Below are positions 1-64,000 of a DNA stretch of 64,000 bases, piece after piece. A model generated the notes under the pieces. It was not told the DNA's origin. It made no database searches and saw only the letters and a program-made list of their open reading frames with translations. Position numbers and translations under genes: made by a program. Origin of the DNA: a virus. The stretch spans positions 41,332 to 105,331 of IMG/VR virus record IMGVR_UViG_3300026097_001200; one strand, written 5' to 3'. Each line of letters starts with the position of its first letter. Position 1 is the stretch's first letter.

Positions 1-526
1 ATTTAGAATCAGGCAGGTTTGGCATATCGAGTATTTTATTTCTCCAGGATTTAACTGTATAAACTGGTTCTGGTATATATTTAGAAAATTCAGGCTCTAC
101 CACTGACGCCTGCCCTTCTACTAAAAAGATATTATCAATTTTAAATTCAGAAATAATATCACTTATTTCTCGATAAACTTTTTTAGCTGTAATATGTACT
201 AGGTCATGTAATTTCCATTCCCAATTGTCAATTGGCCATCCATTTTTTTCCTGTGATGGATTAATTAGAAAACTATTTAAATCTCTGATTGGTGTAGTAT
301 GAAACCATACTATTAAATCAGGTTTTTCCAATTTTAAAATAAAATTTTTATATAAGTTCCATGAGTGATAATTGGACATACCAATTGTACCAAAATTATA
401 AACAGCGCATCCTTTTTTTTCTAATAAACCAGTTAAATGTCCATTTACCAAAGTGGTAGTTCCGGCACAGCGCCACATCGATTCTGCCCAACAATCACCT
501 AGTATTACAATTTTTTTTTGATTCAC
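1..526 (-). CDS. SGNH/GDSL-like hydrolase or acyltransferase-fold protein (partial, runs off left edge)
   Basis: Not in the ORF track. Manual translation from GTG at 526: MNQKKIVILGDCWAESMW...VYNFGTIGMSNYHSW...KPDLIVWFHTTPIRD. Block I resembles GDS (here GDC) and there is a G-x-SN block. The start overlaps the stop of the upstream small ORF (GTGA). Confidence 0.6.
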   Translation of the reverse strand, partial: MNQKKIVILGDCWAESMWRCAGTTTLVNGHLTGLLEKKGCAVYNFGTIGMSNYHSWNLYKNFILKLEKPDLIVWFHTTPIRDLNSFLINPSQEKNGWPIDNWEWKLHDLVHITAKKVYREISDIISEFKIDNIFLVEGQASVVEPEFSKYIPEPVYTVKSWRNKILDMPNLPDSK

Positions 527-663
527 CCTTGTCCTCGGTAGCGTTTTTTAACTGTGTTTTTACCTTTATAACTGCTACGAGGACTATGTCCTATACTGGT
601 ACGTTTTTTTACACTGCGTTCACTGATTAATGTACTTTGCGTTGAAGATTTTTTTGTTGCCAT
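523..663 (-). CDS. small basic protein (46 aa) ending KKRYRGQG
   Basis: Manual translation MATKKSSTQSTLISERSVKKRTSIGHSPRSSYKGKNTVKKRYRGQG*. It fills the gap exactly between its neighbours. A C-terminal YRGQG is typical of small basic myovirus proteins. Confidence 0.75.
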   Translation of the reverse strand: MATKKSSTQSTLISERSVKKRTSIGHSPRSSYKGKNTVKKRYRGQG

Positions 664-666
664 AAT

Positions 667-1311
667 TTACCTATTTTTTAATAATACTGTTAGACCTAAT
701 AGCATGCTGTATCTATCTTGTCTTGTACGATTCCACCCATCGTGCCATGTATTCCAGTCATTTGCATGAAACCACCCTTGGCCAAAATCACTAGGAACCT
801 GTAGTGGGTTATTTCTTTGTGGGTCGTCGTAAAACATAGTACAATGATCTATGCTATCGTGATCTGTAAAATATACCATGCCGGTGCCAATTAGCAATCG
901 ATAATCACAGTGAATACCATTTTCAAATCCTGGTTTGTCCAGTGTAAACTCGGCGTGTAGTTCACTGTTTTCCATCATCATATCAGATGTCATGCCCCAG
1001 CGACTGGTAAATTCTTCTTTTTGAGAGTATAGTGCATCAATTACTTTGCGTTTTGCTATATCTGTGCCAAAATAACGAATAACCTGTTGTAGCATTGGGC
1101 TATCAGGGCGATGTACTTTGTAGCGATACCCTCCCCACATGTCATGGTCGATTTTAGTTTCCACGCCATATGGATTCCATGATTCTTTTTTAAGCTCATC
1201 GACTATATCGGGCTGGGTGTGACCGTTACTAAAAGATATCTGTAGAACCTTGCTATCAATAGGTTCTAAATCAAAAAAGATGTTGTCTAATGTATTAAAA
1301 TAATCGTACAT
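667..1311 (-). CDS. 2OG-Fe(II) oxygenase superfamily protein
   Basis: H-x-D (IHCD), distal His (WHDG) and R-x-S (RYS) motifs. The start is moved from 1341 to MYDYF at 1311 to avoid overlap. Confidence 0.75.
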   Translation of the reverse strand: MYDYFNTLDNIFFDLEPIDSKVLQISFSNGHTQPDIVDELKKESWNPYGVETKIDHDMWGGYRYKVHRPDSPMLQQVIRYFGTDIAKRKVIDALYSQKEEFTSRWGMTSDMMMENSELHAEFTLDKPGFENGIHCDYRLLIGTGMVYFTDHDSIDHCTMFYDDPQRNNPLQVPSDFGQGWFHANDWNTWHDGWNRTRQDRYSMLLGLTVLLKNR

Positions 1312-1315
1312 GCTT

Positions 1316-1933
1316 CTACGTCCTTTGTAAGTGTGCTCCAATGTTATTTTCTTCTTGACTTGAATTATACAACCATATCAATATACTGTATCGATCGTCG
1401 TTGGTGTTATTTTTTCCAGCATGCCATATTTTTTCTGGGATTGCCCAACCTTTACTGAATTCAGTACTACTAATATAAATTGGGATATTATCATGTTCAT
1501 TGGCGTAAAACTCAGTAGCTCTGTTACTATCTAATTCTTGATTTAAATAGATCATAGCAGACAGCCATACGCGATCAGGATCGTAGTGTTTGCCGACGTG
1601 ATACCCAGGCTTGTCTTTTGTTAATGAAACATATAGTTTTCCGTACTCATTGATTTCATTTAAACTTATATCAAGATTATGTGATACTACAATCTCAGAT
1701 AAAATCGCCTTTACAGTATCACTACCGAGATATTGTATTATTTGTTGTAATTTTGTGCAGGATATATCTGTACAACGCTGTCTGTAGCATGCAATATATG
1801 TATTCTGATCTAAGTCCTCCCATGATTCCGAACGCAACGAATCATGCAATTCTTCTTTGGTAAAAGGACAGCAAAGAGATAGTTCTAACGGGAGGCCATT
1901 GCCGTTATCTATGCATGTTAAAGAAAAATCCAT
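1316..1933 (-). CDS. 2OG-Fe(II) oxygenase superfamily protein (paralog of 667..1311)
   Basis: DKPGYHVGKHYD, MIYL, WHAG and RYS motifs, with the same spacing as the neighbouring gene. Confidence 0.75.
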   Translation of the reverse strand: MDFSLTCIDNGNGLPLELSLCCPFTKEELHDSLRSESWEDLDQNTYIACYRQRCTDISCTKLQQIIQYLGSDTVKAILSEIVVSHNLDISLNEINEYGKLYVSLTKDKPGYHVGKHYDPDRVWLSAMIYLNQELDSNRATEFYANEHDNIPIYISSTEFSKGWAIPEKIWHAGKNNTNDDRYSILIWLYNSSQEENNIGAHLQRT

Positions 1934-3190
1934 TTACTCTTGTCTCCATTCACGATCCAGCCAAGGAAATAAAGATCGCCAATCTGTGCCGCGTCTGCGG
2001 TCGATTTCATCTAGATATACCTGTAGATCTTGTATTCTCTCAACTCGTCGTATGCTGTTACTTATCTGCTGTTTAATGCCTTTCATGTGATCTTGTGCGT
2101 TGGTGTCTTTCATTTCGGCGATAATAGCATCTATGTCGTCCTCAAAAACTCCAGCTCCAAATATTGCTGGATCCATATGCGGCGGTGCCATTACTGTCAT
2201 AAAACTGTAGTTGATTGGATTGTGAGGCGGTCTTTTTTGATTCCATTCGTTGATTTTTCTAACCAATTCGGGAGCAGTTTTTATTGTAAGAGGACTGATT
2301 GCAGCATTGACACACTGCACTACCCAGGGCTTTTCTAACAAATATGTAAAGTTATCTTCCCATTCTTGTAAATCCAATCCCCAGCGAACATACTCTTCCT
2401 GCGGTCCCCAGCTGTCTAGACTTCCGGTTATTTGCAGTCTTTTAAGAGCACCTTTTTCTACCATCTGCTCGAACCGATCTATATATGCACGAAACTTTTT
2501 AGTTGGCACCTTGAGATTGGTAATAATATTAAAAGTGAGTTCAGGATTTGGGTGGCTTTCCCAGAAGTCAATGCTGAGATCAAACTCCTTTTGAAAAAAG
2601 GGTTCACCTCCTAATATTTGATAGTAGCGTATCTTTTTGTATCTGTCTTTGTCATGTAGATACTGCCAAAAGTCTGCCAGCTGTTGCTCGTAGTTTTCGT
2701 TTTTTTGACTCCAGTTGGCTATGTGTACACTGCCGTGTTTGAAGTCTCCAAACCGTTTAGTTTCTTCTTCCCACTTGGTACTGAAGTGCCCGCCGCAGTA
2801 GAGACAGGCCATGTTACATACATTGTTAAAATAAACTTCTAGTATTGTAGGCACTACTTCGTTGGTTTCTGGGTCTTCAAACAGTTCTTCTGGCGTTCTG
2901 TCTTGGTCGTGTCCTGCTTGCAGTTGATACAGTCTGTCACTGACACCTCCTGCTTCTTCGATTTTTTGGCAGTACTGACAGCCCTCTTGCGGCCATTCAC
3001 CGCGGCGCATTATTTCTCTGGCACGGACCTTGTTAGGAAGATTATGAAAACTTGCAAAGTCATCCAGTGGAATAGCTGCTTGATCAGTTCTGTGACAACT
3101 ACTGCTAGTGCCTTGTCCTAGATATACTGTGCTCCATGCCCACTTTAACAAGCAAGCTGTATCACCTTTTACTGGAAATATTTTTGACAT
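1934..3190 (-). CDS. radical SAM protein with N-terminal Twitch/SPASM-like domain
   Basis: CNMACLYC (CX3CX2C) and GGEP. N-terminal CLLKW...SCH...CQYC. Confidence 0.9.
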   Translation of the reverse strand: MSKIFPVKGDTACLLKWAWSTVYLGQGTSSSCHRTDQAAIPLDDFASFHNLPNKVRAREIMRRGEWPQEGCQYCQKIEEAGGVSDRLYQLQAGHDQDRTPEELFEDPETNEVVPTILEVYFNNVCNMACLYCGGHFSTKWEEETKRFGDFKHGSVHIANWSQKNENYEQQLADFWQYLHDKDRYKKIRYYQILGGEPFFQKEFDLSIDFWESHPNPELTFNIITNLKVPTKKFRAYIDRFEQMVEKGALKRLQITGSLDSWGPQEEYVRWGLDLQEWEDNFTYLLEKPWVVQCVNAAISPLTIKTAPELVRKINEWNQKRPPHNPINYSFMTVMAPPHMDPAIFGAGVFEDDIDAIIAEMKDTNAQDHMKGIKQQISNSIRRVERIQDLQVYLDEIDRRRGTDWRSLFPWLDREWRQE

Positions 3191-3197
3191 GTTGTAA

Positions 3198-4328
3198 TTA
3201 TGAGCTTTCTATTTGATGAATAACTTCTTGTAACTGTTGATCAAAATTTAAAAACGCATTATGCAAAATTTTGTTTCGATTAACAAGTAATTTTAAATTA
3301 TGATAATGTATACGTTCTAACTCAGGTATCACCGACTCCCAGTCAAACTCTGATAAATGTTGCATCAGTTCAACAATAGCATCGGCTCTTTCTTGGTAGG
3401 TAGGCAGTGAGTCATAGTCTTCACTCCAAAGAGATTCATAAGTCATAAATCCCATTTTGCGCAGGTTTGTTATGAAGTGTTTTGCCCCATATATTACAAA
3501 AGGAATACCAGTAAAAAGTGCTTTTGTAGTTTTTTCTGTTATAGCAAAATTATCTACTTGGTCATCTGCAATCTGTGTTTCCACAACAAGGTACAGTCTA
3601 GCCTGATTATATAGATCAATTGGCGGCGACTCGCTAATGGCAATTGTATCTTGTAATTGCTGTCTATCGCTCCAGTTAAAATCGGGCGTCCTTTCAAATT
3701 GTATATCATGCTTAAATATAGTGACGTTACCTCGGAGATTATTACAAATACTCAAAGCAAAAGAATCTTCGGGTATCTTGTTTTTTATTTTCTTAACTAA
3801 GTAGGTTCGCTCTGGTCTCCCGGATCCTATCAACGAAACAAAATCAACAGTTTTTTCACTACGGAAATCGTAAAATTTATCATTGTTTTGATTAGGAAAA
3901 TTGAAAACTGGATCGAAAAAATCTACGGTAGCCAGTTGATACAGAAGGAAAGGCCAGTAAATGTTTACGTAATGTATTTTTTCCCCGAGCCAATTGAATA
4001 TCGGATGGTCGTCAGCAGAAAACTTATCACCAGTAACAAATATATAAACACAGTCTGATTTTAATTTAAACAAGGTAGGCATGTGTTCAGCACTAAAACG
4101 ACGAACTCCTTCAGACATGTTGAAAAAAAATTTTATCTTTGCAGGATCGTTATTAATTGTTTCAGCAGAATCTTGTACAGAAAAAACTGGATAGTGTCTG
4201 TTGTTAAAAATCTCAGGCACTGAGTGTGTAGTTGAATATAAGTTAGAATATTTGTGCCACCTGGCATAAACCTTTATAAACAGGTTAGCTAAATGCGAAT
4301 CACTGACATTGTTTAACGGAAGTAACAT
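3198..4328 (-). CDS. putative glycosyltransferase-like protein (TEK-T-K family)
   Basis: C-terminal LVVET...ITEKTTKAL...PFVIYG...LRKMGF..Y...DYD, shared with 30014..31141 and 48933..49913. The GT-B-like assignment is an inference. Confidence 0.55.
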   Translation of the reverse strand: MLLPLNNVSDSHLANLFIKVYARWHKYSNLYSTTHSVPEIFNNRHYPVFSVQDSAETINNDPAKIKFFFNMSEGVRRFSAEHMPTLFKLKSDCVYIFVTGDKFSADDHPIFNWLGEKIHYVNIYWPFLLYQLATVDFFDPVFNFPNQNNDKFYDFRSEKTVDFVSLIGSGRPERTYLVKKIKNKIPEDSFALSICNNLRGNVTIFKHDIQFERTPDFNWSDRQQLQDTIAISESPPIDLYNQARLYLVVETQIADDQVDNFAITEKTTKALFTGIPFVIYGAKHFITNLRKMGFMTYESLWSEDYDSLPTYQERADAIVELMQHLSEFDWESVIPELERIHYHNLKLLVNRNKILHNAFLNFDQQLQEVIHQIESS

Positions 4329-4334
4329 GAAAAA

Positions 4335-4341
4335 TATTTAG
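4335..4341 (-). promoter_or_regulatory. late-promoter-like CTAAATA, 6 nt upstream of the ATG at 4328
   Basis: Minus strand reads CTAAATA-TTTTTC-ATG with no Shine-Dalgarno. Confidence 0.55.
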
Positions 4342-4381
4342 TGCTTTGTTTTTACTGTCTTAACAAACAAATAAGTACACT

Positions 4382-4984
4382 ATGCATACTATTTTTAAAA
4401 ATAATCATCCTGCGCTGACGTTTTTTTATATTCCAAAAACTGCTAGTGTGTCATTGGGAGCAGCGTTGTATACTGCGTTCTCGCCAGGATTAAAAAATAT
4501 CAAATTGAAGAAAATTTCTGACGTACCTCATGCTAATATGCACAATCTGACTAGCAAAGACGATGTTGCAAACAATAGAGTATGTGTTCTGCGACACCCG
4601 TACGATCGAGCAAAAAGTCTATGGCAACATTCTTCTAGAAGAGTTGATACTGCGTGGGCAAGTGATTCATTTGAACTATTCTTAATAAAACGATTTCACG
4701 AAACACACACATTGCTGCCAAACACTGAACTTGACTTAGATAATTTTAATTTTTTTGCACCTCAATGGCACTGGGCACAACATTGCAATATACGTCTAGA
4801 CTTTAACAATCTACATCACGACTTTAACAATATTTTAACTGAATATGTATCTCCAGGCACTTACAATTTACCTAGGAAAAACGTGTTGAACAGCAAGGAC
4901 AGTGTTGATCTAAAACGATATCATAAAACTCTAATACGAAAAATATACGCAGATGACTTTGAACATTTAGGCTTTATACCTTAA
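4382..4984 (+). CDS. sulfotransferase family 2 protein (carbohydrate sulfotransferase-like)
   Basis: 5'-PSB loop YIPKTASVSL, 3'-PB motif LRHPYDRAKSLW, C-terminal IYADDFEHLGF. Confidence 0.85.
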   Translation: MHTIFKNNHPALTFFYIPKTASVSLGAALYTAFSPGLKNIKLKKISDVPHANMHNLTSKDDVANNRVCVLRHPYDRAKSLWQHSSRRVDTAWASDSFELFLIKRFHETHTLLPNTELDLDNFNFFAPQWHWAQHCNIRLDFNNLHHDFNNILTEYVSPGTYNLPRKNVLNSKDSVDLKRYHKTLIRKIYADDFEHLGFIP

Positions 4985-5027
4985 CACACTAAATACGATT
5001 CGTATTGCAATATTAGAGAGAGATCTT

Positions 5028-5987
5028 ATGACAACTTATAACCTAAACTGGGTGATTGCCCATGAACCAAAATACCTCTTTTACAGAGTGGCAGAAGACT
5101 TTGCTAACCTGGTTAAAGAGTACGCCGGCGATGATCTTGACATCAATGTCAATGTACTAACCGACGAAGAATACAATGCCAAGTACGATCCTAAAGTACC
5201 AGTAAACAGACACAATCTCTGGAAGCTGTTACAAGACGGTGATGTGCAAATTGCACAGATGCAGACAACCAGTCTTGCACGTCAGTTCAATCCAGAAATG
5301 CATGTGCTTGATCTGCCATATCTTTTCCGTGACCACGATCACGCTGCAAAAGTTCTGGAAGGTGATGTTGGTGTTGAACTGTTAAACAAGTTTGACGAAG
5401 ACAGCAAGATCAAGGGTCTGGCTTACACCTACAGCGGAGGCTATAGACTGCTTCCGAGTACTCAGCGTGTAACCAGCCTAGGCGAACTGGCTGGACTGCC
5501 AATTCGTGCAGGACTCAGCCAACAGGCTAGAGAAGCTATTGAAATGCTAGGCGGTGAAGCTGTGCCAGCTGACACAGAACAAACCTGGGAACTGGCCAAA
5601 ACCGGTAAAGTACAGGCTGCTGAATATGTTACACAGCGCATCTACCCAGATCGTTGTGACGAGTGGATCAAGAGCATTGTTCACACAGAGCACAGCTTGT
5701 TCCTTACCAGCATTGTTGTAAACCAAGATTGGTTCAACAGCCTGCCGCAAGCTGTTCAAGATGTGTTCATGAAGGCCGCATTACAAGCAGCTCGCAACGA
5801 ACGTGAACTAAGTTTAAAAGACGGCGAAACAAACCTACGCAAACTGGAAAGCGAAGGTGTAAACATTGTTTACCTTAGCGAAGAAGAAGAAGCAGAATTA
5901 CATGCACGAGCGGCAGAAATCCGCAAAACTCATGCTGAAACTGTGTTCTCTCCAGGCTTGGTAGACAGTATAGAAAATACCCATTGA
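5028..5987 (+). CDS. dctP: TRAP transporter substrate-binding protein DctP-like, no signal peptide
   Basis: VLDLPYLFRDHDHA, LAGLPIR, LGGEAVP, VVNQDWFNSLP...Q..F..AA motifs. The N-terminus has no hydrophobic signal sequence. Confidence 0.85.
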   Translation: MTTYNLNWVIAHEPKYLFYRVAEDFANLVKEYAGDDLDINVNVLTDEEYNAKYDPKVPVNRHNLWKLLQDGDVQIAQMQTTSLARQFNPEMHVLDLPYLFRDHDHAAKVLEGDVGVELLNKFDEDSKIKGLAYTYSGGYRLLPSTQRVTSLGELAGLPIRAGLSQQAREAIEMLGGEAVPADTEQTWELAKTGKVQAAEYVTQRIYPDRCDEWIKSIVHTEHSLFLTSIVVNQDWFNSLPQAVQDVFMKAALQAARNERELSLKDGETNLRKLESEGVNIVYLSEEEEAELHARAAEIRKTHAETVFSPGLVDSIENTH

Positions 5988-6012
5988 CAAAGACCAATCT
6001 CCCACGTATACT
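5984..6012 (+). promoter_or_regulatory. sigma70-like early promoter
   Basis: TTGACA-N17-TATACT. Confidence 0.8.
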
Positions 6013-6044
6013 ACATGTAATATGTTGTGTACTGGGAGATTACT

Positions 6045-6248
6045 ATGAGTGCTATGAGTGCAACTATTTTCGAAATTCAAGAATATCTACGTGAAGGCAA
6101 GCTTGGTCACAAGCAAATTGCCGAAAAGCTGGGTGTATCATTGACCTGGGTAACAGACGAAGCAAATGCCATGTATGGTGCTACCAGCAGTGAACCAGAC
6201 TTTGGTCCAGTGGAATACGTATATCCAGGATCAGATCCACAAATCTAA
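6045..6248 (+). CDS. small hypothetical protein, possible HTH
   Basis: GGGAG RBS before the ATG at 6045. HKQIAEKLGVSLTWV resembles a helix-turn-helix. Confidence 0.6.
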   Translation: MSAMSATIFEIQEYLREGKLGHKQIAEKLGVSLTWVTDEANAMYGATSSEPDFGPVEYVYPGSDPQI

Positions 6249-6260
6249 ATATCAAAAAGG

Positions 6261-6289
6261 TTGACCTTTTTCGTAACTGATCATATACT
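6261..6289 (+). promoter_or_regulatory. sigma70-like early promoter
   Basis: AAAAAGG-TTGACC-N17-TATACT-ATATGTATAG. Confidence 0.8.
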
Positions 6290-6319
6290 ATATGTATAGT
6301 GAAGTTACGAGGGTTAAGC

Positions 6320-6691
6320 ATGTTGCAAGTAAAAGACACCACCGAATCCACAAACAAGCGTTTTTCTGTAATAGATATCAACAGTCGTGCTCGTGCAGCG
6401 TATCGCGCTAATCGCAGTTTTTTCGACAGTCAAGCACATCAAGCAAAAGTAAACGCTGTAGATAATATACTTCGCAATTTGGTATTTGCCTATACCAATG
6501 CTTACCAAACAGCTCGTCCTCAAACACGCCGTAAACCAGCCCACACAGAAGTCAAATACGATCGTGTAGTGCAGTACAGCGTAAAAGAGCACAATACACG
6601 CAAACAAACTGCACTAGCTCAATTAGAGGAGCTAGGGTTAACACTTGTTTACAAACCACGCACCAACAGCTACAGTGTTCATGTAGCATAA
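6320..6691 (+). CDS. hypothetical early protein
   Basis: ORF downstream of a promoter. GAGGG RBS before the ATG at 6320 (track start 6299). Confidence 0.65.
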   Translation: MLQVKDTTESTNKRFSVIDINSRARAAYRANRSFFDSQAHQAKVNAVDNILRNLVFAYTNAYQTARPQTRRKPAHTEVKYDRVVQYSVKEHNTRKQTALAQLEELGLTLVYKPRTNSYSVHVA

Positions 6692-6704
6692 CAGGAGCTA
6701 GTAA

Positions 6705-6893
6705 ATGTCATATCTATCAACAGATGAAATGATCAAAATCTTGATCGATCGCATTGGAGATCATCTGCATGATCCAGAACCACAATCAGATCAGTGTTTG
6801 GAGGAACTCCCACAGCCAACCAAGTTGATGTTGTTGCGAGAACTGCGAAACACATACAATCAATATCGTGCAATCATGTCGGGTGATCAATGA
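6705..6893 (+). CDS. hypothetical protein
   Basis: AGGAG RBS and ATGA coupling to the next gene. Confidence 0.7.
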   Translation: MSYLSTDEMIKILIDRIGDHLHDPEPQSDQCLEELPQPTKLMLLRELRNTYNQYRAIMSGDQ

Positions 6894-7474
6894 AAGACAA
6901 GGTAATCTTAGTAGACTGCGACGGTGTGTTGCTGGACTGGGAATATGCGTTTGATCAATGGATGAAACGTCATGGATACTCAGTGAACTCCGTTGGGCAT
7001 TACAAGATGCACTACAAATACGGTATTGATGGCCGTGAAGCTAAACGACTGATTCGCATGTTCAACGAAAGCGCACAGATTCGCAAACTACCGCCCCTGC
7101 GTGATGCTATCCATTATGTAAAACGATTGCACCAAGAACACGGCTATATTTTTCACGCTATCACAAGCCTCAGCAACGAAGTGTATGCACAGCATCTACG
7201 CACCAAGAATCTGCGTGAGATGTTTGGCGACAGCGTGTTTGAACGTTACGTGTATTTGGATACTGGTGCAGACAAAGACTCAGCACTGGCTGAGTATACT
7301 AACACTGGCTGTTGGTGGGTAGAAGACAAGCCTGAGAATGCAGTAGAAGGCGCCAGGTGCGGATTAGAATCAGTGTTAATGCATCATGAGCATAATGCAG
7401 ACTTTGACACAACCAATCTCAATATAACTCGAGTAAGAAACTGGAAGGGAATTTATGAACTTGTCACTGCTTGA
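6890..7474 (+). CDS. HAD-superfamily phosphatase / 5'(3')-deoxyribonucleotidase (T4 30.2-like)
   Basis: Motif I DCDGVLLDW, AITSL, and motif IV WVEDKPEN. Confidence 0.85.
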   Translation: MKDKVILVDCDGVLLDWEYAFDQWMKRHGYSVNSVGHYKMHYKYGIDGREAKRLIRMFNESAQIRKLPPLRDAIHYVKRLHQEHGYIFHAITSLSNEVYAQHLRTKNLREMFGDSVFERYVYLDTGADKDSALAEYTNTGCWWVEDKPENAVEGARCGLESVLMHHEHNADFDTTNLNITRVRNWKGIYELVTA

Positions 7475-7716
7475 TCGTGTAGTAGAAACTGGTGTACGAC
7501 TGTATGCCGAAGGGGAAAACAGCTCAACTGTGTGGCAGTTTGTGGATCGAAAACTTCACCAGATCCAGGCCCAGCGACCAGCCTTTTGCTGAATTCAATC
7601 TAGCAAGAGATACTGCGTACACTCGCTTGATCAGCATGGGCGTAATGGATCAAGAGCCAACCTGGACAGAAATTTTAGACTCTATAAACAGCATGCTGGA
7701 CCGCGAAAAAGTTTAA
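7455..7716 (+). pseudogene. hypothetical protein apparently split by a +1 frameshift near 7584-7587
   Basis: ORF 7455..7592 has an RBS (MNLSLLDRVVETGVRLYAEG...QRPAFC*). Removing one T from GCCTTTTGCT joins it to AEFNLARD...DREKV* ending at 7716. Confidence 0.4.
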
Positions 7717-7734
7717 TTCTTTTTCTTAAAAAGG

Positions 7735-7763
7735 TTGACACACAGCCCGGGTTTTAGTATTAT
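7735..7763 (+). promoter_or_regulatory. sigma70-like early promoter
   Basis: AAAAAGG-TTGACA-N17-TATTAT-GTATATGTAG. Confidence 0.8.
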
Positions 7764-7795
7764 GTATATGTAGGGTTTGAAATAAGGTTTTTGAT

Positions 7796-7909
7796 ATGTC
7801 AGATTTAGCTTACACTCAAAATTTTATCGATGTTGCTATTTTAAGCAGTATCTTAATAGCTGGTGTTGTTTATCTTGCCAACAAAGGTGAGTTATTTAAA
7901 AAATGGTAA
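7796..7909 (+). CDS. small membrane protein (37 aa)
   Basis: Manual translation MSDLAYTQNFIDVAILSSILIAGVVYLANKGELFKKW*. One hydrophobic helix, TAAGG RBS, first gene after the promoter. Confidence 0.6.
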   Translation: MSDLAYTQNFIDVAILSSILIAGVVYLANKGELFKKW

Positions 7910-8058
7910 TGCGTAAGATCAAGATAGCAAAAACATTTGTGTTTTTTGACGACAAGTTTTCATTGATTGTAAGCGCACCAAAAGACCAATTCAGCCTGCT
8001 TCCAACTTGGAAAGCCAGAGTGTTAGAAATTCGTGAGTATCAAGGAGAGTTAATATGA
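7909..8058 (+). CDS. hypothetical protein (49 aa)
   Basis: Manual translation MRKIKIAKTFVFFDDKF...EYQGELI*. Coupled by TAATG upstream and ATGA downstream. Confidence 0.6.
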   Translation: MRKIKIAKTFVFFDDKFSLIVSAPKDQFSLLPTWKARVLEIREYQGELI

Positions 8059-8459
8059 CCTTATTGCAGCACATCGAGTCACTGAATGCCAAAGCGGATC
8101 TGATGATGGAGCAGGAGCCTGGACTGTGGATGAGCAAGTACACTGATGACTTGAGTCATTGGGCTGAGATGGGTGTCTACACTGTAGAGGACTTCAAACG
8201 TAATGAGCTGATCAATGGCATCAGTGATGCGTCGAAAGACCTCTATGGTTGCCGCATGCGTCTTGCTTGGGACGAAATGGATATTGAGGATCTGGAACAG
8301 ACCTACGAGAATATCTGTTACCAGCTCCGTCTTCAGTTTGAGCAAGAGCAGGAGTGGGAGCGCGAGCAGGCTGAAGAAGCTCGGATCGCCGCACAAGGTT
8401 TACAGCCAGACTGCGAGCCATTGCCTTACGAAGAATATGCTGATTTGGAGACTGCATAA
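8055..8459 (+). CDS. hypothetical phage protein
   Basis: AAGGAG RBS, 134-aa acidic ORF, coupled to the next gene. Confidence 0.75.
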   Translation: MTLLQHIESLNAKADLMMEQEPGLWMSKYTDDLSHWAEMGVYTVEDFKRNELINGISDASKDLYGCRMRLAWDEMDIEDLEQTYENICYQLRLQFEQEQEWEREQAEEARIAAQGLQPDCEPLPYEEYADLETA

Positions 8460-8695
8460 TGAAAAGCGAACTTGAACTTGCAATTGATCGCATGATCGAT
8501 GCACAAAAAAAACTGTACGGAGCAGATGCATACCTGTATGCCACAGCCAATCTACAAGGTGCGTTGGTAGGATCTGCCGCTGCACTCAGTGACTTTATGG
8601 TTGACAGCTTGATTGAAACATTTAACGATCGTGCAAAAAAAGTTGAACAAGAAGCAATCATCAAAGCATTTAATCAAGAGGTTCCAATTGTATGA
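8459..8695 (+). CDS. hypothetical protein
   Basis: GGAG RBS and TAATG coupling. Confidence 0.7.
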   Translation: MKSELELAIDRMIDAQKKLYGADAYLYATANLQGALVGSAAALSDFMVDSLIETFNDRAKKVEQEAIIKAFNQEVPIV

Positions 8696-8892
8696 GTTAT
8701 TTGCTCTTATCGGTTGCGCTAGGATTAGAAATTTCTTATACTAGCAAGAATGTTTGTCAAGAAGCACTTGAACAGGTGCGAGAGCAGGACAGCAAAGCAA
8801 TTTGTATTCCTGCAGGCAAAGACAAAACCAGTGAACAGTTTGATCTATTTTTAAACATGATTGAACAGTTACAAAAAGTTGAACAGAAATAG
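8692..8892 (+). CDS. hypothetical protein, hydrophobic N-terminus, two Cys
   Basis: GAGG RBS and ATGA coupling. Confidence 0.65.
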   Translation: MSYLLLSVALGLEISYTSKNVCQEALEQVREQDSKAICIPAGKDKTSEQFDLFLNMIEQLQKVEQK

Positions 8893-8965
8893 CCGAGTTG
8901 GTCTAATGGTATGACAGGGGTCTCCAAAACCCTTAGCGGAGGTTCGATTCCTTCACTCGGTGCCA
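8892..8965 (+). tRNA. trnW: tRNA-Trp(CCA)
   Basis: Acceptor stem GCCGAGT/ACTCGGT, anticodon loop CT-CCA-AA, GGTTCGATTCC T-arm, encoded CCA. Confidence 0.95.
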
Positions 8966-8978
8966 GTTTTAAAAGTTT

Positions 8979-9054
8979 TGGGATATAGCTCAGTTGGTAG
9001 AGCAGCGGACTGTTAATCCGCTTGTCGCAGGTTCGAGCCCTGCTATCCCAGCCA
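8979..9054 (+). tRNA. trnN: tRNA-Asn(GTT)
   Basis: Acceptor stem TGGGATA/TATCCCA, D-arm AGCTCAGTTGGTAGAGC, anticodon loop CT-GTT-AA, encoded CCA. Confidence 0.95.
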
Positions 9055-9059
9055 TTTTT

Positions 9060-9135
9060 GCTACGGTGGCTCGAATGGTTAGGCAGAGGACTGCAAATCC
9101 TTTTCACGCAGGTTCGAATCCTGTCCGTAGCTCCA
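9060..9135 (+). tRNA. trnC: tRNA-Cys(GCA)
   Basis: Acceptor stem GCTACGG/CCGTAGC, U discriminator, anticodon loop CT-GCA-AA, encoded CCA. Confidence 0.95.
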
Positions 9136-9151
9136 ATTTACAAGGAAAAAT

Positions 9152-9772
9152 ATGTCACTAATTCCAATGGTAGTAGAAAGCACAGCAAAAGGCGAACGTG
9201 CTTATGATATCTACAGTAGACTGCTCAAAGAACGCATTGTCATGCTCAACGGTGTGGTAGAAGATCACATGGCCAATACCGTGGTAGCCCAACTGTTGTT
9301 TTTAGAATCAGAAAATCCAAACAAAGAGATCAGTTTGTTTATCAACAGTCCAGGTGGCGGAGTCACAGCAGGTCTCAGTATCTATGATACCATGCAGTTT
9401 ATTAAACCTGATGTAGCAACCTATGTGATGGGGCAGGCAGCCAGTATGGGATCGTTTCTAGCGCAAGCCGGTGCTCCGGGTAAACGCTATGTGTTGCCCG
9501 AATCACGTACAATGATTCACAGAGTCAGCTCAGGTACACGTGGCACATCAGGCAGTGTGCATGTGCAGGAACTGGAGTTTGAAGATCAAAAGCGACACCT
9601 AGACGAAAGCAAGAGAATCAATCAACGTTTGACTGAACTGTACGCACAGCACAACACCGCAGGAAAAACCTACGAAGATCTCTATGAAGACATGAAGTTT
9701 GACACTTTCTTAAGTGCACAGGAAGCGGTAGACTACGGTTTGGCAGATCAATTGGTAGAAAAGAGAACGTGA
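9152..9772 (+). CDS. clpP: ATP-dependent Clp protease proteolytic subunit
   Basis: [37 protein letters not shown] (catalytic Ser), MIH, and EAVDYGLAD. Confidence 0.97.
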
Positions 9773-10140
9773 AATTCACAGCCGTTCGTGGCAGGTATCT
9801 ACCAAAAAATCCAGAAAAATACACAGGAAATGTAAACTGTATTACATACCGTAGTCTCTGGGAGAGAAGATTCATGCTCTACTGCGACAGGTCTCCAAAA
9901 ATACTGAAATGGAGTTCTGAAGAATTACACATACCTTACGTGGGCGTAGACGATCGGATACACAACTATTATCCAGACTTTGTTGTCGAGACACATGACG
10001 ATAGAACCATTGTAGTAGAAATAAAGCCTGGCTTTCAACGAGGCTGGAAGATAAACAAAGCAAAGTGGAAAAGTGCCAAAAGTTTTTGTAGTGCACTTGG
10101 GTATGAATTTAAAGTACTAACAGAAAAGGAGTTGTTCTAG
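9769..10140 (+). CDS. head completion nuclease (T4 gp4-like, TnsA endonuclease fold)
   Basis: GRY.PKNPEKY.G, YRSLWE, WSSEE..IPY, YYPDF, VEIKP and F.VLTEKEL. Confidence 0.9.
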
Positions 10141-10340
10141 TGACCTTGCCAGTTGAACGAAAAAATGCAGTTTTAAATGTTGAACAGTTTTTAATGGACC
10201 TTCGAGATCCTAAAAAATATCCACGTGTGCCCGGAGCAGTGCGTGAACAGGCAAGCAGATTGCTCAAGCATTATCCTAGCAAGTTTGATATGGAATCTGC
10301 GGCGGAATCCGCCCCTGATGTTTTTGGAGATAAACTTTGA
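10140..10340 (+). CDS. hypothetical protein (BPSL0761-like)
   Basis: MTLPVER.AV...QFL.DL...PRVP..VR..A..LLKHYP pattern. AGGAG RBS. Confidence 0.7.
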   Translation: MTLPVERKNAVLNVEQFLMDLRDPKKYPRVPGAVREQASRLLKHYPSKFDMESAAESAPDVFGDKL

Positions 10341-10738
10341 TTACCTACAGCACCAACTGGATGGGTCCGGTCAATATGCAATGGTTTGAAGAACGTGGGT
10401 TGGTTGAAAATAACAAAATCACCACATACTATTCAGCAGGTCGTATTGATATTCGTGACAGTAGTAAAGAAGGTTATGATGGCTGGAATGAATACAGTCT
10501 ACCTCCTATGCACGGTGAAGACTGGAATGACTTCAGTAGTTGGTTAGAAAGTTTTCAAACACACGAACTGTGGGAGTTTGATGACATCATAAAGTTGTAT
10601 GAAAGTGCAAGTGGTAGAAAGATCCGGTGGGCAGAGGACACTTGGTATAAGTGTTATGAATGTGGATTGGTCACAGACTTACGAAAAACTACAGTGCATA
10701 TTCACAAGATGGGTTGTAGTAGGAACTGGGATGAATAA
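10337..10738 (+). CDS. hypothetical phage protein with C-terminal CxxC...H..C
   Basis: GGAG RBS, TTG start overlapping the upstream stop. Confidence 0.7.
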   Translation: MITYSTNWMGPVNMQWFEERGLVENNKITTYYSAGRIDIRDSSKEGYDGWNEYSLPPMHGEDWNDFSSWLESFQTHELWEFDDIIKLYESASGRKIRWAEDTWYKCYECGLVTDLRKTTVHIHKMGCSRNWDE

Positions 10739-11009
10739 AAAAGAAATCAATCAGATGGAATCCAAACTCAGAGAGAAACTGATGAGGGAGCGGTGGGAGC
10801 TGACCGCCAAACAAGAAGCATATGACAAGGTGAAGATGGAAAGTTTCAAAGCGAGTTCTGCTCTGGAAGGTATTAACTACAGCGAAGAAGTGTCATGTAA
10901 AGATCATCCTGATGCACCACATGGATTTGATCGCGACTCAAGTCACGCACTGGGTCGCTATGTTTGCGAGTGTGAAGGCTGGGAGCCAGAAGATGAAAAC
11001 GATCACTGA
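10731..11009 (+). CDS. hypothetical protein with YhfG/Fic-antitoxin-like SxxxEG motif and Cys/His tail
   Basis: Start moved to MNKKE at 10731. Contains ESFKASSALEGI and CKDHPDAPHGFDRDSSH...YVCEC. Confidence 0.6.
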   Translation: MNKKEINQMESKLREKLMRERWELTAKQEAYDKVKMESFKASSALEGINYSEEVSCKDHPDAPHGFDRDSSHALGRYVCECEGWEPEDENDH

Positions 11010-11214
11010 CGAAGAATACGAGTTGTTTGAGAGACTCAAAAACATTTGGATGCACAGTGCTCCTAAACAGAGCGGACGGTATTTTGTCTGTGGTGAAGGT
11101 GGTGATCGAGATACGGTGGGATTGCCTGAGAAAATTCTAGTGTGTCCAGCCTATGGGTCAGATGGCTTCGCCATATACACCAAGACCACAGACTATTCAG
11201 CACCAGGATATTGA
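10993..11214 (+). CDS. hypothetical protein
   Basis: GGGAG RBS before MKTITDEE at 10993. Confidence 0.7.
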   Translation: MKTITDEEYELFERLKNIWMHSAPKQSGRYFVCGEGGDRDTVGLPEKILVCPAYGSDGFAIYTKTTDYSAPGY

Positions 11215-11224
11215 GGATTAGAAA

Positions 11225-11431
11225 ATGATTGAGATCAATGAAAGAACAGCTAAATTCACAGAACTTAAACCATACGACTTCACTGCCAAACCAGATGACT
11301 ACATGGAAGTCTGTGAGTGGTCAAACGGCGAAGGGGTTGATGTTAACATTAACTCAAACGGTGACCAACGATTCAGTTTAACTTGGGGTCAGTGGGAAGC
11401 GTTAAATGCATTGATAGCATACAAGGAGTAG
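11225..11431 (+). CDS. hypothetical protein
   Basis: GAGGA RBS, compact operon. Confidence 0.7.
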   Translation: MIEINERTAKFTELKPYDFTAKPDDYMEVCEWSNGEGVDVNINSNGDQRFSLTWGQWEALNALIAYKE

Positions 11432-11434
11432 AGC

Positions 11435-11758
11435 ATGGAAATTGAATCAATGGAAGCAGAACAAGGCATCACTCCTAACAGTTGGGTTATCCTAGAAATC
11501 AATCATGAAGGCAAGCAGTTTCAAAAGATTCTGAGTGGCTGGAGTGGTGGCTATCTCGATGGTGATACATGGCGTCTGAGCAGCCCTATCAAGGAACTGA
11601 ATATACAAATCGACAGTGAGTGGATAACAGCAATCACAGAAACTGGCAGCACATATAAATTGTTAAAAGAATCTCAAGGATTGCGTATGAGCAATGCTGG
11701 AATATACAACCGACTGAAAGAACGGTTCGGTGATATGGTAGAGATAGTGGAGTTATAA
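11435..11758 (+). CDS. hypothetical phage protein (GWSGGYLDGDxWRxxS family)
   Basis: AAGGAG RBS. The motif is of a kind common in large phages. Confidence 0.75.
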   Translation: MEIESMEAEQGITPNSWVILEINHEGKQFQKILSGWSGGYLDGDTWRLSSPIKELNIQIDSEWITAITETGSTYKLLKESQGLRMSNAGIYNRLKERFGDMVEIVEL

Positions 11759-12033
11759 TGTTTGAATCAGGAAAGACGTATACCAATCGATATGGAGACG
11801 AGTATTCGTGGATTGTGATCAATGATAATACCTATCGATTTGATATGACTAATAATGGTCCTAATTATGCTCGATGGGGTGGAAAAGAGGGACAAGAAAA
11901 GATGGACATGAATGATCTAGGAATGTATGACCCAAGTGGTGGCCCATATATCACGATCGGGATGGAAATTGATGGACGTCCGATCAAAAGACTTTTTATT
12001 CTAAAAGGTGTATTTGTAGAGGTGAGTGATTAA
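11758..12033 (+). CDS. hypothetical phage protein (NRYGD...DPSGGP)
   Basis: GGAG RBS and TAATG coupling. Confidence 0.7.
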   Translation: MFESGKTYTNRYGDEYSWIVINDNTYRFDMTNNGPNYARWGGKEGQEKMDMNDLGMYDPSGGPYITIGMEIDGRPIKRLFILKGVFVEVSD

Positions 12034-12205
12034 ACTTCCTAAACGTAAAATATTCCGCTTTCTGGTTAATACTTTTGATCAAGTAAACTTTTTGATTCAA
12101 GATCGATTCAATCTCAATCCAAAGCGCACAATTCTAGAAGCACAGCAAGACCTTGTGACTCTCAATGAACTTGAAAGGACCATTGGCAAAAGTCTTGGCC
12201 TATAA
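12026..12205 (+). CDS. hypothetical protein (59 aa)
   Basis: Manual translation from GTG: MIKLPKRKIFRFLVNTFDQVNF...IGKSLGL*. GAGGTG RBS, and it fills the gap. Confidence 0.55.
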   Translation: MIKLPKRKIFRFLVNTFDQVNFLIQDRFNLNPKRTILEAQQDLVTLNELERTIGKSLGL

Positions 12206-12208
12206 ATA
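12201..12208 (+). promoter_or_regulatory. T4-type late promoter TATAAATA
   Basis: Exact TATAAATA, 6 nt upstream of the ATG at 12215, with no SD. Confidence 0.7.
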
Positions 12209-12214
12209 CTGCTC

Positions 12215-13180
12215 ATGAAATTAGAAAGAGTAGTACTTGAAGTTTTCGGCGGTTGTAACTACACCTGCGACATGTGTCCGCAAAGCACAGGACGTGGTCG
12301 CGACTTCACTCGCAAAATGCCGCTGGACCTGTTTGAATCTGTGCTTGATCAAATCACTCCACGCTACGGTACTCCTGTAATCAACCTTGAAGGTTCTGGT
12401 GAGCCTACGCTAGCACAGGACCTACCACTGTATGTAGAAGCTTGCACTCGCCGTGGATTGCCCAGCTTTATGTACTGCAACGGCGCACTGCTAAAAGGCA
12501 CATTCATGCAGGATGTGGTAGACGCTGGCATTGACTTTGTGAGATTCAGCTGCATTGGCTACAACAAAGAACTGTATGCCAAGTGGATGAGCACTGACAA
12601 CTTTGACTTGGTTAAACAAAACGCTGTTGACGCACAAGCCTATATAAAACAAACCAACAGCAGTTGCGAAATCAGCAGCTATCATCTCATACTCGATCCT
12701 GACCGCATGGACTACGAAATTTCACAGTATCAAACCAACTTTATTGATCCTGTTGGCAGTGTGGGTTATATTTGGAAAATGCACAACTGGAGTGGCAACT
12801 ACCAACCATTGTACTTTAGAAATCCCAAACAGAGAAAAACCTGCGGAAGACCATTTGCACCTGAACTCACTGTGAGAGCAGGAGGACTAGATGGCAAGCA
12901 AGGAGCAGTTACACCCTGTTGTCAGACCATGGGCCCACCAAACGAAGCACTCAGTGTACTAGGACACTTTGAAGACCAAAGATTCGAAGATATCTACTGG
13001 GGAGATGCATACGAACAGCTGAGATCTGCTCACAGCGAAGGCAGATTTGACGACATTGAATATTGCAAAAACTGTGATTTTTTGTACGATGATCCCGAAG
13101 TACTGGTATGGAGCAATGATCCAAATGCCAGTGTCAACTACATGCTGGGCACTGACTTTAAACTCAGTGACTATCAATGA
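12215..13180 (+). CDS. radical SAM protein with C-terminal SPASM/Twitch domain
   Basis: CNYTCDMC and GSGEP. C-terminal CGRPF...PCC...CKNC. Confidence 0.92.
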   Translation: MKLERVVLEVFGGCNYTCDMCPQSTGRGRDFTRKMPLDLFESVLDQITPRYGTPVINLEGSGEPTLAQDLPLYVEACTRRGLPSFMYCNGALLKGTFMQDVVDAGIDFVRFSCIGYNKELYAKWMSTDNFDLVKQNAVDAQAYIKQTNSSCEISSYHLILDPDRMDYEISQYQTNFIDPVGSVGYIWKMHNWSGNYQPLYFRNPKQRKTCGRPFAPELTVRAGGLDGKQGAVTPCCQTMGPPNEALSVLGHFEDQRFEDIYWGDAYEQLRSAHSEGRFDDIEYCKNCDFLYDDPEVLVWSNDPNASVNYMLGTDFKLSDYQ

Positions 13181-14010
13181 CCGACGCAGACTTTGTATGG
13201 GCAGAACCAGAACGCATTAACACTCGTGTAGGCAGCACTCTTACTAGATCAAAAAATTCATTAAATGAAATCTGGTGGTATAAAAAACCGGGTTATATAG
13301 ATGAAACTGTGGCATATATTAAACAAGTTTGCGAGTTTACAGATTCAGACAGTTATGTTATTGAAACTACTAGCGATGCACTAAAAAACTTAGTGGATAC
13401 AGTAAACTACATGAGTGTTTACAGAATGTTCTCGGATACCATGTGGGGACTACTTGCAAATGATAAAAGGCCACGATGCTATAGATATGACTCAGACTAC
13501 ATGCCGCTTCACAACAAGTCAGACAAATCTTTTTTTTACAATCTAACTAAATTACACCAGTTTTACACCGATCCTCCGTTACTTTTTCGGACGCCTTTTA
13601 GTATTGGCGCCTTGCAGAAAAAACCTCCGTTTATGCTTGCTATTCATCCTGGGTCTTATAGACTTTTTTCTACTCTTTTTTTGCCTGAAAATATTTATTG
13701 TTGTTTGTTACTGCCAGTAGACGCACATGCATTAATCAATAATTTAAATATAGAATTCAATAAAACAAAAACTATTCTTTCAATAAACAACAAAGAATTA
13801 ATTAAAACACTGAATATTAATCTTTACAGTAACTTGCATATTTCTTGGAGTTCTCAAACAGGAATACAACTTGTCGAAAATCACTCCGAGTTAGCAGAAT
13901 ACGCAAAGCAATACGAAATCAAATGGACTGGTAGACAGTTTGTGGTAAATGATGTTATAATTGCAACACTTAAAAATAATATTTTTATTCCACCTGGCCC
14001 AATAGGATAA
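13177..14010 (+). CDS. hypothetical protein (AT-rich)
   Basis: 277-aa ORF coupled by ATGA. HPGxxR motif, function unknown. Confidence 0.7.
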   Translation: MTDADFVWAEPERINTRVGSTLTRSKNSLNEIWWYKKPGYIDETVAYIKQVCEFTDSDSYVIETTSDALKNLVDTVNYMSVYRMFSDTMWGLLANDKRPRCYRYDSDYMPLHNKSDKSFFYNLTKLHQFYTDPPLLFRTPFSIGALQKKPPFMLAIHPGSYRLFSTLFLPENIYCCLLLPVDAHALINNLNIEFNKTKTILSINNKELIKTLNINLYSNLHISWSSQTGIQLVENHSELAEYAKQYEIKWTGRQFVVNDVIIATLKNNIFIPPGPIG

Positions 14011-14014
14011 TAGC

Positions 14015-14725
14015 ATGGCAACAATTGAAGAGAAAGAAGAACTTGTAGATACACTCAAAGGACCAAAGTACTATCGTATCCAGATATCTGGCTATGGCGG
14101 CGAGAGTTCCTACATGAAAATCAGCAAACAAGCACATGATTTTTGGCAACAGGTTACAGAAGAAAACGGCGAAGATGATCTTGTTCAGTACATGCTCAAC
14201 GCTGAAGATGGCAATCTCGACGACCTAGAAGTAGTAGTGCCACCTGAGGCTATGTTTATGGTAGATGAAGACGGCGACGGTCGGCCATGGTACGAGCCGG
14301 TAGAAGAAATTGATCACTCGTTTGGTGCTAGTCTTCAATCCAGTTGGATCACAGTAGACGAAATTGACTCAGATGACTACAATGCAAATTATGTTGCTGA
14401 AGTCATCAACCGACAAGATATTTTAGAATTAAATGATCAACTGTGCGAAGATCACGAAATTGAGATCATATCCATGAGCTGTTGTGACGAACCCGAAGAT
14501 GCACCTTATATTGCTCAAATGTATTCAATGGAAAAGGGCTGTTTTTGGGAAAGCATTATTGAAACAACAGGCAAATTTGATCCTAAAAAACTTGTAATTT
14601 ATACTGTGGAATTTCTCAACGGCGAAGACACTATAACCGAAGTACACTACGACGGTATAGAAACAGAAAATTTCGGAGGTGATACCAACGGAAAGGGATA
14701 CACAGCCGCAGTTTGGAGTAGCTAG
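14015..14725 (+). CDS. acidic hypothetical phage protein
   Basis: AGGA RBS. GYGGE...EKG.F...FDPKKL...GDTNGKG. Confidence 0.75.
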   Translation: MATIEEKEELVDTLKGPKYYRIQISGYGGESSYMKISKQAHDFWQQVTEENGEDDLVQYMLNAEDGNLDDLEVVVPPEAMFMVDEDGDGRPWYEPVEEIDHSFGASLQSSWITVDEIDSDDYNANYVAEVINRQDILELNDQLCEDHEIEIISMSCCDEPEDAPYIAQMYSMEKGCFWESIIETTGKFDPKKLVIYTVEFLNGEDTITEVHYDGIETENFGGDTNGKGYTAAVWSS

Positions 14726-14807
14726 TGTACTGACTCGCTAAATACTCTTGGCAACAGGAGTATACCATGTCCATTCAATTTGTTGTCCGGAGTCGGTGAT
14801 CTGGACC

Positions 14808-15275
14808 ATGCGTGATATAAACTTAAATCAAGTTATTGAATATATCAATGCACAAGGTCCAGAAACCAGAATCTATCTCGGAGCCGATTCAGCTCGAATT
14901 AACAAAAACAGCACGTGGTACGCTGAATATACCGTAGCAGTGGTAGTACACATCAATGGATGCAACGGTTGTAAAATCTTTGGAGAAGTTTCTAGAGAAC
15001 GAGACTTTGACAAACGAATAAATCGGCCCGCTCTGCGCTTGATGACCGAAGTATATAAGGTCAGCGACATGTACCAACGATTAAATCCACACATTGCACA
15101 AGATATAGAAGTGCACTTAGATATCAATCCTTCTGATAAATATGCCAGTAGTGCAGTAATTCAGCAGGCAATTGGCTATATAAAAGGCACATGCAATACA
15201 ACCCCTAAGGTTAAGCCGGATGCCTGGGCAGCATCCAGTGCTGCTGACAATCTCACATCAATTTTAGCAGCATAA
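14808..15275 (+). CDS. RNase H-like protein (YkuK/RNaseH_like family)
   Basis: IYLGADS, RLMTEV, EVHLDINP and AASSAAD acidic motifs. Start moved to MRDINL. Confidence 0.85.
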   Translation: MRDINLNQVIEYINAQGPETRIYLGADSARINKNSTWYAEYTVAVVVHINGCNGCKIFGEVSRERDFDKRINRPALRLMTEVYKVSDMYQRLNPHIAQDIEVHLDINPSDKYASSAVIQQAIGYIKGTCNTTPKVKPDAWAASSAADNLTSILAA

Positions 15276-15279
15276 ATCT

Positions 15280-16806
15280 ATGAAAAATCATGCATTAATA
15301 TTCCAAGTTTTTGGCAGGCCCGATGAGTGGTCAGGACGACCACTGGGCGGTCACCGTATTGCTAGCTATCTTCGCAATGAACATGATTGGGACATAGAGG
15401 TTCTTGATTTTTTCAATCAGTGGACTATCGAAGAGCTACAACAATATGTAGACAGTAGGATAAACAGTCATACCAAATTTATTGGATTCAGTTTACTGTT
15501 TAGTATATGGCCGGATACAGCAGAACAACTGTGTGCGTATGTTAAAACAAAACACCCTTACATTAAGATTCTAACAGGCGGTGCAGTCCACCCGCAGTAC
15601 AAAAGCAATCTCATTGATTTCTATGTAAAAGGCTTTGGCGAAAAAGCAGTTGAAATACTGTTACAATGGCTGTTTGGCAACGGGCCTCGGCCTGTGTTTA
15701 TGTTACTCGATGCAGAAAATAGAAAAGTCATTGATGCCAACGACCAGTATCCAGCTTTTCCAATGCGCAGTTTGATGATTCAATACGAGGATAGAGACTT
15801 TATTACACCCGAGGACACCCTGGGTATTGAGTTCAGTAGAGGCTGCAAGTTTAGCTGTGCATTTTGTAATTTTCCTGTGCTAGGAGTTAAAGGTGATTAC
15901 AGTCGTGATGCAGAAGATGCATACAGACATCTCAAAGAAGCCTATGACAGATTTGGTGTGTGGCACTATGCTATTGCAGACGAAACGTTCAATGACGATA
16001 TTAACAAAATAAGAAAATTTGCTGATGTGGTAGAACGGTTACCGTTTACTCCATGGTTCGACGGCTTTGTGCGAGCAGATTTACTGTCAAGACCTCATGA
16101 CAACGAAGAACTTGCACGAATGAATGTGCGAGGTCAATTCTATGGTATTGAATCTTTTAATCATGCATCTGCAAAAGCAGTTGGCAAGGGCATGCATCCA
16201 GACAAAGTCAAACAGATTCTGTTGGATACAAAAAAATACATGGAAAGTGTAGGCACTAAAAACTATAGAGGCACAATAAGCCTGATCATAGGGCTGCCGC
16301 ACGAAAGTATTGACAGTGTGCTAGCAACAAAACAATGGTTGTTTGATAATTGGCAAACAGAAAGTTATCACGGCTTTGCACTTGAATTAACAGCCGATCC
16401 AGGAATAAAGAAAAGTAAAATAAGTGCTGAATATGAACAGTACGGATATAAACTGGTGTCGGAGAATACCAAGAACAGTTATCAAGGACGAGATGTTGCA
16501 AGAAATGGTGCTAAAATGTCTGACCATATCTTAGAGTGGGAAAATCCATACATGACCTACAATGATGCAGTGGCGCTAACAGACGAGTTTGCAAGACAAA
16601 ATCTAACAAATGATTTTAGATGCACAAACTATCATTTATCAGCATTTGGTCATTTAAATGACATAAACAAAATATTGGCTGTTCCTCGTGGGGTAACAGT
16701 AGATCATCCTGATACCTATGGTGCTCACCTGCGTCCTAAGATACAGGAAGAAATGCTACGCCTCCTAAATCAATACAAAAGTAAAAAACTTAACTGGATG
16801 TCATGA
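15280..16806 (+). CDS. B12-binding-domain radical SAM protein
   Basis: N-terminal RPLGGHRIASYLR...IGFS...GG cobalamin-binding-like domain. SRGCKFSCAFC, DETFN, GIESF and IIGLPHES. Confidence 0.9.
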   Translation: MKNHALIFQVFGRPDEWSGRPLGGHRIASYLRNEHDWDIEVLDFFNQWTIEELQQYVDSRINSHTKFIGFSLLFSIWPDTAEQLCAYVKTKHPYIKILTGGAVHPQYKSNLIDFYVKGFGEKAVEILLQWLFGNGPRPVFMLLDAENRKVIDANDQYPAFPMRSLMIQYEDRDFITPEDTLGIEFSRGCKFSCAFCNFPVLGVKGDYSRDAEDAYRHLKEAYDRFGVWHYAIADETFNDDINKIRKFADVVERLPFTPWFDGFVRADLLSRPHDNEELARMNVRGQFYGIESFNHASAKAVGKGMHPDKVKQILLDTKKYMESVGTKNYRGTISLIIGLPHESIDSVLATKQWLFDNWQTESYHGFALELTADPGIKKSKISAEYEQYGYKLVSENTKNSYQGRDVARNGAKMSDHILEWENPYMTYNDAVALTDEFARQNLTNDFRCTNYHLSAFGHLNDINKILAVPRGVTVDHPDTYGAHLRPKIQEEMLRLLNQYKSKKLNWMS

Positions 16807-17510
16807 TAGTCAAACAACCTTATAATATTCAGCTTTGGAAACAGAACTGGCAACAGTTACCTCAAGCTAAACAAATAGAAGACAGTACAGATCATTACTG
16901 TTGGAGCTATAGAGATCTATCATTTCTCAAGGCCTGGCTCAACGACACTGTGTATATACATTCAAGAGAATTTTGCATCAAGCACAATGTTACTGACATG
17001 CAAAGTTGGTACTATCTTAGTCACTTAGAAATACAAGATTCTGACACTGCTATAGATATTGGCTGCGGATTGCACCCATGGAAGCAATATTTTCCTAACT
17101 TGATTGGCATGGACAGCTGGAAGGATATAAATCCCGACATAGTTGATGTCTTTGACAAAGAGTTTTGTTTAAACAGAACAGAATTATTTGATAAAATTGT
17201 TGCAGTTAACAGTATCCATTTTGCTAGTGCATTAGAAATGGCAGATAGAATACAGTGGATTTACAACATGTTAAAACCAGGCGGACGAGCATGGATCGGC
17301 ACCAATCTTGAAACATGGTTGATGTACACCAGCCCGGAAGATTTTCCTATTATGACTCTAGAATCTGCTGTTTCTTACATTCAATCTATACTTGGAATGT
17401 GGCAAGATCTAGCAATTGTAGTTGATTATCAATTGTCTGCAGATAAACACAGCAGTATACGCAACGATCTCAACGGCAACCTCCACTTGGTATTACAGAA
17501 GCCTGTCTAG
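16803..17510 (+). CDS. class I SAM-dependent methyltransferase
   Basis: IDIGCG motif I, NSIHF and MLKPGG. Confidence 0.8.
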   Translation: MIVKQPYNIQLWKQNWQQLPQAKQIEDSTDHYCWSYRDLSFLKAWLNDTVYIHSREFCIKHNVTDMQSWYYLSHLEIQDSDTAIDIGCGLHPWKQYFPNLIGMDSWKDINPDIVDVFDKEFCLNRTELFDKIVAVNSIHFASALEMADRIQWIYNMLKPGGRAWIGTNLETWLMYTSPEDFPIMTLESAVSYIQSILGMWQDLAIVVDYQLSADKHSSIRNDLNGNLHLVLQKPV

Positions 17511-17518
17511 CGTCTAGG

Positions 17519-17525
17519 CTAAATA
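17519..17525 (+). promoter_or_regulatory. late-promoter-like CTAAATA upstream of the tail-fibre gene
   Basis: CTAAATA, then an AGGAG RBS and the ATG at 17543. Confidence 0.6.
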
Positions 17526-17542
17526 TGTAACAGGAGTCACGA

Positions 17543-19978
17543 ATGCCATATATCATTAATAACACTCGCGGAGAAATTGTTGCTGTCATCCCTGACGGTA
17601 CTACCGACACAGAAGCTACTAGTTTAAGCCTTGTAGGCAAAAATGTTACACCCTACGGCGAAATTGAAACTGAAAATCTTGTAAAACATCTAGAGAATTT
17701 TGCTGACACTAACAGCCCAGAAAATCCACTAGAAGGACAAATTTGGTACGACACTTCAGAAGGCTATATCAAAACCTACACAGGTGTTCAATGGAAAAAT
17801 GTCAGCGGATTATATGTAAGTTCTACCGCGCCGAGTGTTGAGCCAAAAGTAGGCGAGTTATGGCTTGACACTGTTAACTTTCAAGTAAAGGTATATGCAG
17901 AAACAGACAGAGGACTAGAGTGGATTACCAACAACCGGGTGCCGTTCGTGACCAGCGCACCTGACGCAGGGCTAGCCGGAGACTTTTACTTTAACGAAAC
18001 ATCGCAACAGCTTTTTATCAGCGACGGTGCCAGTTGGAGTCTTATTGGTCCGCCGGCTGCCACTGGTTTTCCAGGCACACTGTGGGAGAGTGCTAGTCTA
18101 AGAGATCTCAACGGTGATCCCGAGCCGGTTATTCTTGGCAAGGTTAATAACATTGTTGTAGCTGTGGCTGCCAAAAGAGACTTTATAATTCTACCAGATG
18201 ATCGTCCCACAGGATTTACGGAATTGGTAAAAGGCATGACCTATGCCAGTGATGCTAGCATACTGGGCACACTAGAGCACGGTCTCACTCCTGGCAGTTA
18301 TATATCCGGCAACGTGTACAATGCCAACAGTGCACAAACTTGGAACATCAATGCAAGTACCAGTAGTGTAGCAAACACTGTGGTAGCTAGAGACAGCGCA
18401 GGAAGTTTCAGTGCAAACATTATTACAGGTAACCTTGCTGGCATTGCCAACAATGTGAACGGAATTGTTGCTGTTACAAACGGCGGAACAGGCGAAACAG
18501 TGTACGGCAACGGACAGTTACTGATCGGCGACGATGGCGGTCTTAGCAAAGGTACCATATCAGGGTCCGGCTCAATCACAGTAACAAACACCGCTGGTGC
18601 TATCTCTATTGGGTACAGTGGAGGTACAGGCAACGGCACTGTGAGCAGTGTGGGTATTAGTGCAGGGCCAGGCATTTCAGTGTCAGACTCGCCAGTTACT
18701 GGATCAGGCAACATCACTGTGAACAATACTGGAGTACTTGCTGTGTCGGCAGGCTCTGGCATTGATGTGTCCGAAAGCGGCGGTACTGTTACAATCAGTG
18801 CCACTGGCAGTGGAGTAACCAGTATTAATGCTGGGTCAGGCATAAGTGTATCACAGAGTACTGGCGACGTTACTATCAGTGCCACTGGAGGCGGTGGCGG
18901 TGGCGACGGTGACATGGTGCTAGCAGATGAACAGACTGTCACAGGACGCAAGACATTTACCGGTTATGACAATATTGTAGCAGGTGCATATAGGTTTACC
19001 TATCCAGAGGACAATGGGTTTTGGTATGACACCAACAATGGCAACGCTTATATTGCAGTAGCATTTGAAAACGATACTTCAAGTATTAGATTTTACCGTG
19101 ATGCTTTTCACACCGACGGGGACTCAGACCTTGGACCGCCTCCTGCACGTGGTAGTATTATCACTGCAGCAGATTTAGGGCCGGCTGTAAAAGGAGGATC
19201 TGCTATTCTTGGTGTTACCCACGCCAGTACGCCAGGATTTGGGGTAGGACTTCGCGGACAGGCAGTGAATGCTAATTTTACAGGATGCATGGTACAAAGC
19301 GAAATCGGTGCTTTAAAAGGCAAACCATACTTGCATTTCCGCGGTTATAGTGATGCATTTAGTCCGACTGTAGATGCTGTGTTCACAGTGGACAGCGGCG
19401 GTAATGTACGTTTCGACGGTGTTGCAGCTACACCAGCAGGAGACTATGCAGAATTTTTCGAATGGTCTGATGGTAACCCTGAAAACCAAGACAGAACGGG
19501 CATGTCAGTGGTACTGGAAGGCAACAAGGTTCGCATTGCACAGTCAGACGAAACTCCTGTTGGCATAGTAAGTGCTGTTCCAGGAGTGCTAGGCGACGCA
19601 CCAGAACACAGTTGGCAAGGAAAATATCTCAAAGACGACTTTGGACGTCCTGTAATGCAGGAATATACAATATATTCTTGGAAGGAAACAGTCAACGGTA
19701 GAACACTAGAGCAAACAGCAACCAGTTTAGATGATGTTGAAATTCCCGAAGATGCCGTAGCAACCACGCACGACGAAGACGGACGTCCATTCAAGACACC
19801 AATGGTAAATCCCGACTACGATCCAGAAGCAGAATACAACCCCCGCAGTGAAAGACCAGAGTGGGCACCGATTGGCTTGCTGGGCAAATTAAGAATACTC
19901 AAGGATCAACCCGTGAACCCTCGCTGGATATACATGCGCAACATCAGTGACACTGTTGCAGAATATCTTTTGATATAG
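17543..19978 (+). CDS. tail fibre/spike protein with C-terminal peptidase G2-like (intramolecular chaperone) domain
   Basis: N-terminus is paralogous to 54683..56056 (SL.LVGKN..YGE...EN..HL.E). Gly/Ser/Thr shaft repeats. C-terminal DYAEFFEWSDGN...YNPRSERPEWAPIGLLGKL. Confidence 0.85.
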   Translation: MPYIINNTRGEIVAVIPDGTTDTEATSLSLVGKNVTPYGEIETENLVKHLENFADTNSPENPLEGQIWYDTSEGYIKTYTGVQWKNVSGLYVSSTAPSVEPKVGELWLDTVNFQVKVYAETDRGLEWITNNRVPFVTSAPDAGLAGDFYFNETSQQLFISDGASWSLIGPPAATGFPGTLWESASLRDLNGDPEPVILGKVNNIVVAVAAKRDFIILPDDRPTGFTELVKGMTYASDASILGTLEHGLTPGSYISGNVYNANSAQTWNINASTSSVANTVVARDSAGSFSANIITGNLAGIANNVNGIVAVTNGGTGETVYGNGQLLIGDDGGLSKGTISGSGSITVTNTAGAISIGYSGGTGNGTVSSVGISAGPGISVSDSPVTGSGNITVNNTGVLAVSAGSGIDVSESGGTVTISATGSGVTSINAGSGISVSQSTGDVTISATGGGGGGDGDMVLADEQTVTGRKTFTGYDNIVAGAYRFTYPEDNGFWYDTNNGNAYIAVAFENDTSSIRFYRDAFHTDGDSDLGPPPARGSIITAADLGPAVKGGSAILGVTHASTPGFGVGLRGQAVNANFTGCMVQSEIGALKGKPYLHFRGYSDAFSPTVDAVFTVDSGGNVRFDGVAATPAGDYAEFFEWSDGNPENQDRTGMSVVLEGNKVRIAQSDETPVGIVSAVPGVLGDAPEHSWQGKYLKDDFGRPVMQEYTIYSWKETVNGRTLEQTATSLDDVEIPEDAVATTHDEDGRPFKTPMVNPDYDPEAEYNPRSERPEWAPIGLLGKLRILKDQPVNPRWIYMRNISDTVAEYLLI
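18540..18910 (+). repeat. tandem ~25-aa beta-shaft repeats (V.S(I/V).AG.GI.VS...G.(V/I)TI.A/N) in the tail fibre
   Basis: Copies ISAGPGISVS..G.ITVNNTG, VLAVSAGSGIDVSESGGTVTISATG and VTSINAGSGISVSQSTGDVTISATG. Boundaries approximate. Confidence 0.7.
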
Positions 19979-19979
19979 G

Positions 19980-20008
19980 TTGACACGTCGGGCGTAATCA
20001 ACTATTAT
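19980..20008 (+). promoter_or_regulatory. sigma70-like early promoter
   Basis: AGG-TTGACA-N17-TATTAT(AAT). Confidence 0.8.
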
Positions 20009-20040
20009 AATAAAACATTCACTAAAAAAGGATACGCCCT

Positions 20041-21141
20041 ATGTCCACTTCTACAGAACATCGCAGTGTTACCTCTGTAGGTGCACGTAAACTTATTAAA
20101 AAATGCTTTGCTAAAAAACGTCCAATCTTTCTCTGGGGTCCTCCAGGAATTGGCAAATCTGAACTTGTCGAAGGCATTGCCAAAGAATCAAATGGTCTAC
20201 TATTAGACCTACGGTTAGGGTTAATGGACCCAACAGATGTACGTGGCATGCCCTATTACAACAAAGAATCAGGTAAAATGGAGTGGGCTCCTCCTATTGA
20301 CCTTCCAACTGAAGAACTTGCTAGTCAATATCCAGTGGTAGTGCTGTTCCTTGACGAGATGAACGTTGCGGCACCTAGTGTGCAAGCCGCGGCATATCAG
20401 TTGATTCTCAATCGTCGAATTGGACAGTATACGCTGCCAGACAATGTTGTAGTAGTTGCCGCAGGTAACCGTGAAAGCGATAAAGGTGTTACATATCGCA
20501 TGCCCACTCCGCTTGCCAACCGTTTTGTACACGTTGAAATGCGTGTGGATTATACCAGCTGGTTAGACTGGGCCACTGAGAAGGCTATTCACAAAGATGT
20601 TATTGGTTATATTTCGTTTGCCAAGCAGGATCTCTACGACTTTGATGCAAAAGCCGCTAGTAGAGCATTTGCTACACCACGGTCTTGGACCTTTGTAAGC
20701 GAGCTAATCGAAGACAACGATTTAGACGAGCAAAGCCTAACTGATCTTATTGCAGGCACGGTAGGCGAAGGACTTGCAGTCAAGTTCATGGCGCACCGTA
20801 AGGTTGCAAGTCAAATGCCTAACCCAACTGACATTCTAGCTGGTAAAGTTAAAAACCTGGAAATCAACGAAATTTCCGCAATGTACAGTTTGGTTATTGC
20901 CATGTGTTACGAACTGCGCGAGTCGCTCGACAACGACAAAGTTAACGATAAGCAGTTCCACAAGATGGCAGATCTTTTCTTCCGCTTTATGATGGATAAC
21001 TTTGAAACTGAGTTGGTTGTAATGGGTGCACGAACTGCTCTCAACAACTATCAGTTGCCTGTTCAGCCCACCAAGCTTAAAAACTTTGACGAGTTTCACG
21101 AGCGTTACGGCAAATACATTTTAGCCGCTAACGAATCGTAA
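20041..21141 (+). CDS. MoxR-like AAA+ ATPase
   Basis: Walker A GPPGIGKS, Walker B LFLDE, AAGN, LANRF and TPRSW. Confidence 0.92.
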   Translation: MSTSTEHRSVTSVGARKLIKKCFAKKRPIFLWGPPGIGKSELVEGIAKESNGLLLDLRLGLMDPTDVRGMPYYNKESGKMEWAPPIDLPTEELASQYPVVVLFLDEMNVAAPSVQAAAYQLILNRRIGQYTLPDNVVVVAAGNRESDKGVTYRMPTPLANRFVHVEMRVDYTSWLDWATEKAIHKDVIGYISFAKQDLYDFDAKAASRAFATPRSWTFVSELIEDNDLDEQSLTDLIAGTVGEGLAVKFMAHRKVASQMPNPTDILAGKVKNLEINEISAMYSLVIAMCYELRESLDNDKVNDKQFHKMADLFFRFMMDNFETELVVMGARTALNNYQLPVQPTKLKNFDEFHERYGKYILAANES

Positions 21142-21147
21142 CCAGGT

Positions 21148-21202
21148 CAGGGCCGGTCTGTTAAATAACATAGGGCGAATGTTAGACCGGCCCTGTTTTT
21201 TT
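21148..21202 (+). terminator. intrinsic terminator with a long bulged stem
   Basis: 12-bp stem CAGGGCCGGTCT/AGACCGGCCCTG, inner stem AACAT/ATGTT, followed by T7. Confidence 0.75.
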
Positions 21203-21212
21203 GGAATAAACA

Positions 21213-22340
21213 ATGATTTACGACATACCGCAAGATTTTGTTGGGACATACGATACCACACAAATAGACTTTTCTGCTTGGGCACTAAAAACAATTCAGA
21301 AAAAATGGCCTCATGTAACTGATCTATCTACTATCCATGAAGTTTTATCTGTTAAAGAAATTGCACAAGTAACCAGATATGTACAAGACGAGACTAGTAA
21401 ATGCACAGAATTTATGTCTATGCTGGATCAATTCTTCGCTGATAATGTTTCTCCTTTACTAGACAACAATGACTATCTTGTACAACGCCAGCCTAATCTT
21501 AGATTGGTCATTCCGGATCAAGAAATACACGGACAACGCATTAATTTTCACTGCGATGCTATAGTAGGTGGCGGAAGAGGCAGCATGACTGCATGGATTC
21601 CTATCACTGATGCATACGACACCAATTCTCTGTGGATAGCAGACGTAGATATAAGCAGAGAATTGGTTACAAATTTTATACAAAAGCAATGGACTGCTGA
21701 GAAATTTGATAGTGAATGTTTAAAAGCGGCAAAAAATATTTCGCTACAACCTGGAAAATTTTTATTGTTTGATCAAGAAAGAGTGCATGGATCTATCAAT
21801 AACACTACCAATAAAACTCGTCTTAGTTTTGATGCTAGGTTTCTAGTTAAGGGGCAAGAAACTTATAAAAGAATACCTGGTGGTTATTTTCGTTTACCTG
21901 AGGATTATAAAAGAGATCAAACCACTTTACAGGATTATAACCTGCTGGTATATCTTAATCGCAACACTGAATTTACAAAACACATACCGTTTAACATGCA
22001 AAGAGCATTTATAGACTCTTATTCCAGAAAGAAAAATTTATCAAATGTAAGTGTAGATTTTTTGCCACAACAGATACACGAAGGAATGTTTTTGCACTGG
22101 CTTCCGGGTTTAGAGAATTTTATTCCGTTAAAATTTGATGGAATAATGATGTTGAGTATTTTTGCACTGCCTGATGACAAGACTCGTAGAGAATTTTTAT
22201 GTAATCTTGCTGTACAACACAATAAGAAATTATTTTTTGCCAACGAAGAATTATGCATCGAAACAGCAGAAGATATTGAAAAAATCAATGAATATTATGA
22301 ATACGCAGTATGGCAAGATGGAGATTTTCCCTGGGAATGA
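21213..22340 (+). CDS. 2OG-Fe(II) oxygenase fused to a 'sporadic carbohydrate cluster' LIC12192-like domain
   Basis: N-half: QRQPNLR..P, FHCD, WIP.T, HGS.NN.T..TR.S.D.R. C-half: IP..MQR..I..Y...HE...LP.L...GI.M.SIF.LP...FANE. Confidence 0.7.
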   Translation: MIYDIPQDFVGTYDTTQIDFSAWALKTIQKKWPHVTDLSTIHEVLSVKEIAQVTRYVQDETSKCTEFMSMLDQFFADNVSPLLDNNDYLVQRQPNLRLVIPDQEIHGQRINFHCDAIVGGGRGSMTAWIPITDAYDTNSLWIADVDISRELVTNFIQKQWTAEKFDSECLKAAKNISLQPGKFLLFDQERVHGSINNTTNKTRLSFDARFLVKGQETYKRIPGGYFRLPEDYKRDQTTLQDYNLLVYLNRNTEFTKHIPFNMQRAFIDSYSRKKNLSNVSVDFLPQQIHEGMFLHWLPGLENFIPLKFDGIMMLSIFALPDDKTRREFLCNLAVQHNKKLFFANEELCIETAEDIEKINEYYEYAVWQDGDFPWE

Positions 22341-22600
22341 TACTTAATAGTCAAGTAATACACGTTCCCAAAGAATGGCAAGACTCTTCATTGCCTGCTG
22401 TTGAACGTTATTACAACAACAGTGATGATTTATTAAAACAAAATCTTTGGAAAATACGACAAGAGTTTGGCACCAAAGGCCAACGTTGGTGGTGGAAAAC
22501 TGTTTTTGTAACCAACGATGAAACAAAGACTTTAGAATGGCATGTAAGGTATATCTTTAAGTGCGCACATGATGCTGTGTTATTTCAGCTTAAATATTAA
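22337..22600 (+). CDS. hypothetical protein
   Basis: ATGA-coupled start at 22337. C-terminal FK..HDAVLFQLKY pattern. Confidence 0.65.
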   Translation: MILNSQVIHVPKEWQDSSLPAVERYYNNSDDLLKQNLWKIRQEFGTKGQRWWWKTVFVTNDETKTLEWHVRYIFKCAHDAVLFQLKY

Positions 22601-22622
22601 ACAATATTTAAGAACTATAACA

Positions 22623-22979
22623 ATGAAGTACACTGTGCAACGTCTTGACAAAAGATTCAACTATTTTGAGTGGTTTAAGTATCATATCAGCTTCAGTGCC
22701 CGCATCACTGTGAGTCAAGGACCTTTACATTTTATTGAATCGCAACAATGGTTTACAAACACATATGGATTCAGTGCTGAAATACGCATATGGCAGGAGA
22801 TAAAAACTCACTACGCAATGCGCAATCAATTCAATCTCACATCTGGGCCAGGCGATTTTAGCGACAATTTACCTTTTGCTGTAAATCCTCACTGGAGTTG
22901 GAGTAATGCTTATCGTGATTTACGAATTTATATCGCCGATGATCAAGAACTCAGTTTGTTCAAACTAGCAATAGGTTGA
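22623..22979 (+). CDS. hypothetical protein
   Basis: Start MKYTVQRLDKR. C-terminal RIY...ELSLFKL. Confidence 0.7.
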   Translation: MKYTVQRLDKRFNYFEWFKYHISFSARITVSQGPLHFIESQQWFTNTYGFSAEIRIWQEIKTHYAMRNQFNLTSGPGDFSDNLPFAVNPHWSWSNAYRDLRIYIADDQELSLFKLAIG

Positions 22980-23004
22980 CAGCATAACCAAAATCAACTA
23001 TACT
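22976..23004 (+). promoter_or_regulatory. sigma70-like early promoter
   Basis: AGG-TTGACA-N17-TATACT-ATATACATAG. Confidence 0.8.
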
Positions 23005-23030
23005 ATATACATAGAAAGTGAGGAGCATGC

Positions 23031-24296
23031 ATGTCTACTACAGCCACAAAAGACAAAAACAAACTTGCCGATCTCGTTGGTCCCACTGACCCAGATTTAG
23101 ATAGAGAAGTTCGAGAAATTCTTGTTGGCGCACGTATTGGCATGCTGTTACGTGCCAGCTTCTTTGGCAATCTTGCCACTCGACTCAAGCTAGTAAACGC
23201 CGACGAGTGGTGTCCTACTGCGGCAACAGACGGACGGCATTTTTATTACAACACTAGATTTATCAAGATGCTGAAGCCGCGAGAAGTCGAGTTTCTTTTT
23301 GGACATGAAGTATTGCATGTGGTCTATGATCACTTAGAGCGCACAGGCGATCGCGACAGAATGCTGAGCAATATTGCACAGGACTATTGTGTAAACAGCG
23401 ACCTAAAGAAACACGGTGTAGGCGAGTTTATTACCACTGTGGAATGTTTGTATGACAGCAAGTACGAAGACTGGAGTTTTGAACAGGTCTACGATGATTT
23501 GCTAGAAAATGCAGACGAATCAGCAACACAAAAAATGCTAGATAAAGTGTTAGACGAACACTTGGAAGACATCTTAGATGGCGCAGGCTCTGGACAAGAC
23601 ACCAATGACGAAGGTAAACCTGGACCGGTGAAACTCACAGATGAAGAACGTCAGCAGATCAAAGATGAGATCAAAGAAGCAATGATCAGTGCAGCGCAAA
23701 CTGCCAAAGCTAGCGATATCCCTGGCAACGTTCAACGCATGATTCAGAATCTCACTGAACCTAAGATGAACTGGCGAGATCTTTTGCAACAGCAGTTGCA
23801 AAGCACCATTAAAAATGATTATACATTTTCACGTACAAGTCGTCGCAGTTGGCACATGGATGCTATTTTACCCGGTATGGATACCACAGATGCTATCGAT
23901 ATTGCTGTAGCAATTGATATGAGTGGTAGTATCTCCGAAGAGCAAGGACGCGACTTCTTGAGTGAAGTGCAGGGTATTATGGATACGTTTACTGATTATC
24001 GTATTCACTTGTTTACGTTTGACACACAGGTTTACAATCCACAGGACTTTAACAGCGATAACATATCAGACATAACCGAATATCAATGTCAAGGTTGGGG
24101 CGGTACTAGTTTCGAATGCATCTTTGACTATCTCAAAGAAGCAGACATTGAACCCAAGAAACTGGTTACATTTACAGACGGTTATCCGTTTGGCAGTTGG
24201 GGTGATCCAGACTATTGCGATACTGTTTGGATTATTCACAGCAACGATGATCCAAATCCTCCATTTGGTACCTGGGCCAAATACGAATCACAGTAA
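23031..24296 (+). CDS. DUF2201-type metallopeptidase / VWA-like protein
   Basis: TAATDG, HEVLH zinc motif, MIDAS DMSGS, GGTSF and FTDGY. Confidence 0.9.
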   Translation: MSTTATKDKNKLADLVGPTDPDLDREVREILVGARIGMLLRASFFGNLATRLKLVNADEWCPTAATDGRHFYYNTRFIKMLKPREVEFLFGHEVLHVVYDHLERTGDRDRMLSNIAQDYCVNSDLKKHGVGEFITTVECLYDSKYEDWSFEQVYDDLLENADESATQKMLDKVLDEHLEDILDGAGSGQDTNDEGKPGPVKLTDEERQQIKDEIKEAMISAAQTAKASDIPGNVQRMIQNLTEPKMNWRDLLQQQLQSTIKNDYTFSRTSRRSWHMDAILPGMDTTDAIDIAVAIDMSGSISEEQGRDFLSEVQGIMDTFTDYRIHLFTFDTQVYNPQDFNSDNISDITEYQCQGWGGTSFECIFDYLKEADIEPKKLVTFTDGYPFGSWGDPDYCDTVWIIHSNDDPNPPFGTWAKYESQ

Positions 24297-24337
24297 AAAA
24301 ATACAATACGGGCATACAGGCGGTTAAATAACAAACT

Positions 24338-24586
24338 ATGGAAAACACTGAATCAGAAATCAATCTAAAAGTCGAAGATCTTGCAGTAATCAAGAGTATT
24401 ATTGAAGTAGTAAGCCAACGTGGAGCAATCCAGCCTGACGAAATGTCAACAGTTGGTGTTGTCTACGACAAGCTTAATATATTCTTGTCATCGCTTGCAT
24501 CAGACCCACAAGCAGAAGTGTCCAGGGAACAACCCGAAGCTGAAAAACCAGTTACACGTTCTGCTAAAAAAACACCCAAGGAGTAA
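24338..24586 (+). CDS. hypothetical protein
   Basis: TAAATA 7 nt upstream. DL..I..II.V.SQRGAI...EM..VG..Y.KL pattern. Confidence 0.75.
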   Translation: MENTESEINLKVEDLAVIKSIIEVVSQRGAIQPDEMSTVGVVYDKLNIFLSSLASDPQAEVSREQPEAEKPVTRSAKKTPKE

Positions 24587-24589
24587 AAC

Positions 24590-25231
24590 ATGTTTGTAAA
24601 ACACATCGGTAAACACGGTGACCGAAAGGTTGCGGTGGTGTTTCGTAAAGTGCCAAATGAAGATCACATGGCATTAGTATGTTACACAGAAACATTAAAA
24701 ACAGAAATGCAAGACGCTCTCATGCGAGCCGTAGAAAGTGAGCCAGGGCAACAAGCACTTGACCTGGGCGAAGCACTGCAACGAGCAATGAGTCCAGATG
24801 GACGCCCAATTCTAGAAGTATTGCATGTAGAAGGCAAAATCAAAAAAGTGTCCTGTAACCAAGTAATCATGACACCAAGTCCTAACAACACTGTTAGATT
24901 AGATGAGCTTAATACTATTCTGGATCAACTTGAGCAAGGTGGCGAAGCAGTACAAAAGCTTGCTGAAATTGATCAAAACAGCGGACTGGTTGATCCAAGT
25001 GCACAGCGCAGAGCACAGGAAATTATAGGAGCCGCAAACAACACACTGAATCCAAACGATGGATTATCTGATGAAGCACTTGCCGAAAACTTTGAGAGTC
25101 AAGCGGCAAAAATGGAAGCAGAAGCAAAAGGTCTACTAGAGGAAGCCAAACGACTAAAAGGCGAAGCCAAGGCACTAAAGCCAAAGCGCACTACCACTAG
25201 AAAGAAAAAGACCGCAGATGTATCTCAGTGA
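24590..25231 (+). CDS. hypothetical core protein with C-terminal coiled coil and basic tail
   Basis: AAGGAG RBS, 213 aa. Confidence 0.8.
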   Translation: MFVKHIGKHGDRKVAVVFRKVPNEDHMALVCYTETLKTEMQDALMRAVESEPGQQALDLGEALQRAMSPDGRPILEVLHVEGKIKKVSCNQVIMTPSPNNTVRLDELNTILDQLEQGGEAVQKLAEIDQNSGLVDPSAQRRAQEIIGAANNTLNPNDGLSDEALAENFESQAAKMEAEAKGLLEEAKRLKGEAKALKPKRTTTRKKKTADVSQ

Positions 25232-25520
25232 TGACTTCATTGAACGATGGGAAAGTTTGATTCAAGAAATTGAAGTCACAACTATTCCCATTGAATGTAT
25301 TGCTAAAATTCTACTCAAGCTGGAAGGTCGTCGACAAAAGACTATTAATGTAACAAAATTAGTCAAAGACGGCTTGAGCTACGAGGATGTCGAAGATTAT
25401 GTCAACACCACAATGATCGAACTCGATGACGAGATAACTAGCATGAAGTTTACTCTCAATGTTGAACGTGTTGCAGAAATGGTTCAACCTTTAACAGATA
25501 AATTATTAGAAAAATTATGA
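25218..25520 (+). CDS. hypothetical protein
   Basis: Overlaps both neighbours in the operon. Confidence 0.75.
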   Translation: MYLSDDFIERWESLIQEIEVTTIPIECIAKILLKLEGRRQKTINVTKLVKDGLSYEDVEDYVNTTMIELDDEITSMKFTLNVERVAEMVQPLTDKLLEKL

Positions 25521-26206
25521 ATGTAAAACTTGTAAGTTACAGTCAGCCAAGCTCTGGCTTTTTAAATGAAGGACTAGAAGATGTTCAGGATCTTATTGCA
25601 TTTGCGGCAAGAGTATCTAACCCATCAAATCAACTTAATACTGAGACCTCTGAGCGGTTACTCAACTACCTTGCAAAGCATAAACACTGGAGCCCATTTG
25701 AAATGGTATCTGCTTGCCTAGAGATTGAAACCACTCGCGACATTGCAAGACAGATCCTACGTCATCGATCGTTTTCATTCCAAGAGTTTAGTCAGCGTTA
25801 TGCTGATCCGACAAAAGACCTTGCATTTGAAATACGAGAAGCAAGATTGCAGGATAAGCAAAATCGTCAAAATTCAATTGAATTAGACGAGGACAGTCGG
25901 TATGATACTGAATTGAAAACAGAATGGGCATTGGCTCAAGAACGTGTTATCATTGAATCTAGAAAAGCATACACCTGGGCCATCGAAAACGGCATTGCAA
26001 AAGAACAAGCTAGGGCAGTATTGCCAGAAGGGTTAACTGTGAGTCGCATGTACATGAATGGCACGATTCGTAGTTGGATTCACTATATTGAATTACGTGG
26101 AGACAACGGCACACAAAAAGAACACATGGAAATTGCCCGTGCTGTTGCAAAAGTAATTGCAGATATTTTTCCTTTAAGTTCACAGTATGTTGACTCCTCT
26201 ATATAA
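25517..26206 (+). CDS. thyX: FAD-dependent thymidylate synthase
   Basis: HWSPFE, RHRSFSFQEFSQRY signature, KEQARAVLP and TQKEH. Confidence 0.97.
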   Translation: MNVKLVSYSQPSSGFLNEGLEDVQDLIAFAARVSNPSNQLNTETSERLLNYLAKHKHWSPFEMVSACLEIETTRDIARQILRHRSFSFQEFSQRYADPTKDLAFEIREARLQDKQNRQNSIELDEDSRYDTELKTEWALAQERVIIESRKAYTWAIENGIAKEQARAVLPEGLTVSRMYMNGTIRSWIHYIELRGDNGTQKEHMEIARAVAKVIADIFPLSSQYVDSSI

Positions 26207-27056
26207 CAAAAAACCTGACAGAATATTTGCGTTTGGGTGTAGTTTCACAAGTTACAAATGGTCAATGTGGCCAGAGATTATTCATTATGCCACTGGCATT
26301 CCTACATATAACTACGGTCGTATGGGAGCAACCAATCACTATATTGTGAATCAAATAGTGCTTGCAAACAAGCTGCATAAATTTTCCAGTAATGATCTTG
26401 TGATTGTGGTCTGGACTGAGCCAAACAGACACGAAAACCTGCATAATCACAGCGGAAAATCTTTCTTAAAGTGGGAAAGATACCCTAGCATAGAAATTTT
26501 AGATTATGCGATAGGAAAAATGATTAATCAACTTAACGACGTTGCAACAACAATGTCGTATCTCGATGCTACAAGAGCACAGGTTCATTACTCTTCATTG
26601 AATGATTTCAGAGTAGGTCCTGAAATAGGTAAGTTCCCGGAAAGATCAACCATACTCAAGGTTTATGACAGTGAGGGTGACAGGTTTTTACCGTCGTTTA
26701 ACAATATTGTAAACTTTGATGTACGCGAAAGAGAATTAGAGCTAAAACAAGTATTCAAAGGAAAATTTTTCGATTTGCATCCTTTTCCTAATCAATCTTT
26801 ACGTTGGCTTACAACTTTATTTGACTATGACTTTTCGGCAGTTGAACGTCGAGTGCACGATCATGAGCAGGAAATCATTGACAGTATCAGGAAAGTGGTA
26901 CTAGATCCAGGTTATAGTCCTGGTCCAGAATTTCCTGGAATAAATCCTAAGGAATTACCCGACTCAGTGTTCTTATGCCCAAAAATTAATGCGTACCACA
27001 ATGATATTAGTTGGCATACGATTCTTCGTAACGGCGGCTTACCCACTCCCAACTAA
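26187..27056 (+). CDS. SGNH-fold protein
   Basis: AFGCSFT, NYGRMGATN, VVWT...R and distal DLHP. Confidence 0.7.
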   Translation: MLTPLYNKKPDRIFAFGCSFTSYKWSMWPEIIHYATGIPTYNYGRMGATNHYIVNQIVLANKLHKFSSNDLVIVVWTEPNRHENLHNHSGKSFLKWERYPSIEILDYAIGKMINQLNDVATTMSYLDATRAQVHYSSLNDFRVGPEIGKFPERSTILKVYDSEGDRFLPSFNNIVNFDVRERELELKQVFKGKFFDLHPFPNQSLRWLTTLFDYDFSAVERRVHDHEQEIIDSIRKVVLDPGYSPGPEFPGINPKELPDSVFLCPKINAYHNDISWHTILRNGGLPTPN

Positions 27057-30015
27057 ATGAATCTTGTAGTTTATTTGAGTCGCCGTTGACACTAGAAAAA
27101 TAATCAAGTGCAGACTCAACTGCATGCTGTGTTACTTTACTTTCACAGGCTTTCCACTGTGATAGTCTATACTCGTTTTCTATATCAGGCAAGCTAGCTT
27201 GTAGTTTGATCGTTTCACGGAATGCAGTGCGCCATTCTGTAATCTCATCACCATACACCGCAGTGCCACTTACAACAGGTACCACTTCGTGCGCTTTTTC
27301 CATTGTAAGGTCTAACTCTGTGCCAGTACTACTGAGTAAAAGATCTTTGTTATAAGCAACAGCGGCCATGTGCCCATAGGTCAATCCTGTTGTAGGATTG
27401 TGCGCATGGAAAATATAGTGCTTGGGCTGTTGCATTCTGTCAGGTTGCCAGTTCCAGTCAAAGTCTTCGGCTACATTTAGCTTTGCAGGCACTAGAATAA
27501 ACCAATCAGTGCTTGCTAGCTCTGCGGCTTTTTTAAATGCTTCTAGTCGTCCGTTGATGCCTTCTACTACATGCAACTGTTGATTGTTTGGTAACACCGC
27601 ACGTAGACGCTGTAAATGCGTCTGTGACACCGTTTCACCGTTGCTTACAAACACTACATCCAGTGCCGATACTGGGTTATTAGCTTGTGTTTTATCTATA
27701 TAAGCATAGTCATACAACTGTGTTTTCACAACTCCGTGTGCTTCTTTTGGCACAATCACAGTGGTGGCACCACTGTCCAACGGCATAACGGTTTTAGTTT
27801 TATCTCTCCACAAGCTAACAGTAGGTATCTTGGTCGGCACAGTACCTACTGTAAACACGGTCAGCGGAGCAGCGGCAGTGTGAGTCTTTACACGATCTAC
27901 ATGACTGTTATCAGAATGCTCCACAACTGGCATTGGCCAGCGAGGCACAGATTGATCTGTTGCGTAGTTTACTGTTTCAAACCAATCCAATATCTCAATG
28001 TTTTCTATTCCATGTTTAAAGCTAGGCACATGCAGGAAGAACGTATCACCGAATTTTTGCTCGTTGCTAGGAAACACATGTAGCATGTGCTTTTGCCATG
28101 CTTCTGGCTGCCAAGAAAAATCAAAAGACTGATAATCACACACTGTGCTTGTTACCCAGATATACTCATCTGCCGCACTGTCTACTAGACGTTTAAGTGT
28201 GTCAAGATAATTGTCAAAGTACCGAGCTTGCTTAACCACGCGATAATTGTTTTGTAAATGATCAAACACTTGATCTCTTTCTGGATTGCCGTGGTCAATC
28301 ACATAAATGCTATATGCATCAGCAGGTGCATGCACTGTTTGATTTTCAACAAAATTCAAATTAGGAAACTGTTCGATACTGTCAGCCCAGCGGCAGTGCC
28401 TATCAAACTCCCAGCGGTTGATCAAAAACGTATCACTCCACTTGTTCCACTGACTGCCAAACACATGTGTCATTGATCTCTGCCAAGGCTCTGGATGCCA
28501 GTCAAAGTCAAATTCACTGTAGTCATTTTCACTGCCGATTACCCAAAAACGCTGTGTTGTGCTTTTCTTGGCACAGCGTTTCACAGTGTCTAGCACAGAG
28601 TTAAAATAGCGCACACGTTGTATACCTGGATACCTTTCTGCTAGTGCATCAAATCTGGCACCAGAACTGGCATTACTGCGATCCATGTAAAAAATATCCA
28701 GTGTTTTTATTGTTTTACTTTCTAGTGTACGCTGAGGAATATCACCTGCAAATTTGATCTCGGTGGCGCCAGGCACGGTGTAGGTTAAATTCACACTGCT
28801 TTGATAGTCTGTGCCAAAATGATATATGTATGGAGGATCGCCTGGATCAGGTATCCAGCTAAAGTCTACTGCATCTGCATCTACTTCTTCGGGTACTGTC
28901 CAGCGCCGCTGATCGGGCTGTAGTGTTGCAACAGGATCCATTATGAATTTTCTTTCTGTTGCTCCTGGCATATGATATTCAATGGTACTCATTATTTCTG
29001 CATTATGCCATTGATTACCAAACACGTAAATGTAAGGCGGATCACCAGGGTCCGGGCACCAACTACGGTCGAACTCAAACTCGAATCCGTGTTCTGGAAC
29101 ATGCCAATTTGTGTTTGTTTCTAGCAGTGTTGCACGAGGATAATCAACAAACTTGCGTTCACTGGCACCGGGCATGTGGTATTCCATGGTGGGCATAATT
29201 TCTGCATCGTGCCACTGATTGCCAAACACATAGATGTACGGTGGATCGTCAGGGTCGGGTTCCCAACTAAGGTCAAACCTGCACGGACTATACAGCCATT
29301 GCCATAATTCTCCGTTGCTTGCACAGCGAGTGGCCTTTACTTCGTTTACATATTTGCGTTCAACTGCGCCTGGCACAGTGTAGGTTGCACTTGTTCTTTT
29401 TTCAGCAGGCCACCACTGATTGCCAAACACATAGATATAAGGTGGATCTGTTGGGTTTGGTCTCCAACGGAACAGTGGATCTTCCAGCAATAAGTTGTCT
29501 TGTATTTCAAACAAAGAACTGTCGTGCTTGGTTGTAACAGTAAAATCGCTTACAAACTTTCTGCCGATTGCATCTGGCATTCTGTATTCTGCGCCGCCTA
29601 TTCTATCCCAACCCCATTCAACTGGAAATTCATAGATATACGGCGGGTCCATTGGATCAGGACTCCACTGTGAATCAATGCTAGCAGGATCAATATAATC
29701 CGGAATATACCAAAAAGCTGGATCACTGTATCTATGAAGAACTGGCAATTCATGCCACGTGGTTTCGGTGTAACCTGCCTTGGGCACTAGATATGTGCCG
29801 CCATCCAGCTGATGTTGATTAGGCCAGGCATGTCGTTGATGTGACTGCCACGGCGCAGGTTCCCAAAGAAAATCCCAGTTACTGTAATCAGATAAGTAAT
29901 CAACAATCCAACAATATCGAGTACGAGACATTTCACACGCATGATCTATATCTCTAGCACGAACAGCATGTACACCCTCGGGTGCACGATTTCCTAGGTA
30001 AAATATATCAAACAT
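27007..30015 (-). CDS. multi-module glycosyltransferase-like protein with internal repeats (1002 aa)
   Basis: Four GT-A-like modules (DIF/DVVF...W(I/V)...F.W.P..W...H.F) and five DPPYIY repeats. C-terminal WRTAFRETIKL resembles WRAGFREGVKM of 49907..50830. Confidence 0.7.
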   Translation of the reverse strand: MFDIFYLGNRAPEGVHAVRARDIDHACEMSRTRYCWIVDYLSDYSNWDFLWEPAPWQSHQRHAWPNQHQLDGGTYLVPKAGYTETTWHELPVLHRYSDPAFWYIPDYIDPASIDSQWSPDPMDPPYIYEFPVEWGWDRIGGAEYRMPDAIGRKFVSDFTVTTKHDSSLFEIQDNLLLEDPLFRWRPNPTDPPYIYVFGNQWWPAEKRTSATYTVPGAVERKYVNEVKATRCASNGELWQWLYSPCRFDLSWEPDPDDPPYIYVFGNQWHDAEIMPTMEYHMPGASERKFVDYPRATLLETNTNWHVPEHGFEFEFDRSWCPDPGDPPYIYVFGNQWHNAEIMSTIEYHMPGATERKFIMDPVATLQPDQRRWTVPEEVDADAVDFSWIPDPGDPPYIYHFGTDYQSSVNLTYTVPGATEIKFAGDIPQRTLESKTIKTLDIFYMDRSNASSGARFDALAERYPGIQRVRYFNSVLDTVKRCAKKSTTQRFWVIGSENDYSEFDFDWHPEPWQRSMTHVFGSQWNKWSDTFLINRWEFDRHCRWADSIEQFPNLNFVENQTVHAPADAYSIYVIDHGNPERDQVFDHLQNNYRVVKQARYFDNYLDTLKRLVDSAADEYIWVTSTVCDYQSFDFSWQPEAWQKHMLHVFPSNEQKFGDTFFLHVPSFKHGIENIEILDWFETVNYATDQSVPRWPMPVVEHSDNSHVDRVKTHTAAAPLTVFTVGTVPTKIPTVSLWRDKTKTVMPLDSGATTVIVPKEAHGVVKTQLYDYAYIDKTQANNPVSALDVVFVSNGETVSQTHLQRLRAVLPNNQQLHVVEGINGRLEAFKKAAELASTDWFILVPAKLNVAEDFDWNWQPDRMQQPKHYIFHAHNPTTGLTYGHMAAVAYNKDLLLSSTGTELDLTMEKAHEVVPVVSGTAVYGDEITEWRTAFRETIKLQASLPDIENEYRLSQWKACESKVTQHAVESALDYFSSVNGDSNKLQDSFSWEWVSRRYEESYAN
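28740..29720 (-). repeat. five tandem ~67-aa repeats W.PDP.DPPYIY.FG.QW...Y..PGA.E.K
   Basis: Five copies visible in the translation. Boundaries approximate. Confidence 0.85.
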
Positions 30016-31141
30016 GATTAGAATTGACGAACTTTATAACAATGTGTTTTGGCCGTGGATAAGTCAAAATATACCTTTGTGTAGAATGTATTTTTGTGAT
30101 CCTCCCGGACAAAGTGATCCGGATAGTTTATATAATTATGGACATGATCTCCATGAACTACATTATATATACTTTCACGACCAAGAGCCAATTCATTTGG
30201 ACCTACACAGACCACTTTTTAACGAAGTAGCAGAACGCAGCAGAGATCTTGACTTTGACCGAGAAGCTTTTGGTAAAGCAGTTGTTACCAGTGAGCACAA
30301 CAGCGAGTTTGTTGATCAAATCTGCGAAGACTACGGCTGGCGACAATACTATTACTTTTTCCATGGCTGGGCAGCAATGGATTGGTACCGAGGATACAAT
30401 CGATCTTGGTTGATGCCCAAGCCAGAAGACAGGAAAATGAAACGCAGTTTTATTTGTCCAACTCGCATCGTAGGCGGTAAGCGTGATCATAGAGTATTGC
30501 TGGTATATCAGTTTATTAAACAGCAAATTGAAAATGCTTGGCTGAGCTGCCCAAGAACATGCCCGGTGGAAAACATTAACATAGAAGACATTGCTGCAAA
30601 GTTTAGCATGCACTATCCAGACATCGAGCAAACATTAAAAGATGCTGACTTGCCCTGGCAATTTCCTGGTGAAACAGATCACCCAATGCACAGTTGCTGG
30701 CTGAGCTTGTTTGATGAGTGTGCCGAAAGTTTAGCATATGTTGTTACTGAAACAGTGTTTTCAGGTCGTAGGCATCATTTAACTGAAAAAACATTTAAAC
30801 CAATATGTTTACAAATGCCATTTATACTGGTTGCACCGCAAGGCAGCCTAGAATATCTTAAACTCTACGGCTTTAGAACCTTTGATGATTTTTGGGACGA
30901 AAGCTACGACCAAGAACCAGACGATTATCGCAGACTAGAAAAAGTAGCTGAGCTGTGTAAAAAGATAGATAGTATGACATCTGCAGAAAGAACAGATATG
31001 TACAAGGCAATGATGCCAATCATTGAACACAATTACAATCATTTCTACCACGGAGGATTTGAAACTGTGCTTTGGACAGAACTGGAACAAATGCTAGAAC
31101 AGATGCAGAAAGATTTTAAAATAAAGGGTATTGATAGATGA
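30014..31141 (+). CDS. putative glycosyltransferase-like protein (TEK-T-K family)
   Basis: VVTET...LTEKTFKPI...PFILV...LK.YGFRTF..FWDESYD. Confidence 0.6.
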   Translation: MIRIDELYNNVFWPWISQNIPLCRMYFCDPPGQSDPDSLYNYGHDLHELHYIYFHDQEPIHLDLHRPLFNEVAERSRDLDFDREAFGKAVVTSEHNSEFVDQICEDYGWRQYYYFFHGWAAMDWYRGYNRSWLMPKPEDRKMKRSFICPTRIVGGKRDHRVLLVYQFIKQQIENAWLSCPRTCPVENINIEDIAAKFSMHYPDIEQTLKDADLPWQFPGETDHPMHSCWLSLFDECAESLAYVVTETVFSGRRHHLTEKTFKPICLQMPFILVAPQGSLEYLKLYGFRTFDDFWDESYDQEPDDYRRLEKVAELCKKIDSMTSAERTDMYKAMMPIIEHNYNHFYHGGFETVLWTELEQMLEQMQKDFKIKGIDR

Positions 31142-32178
31142 CATCACAAATAAAAGCGTATACTAGTTGGCAACCACTGGAAGAAGTAATTGTAGGCAAT
31201 GTGTTTACGCCAGAACACTTTGAATTTATCGAAGATCGGCAGGTATTCAATCAGCTTAGTCAGATACTTGAGGAAAGTGCCGAGGACCTGGATAATTTAC
31301 AAAAAACCATCGAAGAATACGGTGCACGAGTACGACGCCCGGATCTACCTAATGTACATCGTTTTCATGAGCAACAGATTGCCGACCAAGGTGCTCCACT
31401 GCCTCCATTGACTCCAAGAGACTGGCAGATTACACTGGGCGATAAACTATTGCGTGTATTGCCTGTACAAGAACTGGATAATATCTGTGCAGACCTAGAA
31501 ACCCATAACCCTGGACAGGTAATAAACCCGCATCAAGGAGAATGGGACGAAAATTGTGTACTCAACGGCGCAAGTGCAAGTTGCATTGTACGAGTAGGCA
31601 AAGACGTTTTCTTTGACAATTCAGACTATTTAAAACCAGAACAAACTCGCTGGATTGTCGACAATGTTCTAGGCTCAGAATATCGTATACACGAAGCTGT
31701 TACTGACGGGCACGGCGATGCTGTGTTTGCTATTCTCAAACCAGGTGTGCTATTGAGCAGCAAATGGGATGATCAGCTGGATCTAGCAGGCGACTTTCCT
31801 GGATGGGATGTTTGTAAAATCTGGGATAGTTCAATATGGGCAGCAATGGAAGTTGGCAAATTTAAACAGGAAAACTTTAACGGTCGTTGGTATGTTACAG
31901 GACAAACGCCTACTCCAGAATTTTCAAACTTTGTAGACAGTTACCTGAGTCAATGGGTAGGATTTGTGGAAGATACAGTGTTCGATGTAAACTGTTTGGT
32001 GCTGGACGAAGAAAATGTTATTTTTAGTGCATACAACAAACAGGTATTTGACTACTGCGAAAAACACAAGATCAATCCTATTGTCAGTGAACTACGACAC
32101 AGTTATTTCTGGGACGGAGGAATCAGTTGTTGTACGCAAGACCTACGTAGAAAAGGTGAGTTAGAGAGCTATCTCTAG
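31138..32178 (+). CDS. amidinotransferase (glycine/inosamine-phosphate amidinotransferase family)
   Basis: [21 protein letters not shown] and GGISCCTQD (catalytic Asp/His/Cys). Confidence 0.85.
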
Positions 32179-32516
32179 CTCTCCATATAATGCTGTATAT
32201 ATTGTACCTTGCCGGGCACATCTGTCCATGATTTGTGATCTGACAACGGGTCTATTTTTTGAGTAATATTGTTATCTGCCCATTTTGCTGATAGCTCTGC
32301 ATTTATTTTAAACCAGTCAATTCCGTCATCGGGTACTTCGTCTTCTGCAACAATGGCATCCACAGGACACTCTGGAATACAAACTGCACAGTCAATGCAC
32401 TCATCAGGGTTGATTACAAGAAAGTCAGGACCTTCGTAAAAACAGTCCACTGGGCATACATCAACACAGTCTGTGTGTTTGCATTTAATACAATTGTCAG
32501 TTACTAAGTGTGTCAT
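32175..32516 (-). CDS. fdxA: 7Fe/8Fe ferredoxin, FdxA type
   Basis: [29 protein letters not shown]...[17 protein letters not shown]. Confidence 0.95.
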
Positions 32517-32523
32517 AAGTCTC

Positions 32524-33231
32524 CTAGGTTACAAATGCACGTTCAAGTACAAACGTGCCTGGATTTTTCTTATTGCCTTCAGTGTATCCATTGGATACTA
32601 AAAGATTTTTCATGTCTTGGTTGAATGCCATACTGCCGCATAACATCACTCTATCTGTTTCTGGGTTACTATTAGTCATTATAGCGCCAGATTCAATATG
32701 TTTTTGTATACGTCCTGTGTTAACAAATTCTTCCTGAGTTACTGTCGGGAAATAATCTATGTCAAGATCTTGCAAAAACTCGTGATAACTTAATAATTCA
32801 GCAGGTGTTCTCACAGTCCAGGTTACATGTACTCGTTTGTAAATATTGAAGATTTCTCCGTCTCGTAACAAACTGATAAAAGGTGCAATGCCAGTTCCAG
32901 TTGCCATTAGCCAAAGATCGTGTCCTGGTTGCACAAATTGTGTTGTTAAACTTCCTGTTGGTCGATCGCCTACTTCTATAGTATCACCAGGTTGTACATG
33001 TTGTAGTCTACTTGTTAACGGACCATCGGGTACCTTAATACTGTAAAATTCCAGAAACGGATCTCCTGGTGCACTGGTAATACTGTAAGCTCTCATGAGA
33101 TCATTATCTCCCATTCCTATCATTGTAAACTCACCAGCACGAAAAGTAAAGTCATTTGGCTTTTCTGTTCGGATCCTAAACAGTCGATCTGTGTAGTGTT
33201 CTACTTCTGTTATTTTTAATATTTCTGACAT
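32524..33231 (-). CDS. fpr: ferredoxin--NADP+ reductase
   Basis: [26 protein letters not shown] and ERAF. Confidence 0.95.
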
Positions 33232-33932
33232 AACAACCTCTGTTTGACTTCCTCAGCATAATCCTGCTGATATTGCCCGGGGCAGTGATACGTAGGAAGT
33301 TTTAATTGATCATGATTTTTAAAATTTTCTATCCAAATCTTTTGAAGATTTGTTTCTGTTTCTAATGAATAATATTTTTCAAAAAACAGTTTATCAACAT
33401 CATCGCCGTAGGTTTTAAAAAATTTTTTACTCTCGGTACGATAAAACATTCTATATACAGCATCGTTGGTCGGTATCTGCAATACAGTTCTACTCCATGC
33501 TATTGCTTTGGAATTTTCACATGCTATTTCTAATGCCTTTGCAGCTACTGACATAGCTGCAAAGTCTTGCGCAGGAGTATGTGCTAATTTGTTGTAATAT
33601 TCTATGCAATCTTTATGTTCTTGAGTCTGATATTCTTTGTTACAGCTTGTAAACCATCTGTAGGTGAGTTTTTTATAAAACGGATCTTGTCCTGGTGCAA
33701 AACTAAAATCTGTTCTATAACAATCAGTAAACCCTAAAAAAATATAATCAGGATTAATTTTTAATCCTTCAAGCAGTTGACTGAGTATTCCAGTATTACT
33801 TGCGCCAGGTATTGCATAATTAGTTACTTCAAAATCACTGTTTAACAATTCACTCCAATGAGTGTTGCGATATTTTGGTGTTTGATCTTCGGCATGAAAG
33901 CTGTCACCTACTACTAGCAGTCTAGGTTTCAT
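33216..33932 (-). CDS. SGNH-fold protein
   Basis: VVGDSF, NYAIPGASN, FT...R and distal YH. ATGA-coupled start at 33932. Confidence 0.7.
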   Translation of the reverse strand: MKPRLLVVGDSFHAEDQTPKYRNTHWSELLNSDFEVTNYAIPGASNTGILSQLLEGLKINPDYIFLGFTDCYRTDFSFAPGQDPFYKKLTYRWFTSCNKEYQTQEHKDCIEYYNKLAHTPAQDFAAMSVAAKALEIACENSKAIAWSRTVLQIPTNDAVYRMFYRTESKKFFKTYGDDVDKLFFEKYYSLETETNLQKIWIENFKNHDQLKLPTYHCPGQYQQDYAEEVKQRLLCQKY

Positions 33933-35437
33933 GGTGTACACACTCGTGTGTTATATAATTTCTCGAATCTTTGTGCATCTTCAACCGTATCAACCATCGG
34001 TTCGCCACGGATATTCAAGCTGGTGTTAAGCAACATAGGACAGTCTGTTAACACGTACCATTTCTCTAAAAGCTTTCTTATACCACTGGCGCTGTCCTTG
34101 GGTACAGTTTGTACTCTGCTGGTGCCGTCTACATGCACAATAGCAGGATACAATTCAGGATGTTTACAATAGGCAGTAACCTGCATGTAAGGACTGCTGG
34201 AAAATCCTTTGGGCATTGCAAAGTATTGATCTGCATATTCTTCCAAGATCACAGGTGCAAATGGACGAAACTTTTGACGTTTCTTAATAGTGTTTACTAG
34301 ATCTTTGATATCGTCGCCTCTAGGATCTGCTAGTAGACTTCTGTTGCCTAAAGCTCTAGGACCAAATTCAGCACCTCCGGCAGCTACACCTACAATGCGA
34401 TTTGTTAGCAATTCGTCAAGTAGTTCGTTAACTGGGTATTCACCTTCGATGCATGTACCGATGTAAGGGTGTTGCCAATTCACACGCTTACCGTAGCGCA
34501 ATGCTGCACAGCCAAGTCCGCTGCCGGCATCACCAGGATTGGGCATGATCCATACATTGTCAAAGTTGAATCCAACATTGCGATTTGCAACACAATTAAG
34601 TGCTACGCCTCCCATGTACACTAGATTCTTGCTTTTTCCCAGTTCAGCAGCTATACACATAACATCTTGAATTAATTCTTCGGTAATGGTTTGAGCTGCA
34701 AATGCTATTTCTTCGTTGCTGTAGTCTTCCCAGTGACTGGCATCTATGCCTGTGTGAAAATTTTCTCGAAACTGTAGTTTGTTGTCTTCATAGAAATAAC
34801 GCTGTTTCATCTGTGATTCAAGCATGTTGTTGCTCATAAGCGACTTGGCTTTTTCGTGTCCAAACGCTGCCATGCCCATGGTAATATATTCTTCGTCCAT
34901 TGGACGTAGACCTACACGTTGCGTAATAGCACTGTAAAACAATCCAATACTGTGAGGATATCTTTGCCCCCAGAGTTTTTTATAACGTGCTCGTCCGTTG
35001 CGATCATAGTATGCATGATATATGCTGATGGTGTCAAGTTCGCCAATGGCATCAATAACAACCACTGTGGCATCGTCATAAGGAGAAGTTTGAAATCCTG
35101 CGGCTGCATGACTGAGGTGATGCGGATAACAGCTGGTGGTTAAATTGCTGTTCCAGTGATCTCCGAGCATGAATTTTAATGTGCCGTTTAGGCTCCATTC
35201 AGACCGGGTTGGTTGTCCACTGATCCATTGTTGCATATTGTGCATCCATGGACGTTCGTAGTATGCAACATGTTCAATTGGATATTCAAAACAACGATCC
35301 ATTATGGATTTACAGAGATGCCGGTCGTGTTTATTCTTGCTGAATCTTTCACTGTGTGTTGCAAATTGGATATTGCCATCACGATCAAGCACACACACAC
35401 CTGCATCATGGAATCCTGCACTAATTCCTAGTATCAT
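33929..35437 (-). CDS. carbamoyltransferase (NodU/CmcH family)
   Basis: GIS..HD, HHLSHAA, DAIGE, GGVALNC, EFGPRALGNRS, FRPFAP and LLNTSLN. Confidence 0.95.
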   Translation of the reverse strand: MILGISAGFHDAGVCVLDRDGNIQFATHSERFSKNKHDRHLCKSIMDRCFEYPIEHVAYYERPWMHNMQQWISGQPTRSEWSLNGTLKFMLGDHWNSNLTTSCYPHHLSHAAAGFQTSPYDDATVVVIDAIGELDTISIYHAYYDRNGRARYKKLWGQRYPHSIGLFYSAITQRVGLRPMDEEYITMGMAAFGHEKAKSLMSNNMLESQMKQRYFYEDNKLQFRENFHTGIDASHWEDYSNEEIAFAAQTITEELIQDVMCIAAELGKSKNLVYMGGVALNCVANRNVGFNFDNVWIMPNPGDAGSGLGCAALRYGKRVNWQHPYIGTCIEGEYPVNELLDELLTNRIVGVAAGGAEFGPRALGNRSLLADPRGDDIKDLVNTIKKRQKFRPFAPVILEEYADQYFAMPKGFSSSPYMQVTAYCKHPELYPAIVHVDGTSRVQTVPKDSASGIRKLLEKWYVLTDCPMLLNTSLNIRGEPMVDTVEDAQRFEKLYNTRVCTP

Positions 35438-35445
35438 GTACGGCC

Positions 35446-35574
35446 TTACTTGTAGATGAAAGGATCTCTTTTACGAAGTTCCTTGAGTTTTCGCTTATAT
35501 TGAATATGCAGTTTGATTCTGCGATATGTGTCAAGCACCCAGCGAAATGTAATAATATATTTTAACGTGTTCAT
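35446..35574 (-). CDS. small basic protein ending KRDPFIYK (42 aa)
   Basis: Manual translation MNTLKYIITFRWVLDTYRRIKLHIQYKRKLKELRKRDPFIYK*. AAGGGG RBS with an ATAATTA motif upstream. Confidence 0.75.
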   Translation of the reverse strand: MNTLKYIITFRWVLDTYRRIKLHIQYKRKLKELRKRDPFIYK

Positions 35575-35598
35575 GGTTTTCCCCTTGCACTGTAATTA

Positions 35599-36666
35599 TC
35601 AATGATCGGCCAGTGCCCGAATTTGTTGAGCCATGTAGTCTTGATCACTCCAGTGATACGAATACTCTGCATGTTGATCATTGGTACTAACACTGTGTAC
35701 ATCTAAATAATCGTTAAGCAGTGCCCAAATGGTTTCAAAATTATCTGTGCCAAAGCTAGCATGCAAGTCTACTTGCCCTATCTGCGGATGCCCAATTGTG
35801 AGACTTTTGTCCTCAGGATCAAATCCGTTTGCTATTAGCCAACTTCTAAAATCTGCCATTTCACGTTGAAAAAATTCATAGTTGCCAGGATTGTTTGCCC
35901 ATTCGATATCAAAGTCTCCGGCAGCTTCGGTTTGACTGTTCAACGATGTAGTAACCAACTCGTCAATTCTGCTGTCTCGTCCTTCGTCGTGAAATACTTC
36001 CCAGTGATGTTTACCTACAGCTTTGTTAACTCCTACAAATACACCGCCCAATGGTCTGGCCAGTGTTTCTACTCCAAACAGTTCATAGTCACTTTCGTCT
36101 AATGTAAATCTCGGAGCATTGAGCCAGCACATCAATTGACTAGGTCTACGCCACTCAGGTGCATGTAGTTTTTTACGCATGCTTAGTACAAGACTTTCGT
36201 ATTCATGGCACAGCAAATTCAGCTGACGTATGTGCCAGCGAGTCATGTCGTTTGCCTGTTTGTAATAAGGGCTGATATCTGCACTGGTTCCTTGTAGATC
36301 TTCAAAGTATCTATGCAACCAATTCATTTTTTCCTGAACCAGTTTGTGCCCGGGTAAATCCTCACCTACTGGTCCAGTGGTTATTGTGTTTTCAACTGTG
36401 AAGTGGTCATGAATAGCATAGTCCAAGTTGCTAGCGTTGATTGCTGCAATGCTGCGATTGATTTGATCGCAGATGTATTCTGCACTGCGTTCACCGTCAG
36501 GAAAGCCAAAAAAGCAATAGTTCTTTTCTAGATGTAGATCTCTGCTTAGTATTGTGTTTAGTGCGTCAAGCCATTTTCTCGACAGGCCGTTGTCGTATAC
36601 ATCAATGTGCACCGGCAACAGTGATCCTGATGTACGATTCTTTAGCTCGATTGAAATTTTATCCAA
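35599..36666 (-). CDS. conserved hypothetical protein
   Basis: Probable TTG start at 36666 (track start 36744 overlaps the upstream gene). NWLHRYFE, LNLLCHEYE and VGKH motifs suggest a metal site. Confidence 0.7.
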   Translation of the reverse strand: MDKISIELKNRTSGSLLPVHIDVYDNGLSRKWLDALNTILSRDLHLEKNYCFFGFPDGERSAEYICDQINRSIAAINASNLDYAIHDHFTVENTITTGPVGEDLPGHKLVQEKMNWLHRYFEDLQGTSADISPYYKQANDMTRWHIRQLNLLCHEYESLVLSMRKKLHAPEWRRPSQLMCWLNAPRFTLDESDYELFGVETLARPLGGVFVGVNKAVGKHHWEVFHDEGRDSRIDELVTTSLNSQTEAAGDFDIEWANNPGNYEFFQREMADFRSWLIANGFDPEDKSLTIGHPQIGQVDLHASFGTDNFETIWALLNDYLDVHSVSTNDQHAEYSYHWSDQDYMAQQIRALADH

Positions 36667-37975
36667 TAATTGGAATTGATTGCCACCAGTCATAAATGTC
36701 TCTGTTGTGTTCCTGTAAAATATCGCCGTATCCATAGTTATCACTGCGGATACTCTCTAGTCGTAATACTCGCTTTTTACCTGCGACCAATCCTGACTGC
36801 CAGTCATCTGGCCATTGTTCTTGAAAGGTTGGCCTGTTTTTTAGCTGTAATAGTACGTCTTTTAGTGCGCCATTGGGTACGCTCTGTGATAAGCTGTCAA
36901 CTTGTTTATCTAACAATTCTCGAGGCAATGCCAATGGACTTAGCACAATATCCGGAGAGAATCCAAATACAACTTTTGCTAGTATATCCACACCCAGATC
37001 GTCGGCTAGCTGTTGCATAGGCTCTACTTCAAACAGCCCCGGCAGTGTGAGTGTGAAGTCTAATCGCATTTGTCTGCGATTTTTCTGTAGGTCTACACCT
37101 TGTTTAAAGTTATCTAAAAACTGTTGATAATTCAAGCCAGTGCGTATGTATTCGCCGATTTTACCAGTGCCATCTATGCTAGCACATATCTGCCAGTCTC
37201 GTATGTTACTGATAATGTCTTGATATAGATGCGCACCTTTGTACTCAATTCTACTGAGATTTGTATTGTACCGAGCATAAAGTCCAGGACCGTCTCCCAA
37301 TTCTACGATCCTGGACATATACCTCCAATGTTGCTCATACATTAGAGGTTCTCCGCCTACCCAATAAACTTCTTGCACCCTGTGTTCTTCAACAGCTTGA
37401 GCAAATTCAGCTTCAATCTGAGTGTCTTGAAATTTGGATATTTCTGCACGGACTTCGGGACGCATCCAATTGTTTTTAGGATTGTCCCAATCGATCATGT
37501 TGTGTTTTCGTTGTTCAGTTTCCCAGGCTGAACTCAACATGTCCCCGCAGGTTCTGCATTTAAAGTTGCAGAGATTACTGAAACGATAGTCCCAGCTAAC
37601 AGGTTGCATACTGGTATGTCCTGATTCGTCTGTGTTTTCCCATATATCGTCGTAGTGATGCTTAAACAGATGCCAGAAATAATCTCTATATACATCAGTG
37701 TTTAATAGTTTGTCATTGCACACTTCGCACTCGCTGAGGGTTTCGCCTGACATCATTCTACGGCGCACACTTTTCATGTGCTCGCTGTTCCAGTGTTCTT
37801 CTAGAGTGCTTGGTTGGTATTCGCCAGTGCCTGCGTCTGTGTCAATGTACTGTTTGAAATTCTGCGCAGGTTCTCTGCTGGCACAACACATTCTGCGCTC
37901 TGTTTGTGGACTGAGATAGGTGTGTGTCCACGGAGCCATACACAGACTGTGCGGTTTTTCTTTAGGTTTTGTCAT
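36659..37975 (-). CDS. radical SAM protein, N-terminal Twitch domain
   Basis: CMAPW...MCC...CEVC, then CNFKCRTC and GGEP. Confidence 0.92.
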   Translation of the reverse strand: MTKPKEKPHSLCMAPWTHTYLSPQTERRMCCASREPAQNFKQYIDTDAGTGEYQPSTLEEHWNSEHMKSVRRRMMSGETLSECEVCNDKLLNTDVYRDYFWHLFKHHYDDIWENTDESGHTSMQPVSWDYRFSNLCNFKCRTCGDMLSSAWETEQRKHNMIDWDNPKNNWMRPEVRAEISKFQDTQIEAEFAQAVEEHRVQEVYWVGGEPLMYEQHWRYMSRIVELGDGPGLYARYNTNLSRIEYKGAHLYQDIISNIRDWQICASIDGTGKIGEYIRTGLNYQQFLDNFKQGVDLQKNRRQMRLDFTLTLPGLFEVEPMQQLADDLGVDILAKVVFGFSPDIVLSPLALPRELLDKQVDSLSQSVPNGALKDVLLQLKNRPTFQEQWPDDWQSGLVAGKKRVLRLESIRSDNYGYGDILQEHNRDIYDWWQSIPIIG

Positions 37976-38384
37976 TGTGTAAAGAGGCTACTCTGCGTCT
38001 TAGATCGCTGCTGCTGAACCGATGTTCTCTTTTATTGAAGTATAACTGAATACCACGCTTTTTGCAAATATCTTTGCCAGTGAAGTCATGCTCTCTGTAT
38101 TCTTCTCCAAGTATGCGCACATCTATGTGCATCATTTCTAAGATGTCTTCTAAATCTCTTTCATTTTCGTACACAACAATTTCATCTACATAGCGCACAG
38201 CCTGTAGCTGTGTATATCTTTCTACCAGTGTTTGCACAGGAGAGTTTTTGTTAGCACGGTCGCGGCTTGGATCCACTTGAAGTCCTACCATTAAGTAATC
38301 GCACTGTTCCTTTGCTTCGCGCAGCATTGCTACATGTCCTGCATGTAACAGGTCAAATGTACTACAGGTAAATCCTACTTTCAT
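37962..38384 (-). CDS. cytidylyltransferase (TagD/glycerol-3-phosphate cytidylyltransferase-like)
   Basis: FDLLHAGH (HxGH), ER...L...YVD and R.H.FSSS.LR. Confidence 0.9.
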   Translation of the reverse strand: MKVGFTCSTFDLLHAGHVAMLREAKEQCDYLMVGLQVDPSRDRANKNSPVQTLVERYTQLQAVRYVDEIVVYENERDLEDILEMMHIDVRILGEEYREHDFTGKDICKKRGIQLYFNKREHRFSSSDLRRRVASLHNDKT

Positions 38385-39604
38385 TGCACACCCTCATACT
38401 CAATCCATTCTGCTAATTCACTGTGATGATCTCTAAGGTCTTGACTGCGCTTGAAATCCAAGTCTCTTACCTTCATGCGTAGTATTTGTCCGTCGTGACT
38501 TGGGCCGCCGTTCATAAAATCAATTATACGCTCGAACTCTTGTTTATGCTTGGGTCCAACATCGGCACTGCGAAGTCGCTGTTCGATTTCATGTTTTGCA
38601 CGACTAGGTAATGTGCTAATACTGAAATAATAAGCTTCGTGCATCATGTTCCAGTATACAAAATCAAACTCCTGCTGGTCAATCCAATTAGCCAGTGTTT
38701 CTAGATATGTAACATTGAACACATTTACTGTGCTACATACCTGAAGTTGTATTATATCAGGGTAACGTTGTTTAAGCTCCCGGAAACGAGAGATATTCTC
38801 GTTTACTAGATTCCACTCAGCATTACTGCGTTGATACTCAAAGCGATCTTCTACATCATCTATGCTGAATGCAATCTCAACAGTCTTAAAGTGCTTCCAA
38901 AGATCTTCGCCGGATTCTGGATAAATTGTACCGTTTGTGTTGTAGTGAATTTCTACATTGTTTGCGATGCCTTTGTCAACCAAGCTTTGCAAGATGCCAA
39001 AGTGTTCTTGAATCATAAACGGTTCGCCGCCTGTGAATTCAATATAGCGTATATCATCGCTTACATTATCAAATTGATCCCAGAACGTTTCAGTTTCTTT
39101 TGGCCAGGCACCTTTTTTCAACATCTCATAGTGATAGCTGTCTTTTTTATCGCCTTCTTCTCTTCTATGAAATTGCAATTCCTCGGCAGCAAACTGTGAA
39201 CTAGACCATGAACCACAAATTCTGCACTTGAGATTACAGATGTTGCCAAGTTTGAGATCAAGAAACATCAAAGGTTTAGCATCCACAGTCCATTCCTGTT
39301 CCGGTAGCACATGTTTCAAGCGATCCAAAGTGTGCATGCGTTTACTGGTACGGCCTGCACGTTCTTCCTTCCAGCATTTCCTACATGTGCGAGGTTGCTT
39401 GCCATCTAGAAACTGTTGTCTTAAATCCTGCATGTAATCGCTGCGTTGTATTTCACCCAAGTCGCTGGCAATAAGTTCAAATTTTTCACCGTTGTTGTCT
39501 TTGATTTCGTCTTCGGCAAGACAACAAGGTCGAACTGTACCAATGGGACTGGTTTCTAAACTAATCCATGGTAATACACAAAACTGTTCGTGTGGTAAAT
39601 TCAT
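38381..39604 (-). CDS. radical SAM protein, N-terminal Twitch domain
   Basis: CVLPW...PCC...CRKC, then CNLKCRIC and GGEP. Confidence 0.92.
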   Translation of the reverse strand: MNLPHEQFCVLPWISLETSPIGTVRPCCLAEDEIKDNNGEKFELIASDLGEIQRSDYMQDLRQQFLDGKQPRTCRKCWKEERAGRTSKRMHTLDRLKHVLPEQEWTVDAKPLMFLDLKLGNICNLKCRICGSWSSSQFAAEELQFHRREEGDKKDSYHYEMLKKGAWPKETETFWDQFDNVSDDIRYIEFTGGEPFMIQEHFGILQSLVDKGIANNVEIHYNTNGTIYPESGEDLWKHFKTVEIAFSIDDVEDRFEYQRSNAEWNLVNENISRFRELKQRYPDIIQLQVCSTVNVFNVTYLETLANWIDQQEFDFVYWNMMHEAYYFSISTLPSRAKHEIEQRLRSADVGPKHKQEFERIIDFMNGGPSHDGQILRMKVRDLDFKRSQDLRDHHSELAEWIEYEGVQ

Positions 39605-41307
39605 CGTAGTGCCTCTAATTCTGGAATTTGTTCTAGTATGTTTTCGTTTCTTATTTGATCAAGCTGATCGGTCTTGGACCAAAACTCATCTATTAGTGCT
39701 GTGTTGTCTGTGCTGTTCATAAACCGTATTGCACTTTCGAAGCCTTGGGTAGCACGTTGTAGATCATCCTGCGGACGCAACCATTCCAGGTGTTGTTCCC
39801 ATTTGTGTTGTAGTTTTGCTTTGTACTCTGCAGGTGCAATGTCAATCCTGTAATGCCTTGGATCTTGTAGTATGTTAACATTGAGATCCTGTGCACGTAA
39901 CAAACCTTTGTTGACCCAGTCTTGGTGGAAATCAGTAATATGCCATGCATTCATTATACTCAGTGTAGGACTAATATAAAAGTCCACGTCAGGACAGATT
40001 TCCAGCATCTGCTGTCTGTTGCGTTCCACGTTTGCCCAGGTAGTGCCTTTGCGAATATACTCTGCGTGATTACCCATTGCATCGAGACTGGCACCGACAG
40101 CTACACTGTCAAACTTTTTCCAGTAGTCAAACACCAGTCTATCCTTGAGTTTGACTTCAGTAAAGTTGCTGTTGTAGATTAAACGTACATCAAATCTGCC
40201 GCGACGTTCAAGTTCTTCTAAAATGTTGTAGTGTTCTATCATCAACAGAGGCTCACCGCCAGCAAAATAAATTTGCTCTACGTCGTCGATGTGCTCGACC
40301 AACTGTTCCCACATATCAGTTTCGTGTCTGCCAGCATAGATAAGCACACTGTTTTGTTTTTTCCAATCGTCACCTGCTAGCTTGGCTTGATCTTGATACC
40401 AACTACTAGAGAATATATGTCCGCAACTTCGACAGCTTAGATTACAGAGATTACTAAAACGTATGTCCCAGTAGGTCATTGAAAATTGGTCTACACTACC
40501 GTCTTGTTTGGTATCTTTGATGCGTTTAATATGGTGACCATGGTGCTTGTTTGCGCTTTGTCTTCCTGAGAAAAATCCTGCATCTTCTTGCTCATAGCAT
40601 CGAGTGCACCAAGAGTTTTCTTTTTCAGATAACATGTCTCTGCGAAGTTCGCGCATGCGCTCGCTGTTGTTTATATTCTCTAGTGTGTCCTGCTTGGCAT
40701 TACCTGCAGGGCCTTCACGCATTTCAGCATGACAGCATGGGTACACATCACCAGTGGGATATGCATGTAAATGAATCCATGGATATATACAAAAGCGTTT
40801 ACTGCCAGTGAGATAAAACTGTTCACTGTCAGTTACGTCATTGAGATTAATTTTAATTGGATTTAGACTACCGTAACGATATTCGTCTTTTTTACTAGTG
40901 GGTAATCTTTCTAATATTCTTCTATGATGTAGATCTTGTTCAACGTAGACAAATTCAACTGACACAGGGTCATTGCTTAGATCTTTTAATCGACTTTGTT
41001 GTTCTTGCCAGTGTGAGCTATTAGTTACTATTATAACAAAAAAATTGCTAATGTCAACATGGTTTAATGCCAGTTGCAGATTTTGCAACACCAGGCCCAC
41101 AGTATCATCTTGTACATAACTGTCAGTGGTAGTTGTAAACACCAGGCGTTCTTGGTCACTGTAAGCATCCTTTCGTAGTCGTGCAAGCAATTCAACCAAC
41201 TGTTGTTGCATGTCTTCGTAGTGCAATTCAACATAATAATCAAGATCAACAGTGGACACAACTGTGTAGGTTTTTTCTATACTGTTTAAGGTATTTTCAT
41301 ATTTCAT
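39601..41307 (-). CDS. radical SAM protein, Twitch domain plus an extra ~170-aa N-terminal domain
   Basis: CIYPW...PCC...CTRC, then CNLSCRSC and GGEP. ATGA-coupled start at 41307. Confidence 0.9.
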   Translation of the reverse strand: MKYENTLNSIEKTYTVVSTVDLDYYVELHYEDMQQQLVELLARLRKDAYSDQERLVFTTTTDSYVQDDTVGLVLQNLQLALNHVDISNFFVIIVTNSSHWQEQQSRLKDLSNDPVSVEFVYVEQDLHHRRILERLPTSKKDEYRYGSLNPIKINLNDVTDSEQFYLTGSKRFCIYPWIHLHAYPTGDVYPCCHAEMREGPAGNAKQDTLENINNSERMRELRRDMLSEKENSWCTRCYEQEDAGFFSGRQSANKHHGHHIKRIKDTKQDGSVDQFSMTYWDIRFSNLCNLSCRSCGHIFSSSWYQDQAKLAGDDWKKQNSVLIYAGRHETDMWEQLVEHIDDVEQIYFAGGEPLLMIEHYNILEELERRGRFDVRLIYNSNFTEVKLKDRLVFDYWKKFDSVAVGASLDAMGNHAEYIRKGTTWANVERNRQQMLEICPDVDFYISPTLSIMNAWHITDFHQDWVNKGLLRAQDLNVNILQDPRHYRIDIAPAEYKAKLQHKWEQHLEWLRPQDDLQRATQGFESAIRFMNSTDNTALIDEFWSKTDQLDQIRNENILEQIPELEALR

Positions 41308-42722
41308 AAATTGTTGTACCATTCGGCTAGACGGGGGAACGTTACTGCAAAGTTCTTGTTACGTCTTCTGTCATACTGCTCAAAGAAACGTTTGAAATCT
41401 TGTTGTAAAAGCTTGATATCATTCTGCCCTTGTTGAAGTTCATAGGGCGTAAGATCATGTTTAGTTACATCTTCCTTGTGCGGATCTACTACATTGCGTA
41501 TGTATTTGCTGATACGCTGAATATGGTCTCTTTCCAAATGGTCGATTACATCTAACACATCAGTACTGGCCATGAATTCATCAATTTCATTTGCAATGGT
41601 TTCTCGGACATCTTCGGGCAACACAACAATGTTTTGAAATGTTGGGAAACGTACTGGATTAATAGTAAACATCAAATTTTTGCCCTGAGGTTTGGCGGTT
41701 TTTTTCTTTTCTACCAGCCACTTTAAAAAATCAACAAAGCCATCAGCATTTGGTGCATTAATAGTGCCAATAATACTGATATCCCCTATGTCTTTGCTTG
41801 CAATTAAACGATCAAGATTTCGTTCCCATTGTTGCCAATCCAGACCGTCCCTCACATACTCGCCCTGAGCACCAACACTTTCACTGCTAACATAAGTCCA
41901 CACAGGTAAATCTATCCTGCTGATTTTGTCTAGCATTTTGTCAACCACTTTATCGTCGTATGCAAGATTGGTTGTGATTTCAATCCTGCATGTTGCCTTG
42001 CTTGGATTTTTCTCTAGCCAGTCCAACAGTCTCCACATATGAGGGCTCATCATCGGCTCACCGCCTGTGATACGCAGTTGTTTTAAACTGGCAGCTAAAC
42101 TGTCTTCCCACCACTGAAAAAATGCTTCTGCGTACTGGTTAACTTCGTTGGGTCCACTGGTCATGCTGTCATCGCAAGGCGAAACATAATGTTGTCTGCG
42201 ATCAGTTTCCAGCCCTTCATATGCGCCGTTATTGCGCACATCAGTTGCCCAACTGCTGCTGATACTAGGACAACAATAGCTGCATGCCAACTGACAGGTT
42301 CTATCAAACGCAATTTCTAAATATAGTAAATCAACATCTTGATCAGCTGGAGCATCAAATGCTGACTGTAATTGTTCTTCACTGGCAATAGTACTTAACC
42401 AATACCTATCTGCAAGATTATTAGGATCTGTTTCTTCCATAACCCAACAAAATTGACAGTTAGCTGGTTTCTCGCCACGTTGCATCATTGCACGTTCATT
42501 TTTCTTAACTGAGGTATTGTGCAATGCTCGGGGATTTTTTTTAATCTCTTCTATATCAATTGCATGCGGTGGATTGTGATGGCAACTTGTAGTCCACCCT
42601 TGCTGAAGCCACACACTGGCATTATACCACTTAGCACCACAGAAGCTAGGACTCTTGCTGTTAAGCACTCGATCTTTCCACTCTCGGTATTCAGTGTTGT
42701 TGTAGAGTTTTATTTTTTTCAT
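41304..42722 (-). CDS. radical SAM protein, N-terminal Twitch domain
   Basis: CGAKW...SCHH...CQFC, then CQLACSYC and GGEP. Confidence 0.92.
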   Translation of the reverse strand: MKKIKLYNNTEYREWKDRVLNSKSPSFCGAKWYNASVWLQQGWTTSCHHNPPHAIDIEEIKKNPRALHNTSVKKNERAMMQRGEKPANCQFCWVMEETDPNNLADRYWLSTIASEEQLQSAFDAPADQDVDLLYLEIAFDRTCQLACSYCCPSISSSWATDVRNNGAYEGLETDRRQHYVSPCDDSMTSGPNEVNQYAEAFFQWWEDSLAASLKQLRITGGEPMMSPHMWRLLDWLEKNPSKATCRIEITTNLAYDDKVVDKMLDKISRIDLPVWTYVSSESVGAQGEYVRDGLDWQQWERNLDRLIASKDIGDISIIGTINAPNADGFVDFLKWLVEKKKTAKPQGKNLMFTINPVRFPTFQNIVVLPEDVRETIANEIDEFMASTDVLDVIDHLERDHIQRISKYIRNVVDPHKEDVTKHDLTPYELQQGQNDIKLLQQDFKRFFEQYDRRRNKNFAVTFPRLAEWYNNL

Positions 42723-44071
42723 AGTTGGGAGTACCAGCTGTTTAGATCAGGAAATGCTGTAGCAAAATCCAAGTCTCTGCGCTCGTCATACTGCGAATAA
42801 AACTTTTTAAAGTCGTTTAAAAGTTTTGGATGTTCAAAGGTTTCTGAGTGCGGAGTTTTTACAACATCTAAGTAATCTATTAAACGTTGTAGGTGATTGA
42901 TTTCGTGTTGATGTAGCAGTGTATTGTTCTTGTGAGTATTTAACCATGATTCAAGATCTTGTTTATATTTTGTGCGTATGTGGTCAGGAAATATCAACGG
43001 ACTCTGAAAACTAGGAAAACGTAAAATATTCAATGTAAAGTTAGGACGGTCCTTGCCAAACTCTGCTTTCCATTCTAGTACCCGATCTAAAAATTCAGGT
43101 AGACTGTCCAGGCATAGTGCATTGATTGTGCACATGTTATGCAAACTGCGTATTTGCGGACTGCGTACCAATAGGTCCATATTGCGTAACCATAGATTCC
43201 AATTTAATCCGTGGCGGATGTACTCAGCTTGCTGATCCATACTTTCGTTACTGGTGTAAATATCCAGTTCGATATCTTTGCAAGCATCCAGTAGTTCTTG
43301 AATCTTTTCAGTAGGCAGGCTCAAGTTGCTGTTGATAGCCAGGCGAGTTTTACTTTTTCCACGATTTTGTTTAAACCATTCAATCAGTCTCCAGGTATAT
43401 CCGCTCATCAATGGTTCGCCGCCAGTGATCCTCAATTCTTTCAGTGTGCGGTGAAGATCACTTTCCCACCAACGAAAAAATGCTTCTACATATGGGTTTT
43501 CTTCATTGATAGTAAATAGTTGTGCACTGTCATGTGGATGTGTAAAGTGATTACGACCGTCACTGACCAGTCCGTTGTATGCGCCATTGCGTTTTACGTC
43601 CTTTACCCACGTACTGGAAAATGCAGGATTACAATAGCTGCATGCCAGTTGACAGGTTCTATCAAAACTAATCTCCAGTGTTTGCAGATCTATATCTGCA
43701 TCCGGGTCTGTTTCAAAAGCAGTTTGCAGATCATTGTCGTTATAAATCACACTTTTATACACACGATCGCTGACTGCGTCACGACCCATGTCTTCTATTT
43801 TCCAACAGTACTCGCACCCAGGTGGACGCTCGCCACGCTGCATCATTGCTCGATCTTCTTTTTTCTCTGGCGTGTTGTGCAATAGCTTGGGATTATCAGT
43901 GATATCCTTTACAGGCACCAGATGCGCAGGTGGATGATGACAACTAGTAGTCATGCCCGACCCAAGCCAGATAGTAGCATTGTACCACTTGGCTCCGCAA
44001 AAACTAGCACTTTTACTGTCTAGTACTCGCTTGCGAAATTCTAAGTCTGATTCGTTGTTAAGTCTTGTCAT
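42719..44071 (-). CDS. radical SAM protein, N-terminal Twitch domain (close paralog of 41304..42722)
   Basis: CGAKW...SCHH...CEYC, then CQLACSYC and GGEP. Confidence 0.92.
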   Translation of the reverse strand: MTRLNNESDLEFRKRVLDSKSASFCGAKWYNATIWLGSGMTTSCHHPPAHLVPVKDITDNPKLLHNTPEKKEDRAMMQRGERPPGCEYCWKIEDMGRDAVSDRVYKSVIYNDNDLQTAFETDPDADIDLQTLEISFDRTCQLACSYCNPAFSSTWVKDVKRNGAYNGLVSDGRNHFTHPHDSAQLFTINEENPYVEAFFRWWESDLHRTLKELRITGGEPLMSGYTWRLIEWFKQNRGKSKTRLAINSNLSLPTEKIQELLDACKDIELDIYTSNESMDQQAEYIRHGLNWNLWLRNMDLLVRSPQIRSLHNMCTINALCLDSLPEFLDRVLEWKAEFGKDRPNFTLNILRFPSFQSPLIFPDHIRTKYKQDLESWLNTHKNNTLLHQHEINHLQRLIDYLDVVKTPHSETFEHPKLLNDFKKFYSQYDERRDLDFATAFPDLNSWYSQL

Positions 44072-44072
44072 G

Positions 44073-45197
44073 TTAATATGTTACCCAGCCGTATTCAAAT
44101 TCAGGCAATACTTTAAGTATATTCCGTTTCCTAATATTATCTCTTAGTTTTATTTCCTTACAAAACTCATCCCAGAGTCCTCTATTAAAAAAATATTTTT
44201 GGTCAAGGAACTGTTTAAGTCCTGGATGCAAATCCTTAACTAATTCAATCTTGTTAACTGCACCAGCGTAAATTTCCGGGGGTAGATTGTTCCAAGTGTA
44301 TATTCGCGGAGTAAACAGTTTTGCAAAATGACAATTTAATTGTTTTTTATTTGCATATTCTACAACTTCTATTATACGACAGAAATTTAAATTTGTCACT
44401 GTACAATTAAGTGTAATGGCATTTAGATTATCAATTGTTTTAAAAGTATCTATATTGGAGTCAATGTCATTCCACTTACTAGGAAATCTAATATACTCAT
44501 TTACAGGTCCTACTCCATCAATACTTATCATGATGTCAACACTGTTGAATTTTGAAAAAATCTCCTGCCACTTTTCAGGAAACACTGTTCCGTTTGTCTG
44601 AATGCGCAAGTGTATTTCTGAACACCAATCAGGATCAGCATCAATCAGTAACTGTTGTATCTCAGGCACAATCAAGGTTTCGCCTCCACGAAGATCCAAC
44701 ACTTCTATGTCTTGCTCGACAACACTAGCAAAAATTTCACCAAGTCGCTCTGAAGTGTATTGACAATCGCTCTGTCGTGGTGTTGACTTACCTATAAGTC
44801 TGTCTTCTGCTAGTAACATAGAACTGTCTTGAGGAACACACATTAAGCATTTCAGATTGCAAAGATTGCTTACGTGAAATTCTATACGTCGAGGGAACTC
44901 GATATTTAAGTCTGCATCTGTGATATTAATAGCAGCTAGAGCTTCTGTTCTTGGTGATGTTCCGCTAGCTTCTTCCTGTACATAGCATCCATTGCAATAG
45001 CTGTTCTTTTTACCAGCAATCATGTCACTACGAAGACTAGTCATTTGGTCACTTAAGAAAAAATCTTGTATACTGTGATTATTCAATGAGTAGTCTGGCT
45101 TAGCAAAGCAACATGGTGATTGTTTTTTGTCGTTGCGAATTACTACGCTGGTAAATGCATATGGACAAATAGCTTCATTATTCTCGGTGTTTATCAC
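44073..45197 (-). CDS. radical SAM protein, N-terminal Twitch domain (AT-rich)
   Basis: CPYAF...PCC...CNGC, then CNLKCLMC and GGET. Confidence 0.9.
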   Translation of the reverse strand: MINTENNEAICPYAFTSVVIRNDKKQSPCCFAKPDYSLNNHSIQDFFLSDQMTSLRSDMIAGKKNSYCNGCYVQEEASGTSPRTEALAAINITDADLNIEFPRRIEFHVSNLCNLKCLMCVPQDSSMLLAEDRLIGKSTPRQSDCQYTSERLGEIFASVVEQDIEVLDLRGGETLIVPEIQQLLIDADPDWCSEIHLRIQTNGTVFPEKWQEIFSKFNSVDIMISIDGVGPVNEYIRFPSKWNDIDSNIDTFKTIDNLNAITLNCTVTNLNFCRIIEVVEYANKKQLNCHFAKLFTPRIYTWNNLPPEIYAGAVNKIELVKDLHPGLKQFLDQKYFFNRGLWDEFCKEIKLRDNIRKRNILKVLPEFEYGWVTY

Positions 45198-46680
45198 TGT
45201 AATCCTCGATATGCTGTATTATTTTTTTATGTTTTGCGTAAGAAGCAAATCCACCATGCGCATTATCATATTCATGGTCTATGTTTTTGTATTCTTCAAC
45301 ATGCCAGTAAGGATGTAATGTATTACAACTGTCAATTGATTTTTTCATTGGCAACTCTAACCATGTACATATATGTGCTAAGGTTTCCTGCGGCGAAAAA
45401 ATTATGTCTTTTAAAAGAATTTTCTTAATGTTTCTGTTTTCAATGGCGTCGTTGAAGTGCGCAGGAAAGGCAAACAAATTGTTGGCAAAATTCAGTGCAG
45501 ATTCTTTGTGCAAGACAGTGTGTAAAGTGCGCAATACATCTTCTAATTCAAAATTTTTATTTTGTATTACAATCAAATTTTTTACTCGGGTTTGTAAATA
45601 GCCAAACCATTCGTTGATGTTTATCTTGTGTTGCTCTAAGAGCTTATTATGACTTTCGATTGATGTTTCATAAAACAGATTATCACTGTCAGTAATATGA
45701 TGTAAAACCTCCGTTAAGCATTGGCTAGCTACGCTGGTATTATGTACAATTAAATTACAGTCTGCAAGGGTTTTGTTGACTACCTGATCGTAAATCTCAT
45801 TTAATATTTTTTCTTTTTTTTCTGCAATGTAAAATACAGCAGGATAAATGTTTCTAACTTTTGGAGTAGCCAACAAGTCTACAAATTCTTGACTCTGTAT
45901 TGGTAACTGTTTTAAACAGTCATGATAAATTATGCTGTCAGTACTTGATATTGATTTTAATTGTGTTAAATGTTGCCTTATTTTTTGTTTATGTATATCT
46001 GGAATTTTTTCACGCAACACTGGATTTTTATCTCTGAACAAAGTTAGAATTTTTTCATCTTGATCTAGGTACGCCTGTCTATCCTGCCAAAAATTGATAG
46101 ATTCTTCTATCTCCTTGGTAGATCGTGCACTATTCTTATGTTTCCACCATTGACATAAGGTAGTTAACGTCTTCACTGGTCTGTTAACCAACTGTTTCAT
46201 TTTAACTACATGTAAGTTGCAGTGTTCGATACTGTTAATCTGGTTTGATGCATTTTGAAAAGTAGAGATTGCTCTTGCTAGTTCAATAACATTTGTAACT
46301 TTTGTAAAACTGCAAAAGGGCATTTCGGGTTGTCTATTGTTGAGCAATTCTAGTATGCAGTTTGTAGGATCAATGACCACTGTAGGACCCGTGTCTGCAA
46401 TTTCTAGAATGTCAGATTCTATGTCATTGACATTGTAATGTAATCTCACTATGCTACTTGTTGTGTTTGTATTTGTAAGATGATATTCATCGTGTCTATT
46501 GATAAAATTATCACGATAATTGTGTACGCTACCGTTTTCGGTTATAACGTCTTCAATGCTTTGGTAATTTAGATCATCTAACCATCCTAGTGCCCAGCAT
46601 AAAAAGTTTCCGTAATCTCCGCCTGTATGTACTACACGGAGATCAAACTGTTCGAGATATTTCAAATAGTCGTCATGCAT
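45178..46680 (-). CDS. hypothetical protein, possibly a tandem sulfotransferase-like/P-loop domain
   Basis: N-terminal VVHTGGDYGNFL. The two halves share K.L...P..TL...C.W. AT-rich. Confidence 0.5.
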   Translation of the reverse strand: MHDDYLKYLEQFDLRVVHTGGDYGNFLCWALGWLDDLNYQSIEDVITENGSVHNYRDNFINRHDEYHLTNTNTTSSIVRLHYNVNDIESDILEIADTGPTVVIDPTNCILELLNNRQPEMPFCSFTKVTNVIELARAISTFQNASNQINSIEHCNLHVVKMKQLVNRPVKTLTTLCQWWKHKNSARSTKEIEESINFWQDRQAYLDQDEKILTLFRDKNPVLREKIPDIHKQKIRQHLTQLKSISSTDSIIYHDCLKQLPIQSQEFVDLLATPKVRNIYPAVFYIAEKKEKILNEIYDQVVNKTLADCNLIVHNTSVASQCLTEVLHHITDSDNLFYETSIESHNKLLEQHKININEWFGYLQTRVKNLIVIQNKNFELEDVLRTLHTVLHKESALNFANNLFAFPAHFNDAIENRNIKKILLKDIIFSPQETLAHICTWLELPMKKSIDSCNTLHPYWHVEEYKNIDHEYDNAHGGFASYAKHKKIIQHIEDYSDKHRE

Positions 46681-48097
46681 GATTGTTTTTACTCCTATAC
46701 TCGCACAGCTTCCACCAGTCGCTCATCTCTGGAAAAGTTTCCTGGAAGTTTGTATTTCTTCTTCGATCATGCTCGCTGAAAAATCTATAAAAGTCAGCCT
46801 GTGCACAATGTAGAAATTCTGTGTCTAAATCTTGCCCGTTTCGCATCCAGGCAATGTCACGATCCAATCTCTGTATTTCGTAGTCCTTAAATCCTTTAAG
46901 TCGTGTGTCTGCTGTTTCGGCTTGTGCAATCATCCAGCTCCACAATCTTTCCAGTTGTACTACATAGCTTTCTGGCAGTATCTGCAGGCTCTGCCACTCA
47001 GGTTGTCTTAGCACAGGAGTATCAAACCAAACTCGCTGATAGGTCTCGCTGTACACTTTACGCAAGCCCAGTATACCAGCAAATAGATCACCTAGGCTAG
47101 GAACACTGAGATTGTTCATAGTTACAATAAAAGTAAGACTGCTACGCTCTGGCACTTCATTTAAAAATTGATTGCATCTATCCCACATGAGATCAAAGTC
47201 AAGACCGTTGCGCATGTATTCTGCTTGCTTGCCCCAGCCGTCGACACTGACAAACTGCATATAGTGTTCAACATGTCCTTCGTTGCACAAACGCTTGACA
47301 TATTCTAAATATTTTTTCCACAAACGTTCATCAACGCTGAAATTACTAGTAACATTTAAATGCAATTTGGGATTAGGATTTTCCAACACATAATCAAATA
47401 CACGATAGGTATTTTTATCCATCAACGGCTCGCCACCGGTCATACGAAAGTGTTCTAGTTCTGGATATAGTTCAGGCCACCATTTCCAAAATGCTTCTAC
47501 ATAAGGATTGTGTTCTCTTGCAGGTATCGGGCGGCGATCTCCTTGAAAGTGTTTTGGGTCGTTGTGCGGTGTACTAGTAGGCCATGCACCATGTTTTTCA
47601 GTTTCTTCCATCCACGAACTACTAAACTGCGGACTGCAATAGCTGCACCGCAGATTGCATGCACTGTTAAAGTTTACTTCTACATATGCAGGATTCACAT
47701 CTTCGTCACCGGTGCTGGCAATAATATTATCAAAATCTTTGGCGGCCCACGGCTCACCTGATCTATAGTGTCTGTCGCTGAGTTTACCGTTATCCTCCAT
47801 TGCCCAACAATAGCTGCATTCTTCTGGACGTTCTCCGGCAAGCATACGTTTACGCTGTTGTTTTTTCCAAGCAGTGTTGTGCAGTGCGCTGGGATTGTTT
47901 TCGAGTTCAAGTGCATCAATTCTATGCAAAGGAGGATGATAACAACTGTTGTTATAGCCATTGGTGAGGTGTAAACTAACCTGTTTCCACTTTGCTAGAC
48001 ACATGCCAGGGCCAACCTGATTCAGTGCGTCTCGCATGTCTTCTGCGTTGGTAATAAACCCACTGCGAAAGTCTTTGTTTACTTCGTCACCTTTCAT
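46673..48097 (-). CDS. radical SAM protein, N-terminal Twitch domain
   Basis: CLAKW...SCYH...CSYC, then CNLRCSYC and GGEP. Confidence 0.92.
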   Translation of the reverse strand: MKGDEVNKDFRSGFITNAEDMRDALNQVGPGMCLAKWKQVSLHLTNGYNNSCYHPPLHRIDALELENNPSALHNTAWKKQQRKRMLAGERPEECSYCWAMEDNGKLSDRHYRSGEPWAAKDFDNIIASTGDEDVNPAYVEVNFNSACNLRCSYCSPQFSSSWMEETEKHGAWPTSTPHNDPKHFQGDRRPIPAREHNPYVEAFWKWWPELYPELEHFRMTGGEPLMDKNTYRVFDYVLENPNPKLHLNVTSNFSVDERLWKKYLEYVKRLCNEGHVEHYMQFVSVDGWGKQAEYMRNGLDFDLMWDRCNQFLNEVPERSSLTFIVTMNNLSVPSLGDLFAGILGLRKVYSETYQRVWFDTPVLRQPEWQSLQILPESYVVQLERLWSWMIAQAETADTRLKGFKDYEIQRLDRDIAWMRNGQDLDTEFLHCAQADFYRFFSEHDRRRNTNFQETFPEMSDWWKLCEYRSKNNHA

Positions 48098-48945
48098 AGA
48101 TCTTTTTTATACTCTGCGTAGATTTGATCGCCGTTGTACTTTTCTGGACAGAATTTGCACTGCGGTATACTATTGCCGATATTGGCAAAGAACTGTTCTT
48201 TGTTTTCTGCGTCTACTGTTAGCGGTTGATAACTTTGCATGAGTTTTCTGTCACTGTTACTTAATTGTAATTGATACTGCGAGTCAAATTCTGGCAGCAG
48301 TGCTACCACGCCACACTTGTAGAGTTTTCCGTCTATCCAGTGGTGACAATTTTTCATGTGGCAATTGCTGTGAGCCAATTCTGGATCGCTGTTGTGTAAC
48401 CGCTTTACACCAAGTTGATCTATTATAGATCCTTGATGAAACCACCAGTTGTATTCAATCCGGGTAGCAATGCCATTGCAGTCTCGCAAAATTCTGTAAA
48501 CATTGTACGGATCATCGTTGTTTACAGTATCGATCACTGGCCCTTCTAACCATTGATGAACTCTAGAAACCACATCCGGTACATGATTTTCGTTGTGTAT
48601 ACCAACCCATACGCTAAATCTGTCTTTGTACTCTCTATTGAGATCGTAAAGATCTTGTCTGTGTTCAATTCTATAGCCATTGGTAATCAATCGCAAGTAT
48701 GTGTCGGGCCAAAGCTCAAGTATGCCGCGGCACCAATCAATTACATCTGGATTAAGCAAAGGTTCTCCACCAAGCACTGCACAGTGTCTAATAGACACAG
48801 ATTTACTCCACTCTCGGTACACAGGTTCTAAATCTGCCCAGCGTTGGCGTCCACGGAAGTTGTAGTTGTTGAATCTGTTGCAACCAGGGCAACTGAGATT
48901 GCACACATTGGTAATGTAAAATTCAGAATAATCTAATTGGTGCAT
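48094..48945 (-). CDS. radical SAM protein with C-terminal Cys cluster
   Basis: CNLSCPGC and GGEP. C-terminal CHMKNC...YKC...CKFC. Confidence 0.9.
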   Translation of the reverse strand: MHQLDYSEFYITNVCNLSCPGCNRFNNYNFRGRQRWADLEPVYREWSKSVSIRHCAVLGGEPLLNPDVIDWCRGILELWPDTYLRLITNGYRIEHRQDLYDLNREYKDRFSVWVGIHNENHVPDVVSRVHQWLEGPVIDTVNNDDPYNVYRILRDCNGIATRIEYNWWFHQGSIIDQLGVKRLHNSDPELAHSNCHMKNCHHWIDGKLYKCGVVALLPEFDSQYQLQLSNSDRKLMQSYQPLTVDAENKEQFFANIGNSIPQCKFCPEKYNGDQIYAEYKKDL

Positions 48946-49913
48946 GGTATACTTGCTATAAAATCTTTGTTCATATCCAGCAAAAGCTGCCTATTGTGCT
49001 CTAGTGTGGGCAACATTTCGTTGTAGATTTTTTTGATTTCGTCGGCGGGTTTTTTGGCTAGACGATCAATTACTTTTTTAATCTCGCCTGGCTGCCAGTC
49101 AGCTGGATCTTCGGCATAACCTTCGTCCCACCATTGATTAAAAGTTTTGAATCCTAATTTTTGTAATCTATGTAAAAAATGCTGGGACCCTTGTACTATA
49201 AACGGAGTTTGCATTATGATAGGTCTCCAGATTTTTTCTGTTGGGAAAAATGTATTTCCTACATAGGAAGTTTCGCACACAATTTCTACAAAAAAATTTC
49301 TGTATTGCGAATACATGTTACAGTGTTGATTCATTAAAATTGGATACTCTACTGTTTCCTGTAATCTGATTGGACAATGCCGTAAAAAGTTTGATATAGA
49401 CGCAAGATCACCGGTTCCTTGTATTTCTACTAGAGTGTCAAGTCCAAGGTTGTTCTTATGATAATCGTCTGAGTAATCATAATGAAAAGTTTGATTTGTT
49501 TGCTGTCTATACTTGTTGAACAAGTAACTGCTTAGATCCAGTCTATGACAATTACTACGTCCTACAAAAATACCAAATGTTTTTGTAATATCTTTGTTGA
49601 TTGGTTTGTTTTCTAGTTTTTTAACAGTGTTAAAAACAAAATGATTAGGAAAAACAGTTTCGAAATTGATTTGATCAACAGACTGCTGATAGGTATTGCA
49701 ACTTGTAACAGTGATATTATCGAGATTATAATTGTGTTCTTTGCAGATACGTATCAATGAATCGAATATATCTAGATTTTCAAAAGCAGGTCCTTCAGAC
49801 AGAAGATCAATACACACAGGTTGATTGTTGCAAACAGCCGATGTAAATTGCGAAACAACTTCTATTTTGTTCCACACATAGCTGTCGCTGGTAATCAATC
49901 GTATTGTTACCAC
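48933..49913 (-). CDS. putative glycosyltransferase-like protein (TEK family)
   Basis: EIVCET...PTEKIWRPI...PFIVQG...LQKLGFKTF..WWDEGY. Confidence 0.6.
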   Translation of the reverse strand: MVTIRLITSDSYVWNKIEVVSQFTSAVCNNQPVCIDLLSEGPAFENLDIFDSLIRICKEHNYNLDNITVTSCNTYQQSVDQINFETVFPNHFVFNTVKKLENKPINKDITKTFGIFVGRSNCHRLDLSSYLFNKYRQQTNQTFHYDYSDDYHKNNLGLDTLVEIQGTGDLASISNFLRHCPIRLQETVEYPILMNQHCNMYSQYRNFFVEIVCETSYVGNTFFPTEKIWRPIIMQTPFIVQGSQHFLHRLQKLGFKTFNQWWDEGYAEDPADWQPGEIKKVIDRLAKKPADEIKKIYNEMLPTLEHNRQLLLDMNKDFIASIPCTN

Positions 49914-50830
49914 CCTTCGATCTGCCTAATTACATCAATTTCACGGACCATTATACCGCGATTGACCCAATCGCTGCGATAGTGCTGTTTAAAAAATGCA
50001 CTGGCAGTGTCAGAAAAGTCAGCCAGTGGCAACTCCAGTTGTGTTGCTAGATCTTCACTTACACTGCCGATTACTTCTCTTGGATGCCGATCTTCAACTG
50101 TGGTCCACAATTCAGCTAGTTTGTCAAAGTCTTGCACATCTTTATAGTTCCAGTTGGTTAACATGGTCATGTAAGTGCCTTGCCTGGCACCTGCAATTGC
50201 CCATTCACCGTTTTCCACATCGTAGCCAACGTTGTGCCAGATAGTCAAATGATCAAGATTTCTTTTGTGAACGCTATCTTTGAATTCATCAACACTGGGC
50301 TTTGTGCCTTTGTTGAGGCACATTTTTACACCTTCTCTGAATCCTGCCCGCCATGCATGAAAAGCACTGCCATTGGGATAAGTTACACTGTAACAGTCAT
50401 GCATTGCCCAGTACAATGGATCAAAGCAAAACTCAACATCAGTGTCATCGGAGCCTGTGCTGTTTTCGTGTGTGTTCATATTAAACACAAAGTCTTTGGT
50501 CCATGAACTAACACCGCCGTTGCCGTACATCAATCCATTGACAACATTTCTAGCTCGCCAACGATAAACAGCACGTTGATATTCTTCTGTGGGCATGTCC
50601 AGCGTTTGATTGAAAAAATCAGCTTCTGGAATATTGTCACCATCAATGAGAATAAAGCGATCAGTATCTGATTCTTCAGCGGCAGCTTTGTGGGCAGCAT
50701 CGCTGCCTTTAACACCGTCTACTCGTTTGGCCCAAGGAATCATGTTTTTGATCTGAACCCAGAACTCTTCTTTCAGTGGCTCGTCGTAGGTAAGAAAAAT
50801 ACAGTCTAAATCTGCTACATCTACTTTCAT
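49907..50830 (-). CDS. GT-A-fold glycosyltransferase
   Basis: FLTYDEP, RVDGVKGSDAAHKAAA, IDGDN (DxD), YGNGG and AWRAGFREGVKM. Confidence 0.75.
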   Translation of the reverse strand: MKVDVADLDCIFLTYDEPLKEEFWVQIKNMIPWAKRVDGVKGSDAAHKAAAEESDTDRFILIDGDNIPEADFFNQTLDMPTEEYQRAVYRWRARNVVNGLMYGNGGVSSWTKDFVFNMNTHENSTGSDDTDVEFCFDPLYWAMHDCYSVTYPNGSAFHAWRAGFREGVKMCLNKGTKPSVDEFKDSVHKRNLDHLTIWHNVGYDVENGEWAIAGARQGTYMTMLTNWNYKDVQDFDKLAELWTTVEDRHPREVIGSVSEDLATQLELPLADFSDTASAFFKQHYRSDWVNRGIMVREIDVIRQIEGW

Positions 50831-50831
50831 A

Positions 50832-51482
50832 TTAATGTCCTAAAATAAATCTCACACTGCCGTTGCAATTAAAGTATCCCCGTCCGTGCCAGTCATGTCC
50901 TCTTAGTTTAGGACAATCAAACATTTTTAACTTGTACCCACTCTGCGCCACTGTGTTGTAAAACTTGGTTAGTACTATATCCAAGTTATCACTGGGCAAG
51001 TTTTGCATTTGATCGAAATTAAAAGTAAACAAAAAGTCACGTTTAACAACACGCATTGCGTTGTGTATCTGCTTAGGCAAACTTTGCCAGTCGCAGTAGT
51101 GTAGACTGCCCAGTGCCATGCCAGCGTCCCAGAAGTTTTCATTGATGTCTGCATAATCTGTATCAAAGTATGCTATGTCATCCACTGTGCCGCCCGGCCA
51201 TTCTTCAGTGTCCACTCCTATAATGCCAGGAAACCAGTTTGCGAATATGTTTTCACCACAGCCTATGTCAACCACACTGTCTGGTTCACAGGTATACAGT
51301 CGATCAATATACCAGAAGATATCTCTAAAGCCAATTTTCAATCCGCTTTCATATCTATATCTAGGAGTGCTTTTTGGAATCTCTACGTCCAGTGACACAT
51401 AGTCATAGTGTTGATGTAGTCTAGCATCTAGATCAGGAAAAACTGCAAAAGTCTTTTCAGGTGAATAATTATTTACAAGCAC
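50832..51482 (-). CDS. SAM-dependent methyltransferase-like protein (paralog of 16803..17510)
   Basis: VDIGCGEN..WFP.IIG.D, GSLHY and C-terminal NG..RF.L. Confidence 0.7.
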   Translation of the reverse strand: MLVNNYSPEKTFAVFPDLDARLHQHYDYVSLDVEIPKSTPRYRYESGLKIGFRDIFWYIDRLYTCEPDSVVDIGCGENIFANWFPGIIGVDTEEWPGGTVDDIAYFDTDYADINENFWDAGMALGSLHYCDWQSLPKQIHNAMRVVKRDFLFTFNFDQMQNLPSDNLDIVLTKFYNTVAQSGYKLKMFDCPKLRGHDWHGRGYFNCNGSVRFILGH

Positions 51483-51793
51483 TGCTTTAACTCCCAGTGA
51501 TAATCTGTATCTGCAATTACCATTACATTGTTTGGTAATGTACTTGTGCCCGATGTACCTGGTACAAGTTTTGTTGGCACAGTATCATTTATCTCGACTA
51601 TTTGATTGTTTTTTATAATCACATTGTAGTTGCCTTGAGCATACTGTGCCTTGCTGATGTTAATATATTTAAAATTCAAGTCTTCCATGCTATAGCATAT
51701 AGGTTCACCGGTGCTTTCATTATAATACAATCTATATTCAACTTCAACTGAATTGAGTTGAATTTTTGCAAACTCTTGTAAAAAATCATTCAT
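51473..51793 (-). CDS. hypothetical protein (EYRLYY...G)
   Basis: Overlapping operon gene. ATG at 51793 preferred over the track start. Confidence 0.7.
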   Translation of the reverse strand: MNDFLQEFAKIQLNSVEVEYRLYYNESTGEPICYSMEDLNFKYINISKAQYAQGNYNVIIKNNQIVEINDTVPTKLVPGTSGTSTLPNNVMVIADTDYHWELKQCL

Positions 51794-52595
51794 AATACGG
51801 CTCAAACTGCTTGGCTAATTCTTTACAGTGATAGTGCCACAATGCACACTGTGTATATCCATTGACTCTTACTTGCCCGCTGTCGATTTCCCAGGTTAGG
51901 CTTTTATGCCACTCAGTGGGTGTGCGAACAATGTCACTTTTCATGTGAACTATCCTGGGTGATAGATTGTGCGGTAAGGTACATTTTTCGATACCACAGA
52001 TCAGTGTTGCTAGACTGTATGCAAGATCAGTGTTAGGCAATTCACCACGTGCATATTTAACAGCAGTCATTGCATCTGACCAATTATCAAAAAGCTTTTT
52101 CACTGTTACAAAAAATTTCTTTGCCATCTCGCTTTGTCGCCAATAGGTAAATGCGTTGTAAGTGTCAGGAAGATTGTTTTTATGTATTACATTTCTATAA
52201 CGACGGCACTCTACTGATTCGCCTTTAAAGTCCAGTGCACCTGTGCTTACTACTATATCTCGATGACGCAGCATATCCCAATAATGGTCAATTGGTTGTG
52301 CAATCAACATGTCAGCTTCTAACTTGATGGTTTCATGAAAAGGACTTGCAATATAACATTGCCAATCATTAGCATAGGGATTATCATCTGTGCGCAGATC
52401 ACCATAGGGCAATGTTTTAACTATGTCAAAATCGTTGTCTGCTGGTAGCTGTTTATCTGTTAGTAAACAAACAACGGCATTCTTGTGCCAGTGCTTTAAA
52501 CTACGACTTAACACACGAGCACATGTTGTATAATCCGAGTCCTGCGAATCTATAGCAACAATGAGATATCCTCGATCATGTGCGTATGCTGTCAC
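51786..52595 (-). CDS. GT8-like glycosyltransferase
   Basis: GYLIVA...Y..CA..L, SPF.ETIKLEADM, TDL..S, VHMK and WHYH.K. Confidence 0.75.
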   Translation of the reverse strand: MTAYAHDRGYLIVAIDSQDSDYTTCARVLSRSLKHWHKNAVVCLLTDKQLPADNDFDIVKTLPYGDLRTDDNPYANDWQCYIASPFHETIKLEADMLIAQPIDHYWDMLRHRDIVVSTGALDFKGESVECRRYRNVIHKNNLPDTYNAFTYWRQSEMAKKFFVTVKKLFDNWSDAMTAVKYARGELPNTDLAYSLATLICGIEKCTLPHNLSPRIVHMKSDIVRTPTEWHKSLTWEIDSGQVRVNGYTQCALWHYHCKELAKQFEPYYE

Positions 52596-53364
52596 ACTGT
52601 GCCCCTAAACTGATTTTGTCAGATATGTGAATATCATTGTAGACTATAATTCTTTTTTTCTTGTCGTTGAGAGTGTAGGTAACTTCTGTGCTATAGTCTA
52701 GCAATTTAAAGTCACAGTGATGCGACACTGTGGTCATGCTCCAAGGTATATTAGTAAACTCTGGTATACGACCGCCGTTGACCATTAATAATGCCAGTGT
52801 TAGTGCATAGTCGTTTCTAAAAGGAGATTTATTAAATCTAAACAAATCACTGTAATGGCCATAGTTTTGTTCTATCATCTGCCAGGCGCTGAACACTGAC
52901 TCTGCAAATCTATTTCTTGTAAATTGACACACTGTAGCCCATACATGAGGTGTATTGGTTTTGCCGAATGTTTCTTCTTGCATGGTCAAAGGCAGATACT
53001 GATTGTTGTGAAAGCACAAAAACTCATTTTCTGAATCTAGCACTGATTTCAACTCATTACCATTGAGAAAATAATCACAGTCTAGTAACAGTGTATTTTC
53101 ATAGGGCGATAATGTGTATGCACTGCTACGAGAACGATTATACCACTGATCTCGATGTTCACTAGCATGCCAGTATCGATCTCCGCCAGAAGACTTTTCA
53201 GAATGTATTACAGTATCAAACACTGAGTTGTCGACATCAACATCACTGACCAATGTCACAGGAATATCTAGATATTTTTTTACACGTCTAGCACATTCAC
53301 TGGCTATGCTAACATAATCAATGCTGTGATTGTTGAATGCAAAAATTAGTGCGCCGGTACTCAT
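52576..53364 (-). CDS. GT8-like glycosyltransferase
   Basis: GALIFAFNN..DY, R..AY.LSPY..TLLLDCDY (DxD), WAT and FRNDYA. Confidence 0.8.
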   Translation of the reverse strand: MSTGALIFAFNNHSIDYVSIASECARRVKKYLDIPVTLVSDVDVDNSVFDTVIHSEKSSGGDRYWHASEHRDQWYNRSRSSAYTLSPYENTLLLDCDYFLNGNELKSVLDSENEFLCFHNNQYLPLTMQEETFGKTNTPHVWATVCQFTRNRFAESVFSAWQMIEQNYGHYSDLFRFNKSPFRNDYALTLALLMVNGGRIPEFTNIPWSMTTVSHHCDFKLLDYSTEVTYTLNDKKKRIIVYNDIHISDKISLGAQCDSIRT

Positions 53365-53666
53365 CTTTCCTGCTGAATTTTTTCATACTCGGCAAGCCAC
53401 ACATTCATTTGTTCTTGCCATCGCTGTTGTGCGGCCAATTCAAGTTCTGTTACATCAATCCTAACAGGATTAGCATGAACATCTAATATCACTGCTGATT
53501 CATCAGGACATGCTTGCAGCACATTGAGTAATTCTGGACCTGCACACCACATGCCGCCATTGTATGCAAAATGCAACTTAGCAAGCATGCGTTCTTTGAG
53601 TACTTGTTTAGCTGTTTCGTGGTCGAAACGAGATCGAATTTGATTAGAAATATCTGTAGAATTCAT
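53361..53666 (-). CDS. hypothetical protein
   Basis: 101 aa, YNGG.W and ILD..NP.I. First gene of the GT/radical-SAM operon. Confidence 0.75.
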   Translation of the reverse strand: MNSTDISNQIRSRFDHETAKQVLKERMLAKLHFAYNGGMWCAGPELLNVLQACPDESAVILDVHANPVRIDVTELELAAQQRWQEQMNVWLAEYEKIQQER

Positions 53667-53692
53667 GTAAGTAATTATACATGAATTCTACA
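53655..53692 (-). promoter_or_regulatory. perfect 15-bp inverted repeat masking the start codon, with a late-promoter-like motif at the loop
   Basis: Minus strand TGTAGAATTCATGTA-TAATTACT-TACATGAATTCTACA. The second arm contains ATG AAT TCT ACA. Confidence 0.75.
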
Positions 53693-53710
53693 CGTTATGC
53701 AAGTTTTAAA

Positions 53711-54676
53711 TTAGCTAGTTGACCAGCTCGCGCTTTGCATTGATGGAGTGCCCCAAGATGCTGTCAAATAAGTTGTGCTTGGAGGACGAATTACATGTGT
53801 ACCTGTTAGCGTACCATTTACAGTATCATCAAAATCATCGGCTCTATCGTCGTCTAATGTGGTTGTTATTGTGATTGTTGTTGGAGTTGTGTCATTGTTT
53901 ACTCGTGCTTGTATCTGGATATAGTTCGTAGTATAGGGCGATGTATCGGCAAACTGCTTGAACAATACGGTATTAGAAGTTGTTAAATCATAAGCACCTG
54001 TACTGGTTGCAAGTGTATCGGCAGTTCCGCTGCCACCTATTTTCGTTGTTCCAGTATAGTCAGTGCCAGCAATATTTTTTGTTGATCCTAGACCTGTGAG
54101 AGCAATTGTTCCAGTTTTAGTTAACAAGTCGGTCCACTCGGCATTTTTACTGTGTCCTGATCCGCCAGCTCTGCTGTATGCTAATCGTATCATGCCGCCG
54201 GCATTGAAGAAATAACGAAACTGGTCAGGAGTGCCGAAGTCAAATGTCTGCTCCAATATTGCAGTGTTCGTCCAACTATTGGTTGTAGATATTGTACCAT
54301 TTGATGTAATATCACTGCCACTAGCAGCAGCGTTTGCACTGCTGTTGAACAGTGTGGTTAAATCTGCTTCAAATGTTGAGATTGCTTCAATGGTGTCGCC
54401 AGTGGTTGGATTAGAGATACTGGTCACAGTTGTACCAGTGTGATTTGCAATACCTGTGAATGTTCCAAACAAACTGGCCCACTGTGTTGCAGTAATGGTT
54501 GTACCTGCACTGACTGCACTGACATTACCTGTTTGTCCATATCCTTTTGCGCCACTGCCTGTTGCCCAGATAGTGTTTACATTAGGTACACTTATGTTAC
54601 CAGTGCCGTCTGCACTTCCTGTAACAAATGTGTTATACTCGTCGTCTAGAATTAAATTGCCAGCACTATATGCCAT
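53711..54676 (-). CDS. Ser/Thr-rich virion structural protein
   Basis: MAYSAG..I...YN, GYGQ, ITATQW and RYFFNAGG.IR. Very T/S/G-rich, lies in the structural operon. Confidence 0.7.
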   Translation of the reverse strand: MAYSAGNLILDDEYNTFVTGSADGTGNISVPNVNTIWATGSGAKGYGQTGNVSAVSAGTTITATQWASLFGTFTGIANHTGTTVTSISNPTTGDTIEAISTFEADLTTLFNSSANAAASGSDITSNGTISTTNSWTNTAILEQTFDFGTPDQFRYFFNAGGMIRLAYSRAGGSGHSKNAEWTDLLTKTGTIALTGLGSTKNIAGTDYTGTTKIGGSGTADTLATSTGAYDLTTSNTVLFKQFADTSPYTTNYIQIQARVNNDTTPTTITITTTLDDDRADDFDDTVNGTLTGTHVIRPPSTTYLTASWGTPSMQSASWSTS

Positions 54677-54682
54677 AAAAAA

Positions 54683-56056
54683 TTACCTTATCGTTACCAC
54701 TGCTTCTACGATTTCTACATCGTCTGTGTCTTTGCTATTTAGCAAACGACCGATGATCATAAACGGTGTAGCATCTTTATCAGCAACTTCGGAAATTCCG
54801 TTGCCGGCACTGACCAGTCTGTCGCCAGCCTGCGCCTTGCCCTGAACTTTAACACCGACCCGGCCTACCAGTGCTACAGGAGGATGAGTTTCATCGGTAC
54901 CTGCTCCTGCATTCAGCAGGTACGCAGGATTTTCACTGATAACGCCAAATGCACGTTCGCTGTTTTTGTTGGCACACAGTGTAATTTCCTGTTCGCCTCC
55001 TAGCTCTACCAGTGTACCTGGTTCATAAACATCATCTGCTGCATAGCGTTCTGCTACGTCAGCGTAAAGCGCACTGGTTGAGGTTGCAAATACTCGATTG
55101 AAGTAGCTGCTTGTGCTACCAATGTTACCAGTTGCATTTGCACCAAGATTGGTAATTCCAAGAACACCAATTGTTCCCGTAGTACCGTCTACTGCGATAG
55201 CTGTGGTTTTTTCAGTGGCTTTGTTTACCTGAATATTAATATTAGCATTGGCTGTTTGGTTGTAAACATTTGCAATGCTAGTACTGGTTTGTACACTTAA
55301 CTGCAAGTCACTGTCTACACCAACACTGAGGCCGCTGTCATTTAAAATACCCAGTGTACCTGTTGTGGTATCGTTGGCAATACTGCTGAGATAGCTGCTG
55401 GCATTGGCTCCTCCGAGCTGTTGACTGTTAGTAGCAGTGCCTTGGAAAAACTGAGATTCACCTCCTACTGTGCTAGCAAGAGTAACACCAGGAAGAACTG
55501 AACTAAATCCTGTGATACTTGGATTCGGAGTAAACTGTGCATCTGGACTGACAATACTTACAACGTCGCCATTTACAATATTTTCAATAACCACGTGTGT
55601 GTTGCCAAGTGTGTCTGTGATACTGGTTGGAATAGCACCGGTGTTGCCTAATCCACTGGCTGCAACAGGTCCAATTGTTACAAAGCTTGCACCGTCGTAT
55701 GCTTTAAGCTGGTCGTTTGTGGTATCCCACCATAGATCACCTTGCTGATTTGTGCTAGGTGTTGTAGTACTAGCTGTGATTGCAGCAAGACGCTGAAATT
55801 TTGTTCCTGTGTATACTTTTAAACTGTTAGGTTGACTGGCACTTCCTGAATCATACCAAAGTTGACCTCTTAGAGGTGAACTTGGCGCAGTACTGTTGCT
55901 GCCGCTTTCTAACAGATGTATAACGTTTTCGTTAAGGAACTCACCATAACCTGCGTAGTTCTTACCAACCAAGGTCATTGAACTGTCAGTGTTAATGGTA
56001 CCGTCTGCTACTGTTGCAAACGTGGTTCCATTTGTAAGGGTAATAGTATATGCCAT
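54683..56056 (-). CDS. baseplate/short-fibre-like structural protein with C-terminal G2-like chaperone domain
   Basis: LVGKNYAGYGE..NEN, GQLWYD, GDLWWD, YADVAERY and VALVGRV.VKV.G...GD.LV. Confidence 0.8.
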   Translation of the reverse strand: MAYTITLTNGTTFATVADGTINTDSSMTLVGKNYAGYGEFLNENVIHLLESGSNSTAPSSPLRGQLWYDSGSASQPNSLKVYTGTKFQRLAAITASTTTPSTNQQGDLWWDTTNDQLKAYDGASFVTIGPVAASGLGNTGAIPTSITDTLGNTHVVIENIVNGDVVSIVSPDAQFTPNPSITGFSSVLPGVTLASTVGGESQFFQGTATNSQQLGGANASSYLSSIANDTTTGTLGILNDSGLSVGVDSDLQLSVQTSTSIANVYNQTANANINIQVNKATEKTTAIAVDGTTGTIGVLGITNLGANATGNIGSTSSYFNRVFATSTSALYADVAERYAADDVYEPGTLVELGGEQEITLCANKNSERAFGVISENPAYLLNAGAGTDETHPPVALVGRVGVKVQGKAQAGDRLVSAGNGISEVADKDATPFMIIGRLLNSKDTDDVEIVEAVVTIR

Positions 56057-56085
56057 TTAATAGGTACCTTCCGTATTGTTATTTA

Positions 56086-56748
56086 TCACGTGGAGCTCAG
56101 GTTGGTCAAGGTCTGAATTCTAATAGTGTAATCAACCTGTATCTGTCTGTTCAAACTTTTTTGCACTGGATGAAAAATCACGTGTGTGCACAGCCTAAGA
56201 TCAGTTGCACTGCCGTTCCAGGTTTTTATACCCAGCTCGTCGAACACGAAATCGCCATTTAGATCAGTGCTGTTATCGAATGCTTGTTGTCCAGCAGGTT
56301 CGCCGTAATCAAGTAAACAGCTGACCAAAATATCGCTGTATACTCTACCACTTACGTGACTAACAGTGAGTTTATTTCTAACTGGATCTGTGTTTGTGCT
56401 GCTGTTGTCGTCTACAACTTTTTGAAAAGTTTGATTGTACAACGCTGCGTTTTGTCCAGTAACATTTGGCGGCAAGTAAGTGATTACTCCTGTTGGATCA
56501 ACTGCACTTCCTCCATTGCCAAAGCTCATTGCATAAATGTAGCCAGTGTTGCGATTAGCAATAGTTTGTGCCAAACTTTCACTGAAATTTTCATAGTTGA
56601 TTGCATTACGCTTGTCAACAAAAACTTCTTCTGTATCAGGATCAAAAATTTTAATATGTCCTTCAAGCAGAACTCCTGAGTTTTCGTCAGGTACGGTCTG
56701 GTCTTGTGTTTTTTTCATATTTTGCTCTTCTTGGCTATCTTTTTGCAT
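56086..56748 (-). CDS. baseplate-associated virion protein (putative)
   Basis: GHIKIFD, FGNGG, LDYGEP, FDELG and HVIFHPVQKSLNR. CTAAATA lies 6 nt upstream. Confidence 0.7.
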   Translation of the reverse strand: MQKDSQEEQNMKKTQDQTVPDENSGVLLEGHIKIFDPDTEEVFVDKRNAINYENFSESLAQTIANRNTGYIYAMSFGNGGSAVDPTGVITYLPPNVTGQNAALYNQTFQKVVDDNSSTNTDPVRNKLTVSHVSGRVYSDILVSCLLDYGEPAGQQAFDNSTDLNGDFVFDELGIKTWNGSATDLRLCTHVIFHPVQKSLNRQIQVDYTIRIQTLTNLSST

Positions 56749-56754
56749 ATATGT

Positions 56755-56761
56755 TATTTAG
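56755..56761 (-). promoter_or_regulatory. late-promoter-like CTAAATA
   Basis: Minus strand CTAAATA-ACATAT-ATG(56748), with no SD. Confidence 0.6.
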
Positions 56762-56766
56762 TTGGG

Positions 56767-59700
56767 TTATAAACCACGTATAAATCGTGCACCACCTGTG
56801 GTTTGAAGTTGTAATGGCAAATCACTACCAGGAGCATACAGAGATTGAGACTTTCTAACTCTGATCAGTATGTCTAATCCATCTGCAACAGGCTCATCAA
56901 ATGTTATAGTTACAGGATCAAGCAAGTCGACTGTGTAACCTTGCGAGACTGTGATTCCGCCCACATAAACTTCTACTTCGTCTGCGCTTCCGGCACTTAC
57001 GCCAGTGGCTGTATACTCAAGTGTGCTAGTGTCTGCGGACAGTGTGGCACTTTGATACTGATCTTGATACTCACTTTGCAGTCTTTGACTAGGTGTAGCG
57101 TCATACACAACACTGCCCGCTGAGTGGTTGAACACACCAGTGCCTGCTGTTCCTCTGCGCAGTCCTGTGACGGTGTTATTTACAAAATCTATTTCTCTGT
57201 AGGTTATTCTTTCACCGTTTACTAACAGGATTCCAAACTCGCCGTTGGCTGGATCAGCGCCAGGCAGGTTGTTTGCGTTTTCAACATAAATCACAGTAGC
57301 ATCTGTTGCTAAATCCTGTGTTAATACTGTTTGTGTTGTTGGCAACACTCTTAATAAACTGCGATTATTTCGCATGTCATCAAACAGTCTAAACTGTATG
57401 CTGTCTTGTACTCTGTTGTCTGTGTACATTGTAACAGCAATAACATCATCTGTGTCAATTGCGGGCACACTGAGTGTCAAGAAACTGGTGTCAATACCTG
57501 CGGTAACTGTGAATTCATCGCCGGGTGTAATATAGCTACCATTTACGGTAACCCAGACTGCATCTGTTTTTACACCAGCTCTGCCTAGGTCAAATTCAAG
57601 TGTCGTACTTGCTACCGCTGCTTGCCCATCGAAACTGGTTGAATCAAACGGAAACTCGTCAAACCGAGCCACTGCCGGGGTTTCAGTTTCTGTAGGTCCA
57701 ATAAACACCTTGGTAAGCATGTTTAATTGTCGACTGTCTTGGTATGTATAAACCGCAATTTCTTGACTGTCTTCTAGATTCACATTATCGTCGATAACCA
57801 ATAAGTTGCCTGTTAAACTGTAATCGCTGTCTGTGTTTACATATATCTGAACAACACTGCCTTCAGCTGGAGTAGTTGTTAATACAACAGTTCTTGGTAT
57901 ACTACTGCCGTCGTTCGGAAGAACCGTAAAATCTACTCCTAGAGTCAACGGAACGTAGTCTACGTAAACTTGAATCTGGTTGTCTGCTATACCGTTACCC
58001 GGCGTCTCACTGTTAGGATCTGTGTCAAAGCTAGTGGTGCTAGCGTCGCCGATATATTCAACACCAGTTGGAGGACGCAGTCTAGTACCGTCGACTTCTA
58101 CTAGCATGTTTTGATAGGTAGGTCCTTGACGATTCGCATCTAAATCAAACTGTCGAGAACTACCGTCAATAACGAATCGCTGAGGCGCCATTGAGCTGTA
58201 TTCATAATACGGCGTTTGATTTCCCATCACGGTGATAGCAATATAATCAGTGCTTCCGTACACTTGATCGAACACTATGTCTAGTGTTCCGTTGTCTGCT
58301 TCGGTAAGAGCAAAGTCAGTGATCTCTGCACCGTTGATGAAAATCACAGCATCTTGAACTTGATCAAAGTCCACCGGCATGTTTACAGTGTTGTCAACAA
58401 TGTTACTCCCAACCACGCTGGTTCTATCAAGTTGATTGCCACCGCCTAGACCGTATATATCTACAACAACAAAGCTTCCGGAGCCTGCACCTGCAAATAG
58501 ATCAATGGTGTGATTTATGTAATCAACTGTATAATAGGTATCTTCATACAGAGTTTGTCCACTTTTAAGGTTACGTACCACAATGTTGTAAGGAACTTCG
58601 ACACTGTTTGATCCCCAGTCCAATGTTTGATTGCCACTGGTTATTTCATAAACTCTGTGATCAACTGGCCAGGCGTGTCCTCTGTCAAGATAATCGGCAC
58701 CCGGAGTTGAACTGACCAGCATGCTTAAGGTATCAAACATGCTACCAGGTACCAATTCCTCTGGTGCATGACTGTGATAGGTGTCAATATAATCACCACC
58801 GTCTACATTAATATCATCAAGATTGGTTCCTAGATATGTGTCGCTGTAATTGCTTGAATATGCAACATCAATGTCGTATCCGCTGGTTGGGTCAATCAGC
58901 TCCCAGCCAGGCCCGTATACTTGTACTCCAGGATATTCAACTCCGTTTATTAATTGACTTAACTGTAACCCAGCATCTTCAAGATCTGGGTCATATAATC
59001 CCATGGTTCTGTCTACACCACTCAGCGTTGCCGCATCTGTTAGTGTCCAGTCATTTGGTTCGAACGTAGAGCGTCCGCTTGGGCTATTATCAATTGCAGA
59101 TTCAGTGAAAGTAAACACACTTTGTAACAATGTTTCAAAGCTTACTGTATAGTCAACACCTTCTGTTAACACAGTGCCGTTGCGAGTAACAGTGGTAGTG
59201 CTGATGTCTCCCAAAGGTACATCAACAACCACTTGATAATTGTTAATACCGCTGCTCTTCAACTCAGTTACTGTAACTACGCCGTCGGTGTCTGCTATTC
59301 TTATCAGTATTAGTGCATCTGCTGTGTAAACTTTGTTGAGATATCTTACTAGCACACCATTGTTGTATGCAACATCTGCTTGCCAACCTATGATACTTGT
59401 GGTATATTCGTTACGGTCGAATTTCATCACAGTAGACATTGTTCTCACATTGTTAACCTGCATGATCGGTCTTGCTTGAGCACCTGTACCGTTACCGCCC
59501 GAGAATGTCACTACGGGTGTTTCTGTGTATCCGCTGCCTGATGATACTATTTCCACTGAGATTACATTGCCAATGGCGTTAATTCTTGCTCTAGCCACAG
59601 CAGGTACGTCAGCATTACCCGATACTGTGACTTCTGGTTCAACAGTGTATCCGGTTCCGCCTGACACAATCTCGATACTGCTTAATGCAAGCAGATAGGT

Positions 59701-62700
59701 ACCGTACCACTGGTTGTATGGAAAACTTTGCCAAACTTCACTGCTATCAGGCAGACTGCTTTCGTATCTCAGCTCATTGTCTAGTATAGGACTTGTGAAT
59801 TTGTTCTGTGCCTCATTAAAATATGCAGGCAAATCAAAATCGGTTATATCTCCGCTGAACTGATCTTCGCCTGCGTAGGTAAGGTTGAAATCTCGTATTT
59901 TAGTTCTATAAGGTTTTACTTCGTTGATGTAGTCTCTTACAAAGTCTTGGTTGTCTGGCTTGTAGATTTGAAAAGGCTGCAACACACGCAGTGAATGGTC
60001 AACGTCAATGAGACTAGTCTTGTACAACCAATCAGGTGCAATTTGCTCACTGAGCACGTACTTGAATGTCAGTGTCACTGCTTCATTGCGACTGGCAACT
60101 AGATCGTTTATAAACAGTTCTTCGTTGATGCTTTCAATGATTCTTCTTGTTTCGACAATAGGTTCTTGGTCGAAGTATTGTGCATCAAATACTTCGCTGT
60201 CAAATCCAAATTTGCCGATGGCGTAGTCAAACACACTGTCGCTGATTTGGATTGTGCCATTTTGCACTCCTACTCGCGTCCAGGCATTATTTTGAGAATA
60301 GTTGTACAGTTCCCATTGGCCTTGACTGTTGTCTTTTACCTTGATCAATGTACCAGGTATTACACGCAAGCTTGACAAATCAGCAACGTTTTCAACTTCT
60401 TTGTATGCTACAGTGCTATTGCTATAGCCAGTGGCATACCAATTCACATAATTCCAAAATTCTGTAGTATCGTATGTTTGTACAGCTTTGAGACTAAGCT
60501 CACGGGTACTGGTGCCTTCAACTAATGTAATTTCATAAATGGTCCATCTATTTCTGTTATCACTGTCGGTGAGCACAAGGTATCTATAGCCAACGCTTTC
60601 GCTGTTGATATCTTGATAGCCTAGCTCTGTTAGATCAGCAACCTGTTTGTTCCAGCTTTTGTTTGTGTCGGTTTTTTCTGGTATAGGTTCTGCACTGAAT
60701 AGCTTGTTAAAAGTTTTGCTTTCCGCTACTGGCACGCTCTGCAACACTCTGTTGGCAAACTGAATATAGTTTTTTAGTGCAACAAGCCGATCCTCAAACA
60801 TGCTTTGTCTAGGCCTAAACTGTATGCCATATTTGTCTGCGTCACGTAAATCTGGGTCAGGCACTCGGTTTCCGTCGGTGTCTGCACCACTATAACTGTC
60901 CAAGAACTTTCGGAACAGTCTATCGTCTATGAATTGATCTGGCTTGTTTTCTTGGAACAGATCATATTCTACATGTACCGGGCTGTCATTTTTTGTTTCG
61001 TCGTACTCAACATGTAGCACAGTGTCACCGCTGCCGAGATATTGTTCAACATTGTATAGTGCTAGTGCATTATTTCGCAGTGCTGTGATATAACTGATAC
61101 CACTGCTTCTAGGATCTAAAATATACTGAGCTACAGCGTTTGTGCTTAGTGTTTTGTCATGGGATCTAGCAACAGTGTTTAAACCTGTTACCCAGAAATA
61201 ATACACTGTTTCAAAAGTGCCACTGTCGTTCAATGTTGCACTGGTACTATAACTGCTTACACTGTATGGCAATCCAGGGCCGCTGTATTGGCTAGGCGGC
61301 ACACGACTAGATGTCCATTGATAGATGTCCACACTGCTGCCTGGGAACACTGTACCAGCAGTTCGGCTGGCATAGATTGGGCTTCCTTGGTCATAGTCAA
61401 TGAATCTCACATTTTCTGTGTTCCACCAAATTTCGCCAAGGTGTTCTTGTCTCCATGGCTTGCCTACATTGTGTACACTGCCGGCGGTATAAAAAGCTGG
61501 GTCGACACTGCCATTGTAGTTGATATTTTCTGCGGCAGCGCCAAGTATCTTACCTCTCTGAGGATCAACCCAGTCAAGGTAAATTAATTCTGTTTTTGAT
61601 CTACGATCGTATAAGAACACACTGTTCAATAGATCTGTTTCAACTGCCGCTTTTTGCTGACGCTCGACAGCCCAAGCCGGCGATCTTGTTGAATTATCAA
61701 ACACGTATACACTGCCAATGTCTGCTGTGCTAAAGTCGTCAGTTCCGAGTGCACCTACCATTAACCGTCCGCTGGTTTGATTAACTGCAAATCCAAATTG
61801 ATCTGCTGGTGCTAAACTGTTGGTGTATATCAACTGCCCGAACAAGAACTTGCCTGGATTGTCCACGCTGATTTGATAACTGGGCAAATAATCAAATGTA
61901 AACACTGCGCCACATCTTGATGTATTATCTATAAAGCGTGTTGTCTTGCTGTCAAATGTGGTATCGTCATTGACCCAGGTACTAGGTGCTGTTAAATCAT
62001 TGTTTGTGGCACTTACTACTAGACTGTCGGCGTTGGTGTCAATGTCAACTACCTGTCCAAAGTAACCAAAATCAGTTGGTTGTGGTGAATAGATTGTCTG
62101 TGTATGAGCCATCGGTGCCAAGAATAATTCTGCCAATCCAGTGTCTGCAGGATTGCTTAGTCCTGGGCAAATGCGAATCTGATCAAGTTCAGACACAGCA
62201 AGCATGTTAATCACCGAGATTCTCAGTTTATTGTCAACTGCACTGGCTTGGATGTTACTCAAACCAACTGTGCCATTTATGTCATCAACAACATTGGCTA
62301 GGGTACTGCCGGTGAATTCCACATTGATGTCGTTGATTCTAACACTGTTCCCTGGAGTAACACTGGTTACTGTTTGAGCACTGGTAATTGCTCCGTATGC
62401 TCTTGCTTGATTTACCCAGCGTTCTACACTGCCAGTGTCAGGACCTTGTGTGCTGTTTTGAGGTGCACCGATATACAAACTACAGTTTGTTGGGCACTGA
62501 TCAACGGAAAATCCAAAACGTGCTTGTGCTGTAGCATCATCTGCGGTTACTGTTTGCACTAGGTTAAACTGATTGGTTTCAACGGCAACAACGTCGCCAG
62601 TGTCTAGCCCTACTCGAATCTCTCCACTTAGCGGATCTTGATAAGGAGGTATTGTGCTGGGCACAAAACTTTCACCGTGATTCGTATCACTGTTTGGCAT

Positions 62701-64000
62701 GTAAAAAGTTGTGCCAGGGTATTCAGCAAAAGTCATAGCATGTGCACCTGCGCCCATTGGGCCAGTTCCTTGGTCTGCAGATTCAGCTGCAGATTCCAAT
62801 AGATACAGTGGATAAAACAGCCCAGCATCTCCTGCGGTAGGACCGGATGCACTGGTACCATCTACATAAAATGGGCCTTGGTTGATTTCAGATAAAAATC
62901 TAACACTGTTGCCACCTACAATTTCGTATGTGCCATTGGTATACAGATCTGCATCTCGTTGACGAACGTTATTAAGGTAGACACTGGCAGTGCCGTCTAG
63001 AGTGTTTAAAAAGTCTATTGTACTGGTTGAGTCACTTTGTATCACAGTGTTAAATGCACTGCGATCAAACAGATATACAGTGCCTTCATCTGCATCTGCA
63101 CCACTACCGCCGGGTGTACCTATCATAACTTGACGGCCGTCGGTTGTTGTGGTTACACTATGCCCGAATCTAGCTGTGCTGTCTAGTCCTGCAACTGTGA
63201 TGCCGGATGACATTGGTTCATAATAGCTGATTGCGGTATAGGTTATTTCTGCACCGTCGATTGGTGCACTGGTAAACACTACTGTGCCTGCAACTGCCAT
63301 TGTGTAATCTACGCCGGCTTGCTGAATTTCTCCGTCAACGTCAATGCGAATGCTGTCGGCTGTTGTAGCTGTAAAAATGTCTCGCTTGTCAGCTCTGCCC
63401 TGCAGATCAAAAGACACACTGCTTCCGTCGCCTTCGTCTGTGGTAACTGTTCTGCGTCGAATAGTAATAGCAGTATCGTCACTGGGTGCAGTGTCAAATG
63501 TCAACAGTTGGTTGGCAAGATCCACAGTGTAGTCTGTGTAAGCTATAATATTATCGCCTAGTTGAACTTCTATTTCGGTGTCTTGATCAACAACAATAGC
63601 ATTCTGGAAGCTGTACTCAGTGGTAGTACCATCACCTGTGTAACTCACTGACTGTGATTCTAGCTCAATCAATTGATATGCATACACTGTGTTTCTACCA
63701 GGAGCACCTACATATATCCAATTGCTGTTCCGACTCATGGCAACACTGTAGCCAAACTCGTGGTTGTCAGCTGTGTGATTGGGCGGAGTTAACAGTTGAT
63801 GAGCACTGTACTCAGTTTCGTTGTCTGCTTTTCTTAAAACCAGTGCTACGCCACCGGCACCGCCTTGATCAGGTGCGCCGCTTACTGCCCATTCGTCTTG
63901 TCCAATTTTAGTGCTGAATCCCAGCTGTGAAAAATTAGCATTGTTTGCATATTCAGCTAGATTTACAATTTCGCTTCGACTGTAGAAACCTTGCTCAGTG
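56767..64000 (-). CDS. giant virion structural protein (>2400 aa, 5'-truncated) with FG-GAP beta-propeller and Ig-like repeats
   Basis: The frame stays open from 63738 to the window edge (…EFGYSVAMSRN). Repeated FG..V...GAP units, GD(G)...F...V.VNG....G.DYT units, a GSGY...P.VT module and YINEVKPYRTKIR. Confidence 0.85.
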   Translation of the reverse strand, partial: TEQGFYSRSEIVNLAEYANNANFSQLGFSTKIGQDEWAVSGAPDQGGAGGVALVLRKADNETEYSAHQLLTPPNHTADNHEFGYSVAMSRNSNWIYVGAPGRNTVYAYQLIELESQSVSYTGDGTTTEYSFQNAIVVDQDTEIEVQLGDNIIAYTDYTVDLANQLLTFDTAPSDDTAITIRRRTVTTDEGDGSSVSFDLQGRADKRDIFTATTADSIRIDVDGEIQQAGVDYTMAVAGTVVFTSAPIDGAEITYTAISYYEPMSSGITVAGLDSTARFGHSVTTTTDGRQVMIGTPGGSGADADEGTVYLFDRSAFNTVIQSDSTSTIDFLNTLDGTASVYLNNVRQRDADLYTNGTYEIVGGNSVRFLSEINQGPFYVDGTSASGPTAGDAGLFYPLYLLESAAESADQGTGPMGAGAHAMTFAEYPGTTFYMPNSDTNHGESFVPSTIPPYQDPLSGEIRVGLDTGDVVAVETNQFNLVQTVTADDATAQARFGFSVDQCPTNCSLYIGAPQNSTQGPDTGSVERWVNQARAYGAITSAQTVTSVTPGNSVRINDINVEFTGSTLANVVDDINGTVGLSNIQASAVDNKLRISVINMLAVSELDQIRICPGLSNPADTGLAELFLAPMAHTQTIYSPQPTDFGYFGQVVDIDTNADSLVVSATNNDLTAPSTWVNDDTTFDSKTTRFIDNTSRCGAVFTFDYLPSYQISVDNPGKFLFGQLIYTNSLAPADQFGFAVNQTSGRLMVGALGTDDFSTADIGSVYVFDNSTRSPAWAVERQQKAAVETDLLNSVFLYDRRSKTELIYLDWVDPQRGKILGAAAENINYNGSVDPAFYTAGSVHNVGKPWRQEHLGEIWWNTENVRFIDYDQGSPIYASRTAGTVFPGSSVDIYQWTSSRVPPSQYSGPGLPYSVSSYSTSATLNDSGTFETVYYFWVTGLNTVARSHDKTLSTNAVAQYILDPRSSGISYITALRNNALALYNVEQYLGSGDTVLHVEYDETKNDSPVHVEYDLFQENKPDQFIDDRLFRKFLDSYSGADTDGNRVPDPDLRDADKYGIQFRPRQSMFEDRLVALKNYIQFANRVLQSVPVAESKTFNKLFSAEPIPEKTDTNKSWNKQVADLTELGYQDINSESVGYRYLVLTDSDNRNRWTIYEITLVEGTSTRELSLKAVQTYDTTEFWNYVNWYATGYSNSTVAYKEVENVADLSSLRVIPGTLIKVKDNSQGQWELYNYSQNNAWTRVGVQNGTIQISDSVFDYAIGKFGFDSEVFDAQYFDQEPIVETRRIIESINEELFINDLVASRNEAVTLTFKYVLSEQIAPDWLYKTSLIDVDHSLRVLQPFQIYKPDNQDFVRDYINEVKPYRTKIRDFNLTYAGEDQFSGDITDFDLPAYFNEAQNKFTSPILDNELRYESSLPDSSEVWQSFPYNQWYGTYLLALSSIEIVSGGTGYTVEPEVTVSGNADVPAVARARINAIGNVISVEIVSSGSGYTETPVVTFSGGNGTGAQARPIMQVNNVRTMSTVMKFDRNEYTTSIIGWQADVAYNNGVLVRYLNKVYTADALILIRIADTDGVVTVTELKSSGINNYQVVVDVPLGDISTTTVTRNGTVLTEGVDYTVSFETLLQSVFTFTESAIDNSPSGRSTFEPNDWTLTDAATLSGVDRTMGLYDPDLEDAGLQLSQLINGVEYPGVQVYGPGWELIDPTSGYDIDVAYSSNYSDTYLGTNLDDINVDGGDYIDTYHSHAPEELVPGSMFDTLSMLVSSTPGADYLDRGHAWPVDHRVYEITSGNQTLDWGSNSVEVPYNIVVRNLKSGQTLYEDTYYTVDYINHTIDLFAGAGSGSFVVVDIYGLGGGNQLDRTSVVGSNIVDNTVNMPVDFDQVQDAVIFINGAEITDFALTEADNGTLDIVFDQVYGSTDYIAITVMGNQTPYYEYSSMAPQRFVIDGSSRQFDLDANRQGPTYQNMLVEVDGTRLRPPTGVEYIGDASTTSFDTDPNSETPGNGIADNQIQVYVDYVPLTLGVDFTVLPNDGSSIPRTVVLTTTPAEGSVVQIYVNTDSDYSLTGNLLVIDDNVNLEDSQEIAVYTYQDSRQLNMLTKVFIGPTETETPAVARFDEFPFDSTSFDGQAAVASTTLEFDLGRAGVKTDAVWVTVNGSYITPGDEFTVTAGIDTSFLTLSVPAIDTDDVIAVTMYTDNRVQDSIQFRLFDDMRNNRSLLRVLPTTQTVLTQDLATDATVIYVENANNLPGADPANGEFGILLVNGERITYREIDFVNNTVTGLRRGTAGTGVFNHSAGSVVYDATPSQRLQSEYQDQYQSATLSADTSTLEYTATGVSAGSADEVEVYVGGITVSQGYTVDLLDPVTITFDEPVADGLDILIRVRKSQSLYAPGSDLPLQLQTTGGARFIRGL

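Follow-up and report, generated by a model that had tools for sequence, protein, structure and literature searches.

Organization and enzyme content of the gene block

The window, a stretch of 64,000 nucleotides on a fragment from an uncultured giant T4-like water phage, contains a genuine gene block directly behind tail-fibre genes. Twenty-two genes, one of them for a small peptide, run on the minus strand from 53666 to 32175, with neighbours either overlapping by 4-20 nt or separated by 1-8 nt; the rest of the block consists of a plus-strand pair (30014-32178) and a minus-strand gene for a 1002-aa protein (27007-30015). With a 19-residue Kyte-Doolittle window, no membrane segment was found in any island protein (no hydrophobic segment above 1.61).

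Immediately upstream of the island, a Ser/Thr-rich, fibre-like protein and candidate acceptor is encoded (53711..54676, minus strand), with the highest Ser/Thr content among 109 ORFs (30.8%, mean 12.4%); its neighbour (54683-56056) carries a Peptidase_G2 intramolecular-chaperone domain. The first-pass annotation had placed the island 45 nt behind Ser/Thr-rich genes; the adjacency held, with a gap of 44 nt. At 53655..53692 (minus strand) lies a perfect 15-bp inverted repeat with TATAAT in its loop region, whose second arm contains the first operon gene's start codon. In the same gap of relatives, the place of this repeat is taken by a GC-rich terminator hairpin with a T-run behind it, and by a TATAAT-like box that lies 7-9 nt ahead of the first island gene's ATG. 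In these relatives, terminator and promoter-like box thus set the island apart from the fibre gene as a separate operon, a point against the fibre reading in that co-expression with the structural genes need not follow.

Eight radical SAM proteins had been annotated, and CxxxCxxC is intact in all of them. Seven matched NCBIfam NF033640 (N-terminal twitch domain, N_Twi_rSAM) with 257-403 bits (cut-off 170 bits); besides CxxxCxxC, four Cys in the N-terminal twitch domain are invariant. Core paralogues, all on the minus strand, are encoded at 46673..48097 (330 bits; orthologues in at least 73 loci, 65-72% identity), 42719..44071 (303 bits; 78 of 80 loci), 39601..41322 (403 bits over residues 174-571, the N-terminus being extended by 173 aa in this phage; 80 of 80 loci), 38381..39604 (337 bits; relatives on at least 99 viral contigs, 63-94% identity, and more than 7,850 metagenome proteins) and 36659..37975 (292 bits; at least 71 loci). 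On the same strand, the paralogue at 41304..42722 (277 bits) has best-hit orthologues in three loci, and for the accessory one at 44073..45197 (257 bits) no close orthologue was found in relatives. The eighth protein, accessory, 283 aa long and without twitch domain (48094..48945, minus strand; PF04055 E 4e-11; CxxxCxxC at residue 15), occurs in two related loci only.

The 105-kb fragment carries nine NF033640 copies, whereas none of the 14 controls and 4 of the 401 Bacteroidota genomes searched have a match above cut-off, so this density is not due to chance. The closest solved radical SAM enzymes by profile comparison, viperin (E 1.5e-8), BlsE (E 1.5e-6) and MoaA (E 2e-5), act on nucleotides or nucleoside-sugars, which speaks for the glycan reading. 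Against a glycan product count the frequency of peptides as substrates of SPASM/twitch enzymes and the fact that, to our knowledge, NF033640 has no characterised member.

Two members of the 'TEK' family, of which each phage has 2-5 paralogues, were previously called glycosyltransferase-like and are both predicted to have GT-B glycosyltransferase folds. For the first (30014..31141, plus strand), all top Foldseek matches of the AlphaFold model (pLDDT 89.4, pTM 0.88) were GT-B glycosyltransferases (best E 5e-4), and VIA placed it closest to T4 beta-glucosyltransferase (Z 10.4; 267 aligned, rmsd 5.0), ahead of alpha1,3-fucosyltransferase (Z 9.6) and T4 alpha-glucosyltransferase (Z 9.1). The assignment of the second (48933..49913, minus strand) is based on this model, via an hhalign match to the orthologues of the first (99.8%, E 1e-29). 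With T4 beta-glucosyltransferase as the best structural match, the GT-B enzymes might attach sugars to the bases of phage DNA, to be edited there by the other enzymes. Such DNA hypermodification is very unlikely: fucosyltransferases and protein O-glucosyltransferases score within 1 Z of the T4 enzymes, a thymidylate-synthase-family hydroxymethylase is absent in five relatives, of which four are at least 95% complete, a TET/JBP match is absent in four relatives of at least 95% completeness (although the control genomes were silent for this family too), and the island is located in the fibre module, not in the replication module.

For one GT-A and two GT8-like transferases proposed earlier, invariant DxD-type motifs, language-model neighbours and weak hhalign matches hint at GT-A/GT8-like proteins, but none of the three matched Pfam even at E 10. 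The core protein at 49907..50830 (minus strand; alignment A3, about 70% identity across relatives) has an invariant D63-G64-D65 and the Atlas neighbour cluster 'Glycosyltransferase 2-like' (0.99), and is without a PDB sequence match. That at 52576..53364 (minus strand; alignment A7), possibly GT8/Nucleotid_trans-like, has an invariant D95-x-D97, PF03407/PF01501 as nearest named Atlas clusters (0.95) and an hhalign match to a GT8 alignment in the correct motif register, though only at E 0.004. Its GT-A-like paralogue at 51786..52595 (minus strand; hhalign, 98.8%) has E93-A-D95 at the DxD position and matched PHROG 1903, of no assigned function (E 1.7e-8), and Mannosyl_trans3 (E 0.11). The 1002-aa modular protein (27007..30015, minus strand; 600-2047 aa in relatives), formerly described as a giant multi-module glycosyltransferase, has a single GT-A-like module, C-terminal and without DxD, that is homologous to the 49907 family (A3 against residues 781-938, 93.6-95.3%, E 2e-7 to 2e-8); its remaining segments were not detectably GT-like by hhalign.

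Family and profile matches upheld four further assignments. The NodU/CmcH/TobZ-type carbamoyltransferase, a core member (33929..35437, minus strand; PF02543 E 2e-38, PF16861 E 4e-49; NodU model E 2e-39, below cut-off), is present in 63-73 loci. The core amidinotransferase (31138..32178, plus strand), of pentein fold according to its profile (A4) against the PDB (AGAT E 6e-18, HsvA 9e-14, StrB1 3e-13, SxtG 3e-12), has an invariant C331-C332 near the C-terminus and 74-78% identity across relatives. Accessory minus-strand genes encode a ferredoxin-NADP reductase-like flavoprotein (32524..33231; PF00970 and PF00175 over cut-off, Fpr model PRK10926 E 1e-35) and an FdxA-type ferredoxin (32175..32516; NF045490 FdxA_Protbact 151 bits, cut-off 135; DUF3470 and Fer4 also matched), each found in two related loci. 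What had been called a cytidylyltransferase is a nucleotidyltransferase for sugar- or polyol-phosphates, RfaE domain II/TagD-like and likewise accessory (37962..38384, minus strand; PF01467 E 6e-15; TIGR02199 E 1e-22 and TIGR01518 E 2e-17, both below cut-off; 1-3 related loci).

Aminoglycoside pathways use the same enzyme classes (StrB1 amidinotransferase, TobZ carbamoyltransferase, the twitch radical SAM enzyme BtrN) and, with the StrB1 match, favour a free aminoglycoside-like pseudo-oligosaccharide that bears guanidino and carbamoyl groups and acts on host or competitors. This prospect is slim, as neither a cyclitol synthase nor an exporter was found in a Pfam search of the island, at least seven GT-like genes would be excessive, and the conserved fibre adjacency would be left unexplained.

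For the methyltransferase, sulfotransferase and SGNH proteins named earlier, motifs or weak E values were recovered, but no significant family match. They are a possible class I SAM methyltransferase (50832..51482; GxGxG-type motif; three methyltransferase Pfam models, E 0.055-0.23; one related locus only), a 500-aa protein with a faint resemblance to sulfotransferases (45178..46680; Sulfotransfer_3 E 0.031, 48 residues only; one related locus) and a putative SGNH protein of 241 aa (33216..33941; N-terminal GDS motif only, no family match in Pfam or NCBIfam), all accessory and on the minus strand. GDSL proteins flank carbamoyltransferases in the bacterial loci L100 and L113.

Conserved core and the peptide gene

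At least 80 viral contigs, complete T4-like genomes of 317-353 kb among them, have a syntenic core adjoining fibre genes, and the clade that shares the island is a large one of uncultured T4-like aquatic phages of 320-350 kb; in every relative, a fibre-like gene of the 53711..54676 type precedes it. The core, co-conserved in 80 loci, comprises five twitch-domain radical SAM genes, the GT-B paralogues, the three GT-A-like genes, the carbamoyl- and amidinotransferase, a protein of about 350 aa and the peptide gene. Accessory genes occur in few relatives: ferredoxin, reductase, nucleotidyltransferase, the 283-aa radical SAM protein, the 500-aa protein and the methyltransferase-like protein are confined to this phage and its closest relative. 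The redox pair is therefore a strain-specific extra and not part of the shared island, and the earlier picture of a self-contained pathway with its own electron-transfer chain, correct as to the presence of both genes here, was overstated.

Three conserved minus-strand genes have no assigned family. The first operon gene (53361..53666, 101 aa; orthologues of 42-65% identity in at least 29 loci) had no match in Pfam, NCBIfam or PHROG, and a family match is also absent for the 110-aa protein at 51473..51805 (orthologues in 43-55 loci). For the core protein of about 350 aa (longest ORF 35599..36744; alignment A1, about 60% identity across relatives), the true start is probably located some 50-90 nt downstream of 36744. 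Its AlphaFold model (pLDDT 86) found no convincing fold match with Foldseek (E 0.26 or worse); VIA scored a cyclophilin-like barrel with a helical insert at Z 7-9.

The small peptide gene (35446..35574, minus strand; 42 codons here, 33 in relatives), absent from the earlier reading, is a core member and the island's most conserved gene. It is a single copy on this contig, stops 8 nt before the carbamoyltransferase start and ends in an essentially invariant LRKRDPFIYK. Among the 52 different DNA sequences that its 73 loci contain, residues 24-32 never vary, although each is encoded by 2-6 synonymous codons, and the stop always follows residue 33; these nine residues thus reveal strong purifying selection. 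The bacterial, CP220 and K566 loci do not have this gene.

A near-invariant peptide inside the island counts against a plain glycan. The peptide may itself be the scaffold, its C-terminal DPFIYK being cross-linked, decarboxylated or epimerised by some of the twitch-domain enzymes and the product then decorated by the glycosyltransferases and the carbamoyl- and amidinotransferase, in the manner of mycofactocin (MftA/MftC/MftF) or PQQ, or of a glycosylated RiPP. Peptides with C-terminal Tyr (PqqA, MftA) are commonly matured by SPASM/twitch enzymes, the radical SAM paralogues weakly match NCBIfam peptide maturases, and in 73 loci the selected gene lies within the radical SAM/glycosyltransferase block. 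We nevertheless regard a glycosylated peptide as unlikely: in Pfam and NCBIfam searches a PqqD-like recognition domain, a peptidase and an exporter were all missing from the island, the bacterial radical SAM-carbamoyltransferase pair comes without such a peptide, sugar-nucleotide enzymes are found at the island flanks, and the coupling to the carbamoyltransferase (8 nt here, abutting in L098) equally fits a leader/arrest peptide or a small subunit.

Proposed pathway and related loci

Tentatively, and with nearly even confidence, we read the island as a soluble cytoplasmic pathway that builds an unusual glycan containing amino sugars and edits it chemically, with the fibres as likeliest acceptor. 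A virus-encoded glycan or glycoconjugate pathway, as first proposed, is supported by the predicted GT-B folds, the amidino- and carbamoyltransferase, flanking SDR and DegT genes, and coupling in the bacterial MAG locus L100. Complete relatives (G403-G406) carry 3-4 PF01370 and 1-3 PF01041 genes, and in all four an SDR dehydratase/epimerase and DegT aminotransferase pair abuts the giant 27007-like gene; on this contig, SDR and DegT genes lie 20 kb upstream of the island. In L100, an N_Twi_rSAM gene overlaps the carbamoyltransferase start (translational coupling) inside a polysaccharide locus, and GDSL, UbiA, GT4, NAD-epimerase and UDP-Glc dehydrogenase genes follow the carbamoyltransferase.

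In the proposed pathway, phage SDR dehydratase/epimerases and DegT aminotransferase would convert host NDP-hexoses to deoxy-amino sugars, the RfaE/TagD-like enzyme of this phage would activate a further sugar- or polyol-phosphate, and the GT-B and GT-A-like transferases would join the sugars together on an acceptor that is soluble. The amidinotransferase would transfer an amidino group from arginine to an amine, yielding a guanidino sugar, and the NodU/TobZ-type enzyme would add carbamoyl groups. The five core twitch-domain radical SAM enzymes, with three extra ones here, may act on these sugars through edits initiated by hydrogen abstraction, candidates being epimerisation, oxidation, deoxygenation and C-C bond formation; electrons would pass from NADPH via Fpr and FdxA to their clusters in this phage, and presumably come from host reductants in relatives. 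The order of steps is conjectural. The acceptor would most likely be the fibre proteins encoded alongside; decoration of the virion is favoured on the single ground of the conserved adjacency to fibre genes, and against it counts that Ser/Thr-rich fibres are common in phages without fibre glycosylation.

The polysaccharide setting of L100 would also suit alteration of the LPS or capsule sugars of the infected host, blocking superinfection, a role that has been proposed for pelagimyophage glycosyltransferases (PMC7029224). This is decidedly unlikely for an island devoid of membrane segments, polyprenyl-phosphate transferase, flippase and polymerase, and so costly a block at 65-78% identity would be unusual for exclusion.

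In the chromosomal Bacteroidota locus L112, twitch-domain radical SAM genes are grouped with PhyH, WelO5-like and B12-rSAM genes and adjoin a gene for a secreted Peptidase_S74-domain protein; a glycosyltransferase is absent among the ORFs scanned, which counts against a glycan. Elsewhere in the window, rSAM-SPASM, B12-rSAM and methyltransferase genes lie directly upstream of a Peptidase_G2 fibre gene and a PhyH gene comes after it. Both arrangements would accord with direct radical modification of fibres without any glycan, hardening them by proteusin-like epimerisation, methylation or cross-linking. That reading is the least probable of the alternatives, leaving the GT-B/GT-A-like genes, the amino-sugar enzymes and the amidino- and carbamoyltransferases unexplained.

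As the first-pass annotation held, we know of no characterised phage pathway of the composition proposed here. Uncharacterised partial precedents in print are the GT8-rich 'host recognition clusters', with radical SAM cassettes, of pelagimyophages, which are T4-like aquatic phages (PMC7029224), and the cluster of the Campylobacter phages CP220/CPt10 (PMC2853527). The analogous CP220 cluster sits after baseplate genes, and this, like the constant position of the island next to fibre genes, speaks for the proposed reading.

The phage and the arrangement of its island

The IMG/VR record comprises 105,331 bp, of which the window is 41,332-105,331, with a completeness of about 30% (CheckV); a 14-kb query had no match among 50,697 phage records, and thus none to a cultured phage at the DNA level. 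Contigs of related phages extend to 317-353 kb, in two cases with terminal repeats, and a T4 gp23-type capsid protein, matched at E 1e-97 in relatives, was found in the four complete relatives (G403-G406). Given the lack of a cultured DNA match, the size of the relatives and their gp23, the contig is part of the genome of a giant, uncultured myophage of the T4 type. Lake and marine metagenomes are rich in its clade, each member of which devotes 20-27 kb to the island; a single island enzyme, the radical SAM protein 38381 (genes are named by start coordinate), has at least 99 relatives on viral contigs, with identities of 63-94%, and over 7,850 close ones among metagenome proteins. Among cultured phages, protein searches yielded only distant radical SAM relatives (20-23% identity), in the Vibrio phages K566 and K567 and in Ralstonia phage RsoM2USA; K566 encodes four twitch-like radical SAM proteins, interleaved with ORFs without homology to the island families. 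A 'Haliscomenobacter sp.' MAG includes two contigs (L098, NZ_JBBAKG010000003.1; L099, NZ_JBBAKG010000001.1), 148 and 183 kb long, on which the full island is present at about 70% identity. These contigs were considered as bacterial context and rejected, being phage contigs of the clade that were apparently binned with the bacterium; this binning is at most a weak hint at Haliscomenobacter as the host.

From 53666 down to 32175, the island consists of 22 minus-strand genes with overlaps of 4-20 nt or a spacing of 1-8 nt, and the rest of the block is formed by a plus-strand pair (30014-32178) and a minus-strand gene for a modular protein of 1002 aa (27007-30015, the giant protein). For a conservation map, every ORF of the contig was placed on 86 related loci. 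In the loci examined, the core order is fixed and variation is confined to defined slots. On the first strand, the fibre genes are followed by a 101-aa protein, two GT-A-like paralogues, a 110-aa protein, a 49907-type protein and a variable slot, then by radical SAM 46673, a GT-B protein, radical SAM 42719, 39601 and 38381, (a GT-B protein), radical SAM 36659, a 350-aa protein (35599-36744), a small peptide gene, the carbamoyltransferase and a second variable slot; on the other strand follow the amidinotransferase and two GT-B genes, and then the giant protein. The defined core is syntenic in at least 70 contigs at 60-78% identity. Identity to relatives is 65-78% for the radical SAM proteins, the amidinotransferase and 49907, and about 35-55% for the adjoining fibre proteins. 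The island is thus real, abundant and strongly conserved. Most of the enzyme families assigned to it in the first-pass annotation were confirmed, while its GT-A-like calls are weak and its methyltransferase, sulfotransferase and SGNH calls each depend on sub-threshold matches or a single motif.

The variable slots are occupied by genes of narrow distribution, present in few relatives or, apart from this phage, in the closest one alone: those for the ferredoxin, its reductase, the nucleotidyltransferase, a 283-aa radical SAM protein, radical SAM 44073 and 41304, a 500-aa protein, the methyltransferase-like protein and a 241-aa protein. Since ferredoxin and reductase belong to this restricted set, what had been described as the island's own electron-transfer chain is a strain-level addition and not a feature of the system.

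In relatives, the gap between fibre gene and island contains a strong intrinsic terminator and then a TATAAT-like box, whose distance to the start codon of the first island gene is 7-9 nt. This phage instead has a perfect 15-bp hairpin (window 53655-53692) over that start codon. A single transcript of fibre genes and island was therefore rejected for the relatives, where terminator and promoter-like box lie between the two, and the island is, as judged from these signals, its own transcription unit. The proximity of the relatives' box to the ATG suggests very short-leader or leaderless transcripts. A TAAAAT sequence is also found 9 nt before the ATG of 30014. Beside the island, the plus strand of the window (20041-24296) encodes two proteins that are conserved in relatives: at 20041-21141 a MoxR-type AAA ATPase (about 71% identity) and at 23031-24296 a protein of the DUF2201 metallopeptidase/VWA type (about 63%).

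Enzyme families of the island

The count of eight radical SAM proteins was upheld by Pfam and NCBIfam alike, with the CxxxCxxC motif intact in all eight. For seven of them, the score on the NCBIfam model NF033640 (N_Twi_rSAM), over its full length, is 257-403 bits (curated cut-off 170). In these seven, PF13186 matches N-terminally to PF04055, such that a twitch/SPASM-type cysteine domain precedes the radical SAM core. The whole 105-kb contig holds nine NF033640 members and 15 PF04055 matches; the nine paralogues share just 17-28% mutual identity, with C9, C28, C74 and C77 of the twitch domain and C123, C127 and C130 of the core invariant. The array is not a chance accumulation: none of 14 control genomes has an NF033640 member above cut-off, and of 401 sampled Bacteroidota genomes 4 do. 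Our literature search found no paper that names NF033640 and no characterised member; the family is merely catalogued, and membership is therefore uninformative on substrate or reaction. The solved enzymes nearest by profile are viperin, BlsE and MoaA, which act on nucleotides or nucleoside-sugars. With its five radical SAM enzymes of reversed domain order, for which no reaction is known, the core is well placed to yield new enzyme chemistry.

The two proteins listed as TEK-family glycosyltransferases (30014 and 48933) do form one family (hhalign 99.8%, E 1e-29), with two more paralogues encoded away from the island (window 3198-4328; 971-1981 of the whole contig, G000). The AlphaFold model of 30014 (pLDDT 89.4) has a GT-B fold, and all strong Foldseek matches to it are GT-B glycosyltransferases. 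Structure alignment of the model with VIA retrieved T4 beta-glucosyltransferase (Z 10.4, 267 residues, rmsd 5.0), an alpha1,3-fucosyltransferase (Z 9.6) and T4 alpha-glucosyltransferase (Z 9.1), with further GT-B enzymes just under these; the matches at Z 10.4, 9.6 and 9.3 align 249-267 residues, and 47 of the best 50 are glycosyltransferases or GT-B-fold relatives. The family is accordingly predicted, on the basis of this model, to adopt a GT-B glycosyltransferase fold with two Rossmann-like domains; as the VIA matches are tied, its CAZy family cannot be named. A Pfam scan of 36 family members gave no match beyond chance at E up to 1. CAZy GT10 (alpha1,3-fucosyltransferase) was rejected, with no Glyco_transf_10 match and a Z of 9.6 tied with unrelated GT-B families, and the TEK motif common to GT10 and this family is a resemblance only.

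For the remaining glycosyltransferase calls, the outcome is mixed. The paralogues 51786 and 52576 (hhalign 98.8%), named GT8-like, carry a DxD-type motif at the expected position, have PF03407 (Nucleotid_trans) and PF01501 (GT8) as nearest named Atlas clusters (0.95), and align in correct register to a 16-sequence GT8 alignment; this match is weak (hhalign, E 0.004, probability 8%), and hmmscan gave no PF01501 match at E up to 10. Gene 49907-50830, called GT-A, has an invariant D63-G64-D65 and an Atlas neighbour cluster auto-named GT2-like, but its family gave no Pfam or PDB sequence match. Of the giant multi-module glycosyltransferase, only the C-terminal module (residues 781-938) stands, which is homologous to the 49907 family but devoid of DxD; the other segments are not detectably glycosyltransferase-like, and the giant protein, also tried as a relative of the GT-B family, is not related to it.

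The carbamoyltransferase is of the NodU/CmcH/TobZ type, with Carbam_trans_N and Carbam_trans_C at 133 and 167 bits (cut-offs 24 and 27). The ferredoxin is FdxA-type and above the equivalog cut-off, the ferredoxin-NADP reductase was recognised as Fpr-like by profile matches, and a nucleotidyltransferase of 140 aa was confirmed that most resembles RfaE domain II and TagD. Single-sequence Pfam and NCBIfam scans gave nothing for the amidinotransferase; a 23-sequence profile confirmed it, with AGAT, HsvA, StrB1 and SxtG among the matches (E 6e-18 to 3e-12). The alignments to five solved enzymes of this class span profile positions 4-106 and 277-341, i.e. both halves of the pentein fold, and C331/C332 (at the position of the C-terminal Cys nucleophile), H192 and D194 are invariant. 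Relatives of the amidinotransferase at 29-32% identity occur in MH319724 and MH319727 (Marine virus AG-345-D19) and in PQ898602 (Synechococcus phage S-SCSM2R, a 244-kb cyanophage); the single-cell-associated AG-345-D19 encodes its amidinotransferase relative and an N_Twi_rSAM homologue on one 7,955-bp contig.

The 350-aa protein (35599) was tried as a PHD2-type fold (Foldseek E 0.26 or worse) and as a cyclophilin-like or helical-bundle fold (Z 7-9, a range common for VIA), and all three were rejected. PDB profile searches with the 35599, 30014, 49907, 51786 and 52576 families returned nothing usable.

A conserved peptide gene

Between the genes for the 350-aa protein and the carbamoyltransferase lies an apparent gap of 161 nt, which contains an overlooked ORF of 42 codons (window 35446-35574, minus strand; 33 codons in relatives) ending 8 nt before the carbamoyltransferase start. 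The gene is single-copy on the contig and was found in 73 loci, in 52 distinct DNA versions; searches of the bacterial, CP220 and K566 loci did not detect it. Residues 24-32 (LRKRDPFIY) do not change across the 52 versions, with 2-6 synonymous codons used for each, and the stop always directly follows residue 33; the conserved C-terminus reads LRKRDPFIYK. Invariance in spite of synonymous variation, together with the fixed stop, indicates that the peptide is translated and under very strong constraint, and no other island gene is as conserved. The peptide could serve as a radical SAM substrate, as a small subunit, or as a leader or arrest peptide for the coupled carbamoyltransferase gene.

A twitch radical SAM protein with a small invariant peptide and glycosyltransferases recalls mycofactocin (MftA/C/F), and a short precursor-like gene beside a radical SAM/SPASM-type maturase, as is typical of RiPP clusters, is present here as the 33-codon gene of the 73 loci. 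The peptide might thus be the true scaffold of a radical SAM-cross-linked, glycosylated product, a mycofactocin/PQQ-like cofactor or glyco-RiPP, with five permuted twitch-radical SAM enzymes that each perform a distinct unseen reaction. Among the Pfam and NCBIfam matches of the island proteins, there is no PqqD-like recognition element, leader peptidase or exporter, of which divergent forms could escape such profiles; we consider this reading improbable.

Product, acceptor and related systems

We take the island for a probable glycan-making system that the phage encodes among its fibre genes, with partial precedents in print (CP220/CPt10 and host recognition clusters). The four complete relatives each encode 3-4 SDR sugar-nucleotide dehydratase/epimerases and 1-3 DegT-type aminotransferases, and in all four an SDR and DegT pair lies directly beyond the giant gene; on this contig, two SDR genes are found 20 kb upstream of the window, among further radical SAM genes. 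An amidinotransferase and a carbamoyltransferase would naturally act on an amino sugar. On a genuine bacterial contig (L100, a MAG locus), a twitch-radical SAM gene overlaps the carbamoyltransferase start and is followed by genes for GDSL, UbiA, GT4, NAD-epimerase and UDP-glucose dehydrogenase proteins. The flanking SDR and DegT genes, the L100 context and the profile-nearest radical SAM enzymes all count for a glycan pathway.

As to its acceptor, the island proteins include neither membrane-spanning segments nor lipid-carrier machinery, which argues against synthesis of a host-surface polysaccharide. No thymidylate-synthase-family hydroxymethylase was found in five relatives (four of them at least 95% complete), nor any TET/JBP match in the four relatives of at least 95% completeness, where control genomes were equally silent; both results argue against T4-style DNA glycosylation. 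With host surface and DNA argued against, a soluble acceptor is left, and our guess, as the most economical choice, falls on the adjoining fibre proteins. Fibre genes flank the island on both sides, and among all proteins of the contig, the one encoded immediately upstream of it has the highest Ser/Thr content. Should fibres carry the product, no earlier phage-encoded glycosylation would match it in joining radical chemistry with guanidino and carbamoyl groups, and it would bear on host recognition by the clade.

A protein-directed use of the N_Twi_rSAM family may be represented by the chromosomal Bacteroidota locus L112 (G081:C2:1208000-1227999). It encodes two N_Twi_rSAM proteins, three PhyH-like ORFs (two Pfam-confirmed), a WelO5-like oxygenase, a methyltransferase and two B12-radical SAM proteins, next to a secreted 842-aa protein with a Peptidase_S74 intramolecular chaperone domain and a T9SS sorting domain, and there is no glycosyltransferase among the ORFs scanned. 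Together with the invariant peptide, this context keeps protein- or peptide-directed chemistry a live rival of the glycan pathway.

We found no paper describing the island. In the Campylobacter phages CP220 and CPt10, a putative glycine amidinotransferase gene is grouped with five radical SAM genes in one block (Timms et al. 2010, PMC2853527); in the CP220 record, two genes of about 260 aa are annotated as nucleotide-diphospho-sugar-transferase-like, and the block follows baseplate genes. As in the island, radical SAM proteins, a pentein-fold amidinotransferase and sugar-transferase-like genes thus share one block by structural genes, and CP220 CPT_0086 is homologous to the island amidinotransferase (hhalign 97.7%, E 2e-12). 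The radical SAM proteins, of which there are 11-12 per CP220/CPt10 genome, differ in being short (249-342 aa), with the core N-terminal and without an N-terminal twitch, and neither a carbamoyltransferase, the GT-B family, the 350-aa protein nor the peptide was detected in the CP220 cluster. Its authors regard it as an interchangeable, probably non-essential module (PMC2853527), whereas the island core is conserved; the CP220 cluster is uncharacterised as well.

The large host recognition clusters of pelagimyophages combine fibres with radical SAM cassettes, rfaE-type genes and many glycosyltransferases, GT8 being the commonest (Zaragoza-Solas et al. 2020, PMC7029224); they lie in the structural module of T4-like pelagi- and cyanomyophages, are described as hypervariable and non-syntenic, and were proposed to modify the host O-chain (PMC7029224). 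The island likewise sits among tail-fibre genes of a T4-like phage, but its core order is conserved and defined slots alone vary, and the absence of membrane proteins argues against host O-chain modification here. Virion glycosylation is encoded by chloroviruses (capsid glycans), Megavirinae (fibril glycans) and mycobacteriophages (capsid and tail O-glycosylation). These viruses employ soluble glycosyltransferases and rare amino-sugar pathways near structural genes, without host lipid-linked machinery (in part after PMC10117803). The island resembles them in its predicted soluble glycosyltransferases and in amino-sugar genes near structural genes. We know of no virion glycosylation system with a radical SAM enzyme, an amidinotransferase or a carbamoyltransferase. 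These enzyme classes are shared with aminoglycoside tailoring (StrB1, TobZ, BtrN), with a profile match to StrB1 at E 3e-13. Compared with the aminoglycoside and mycofactocin enzymes, the twitch domain of the island proteins is at the opposite protein end, and the island lacks a cyclitol synthase and MftB/D/E equivalents; the likeness to both systems is one of logic only.

Further tailoring genes occur elsewhere on the contig. An isolated minus-strand pair (window 1934-4328) comprises an N_Twi_rSAM gene (1934-3190, 224 bits) and a paralogue of the GT-B family (3198-4328, hhalign 98.8%), and the pairing of radical SAM and GT-B genes recurs at 971-1981/16955-18319 of the whole contig (G000). Upstream of the window, three radical SAM genes, one of them N_Twi_rSAM, cluster at G000:C1:13717-24545 (L009/L010) with two SDR epimerase/dehydratase genes around a 219-aa ORF with weak DegT-like matches. 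A second tailoring set (window 12215-19978, plus strand) is placed directly upstream of a fibre gene with a Peptidase_G2 intramolecular-chaperone domain (17543-19978), and consists of a radical SAM-SPASM gene (12215-13180), two genes of no assigned function, a B12-binding radical SAM gene (15280-16806) and a methyltransferase-like gene (16803-17510); downstream of this fibre gene follows a PhyH dioxygenase gene (21213-22340).
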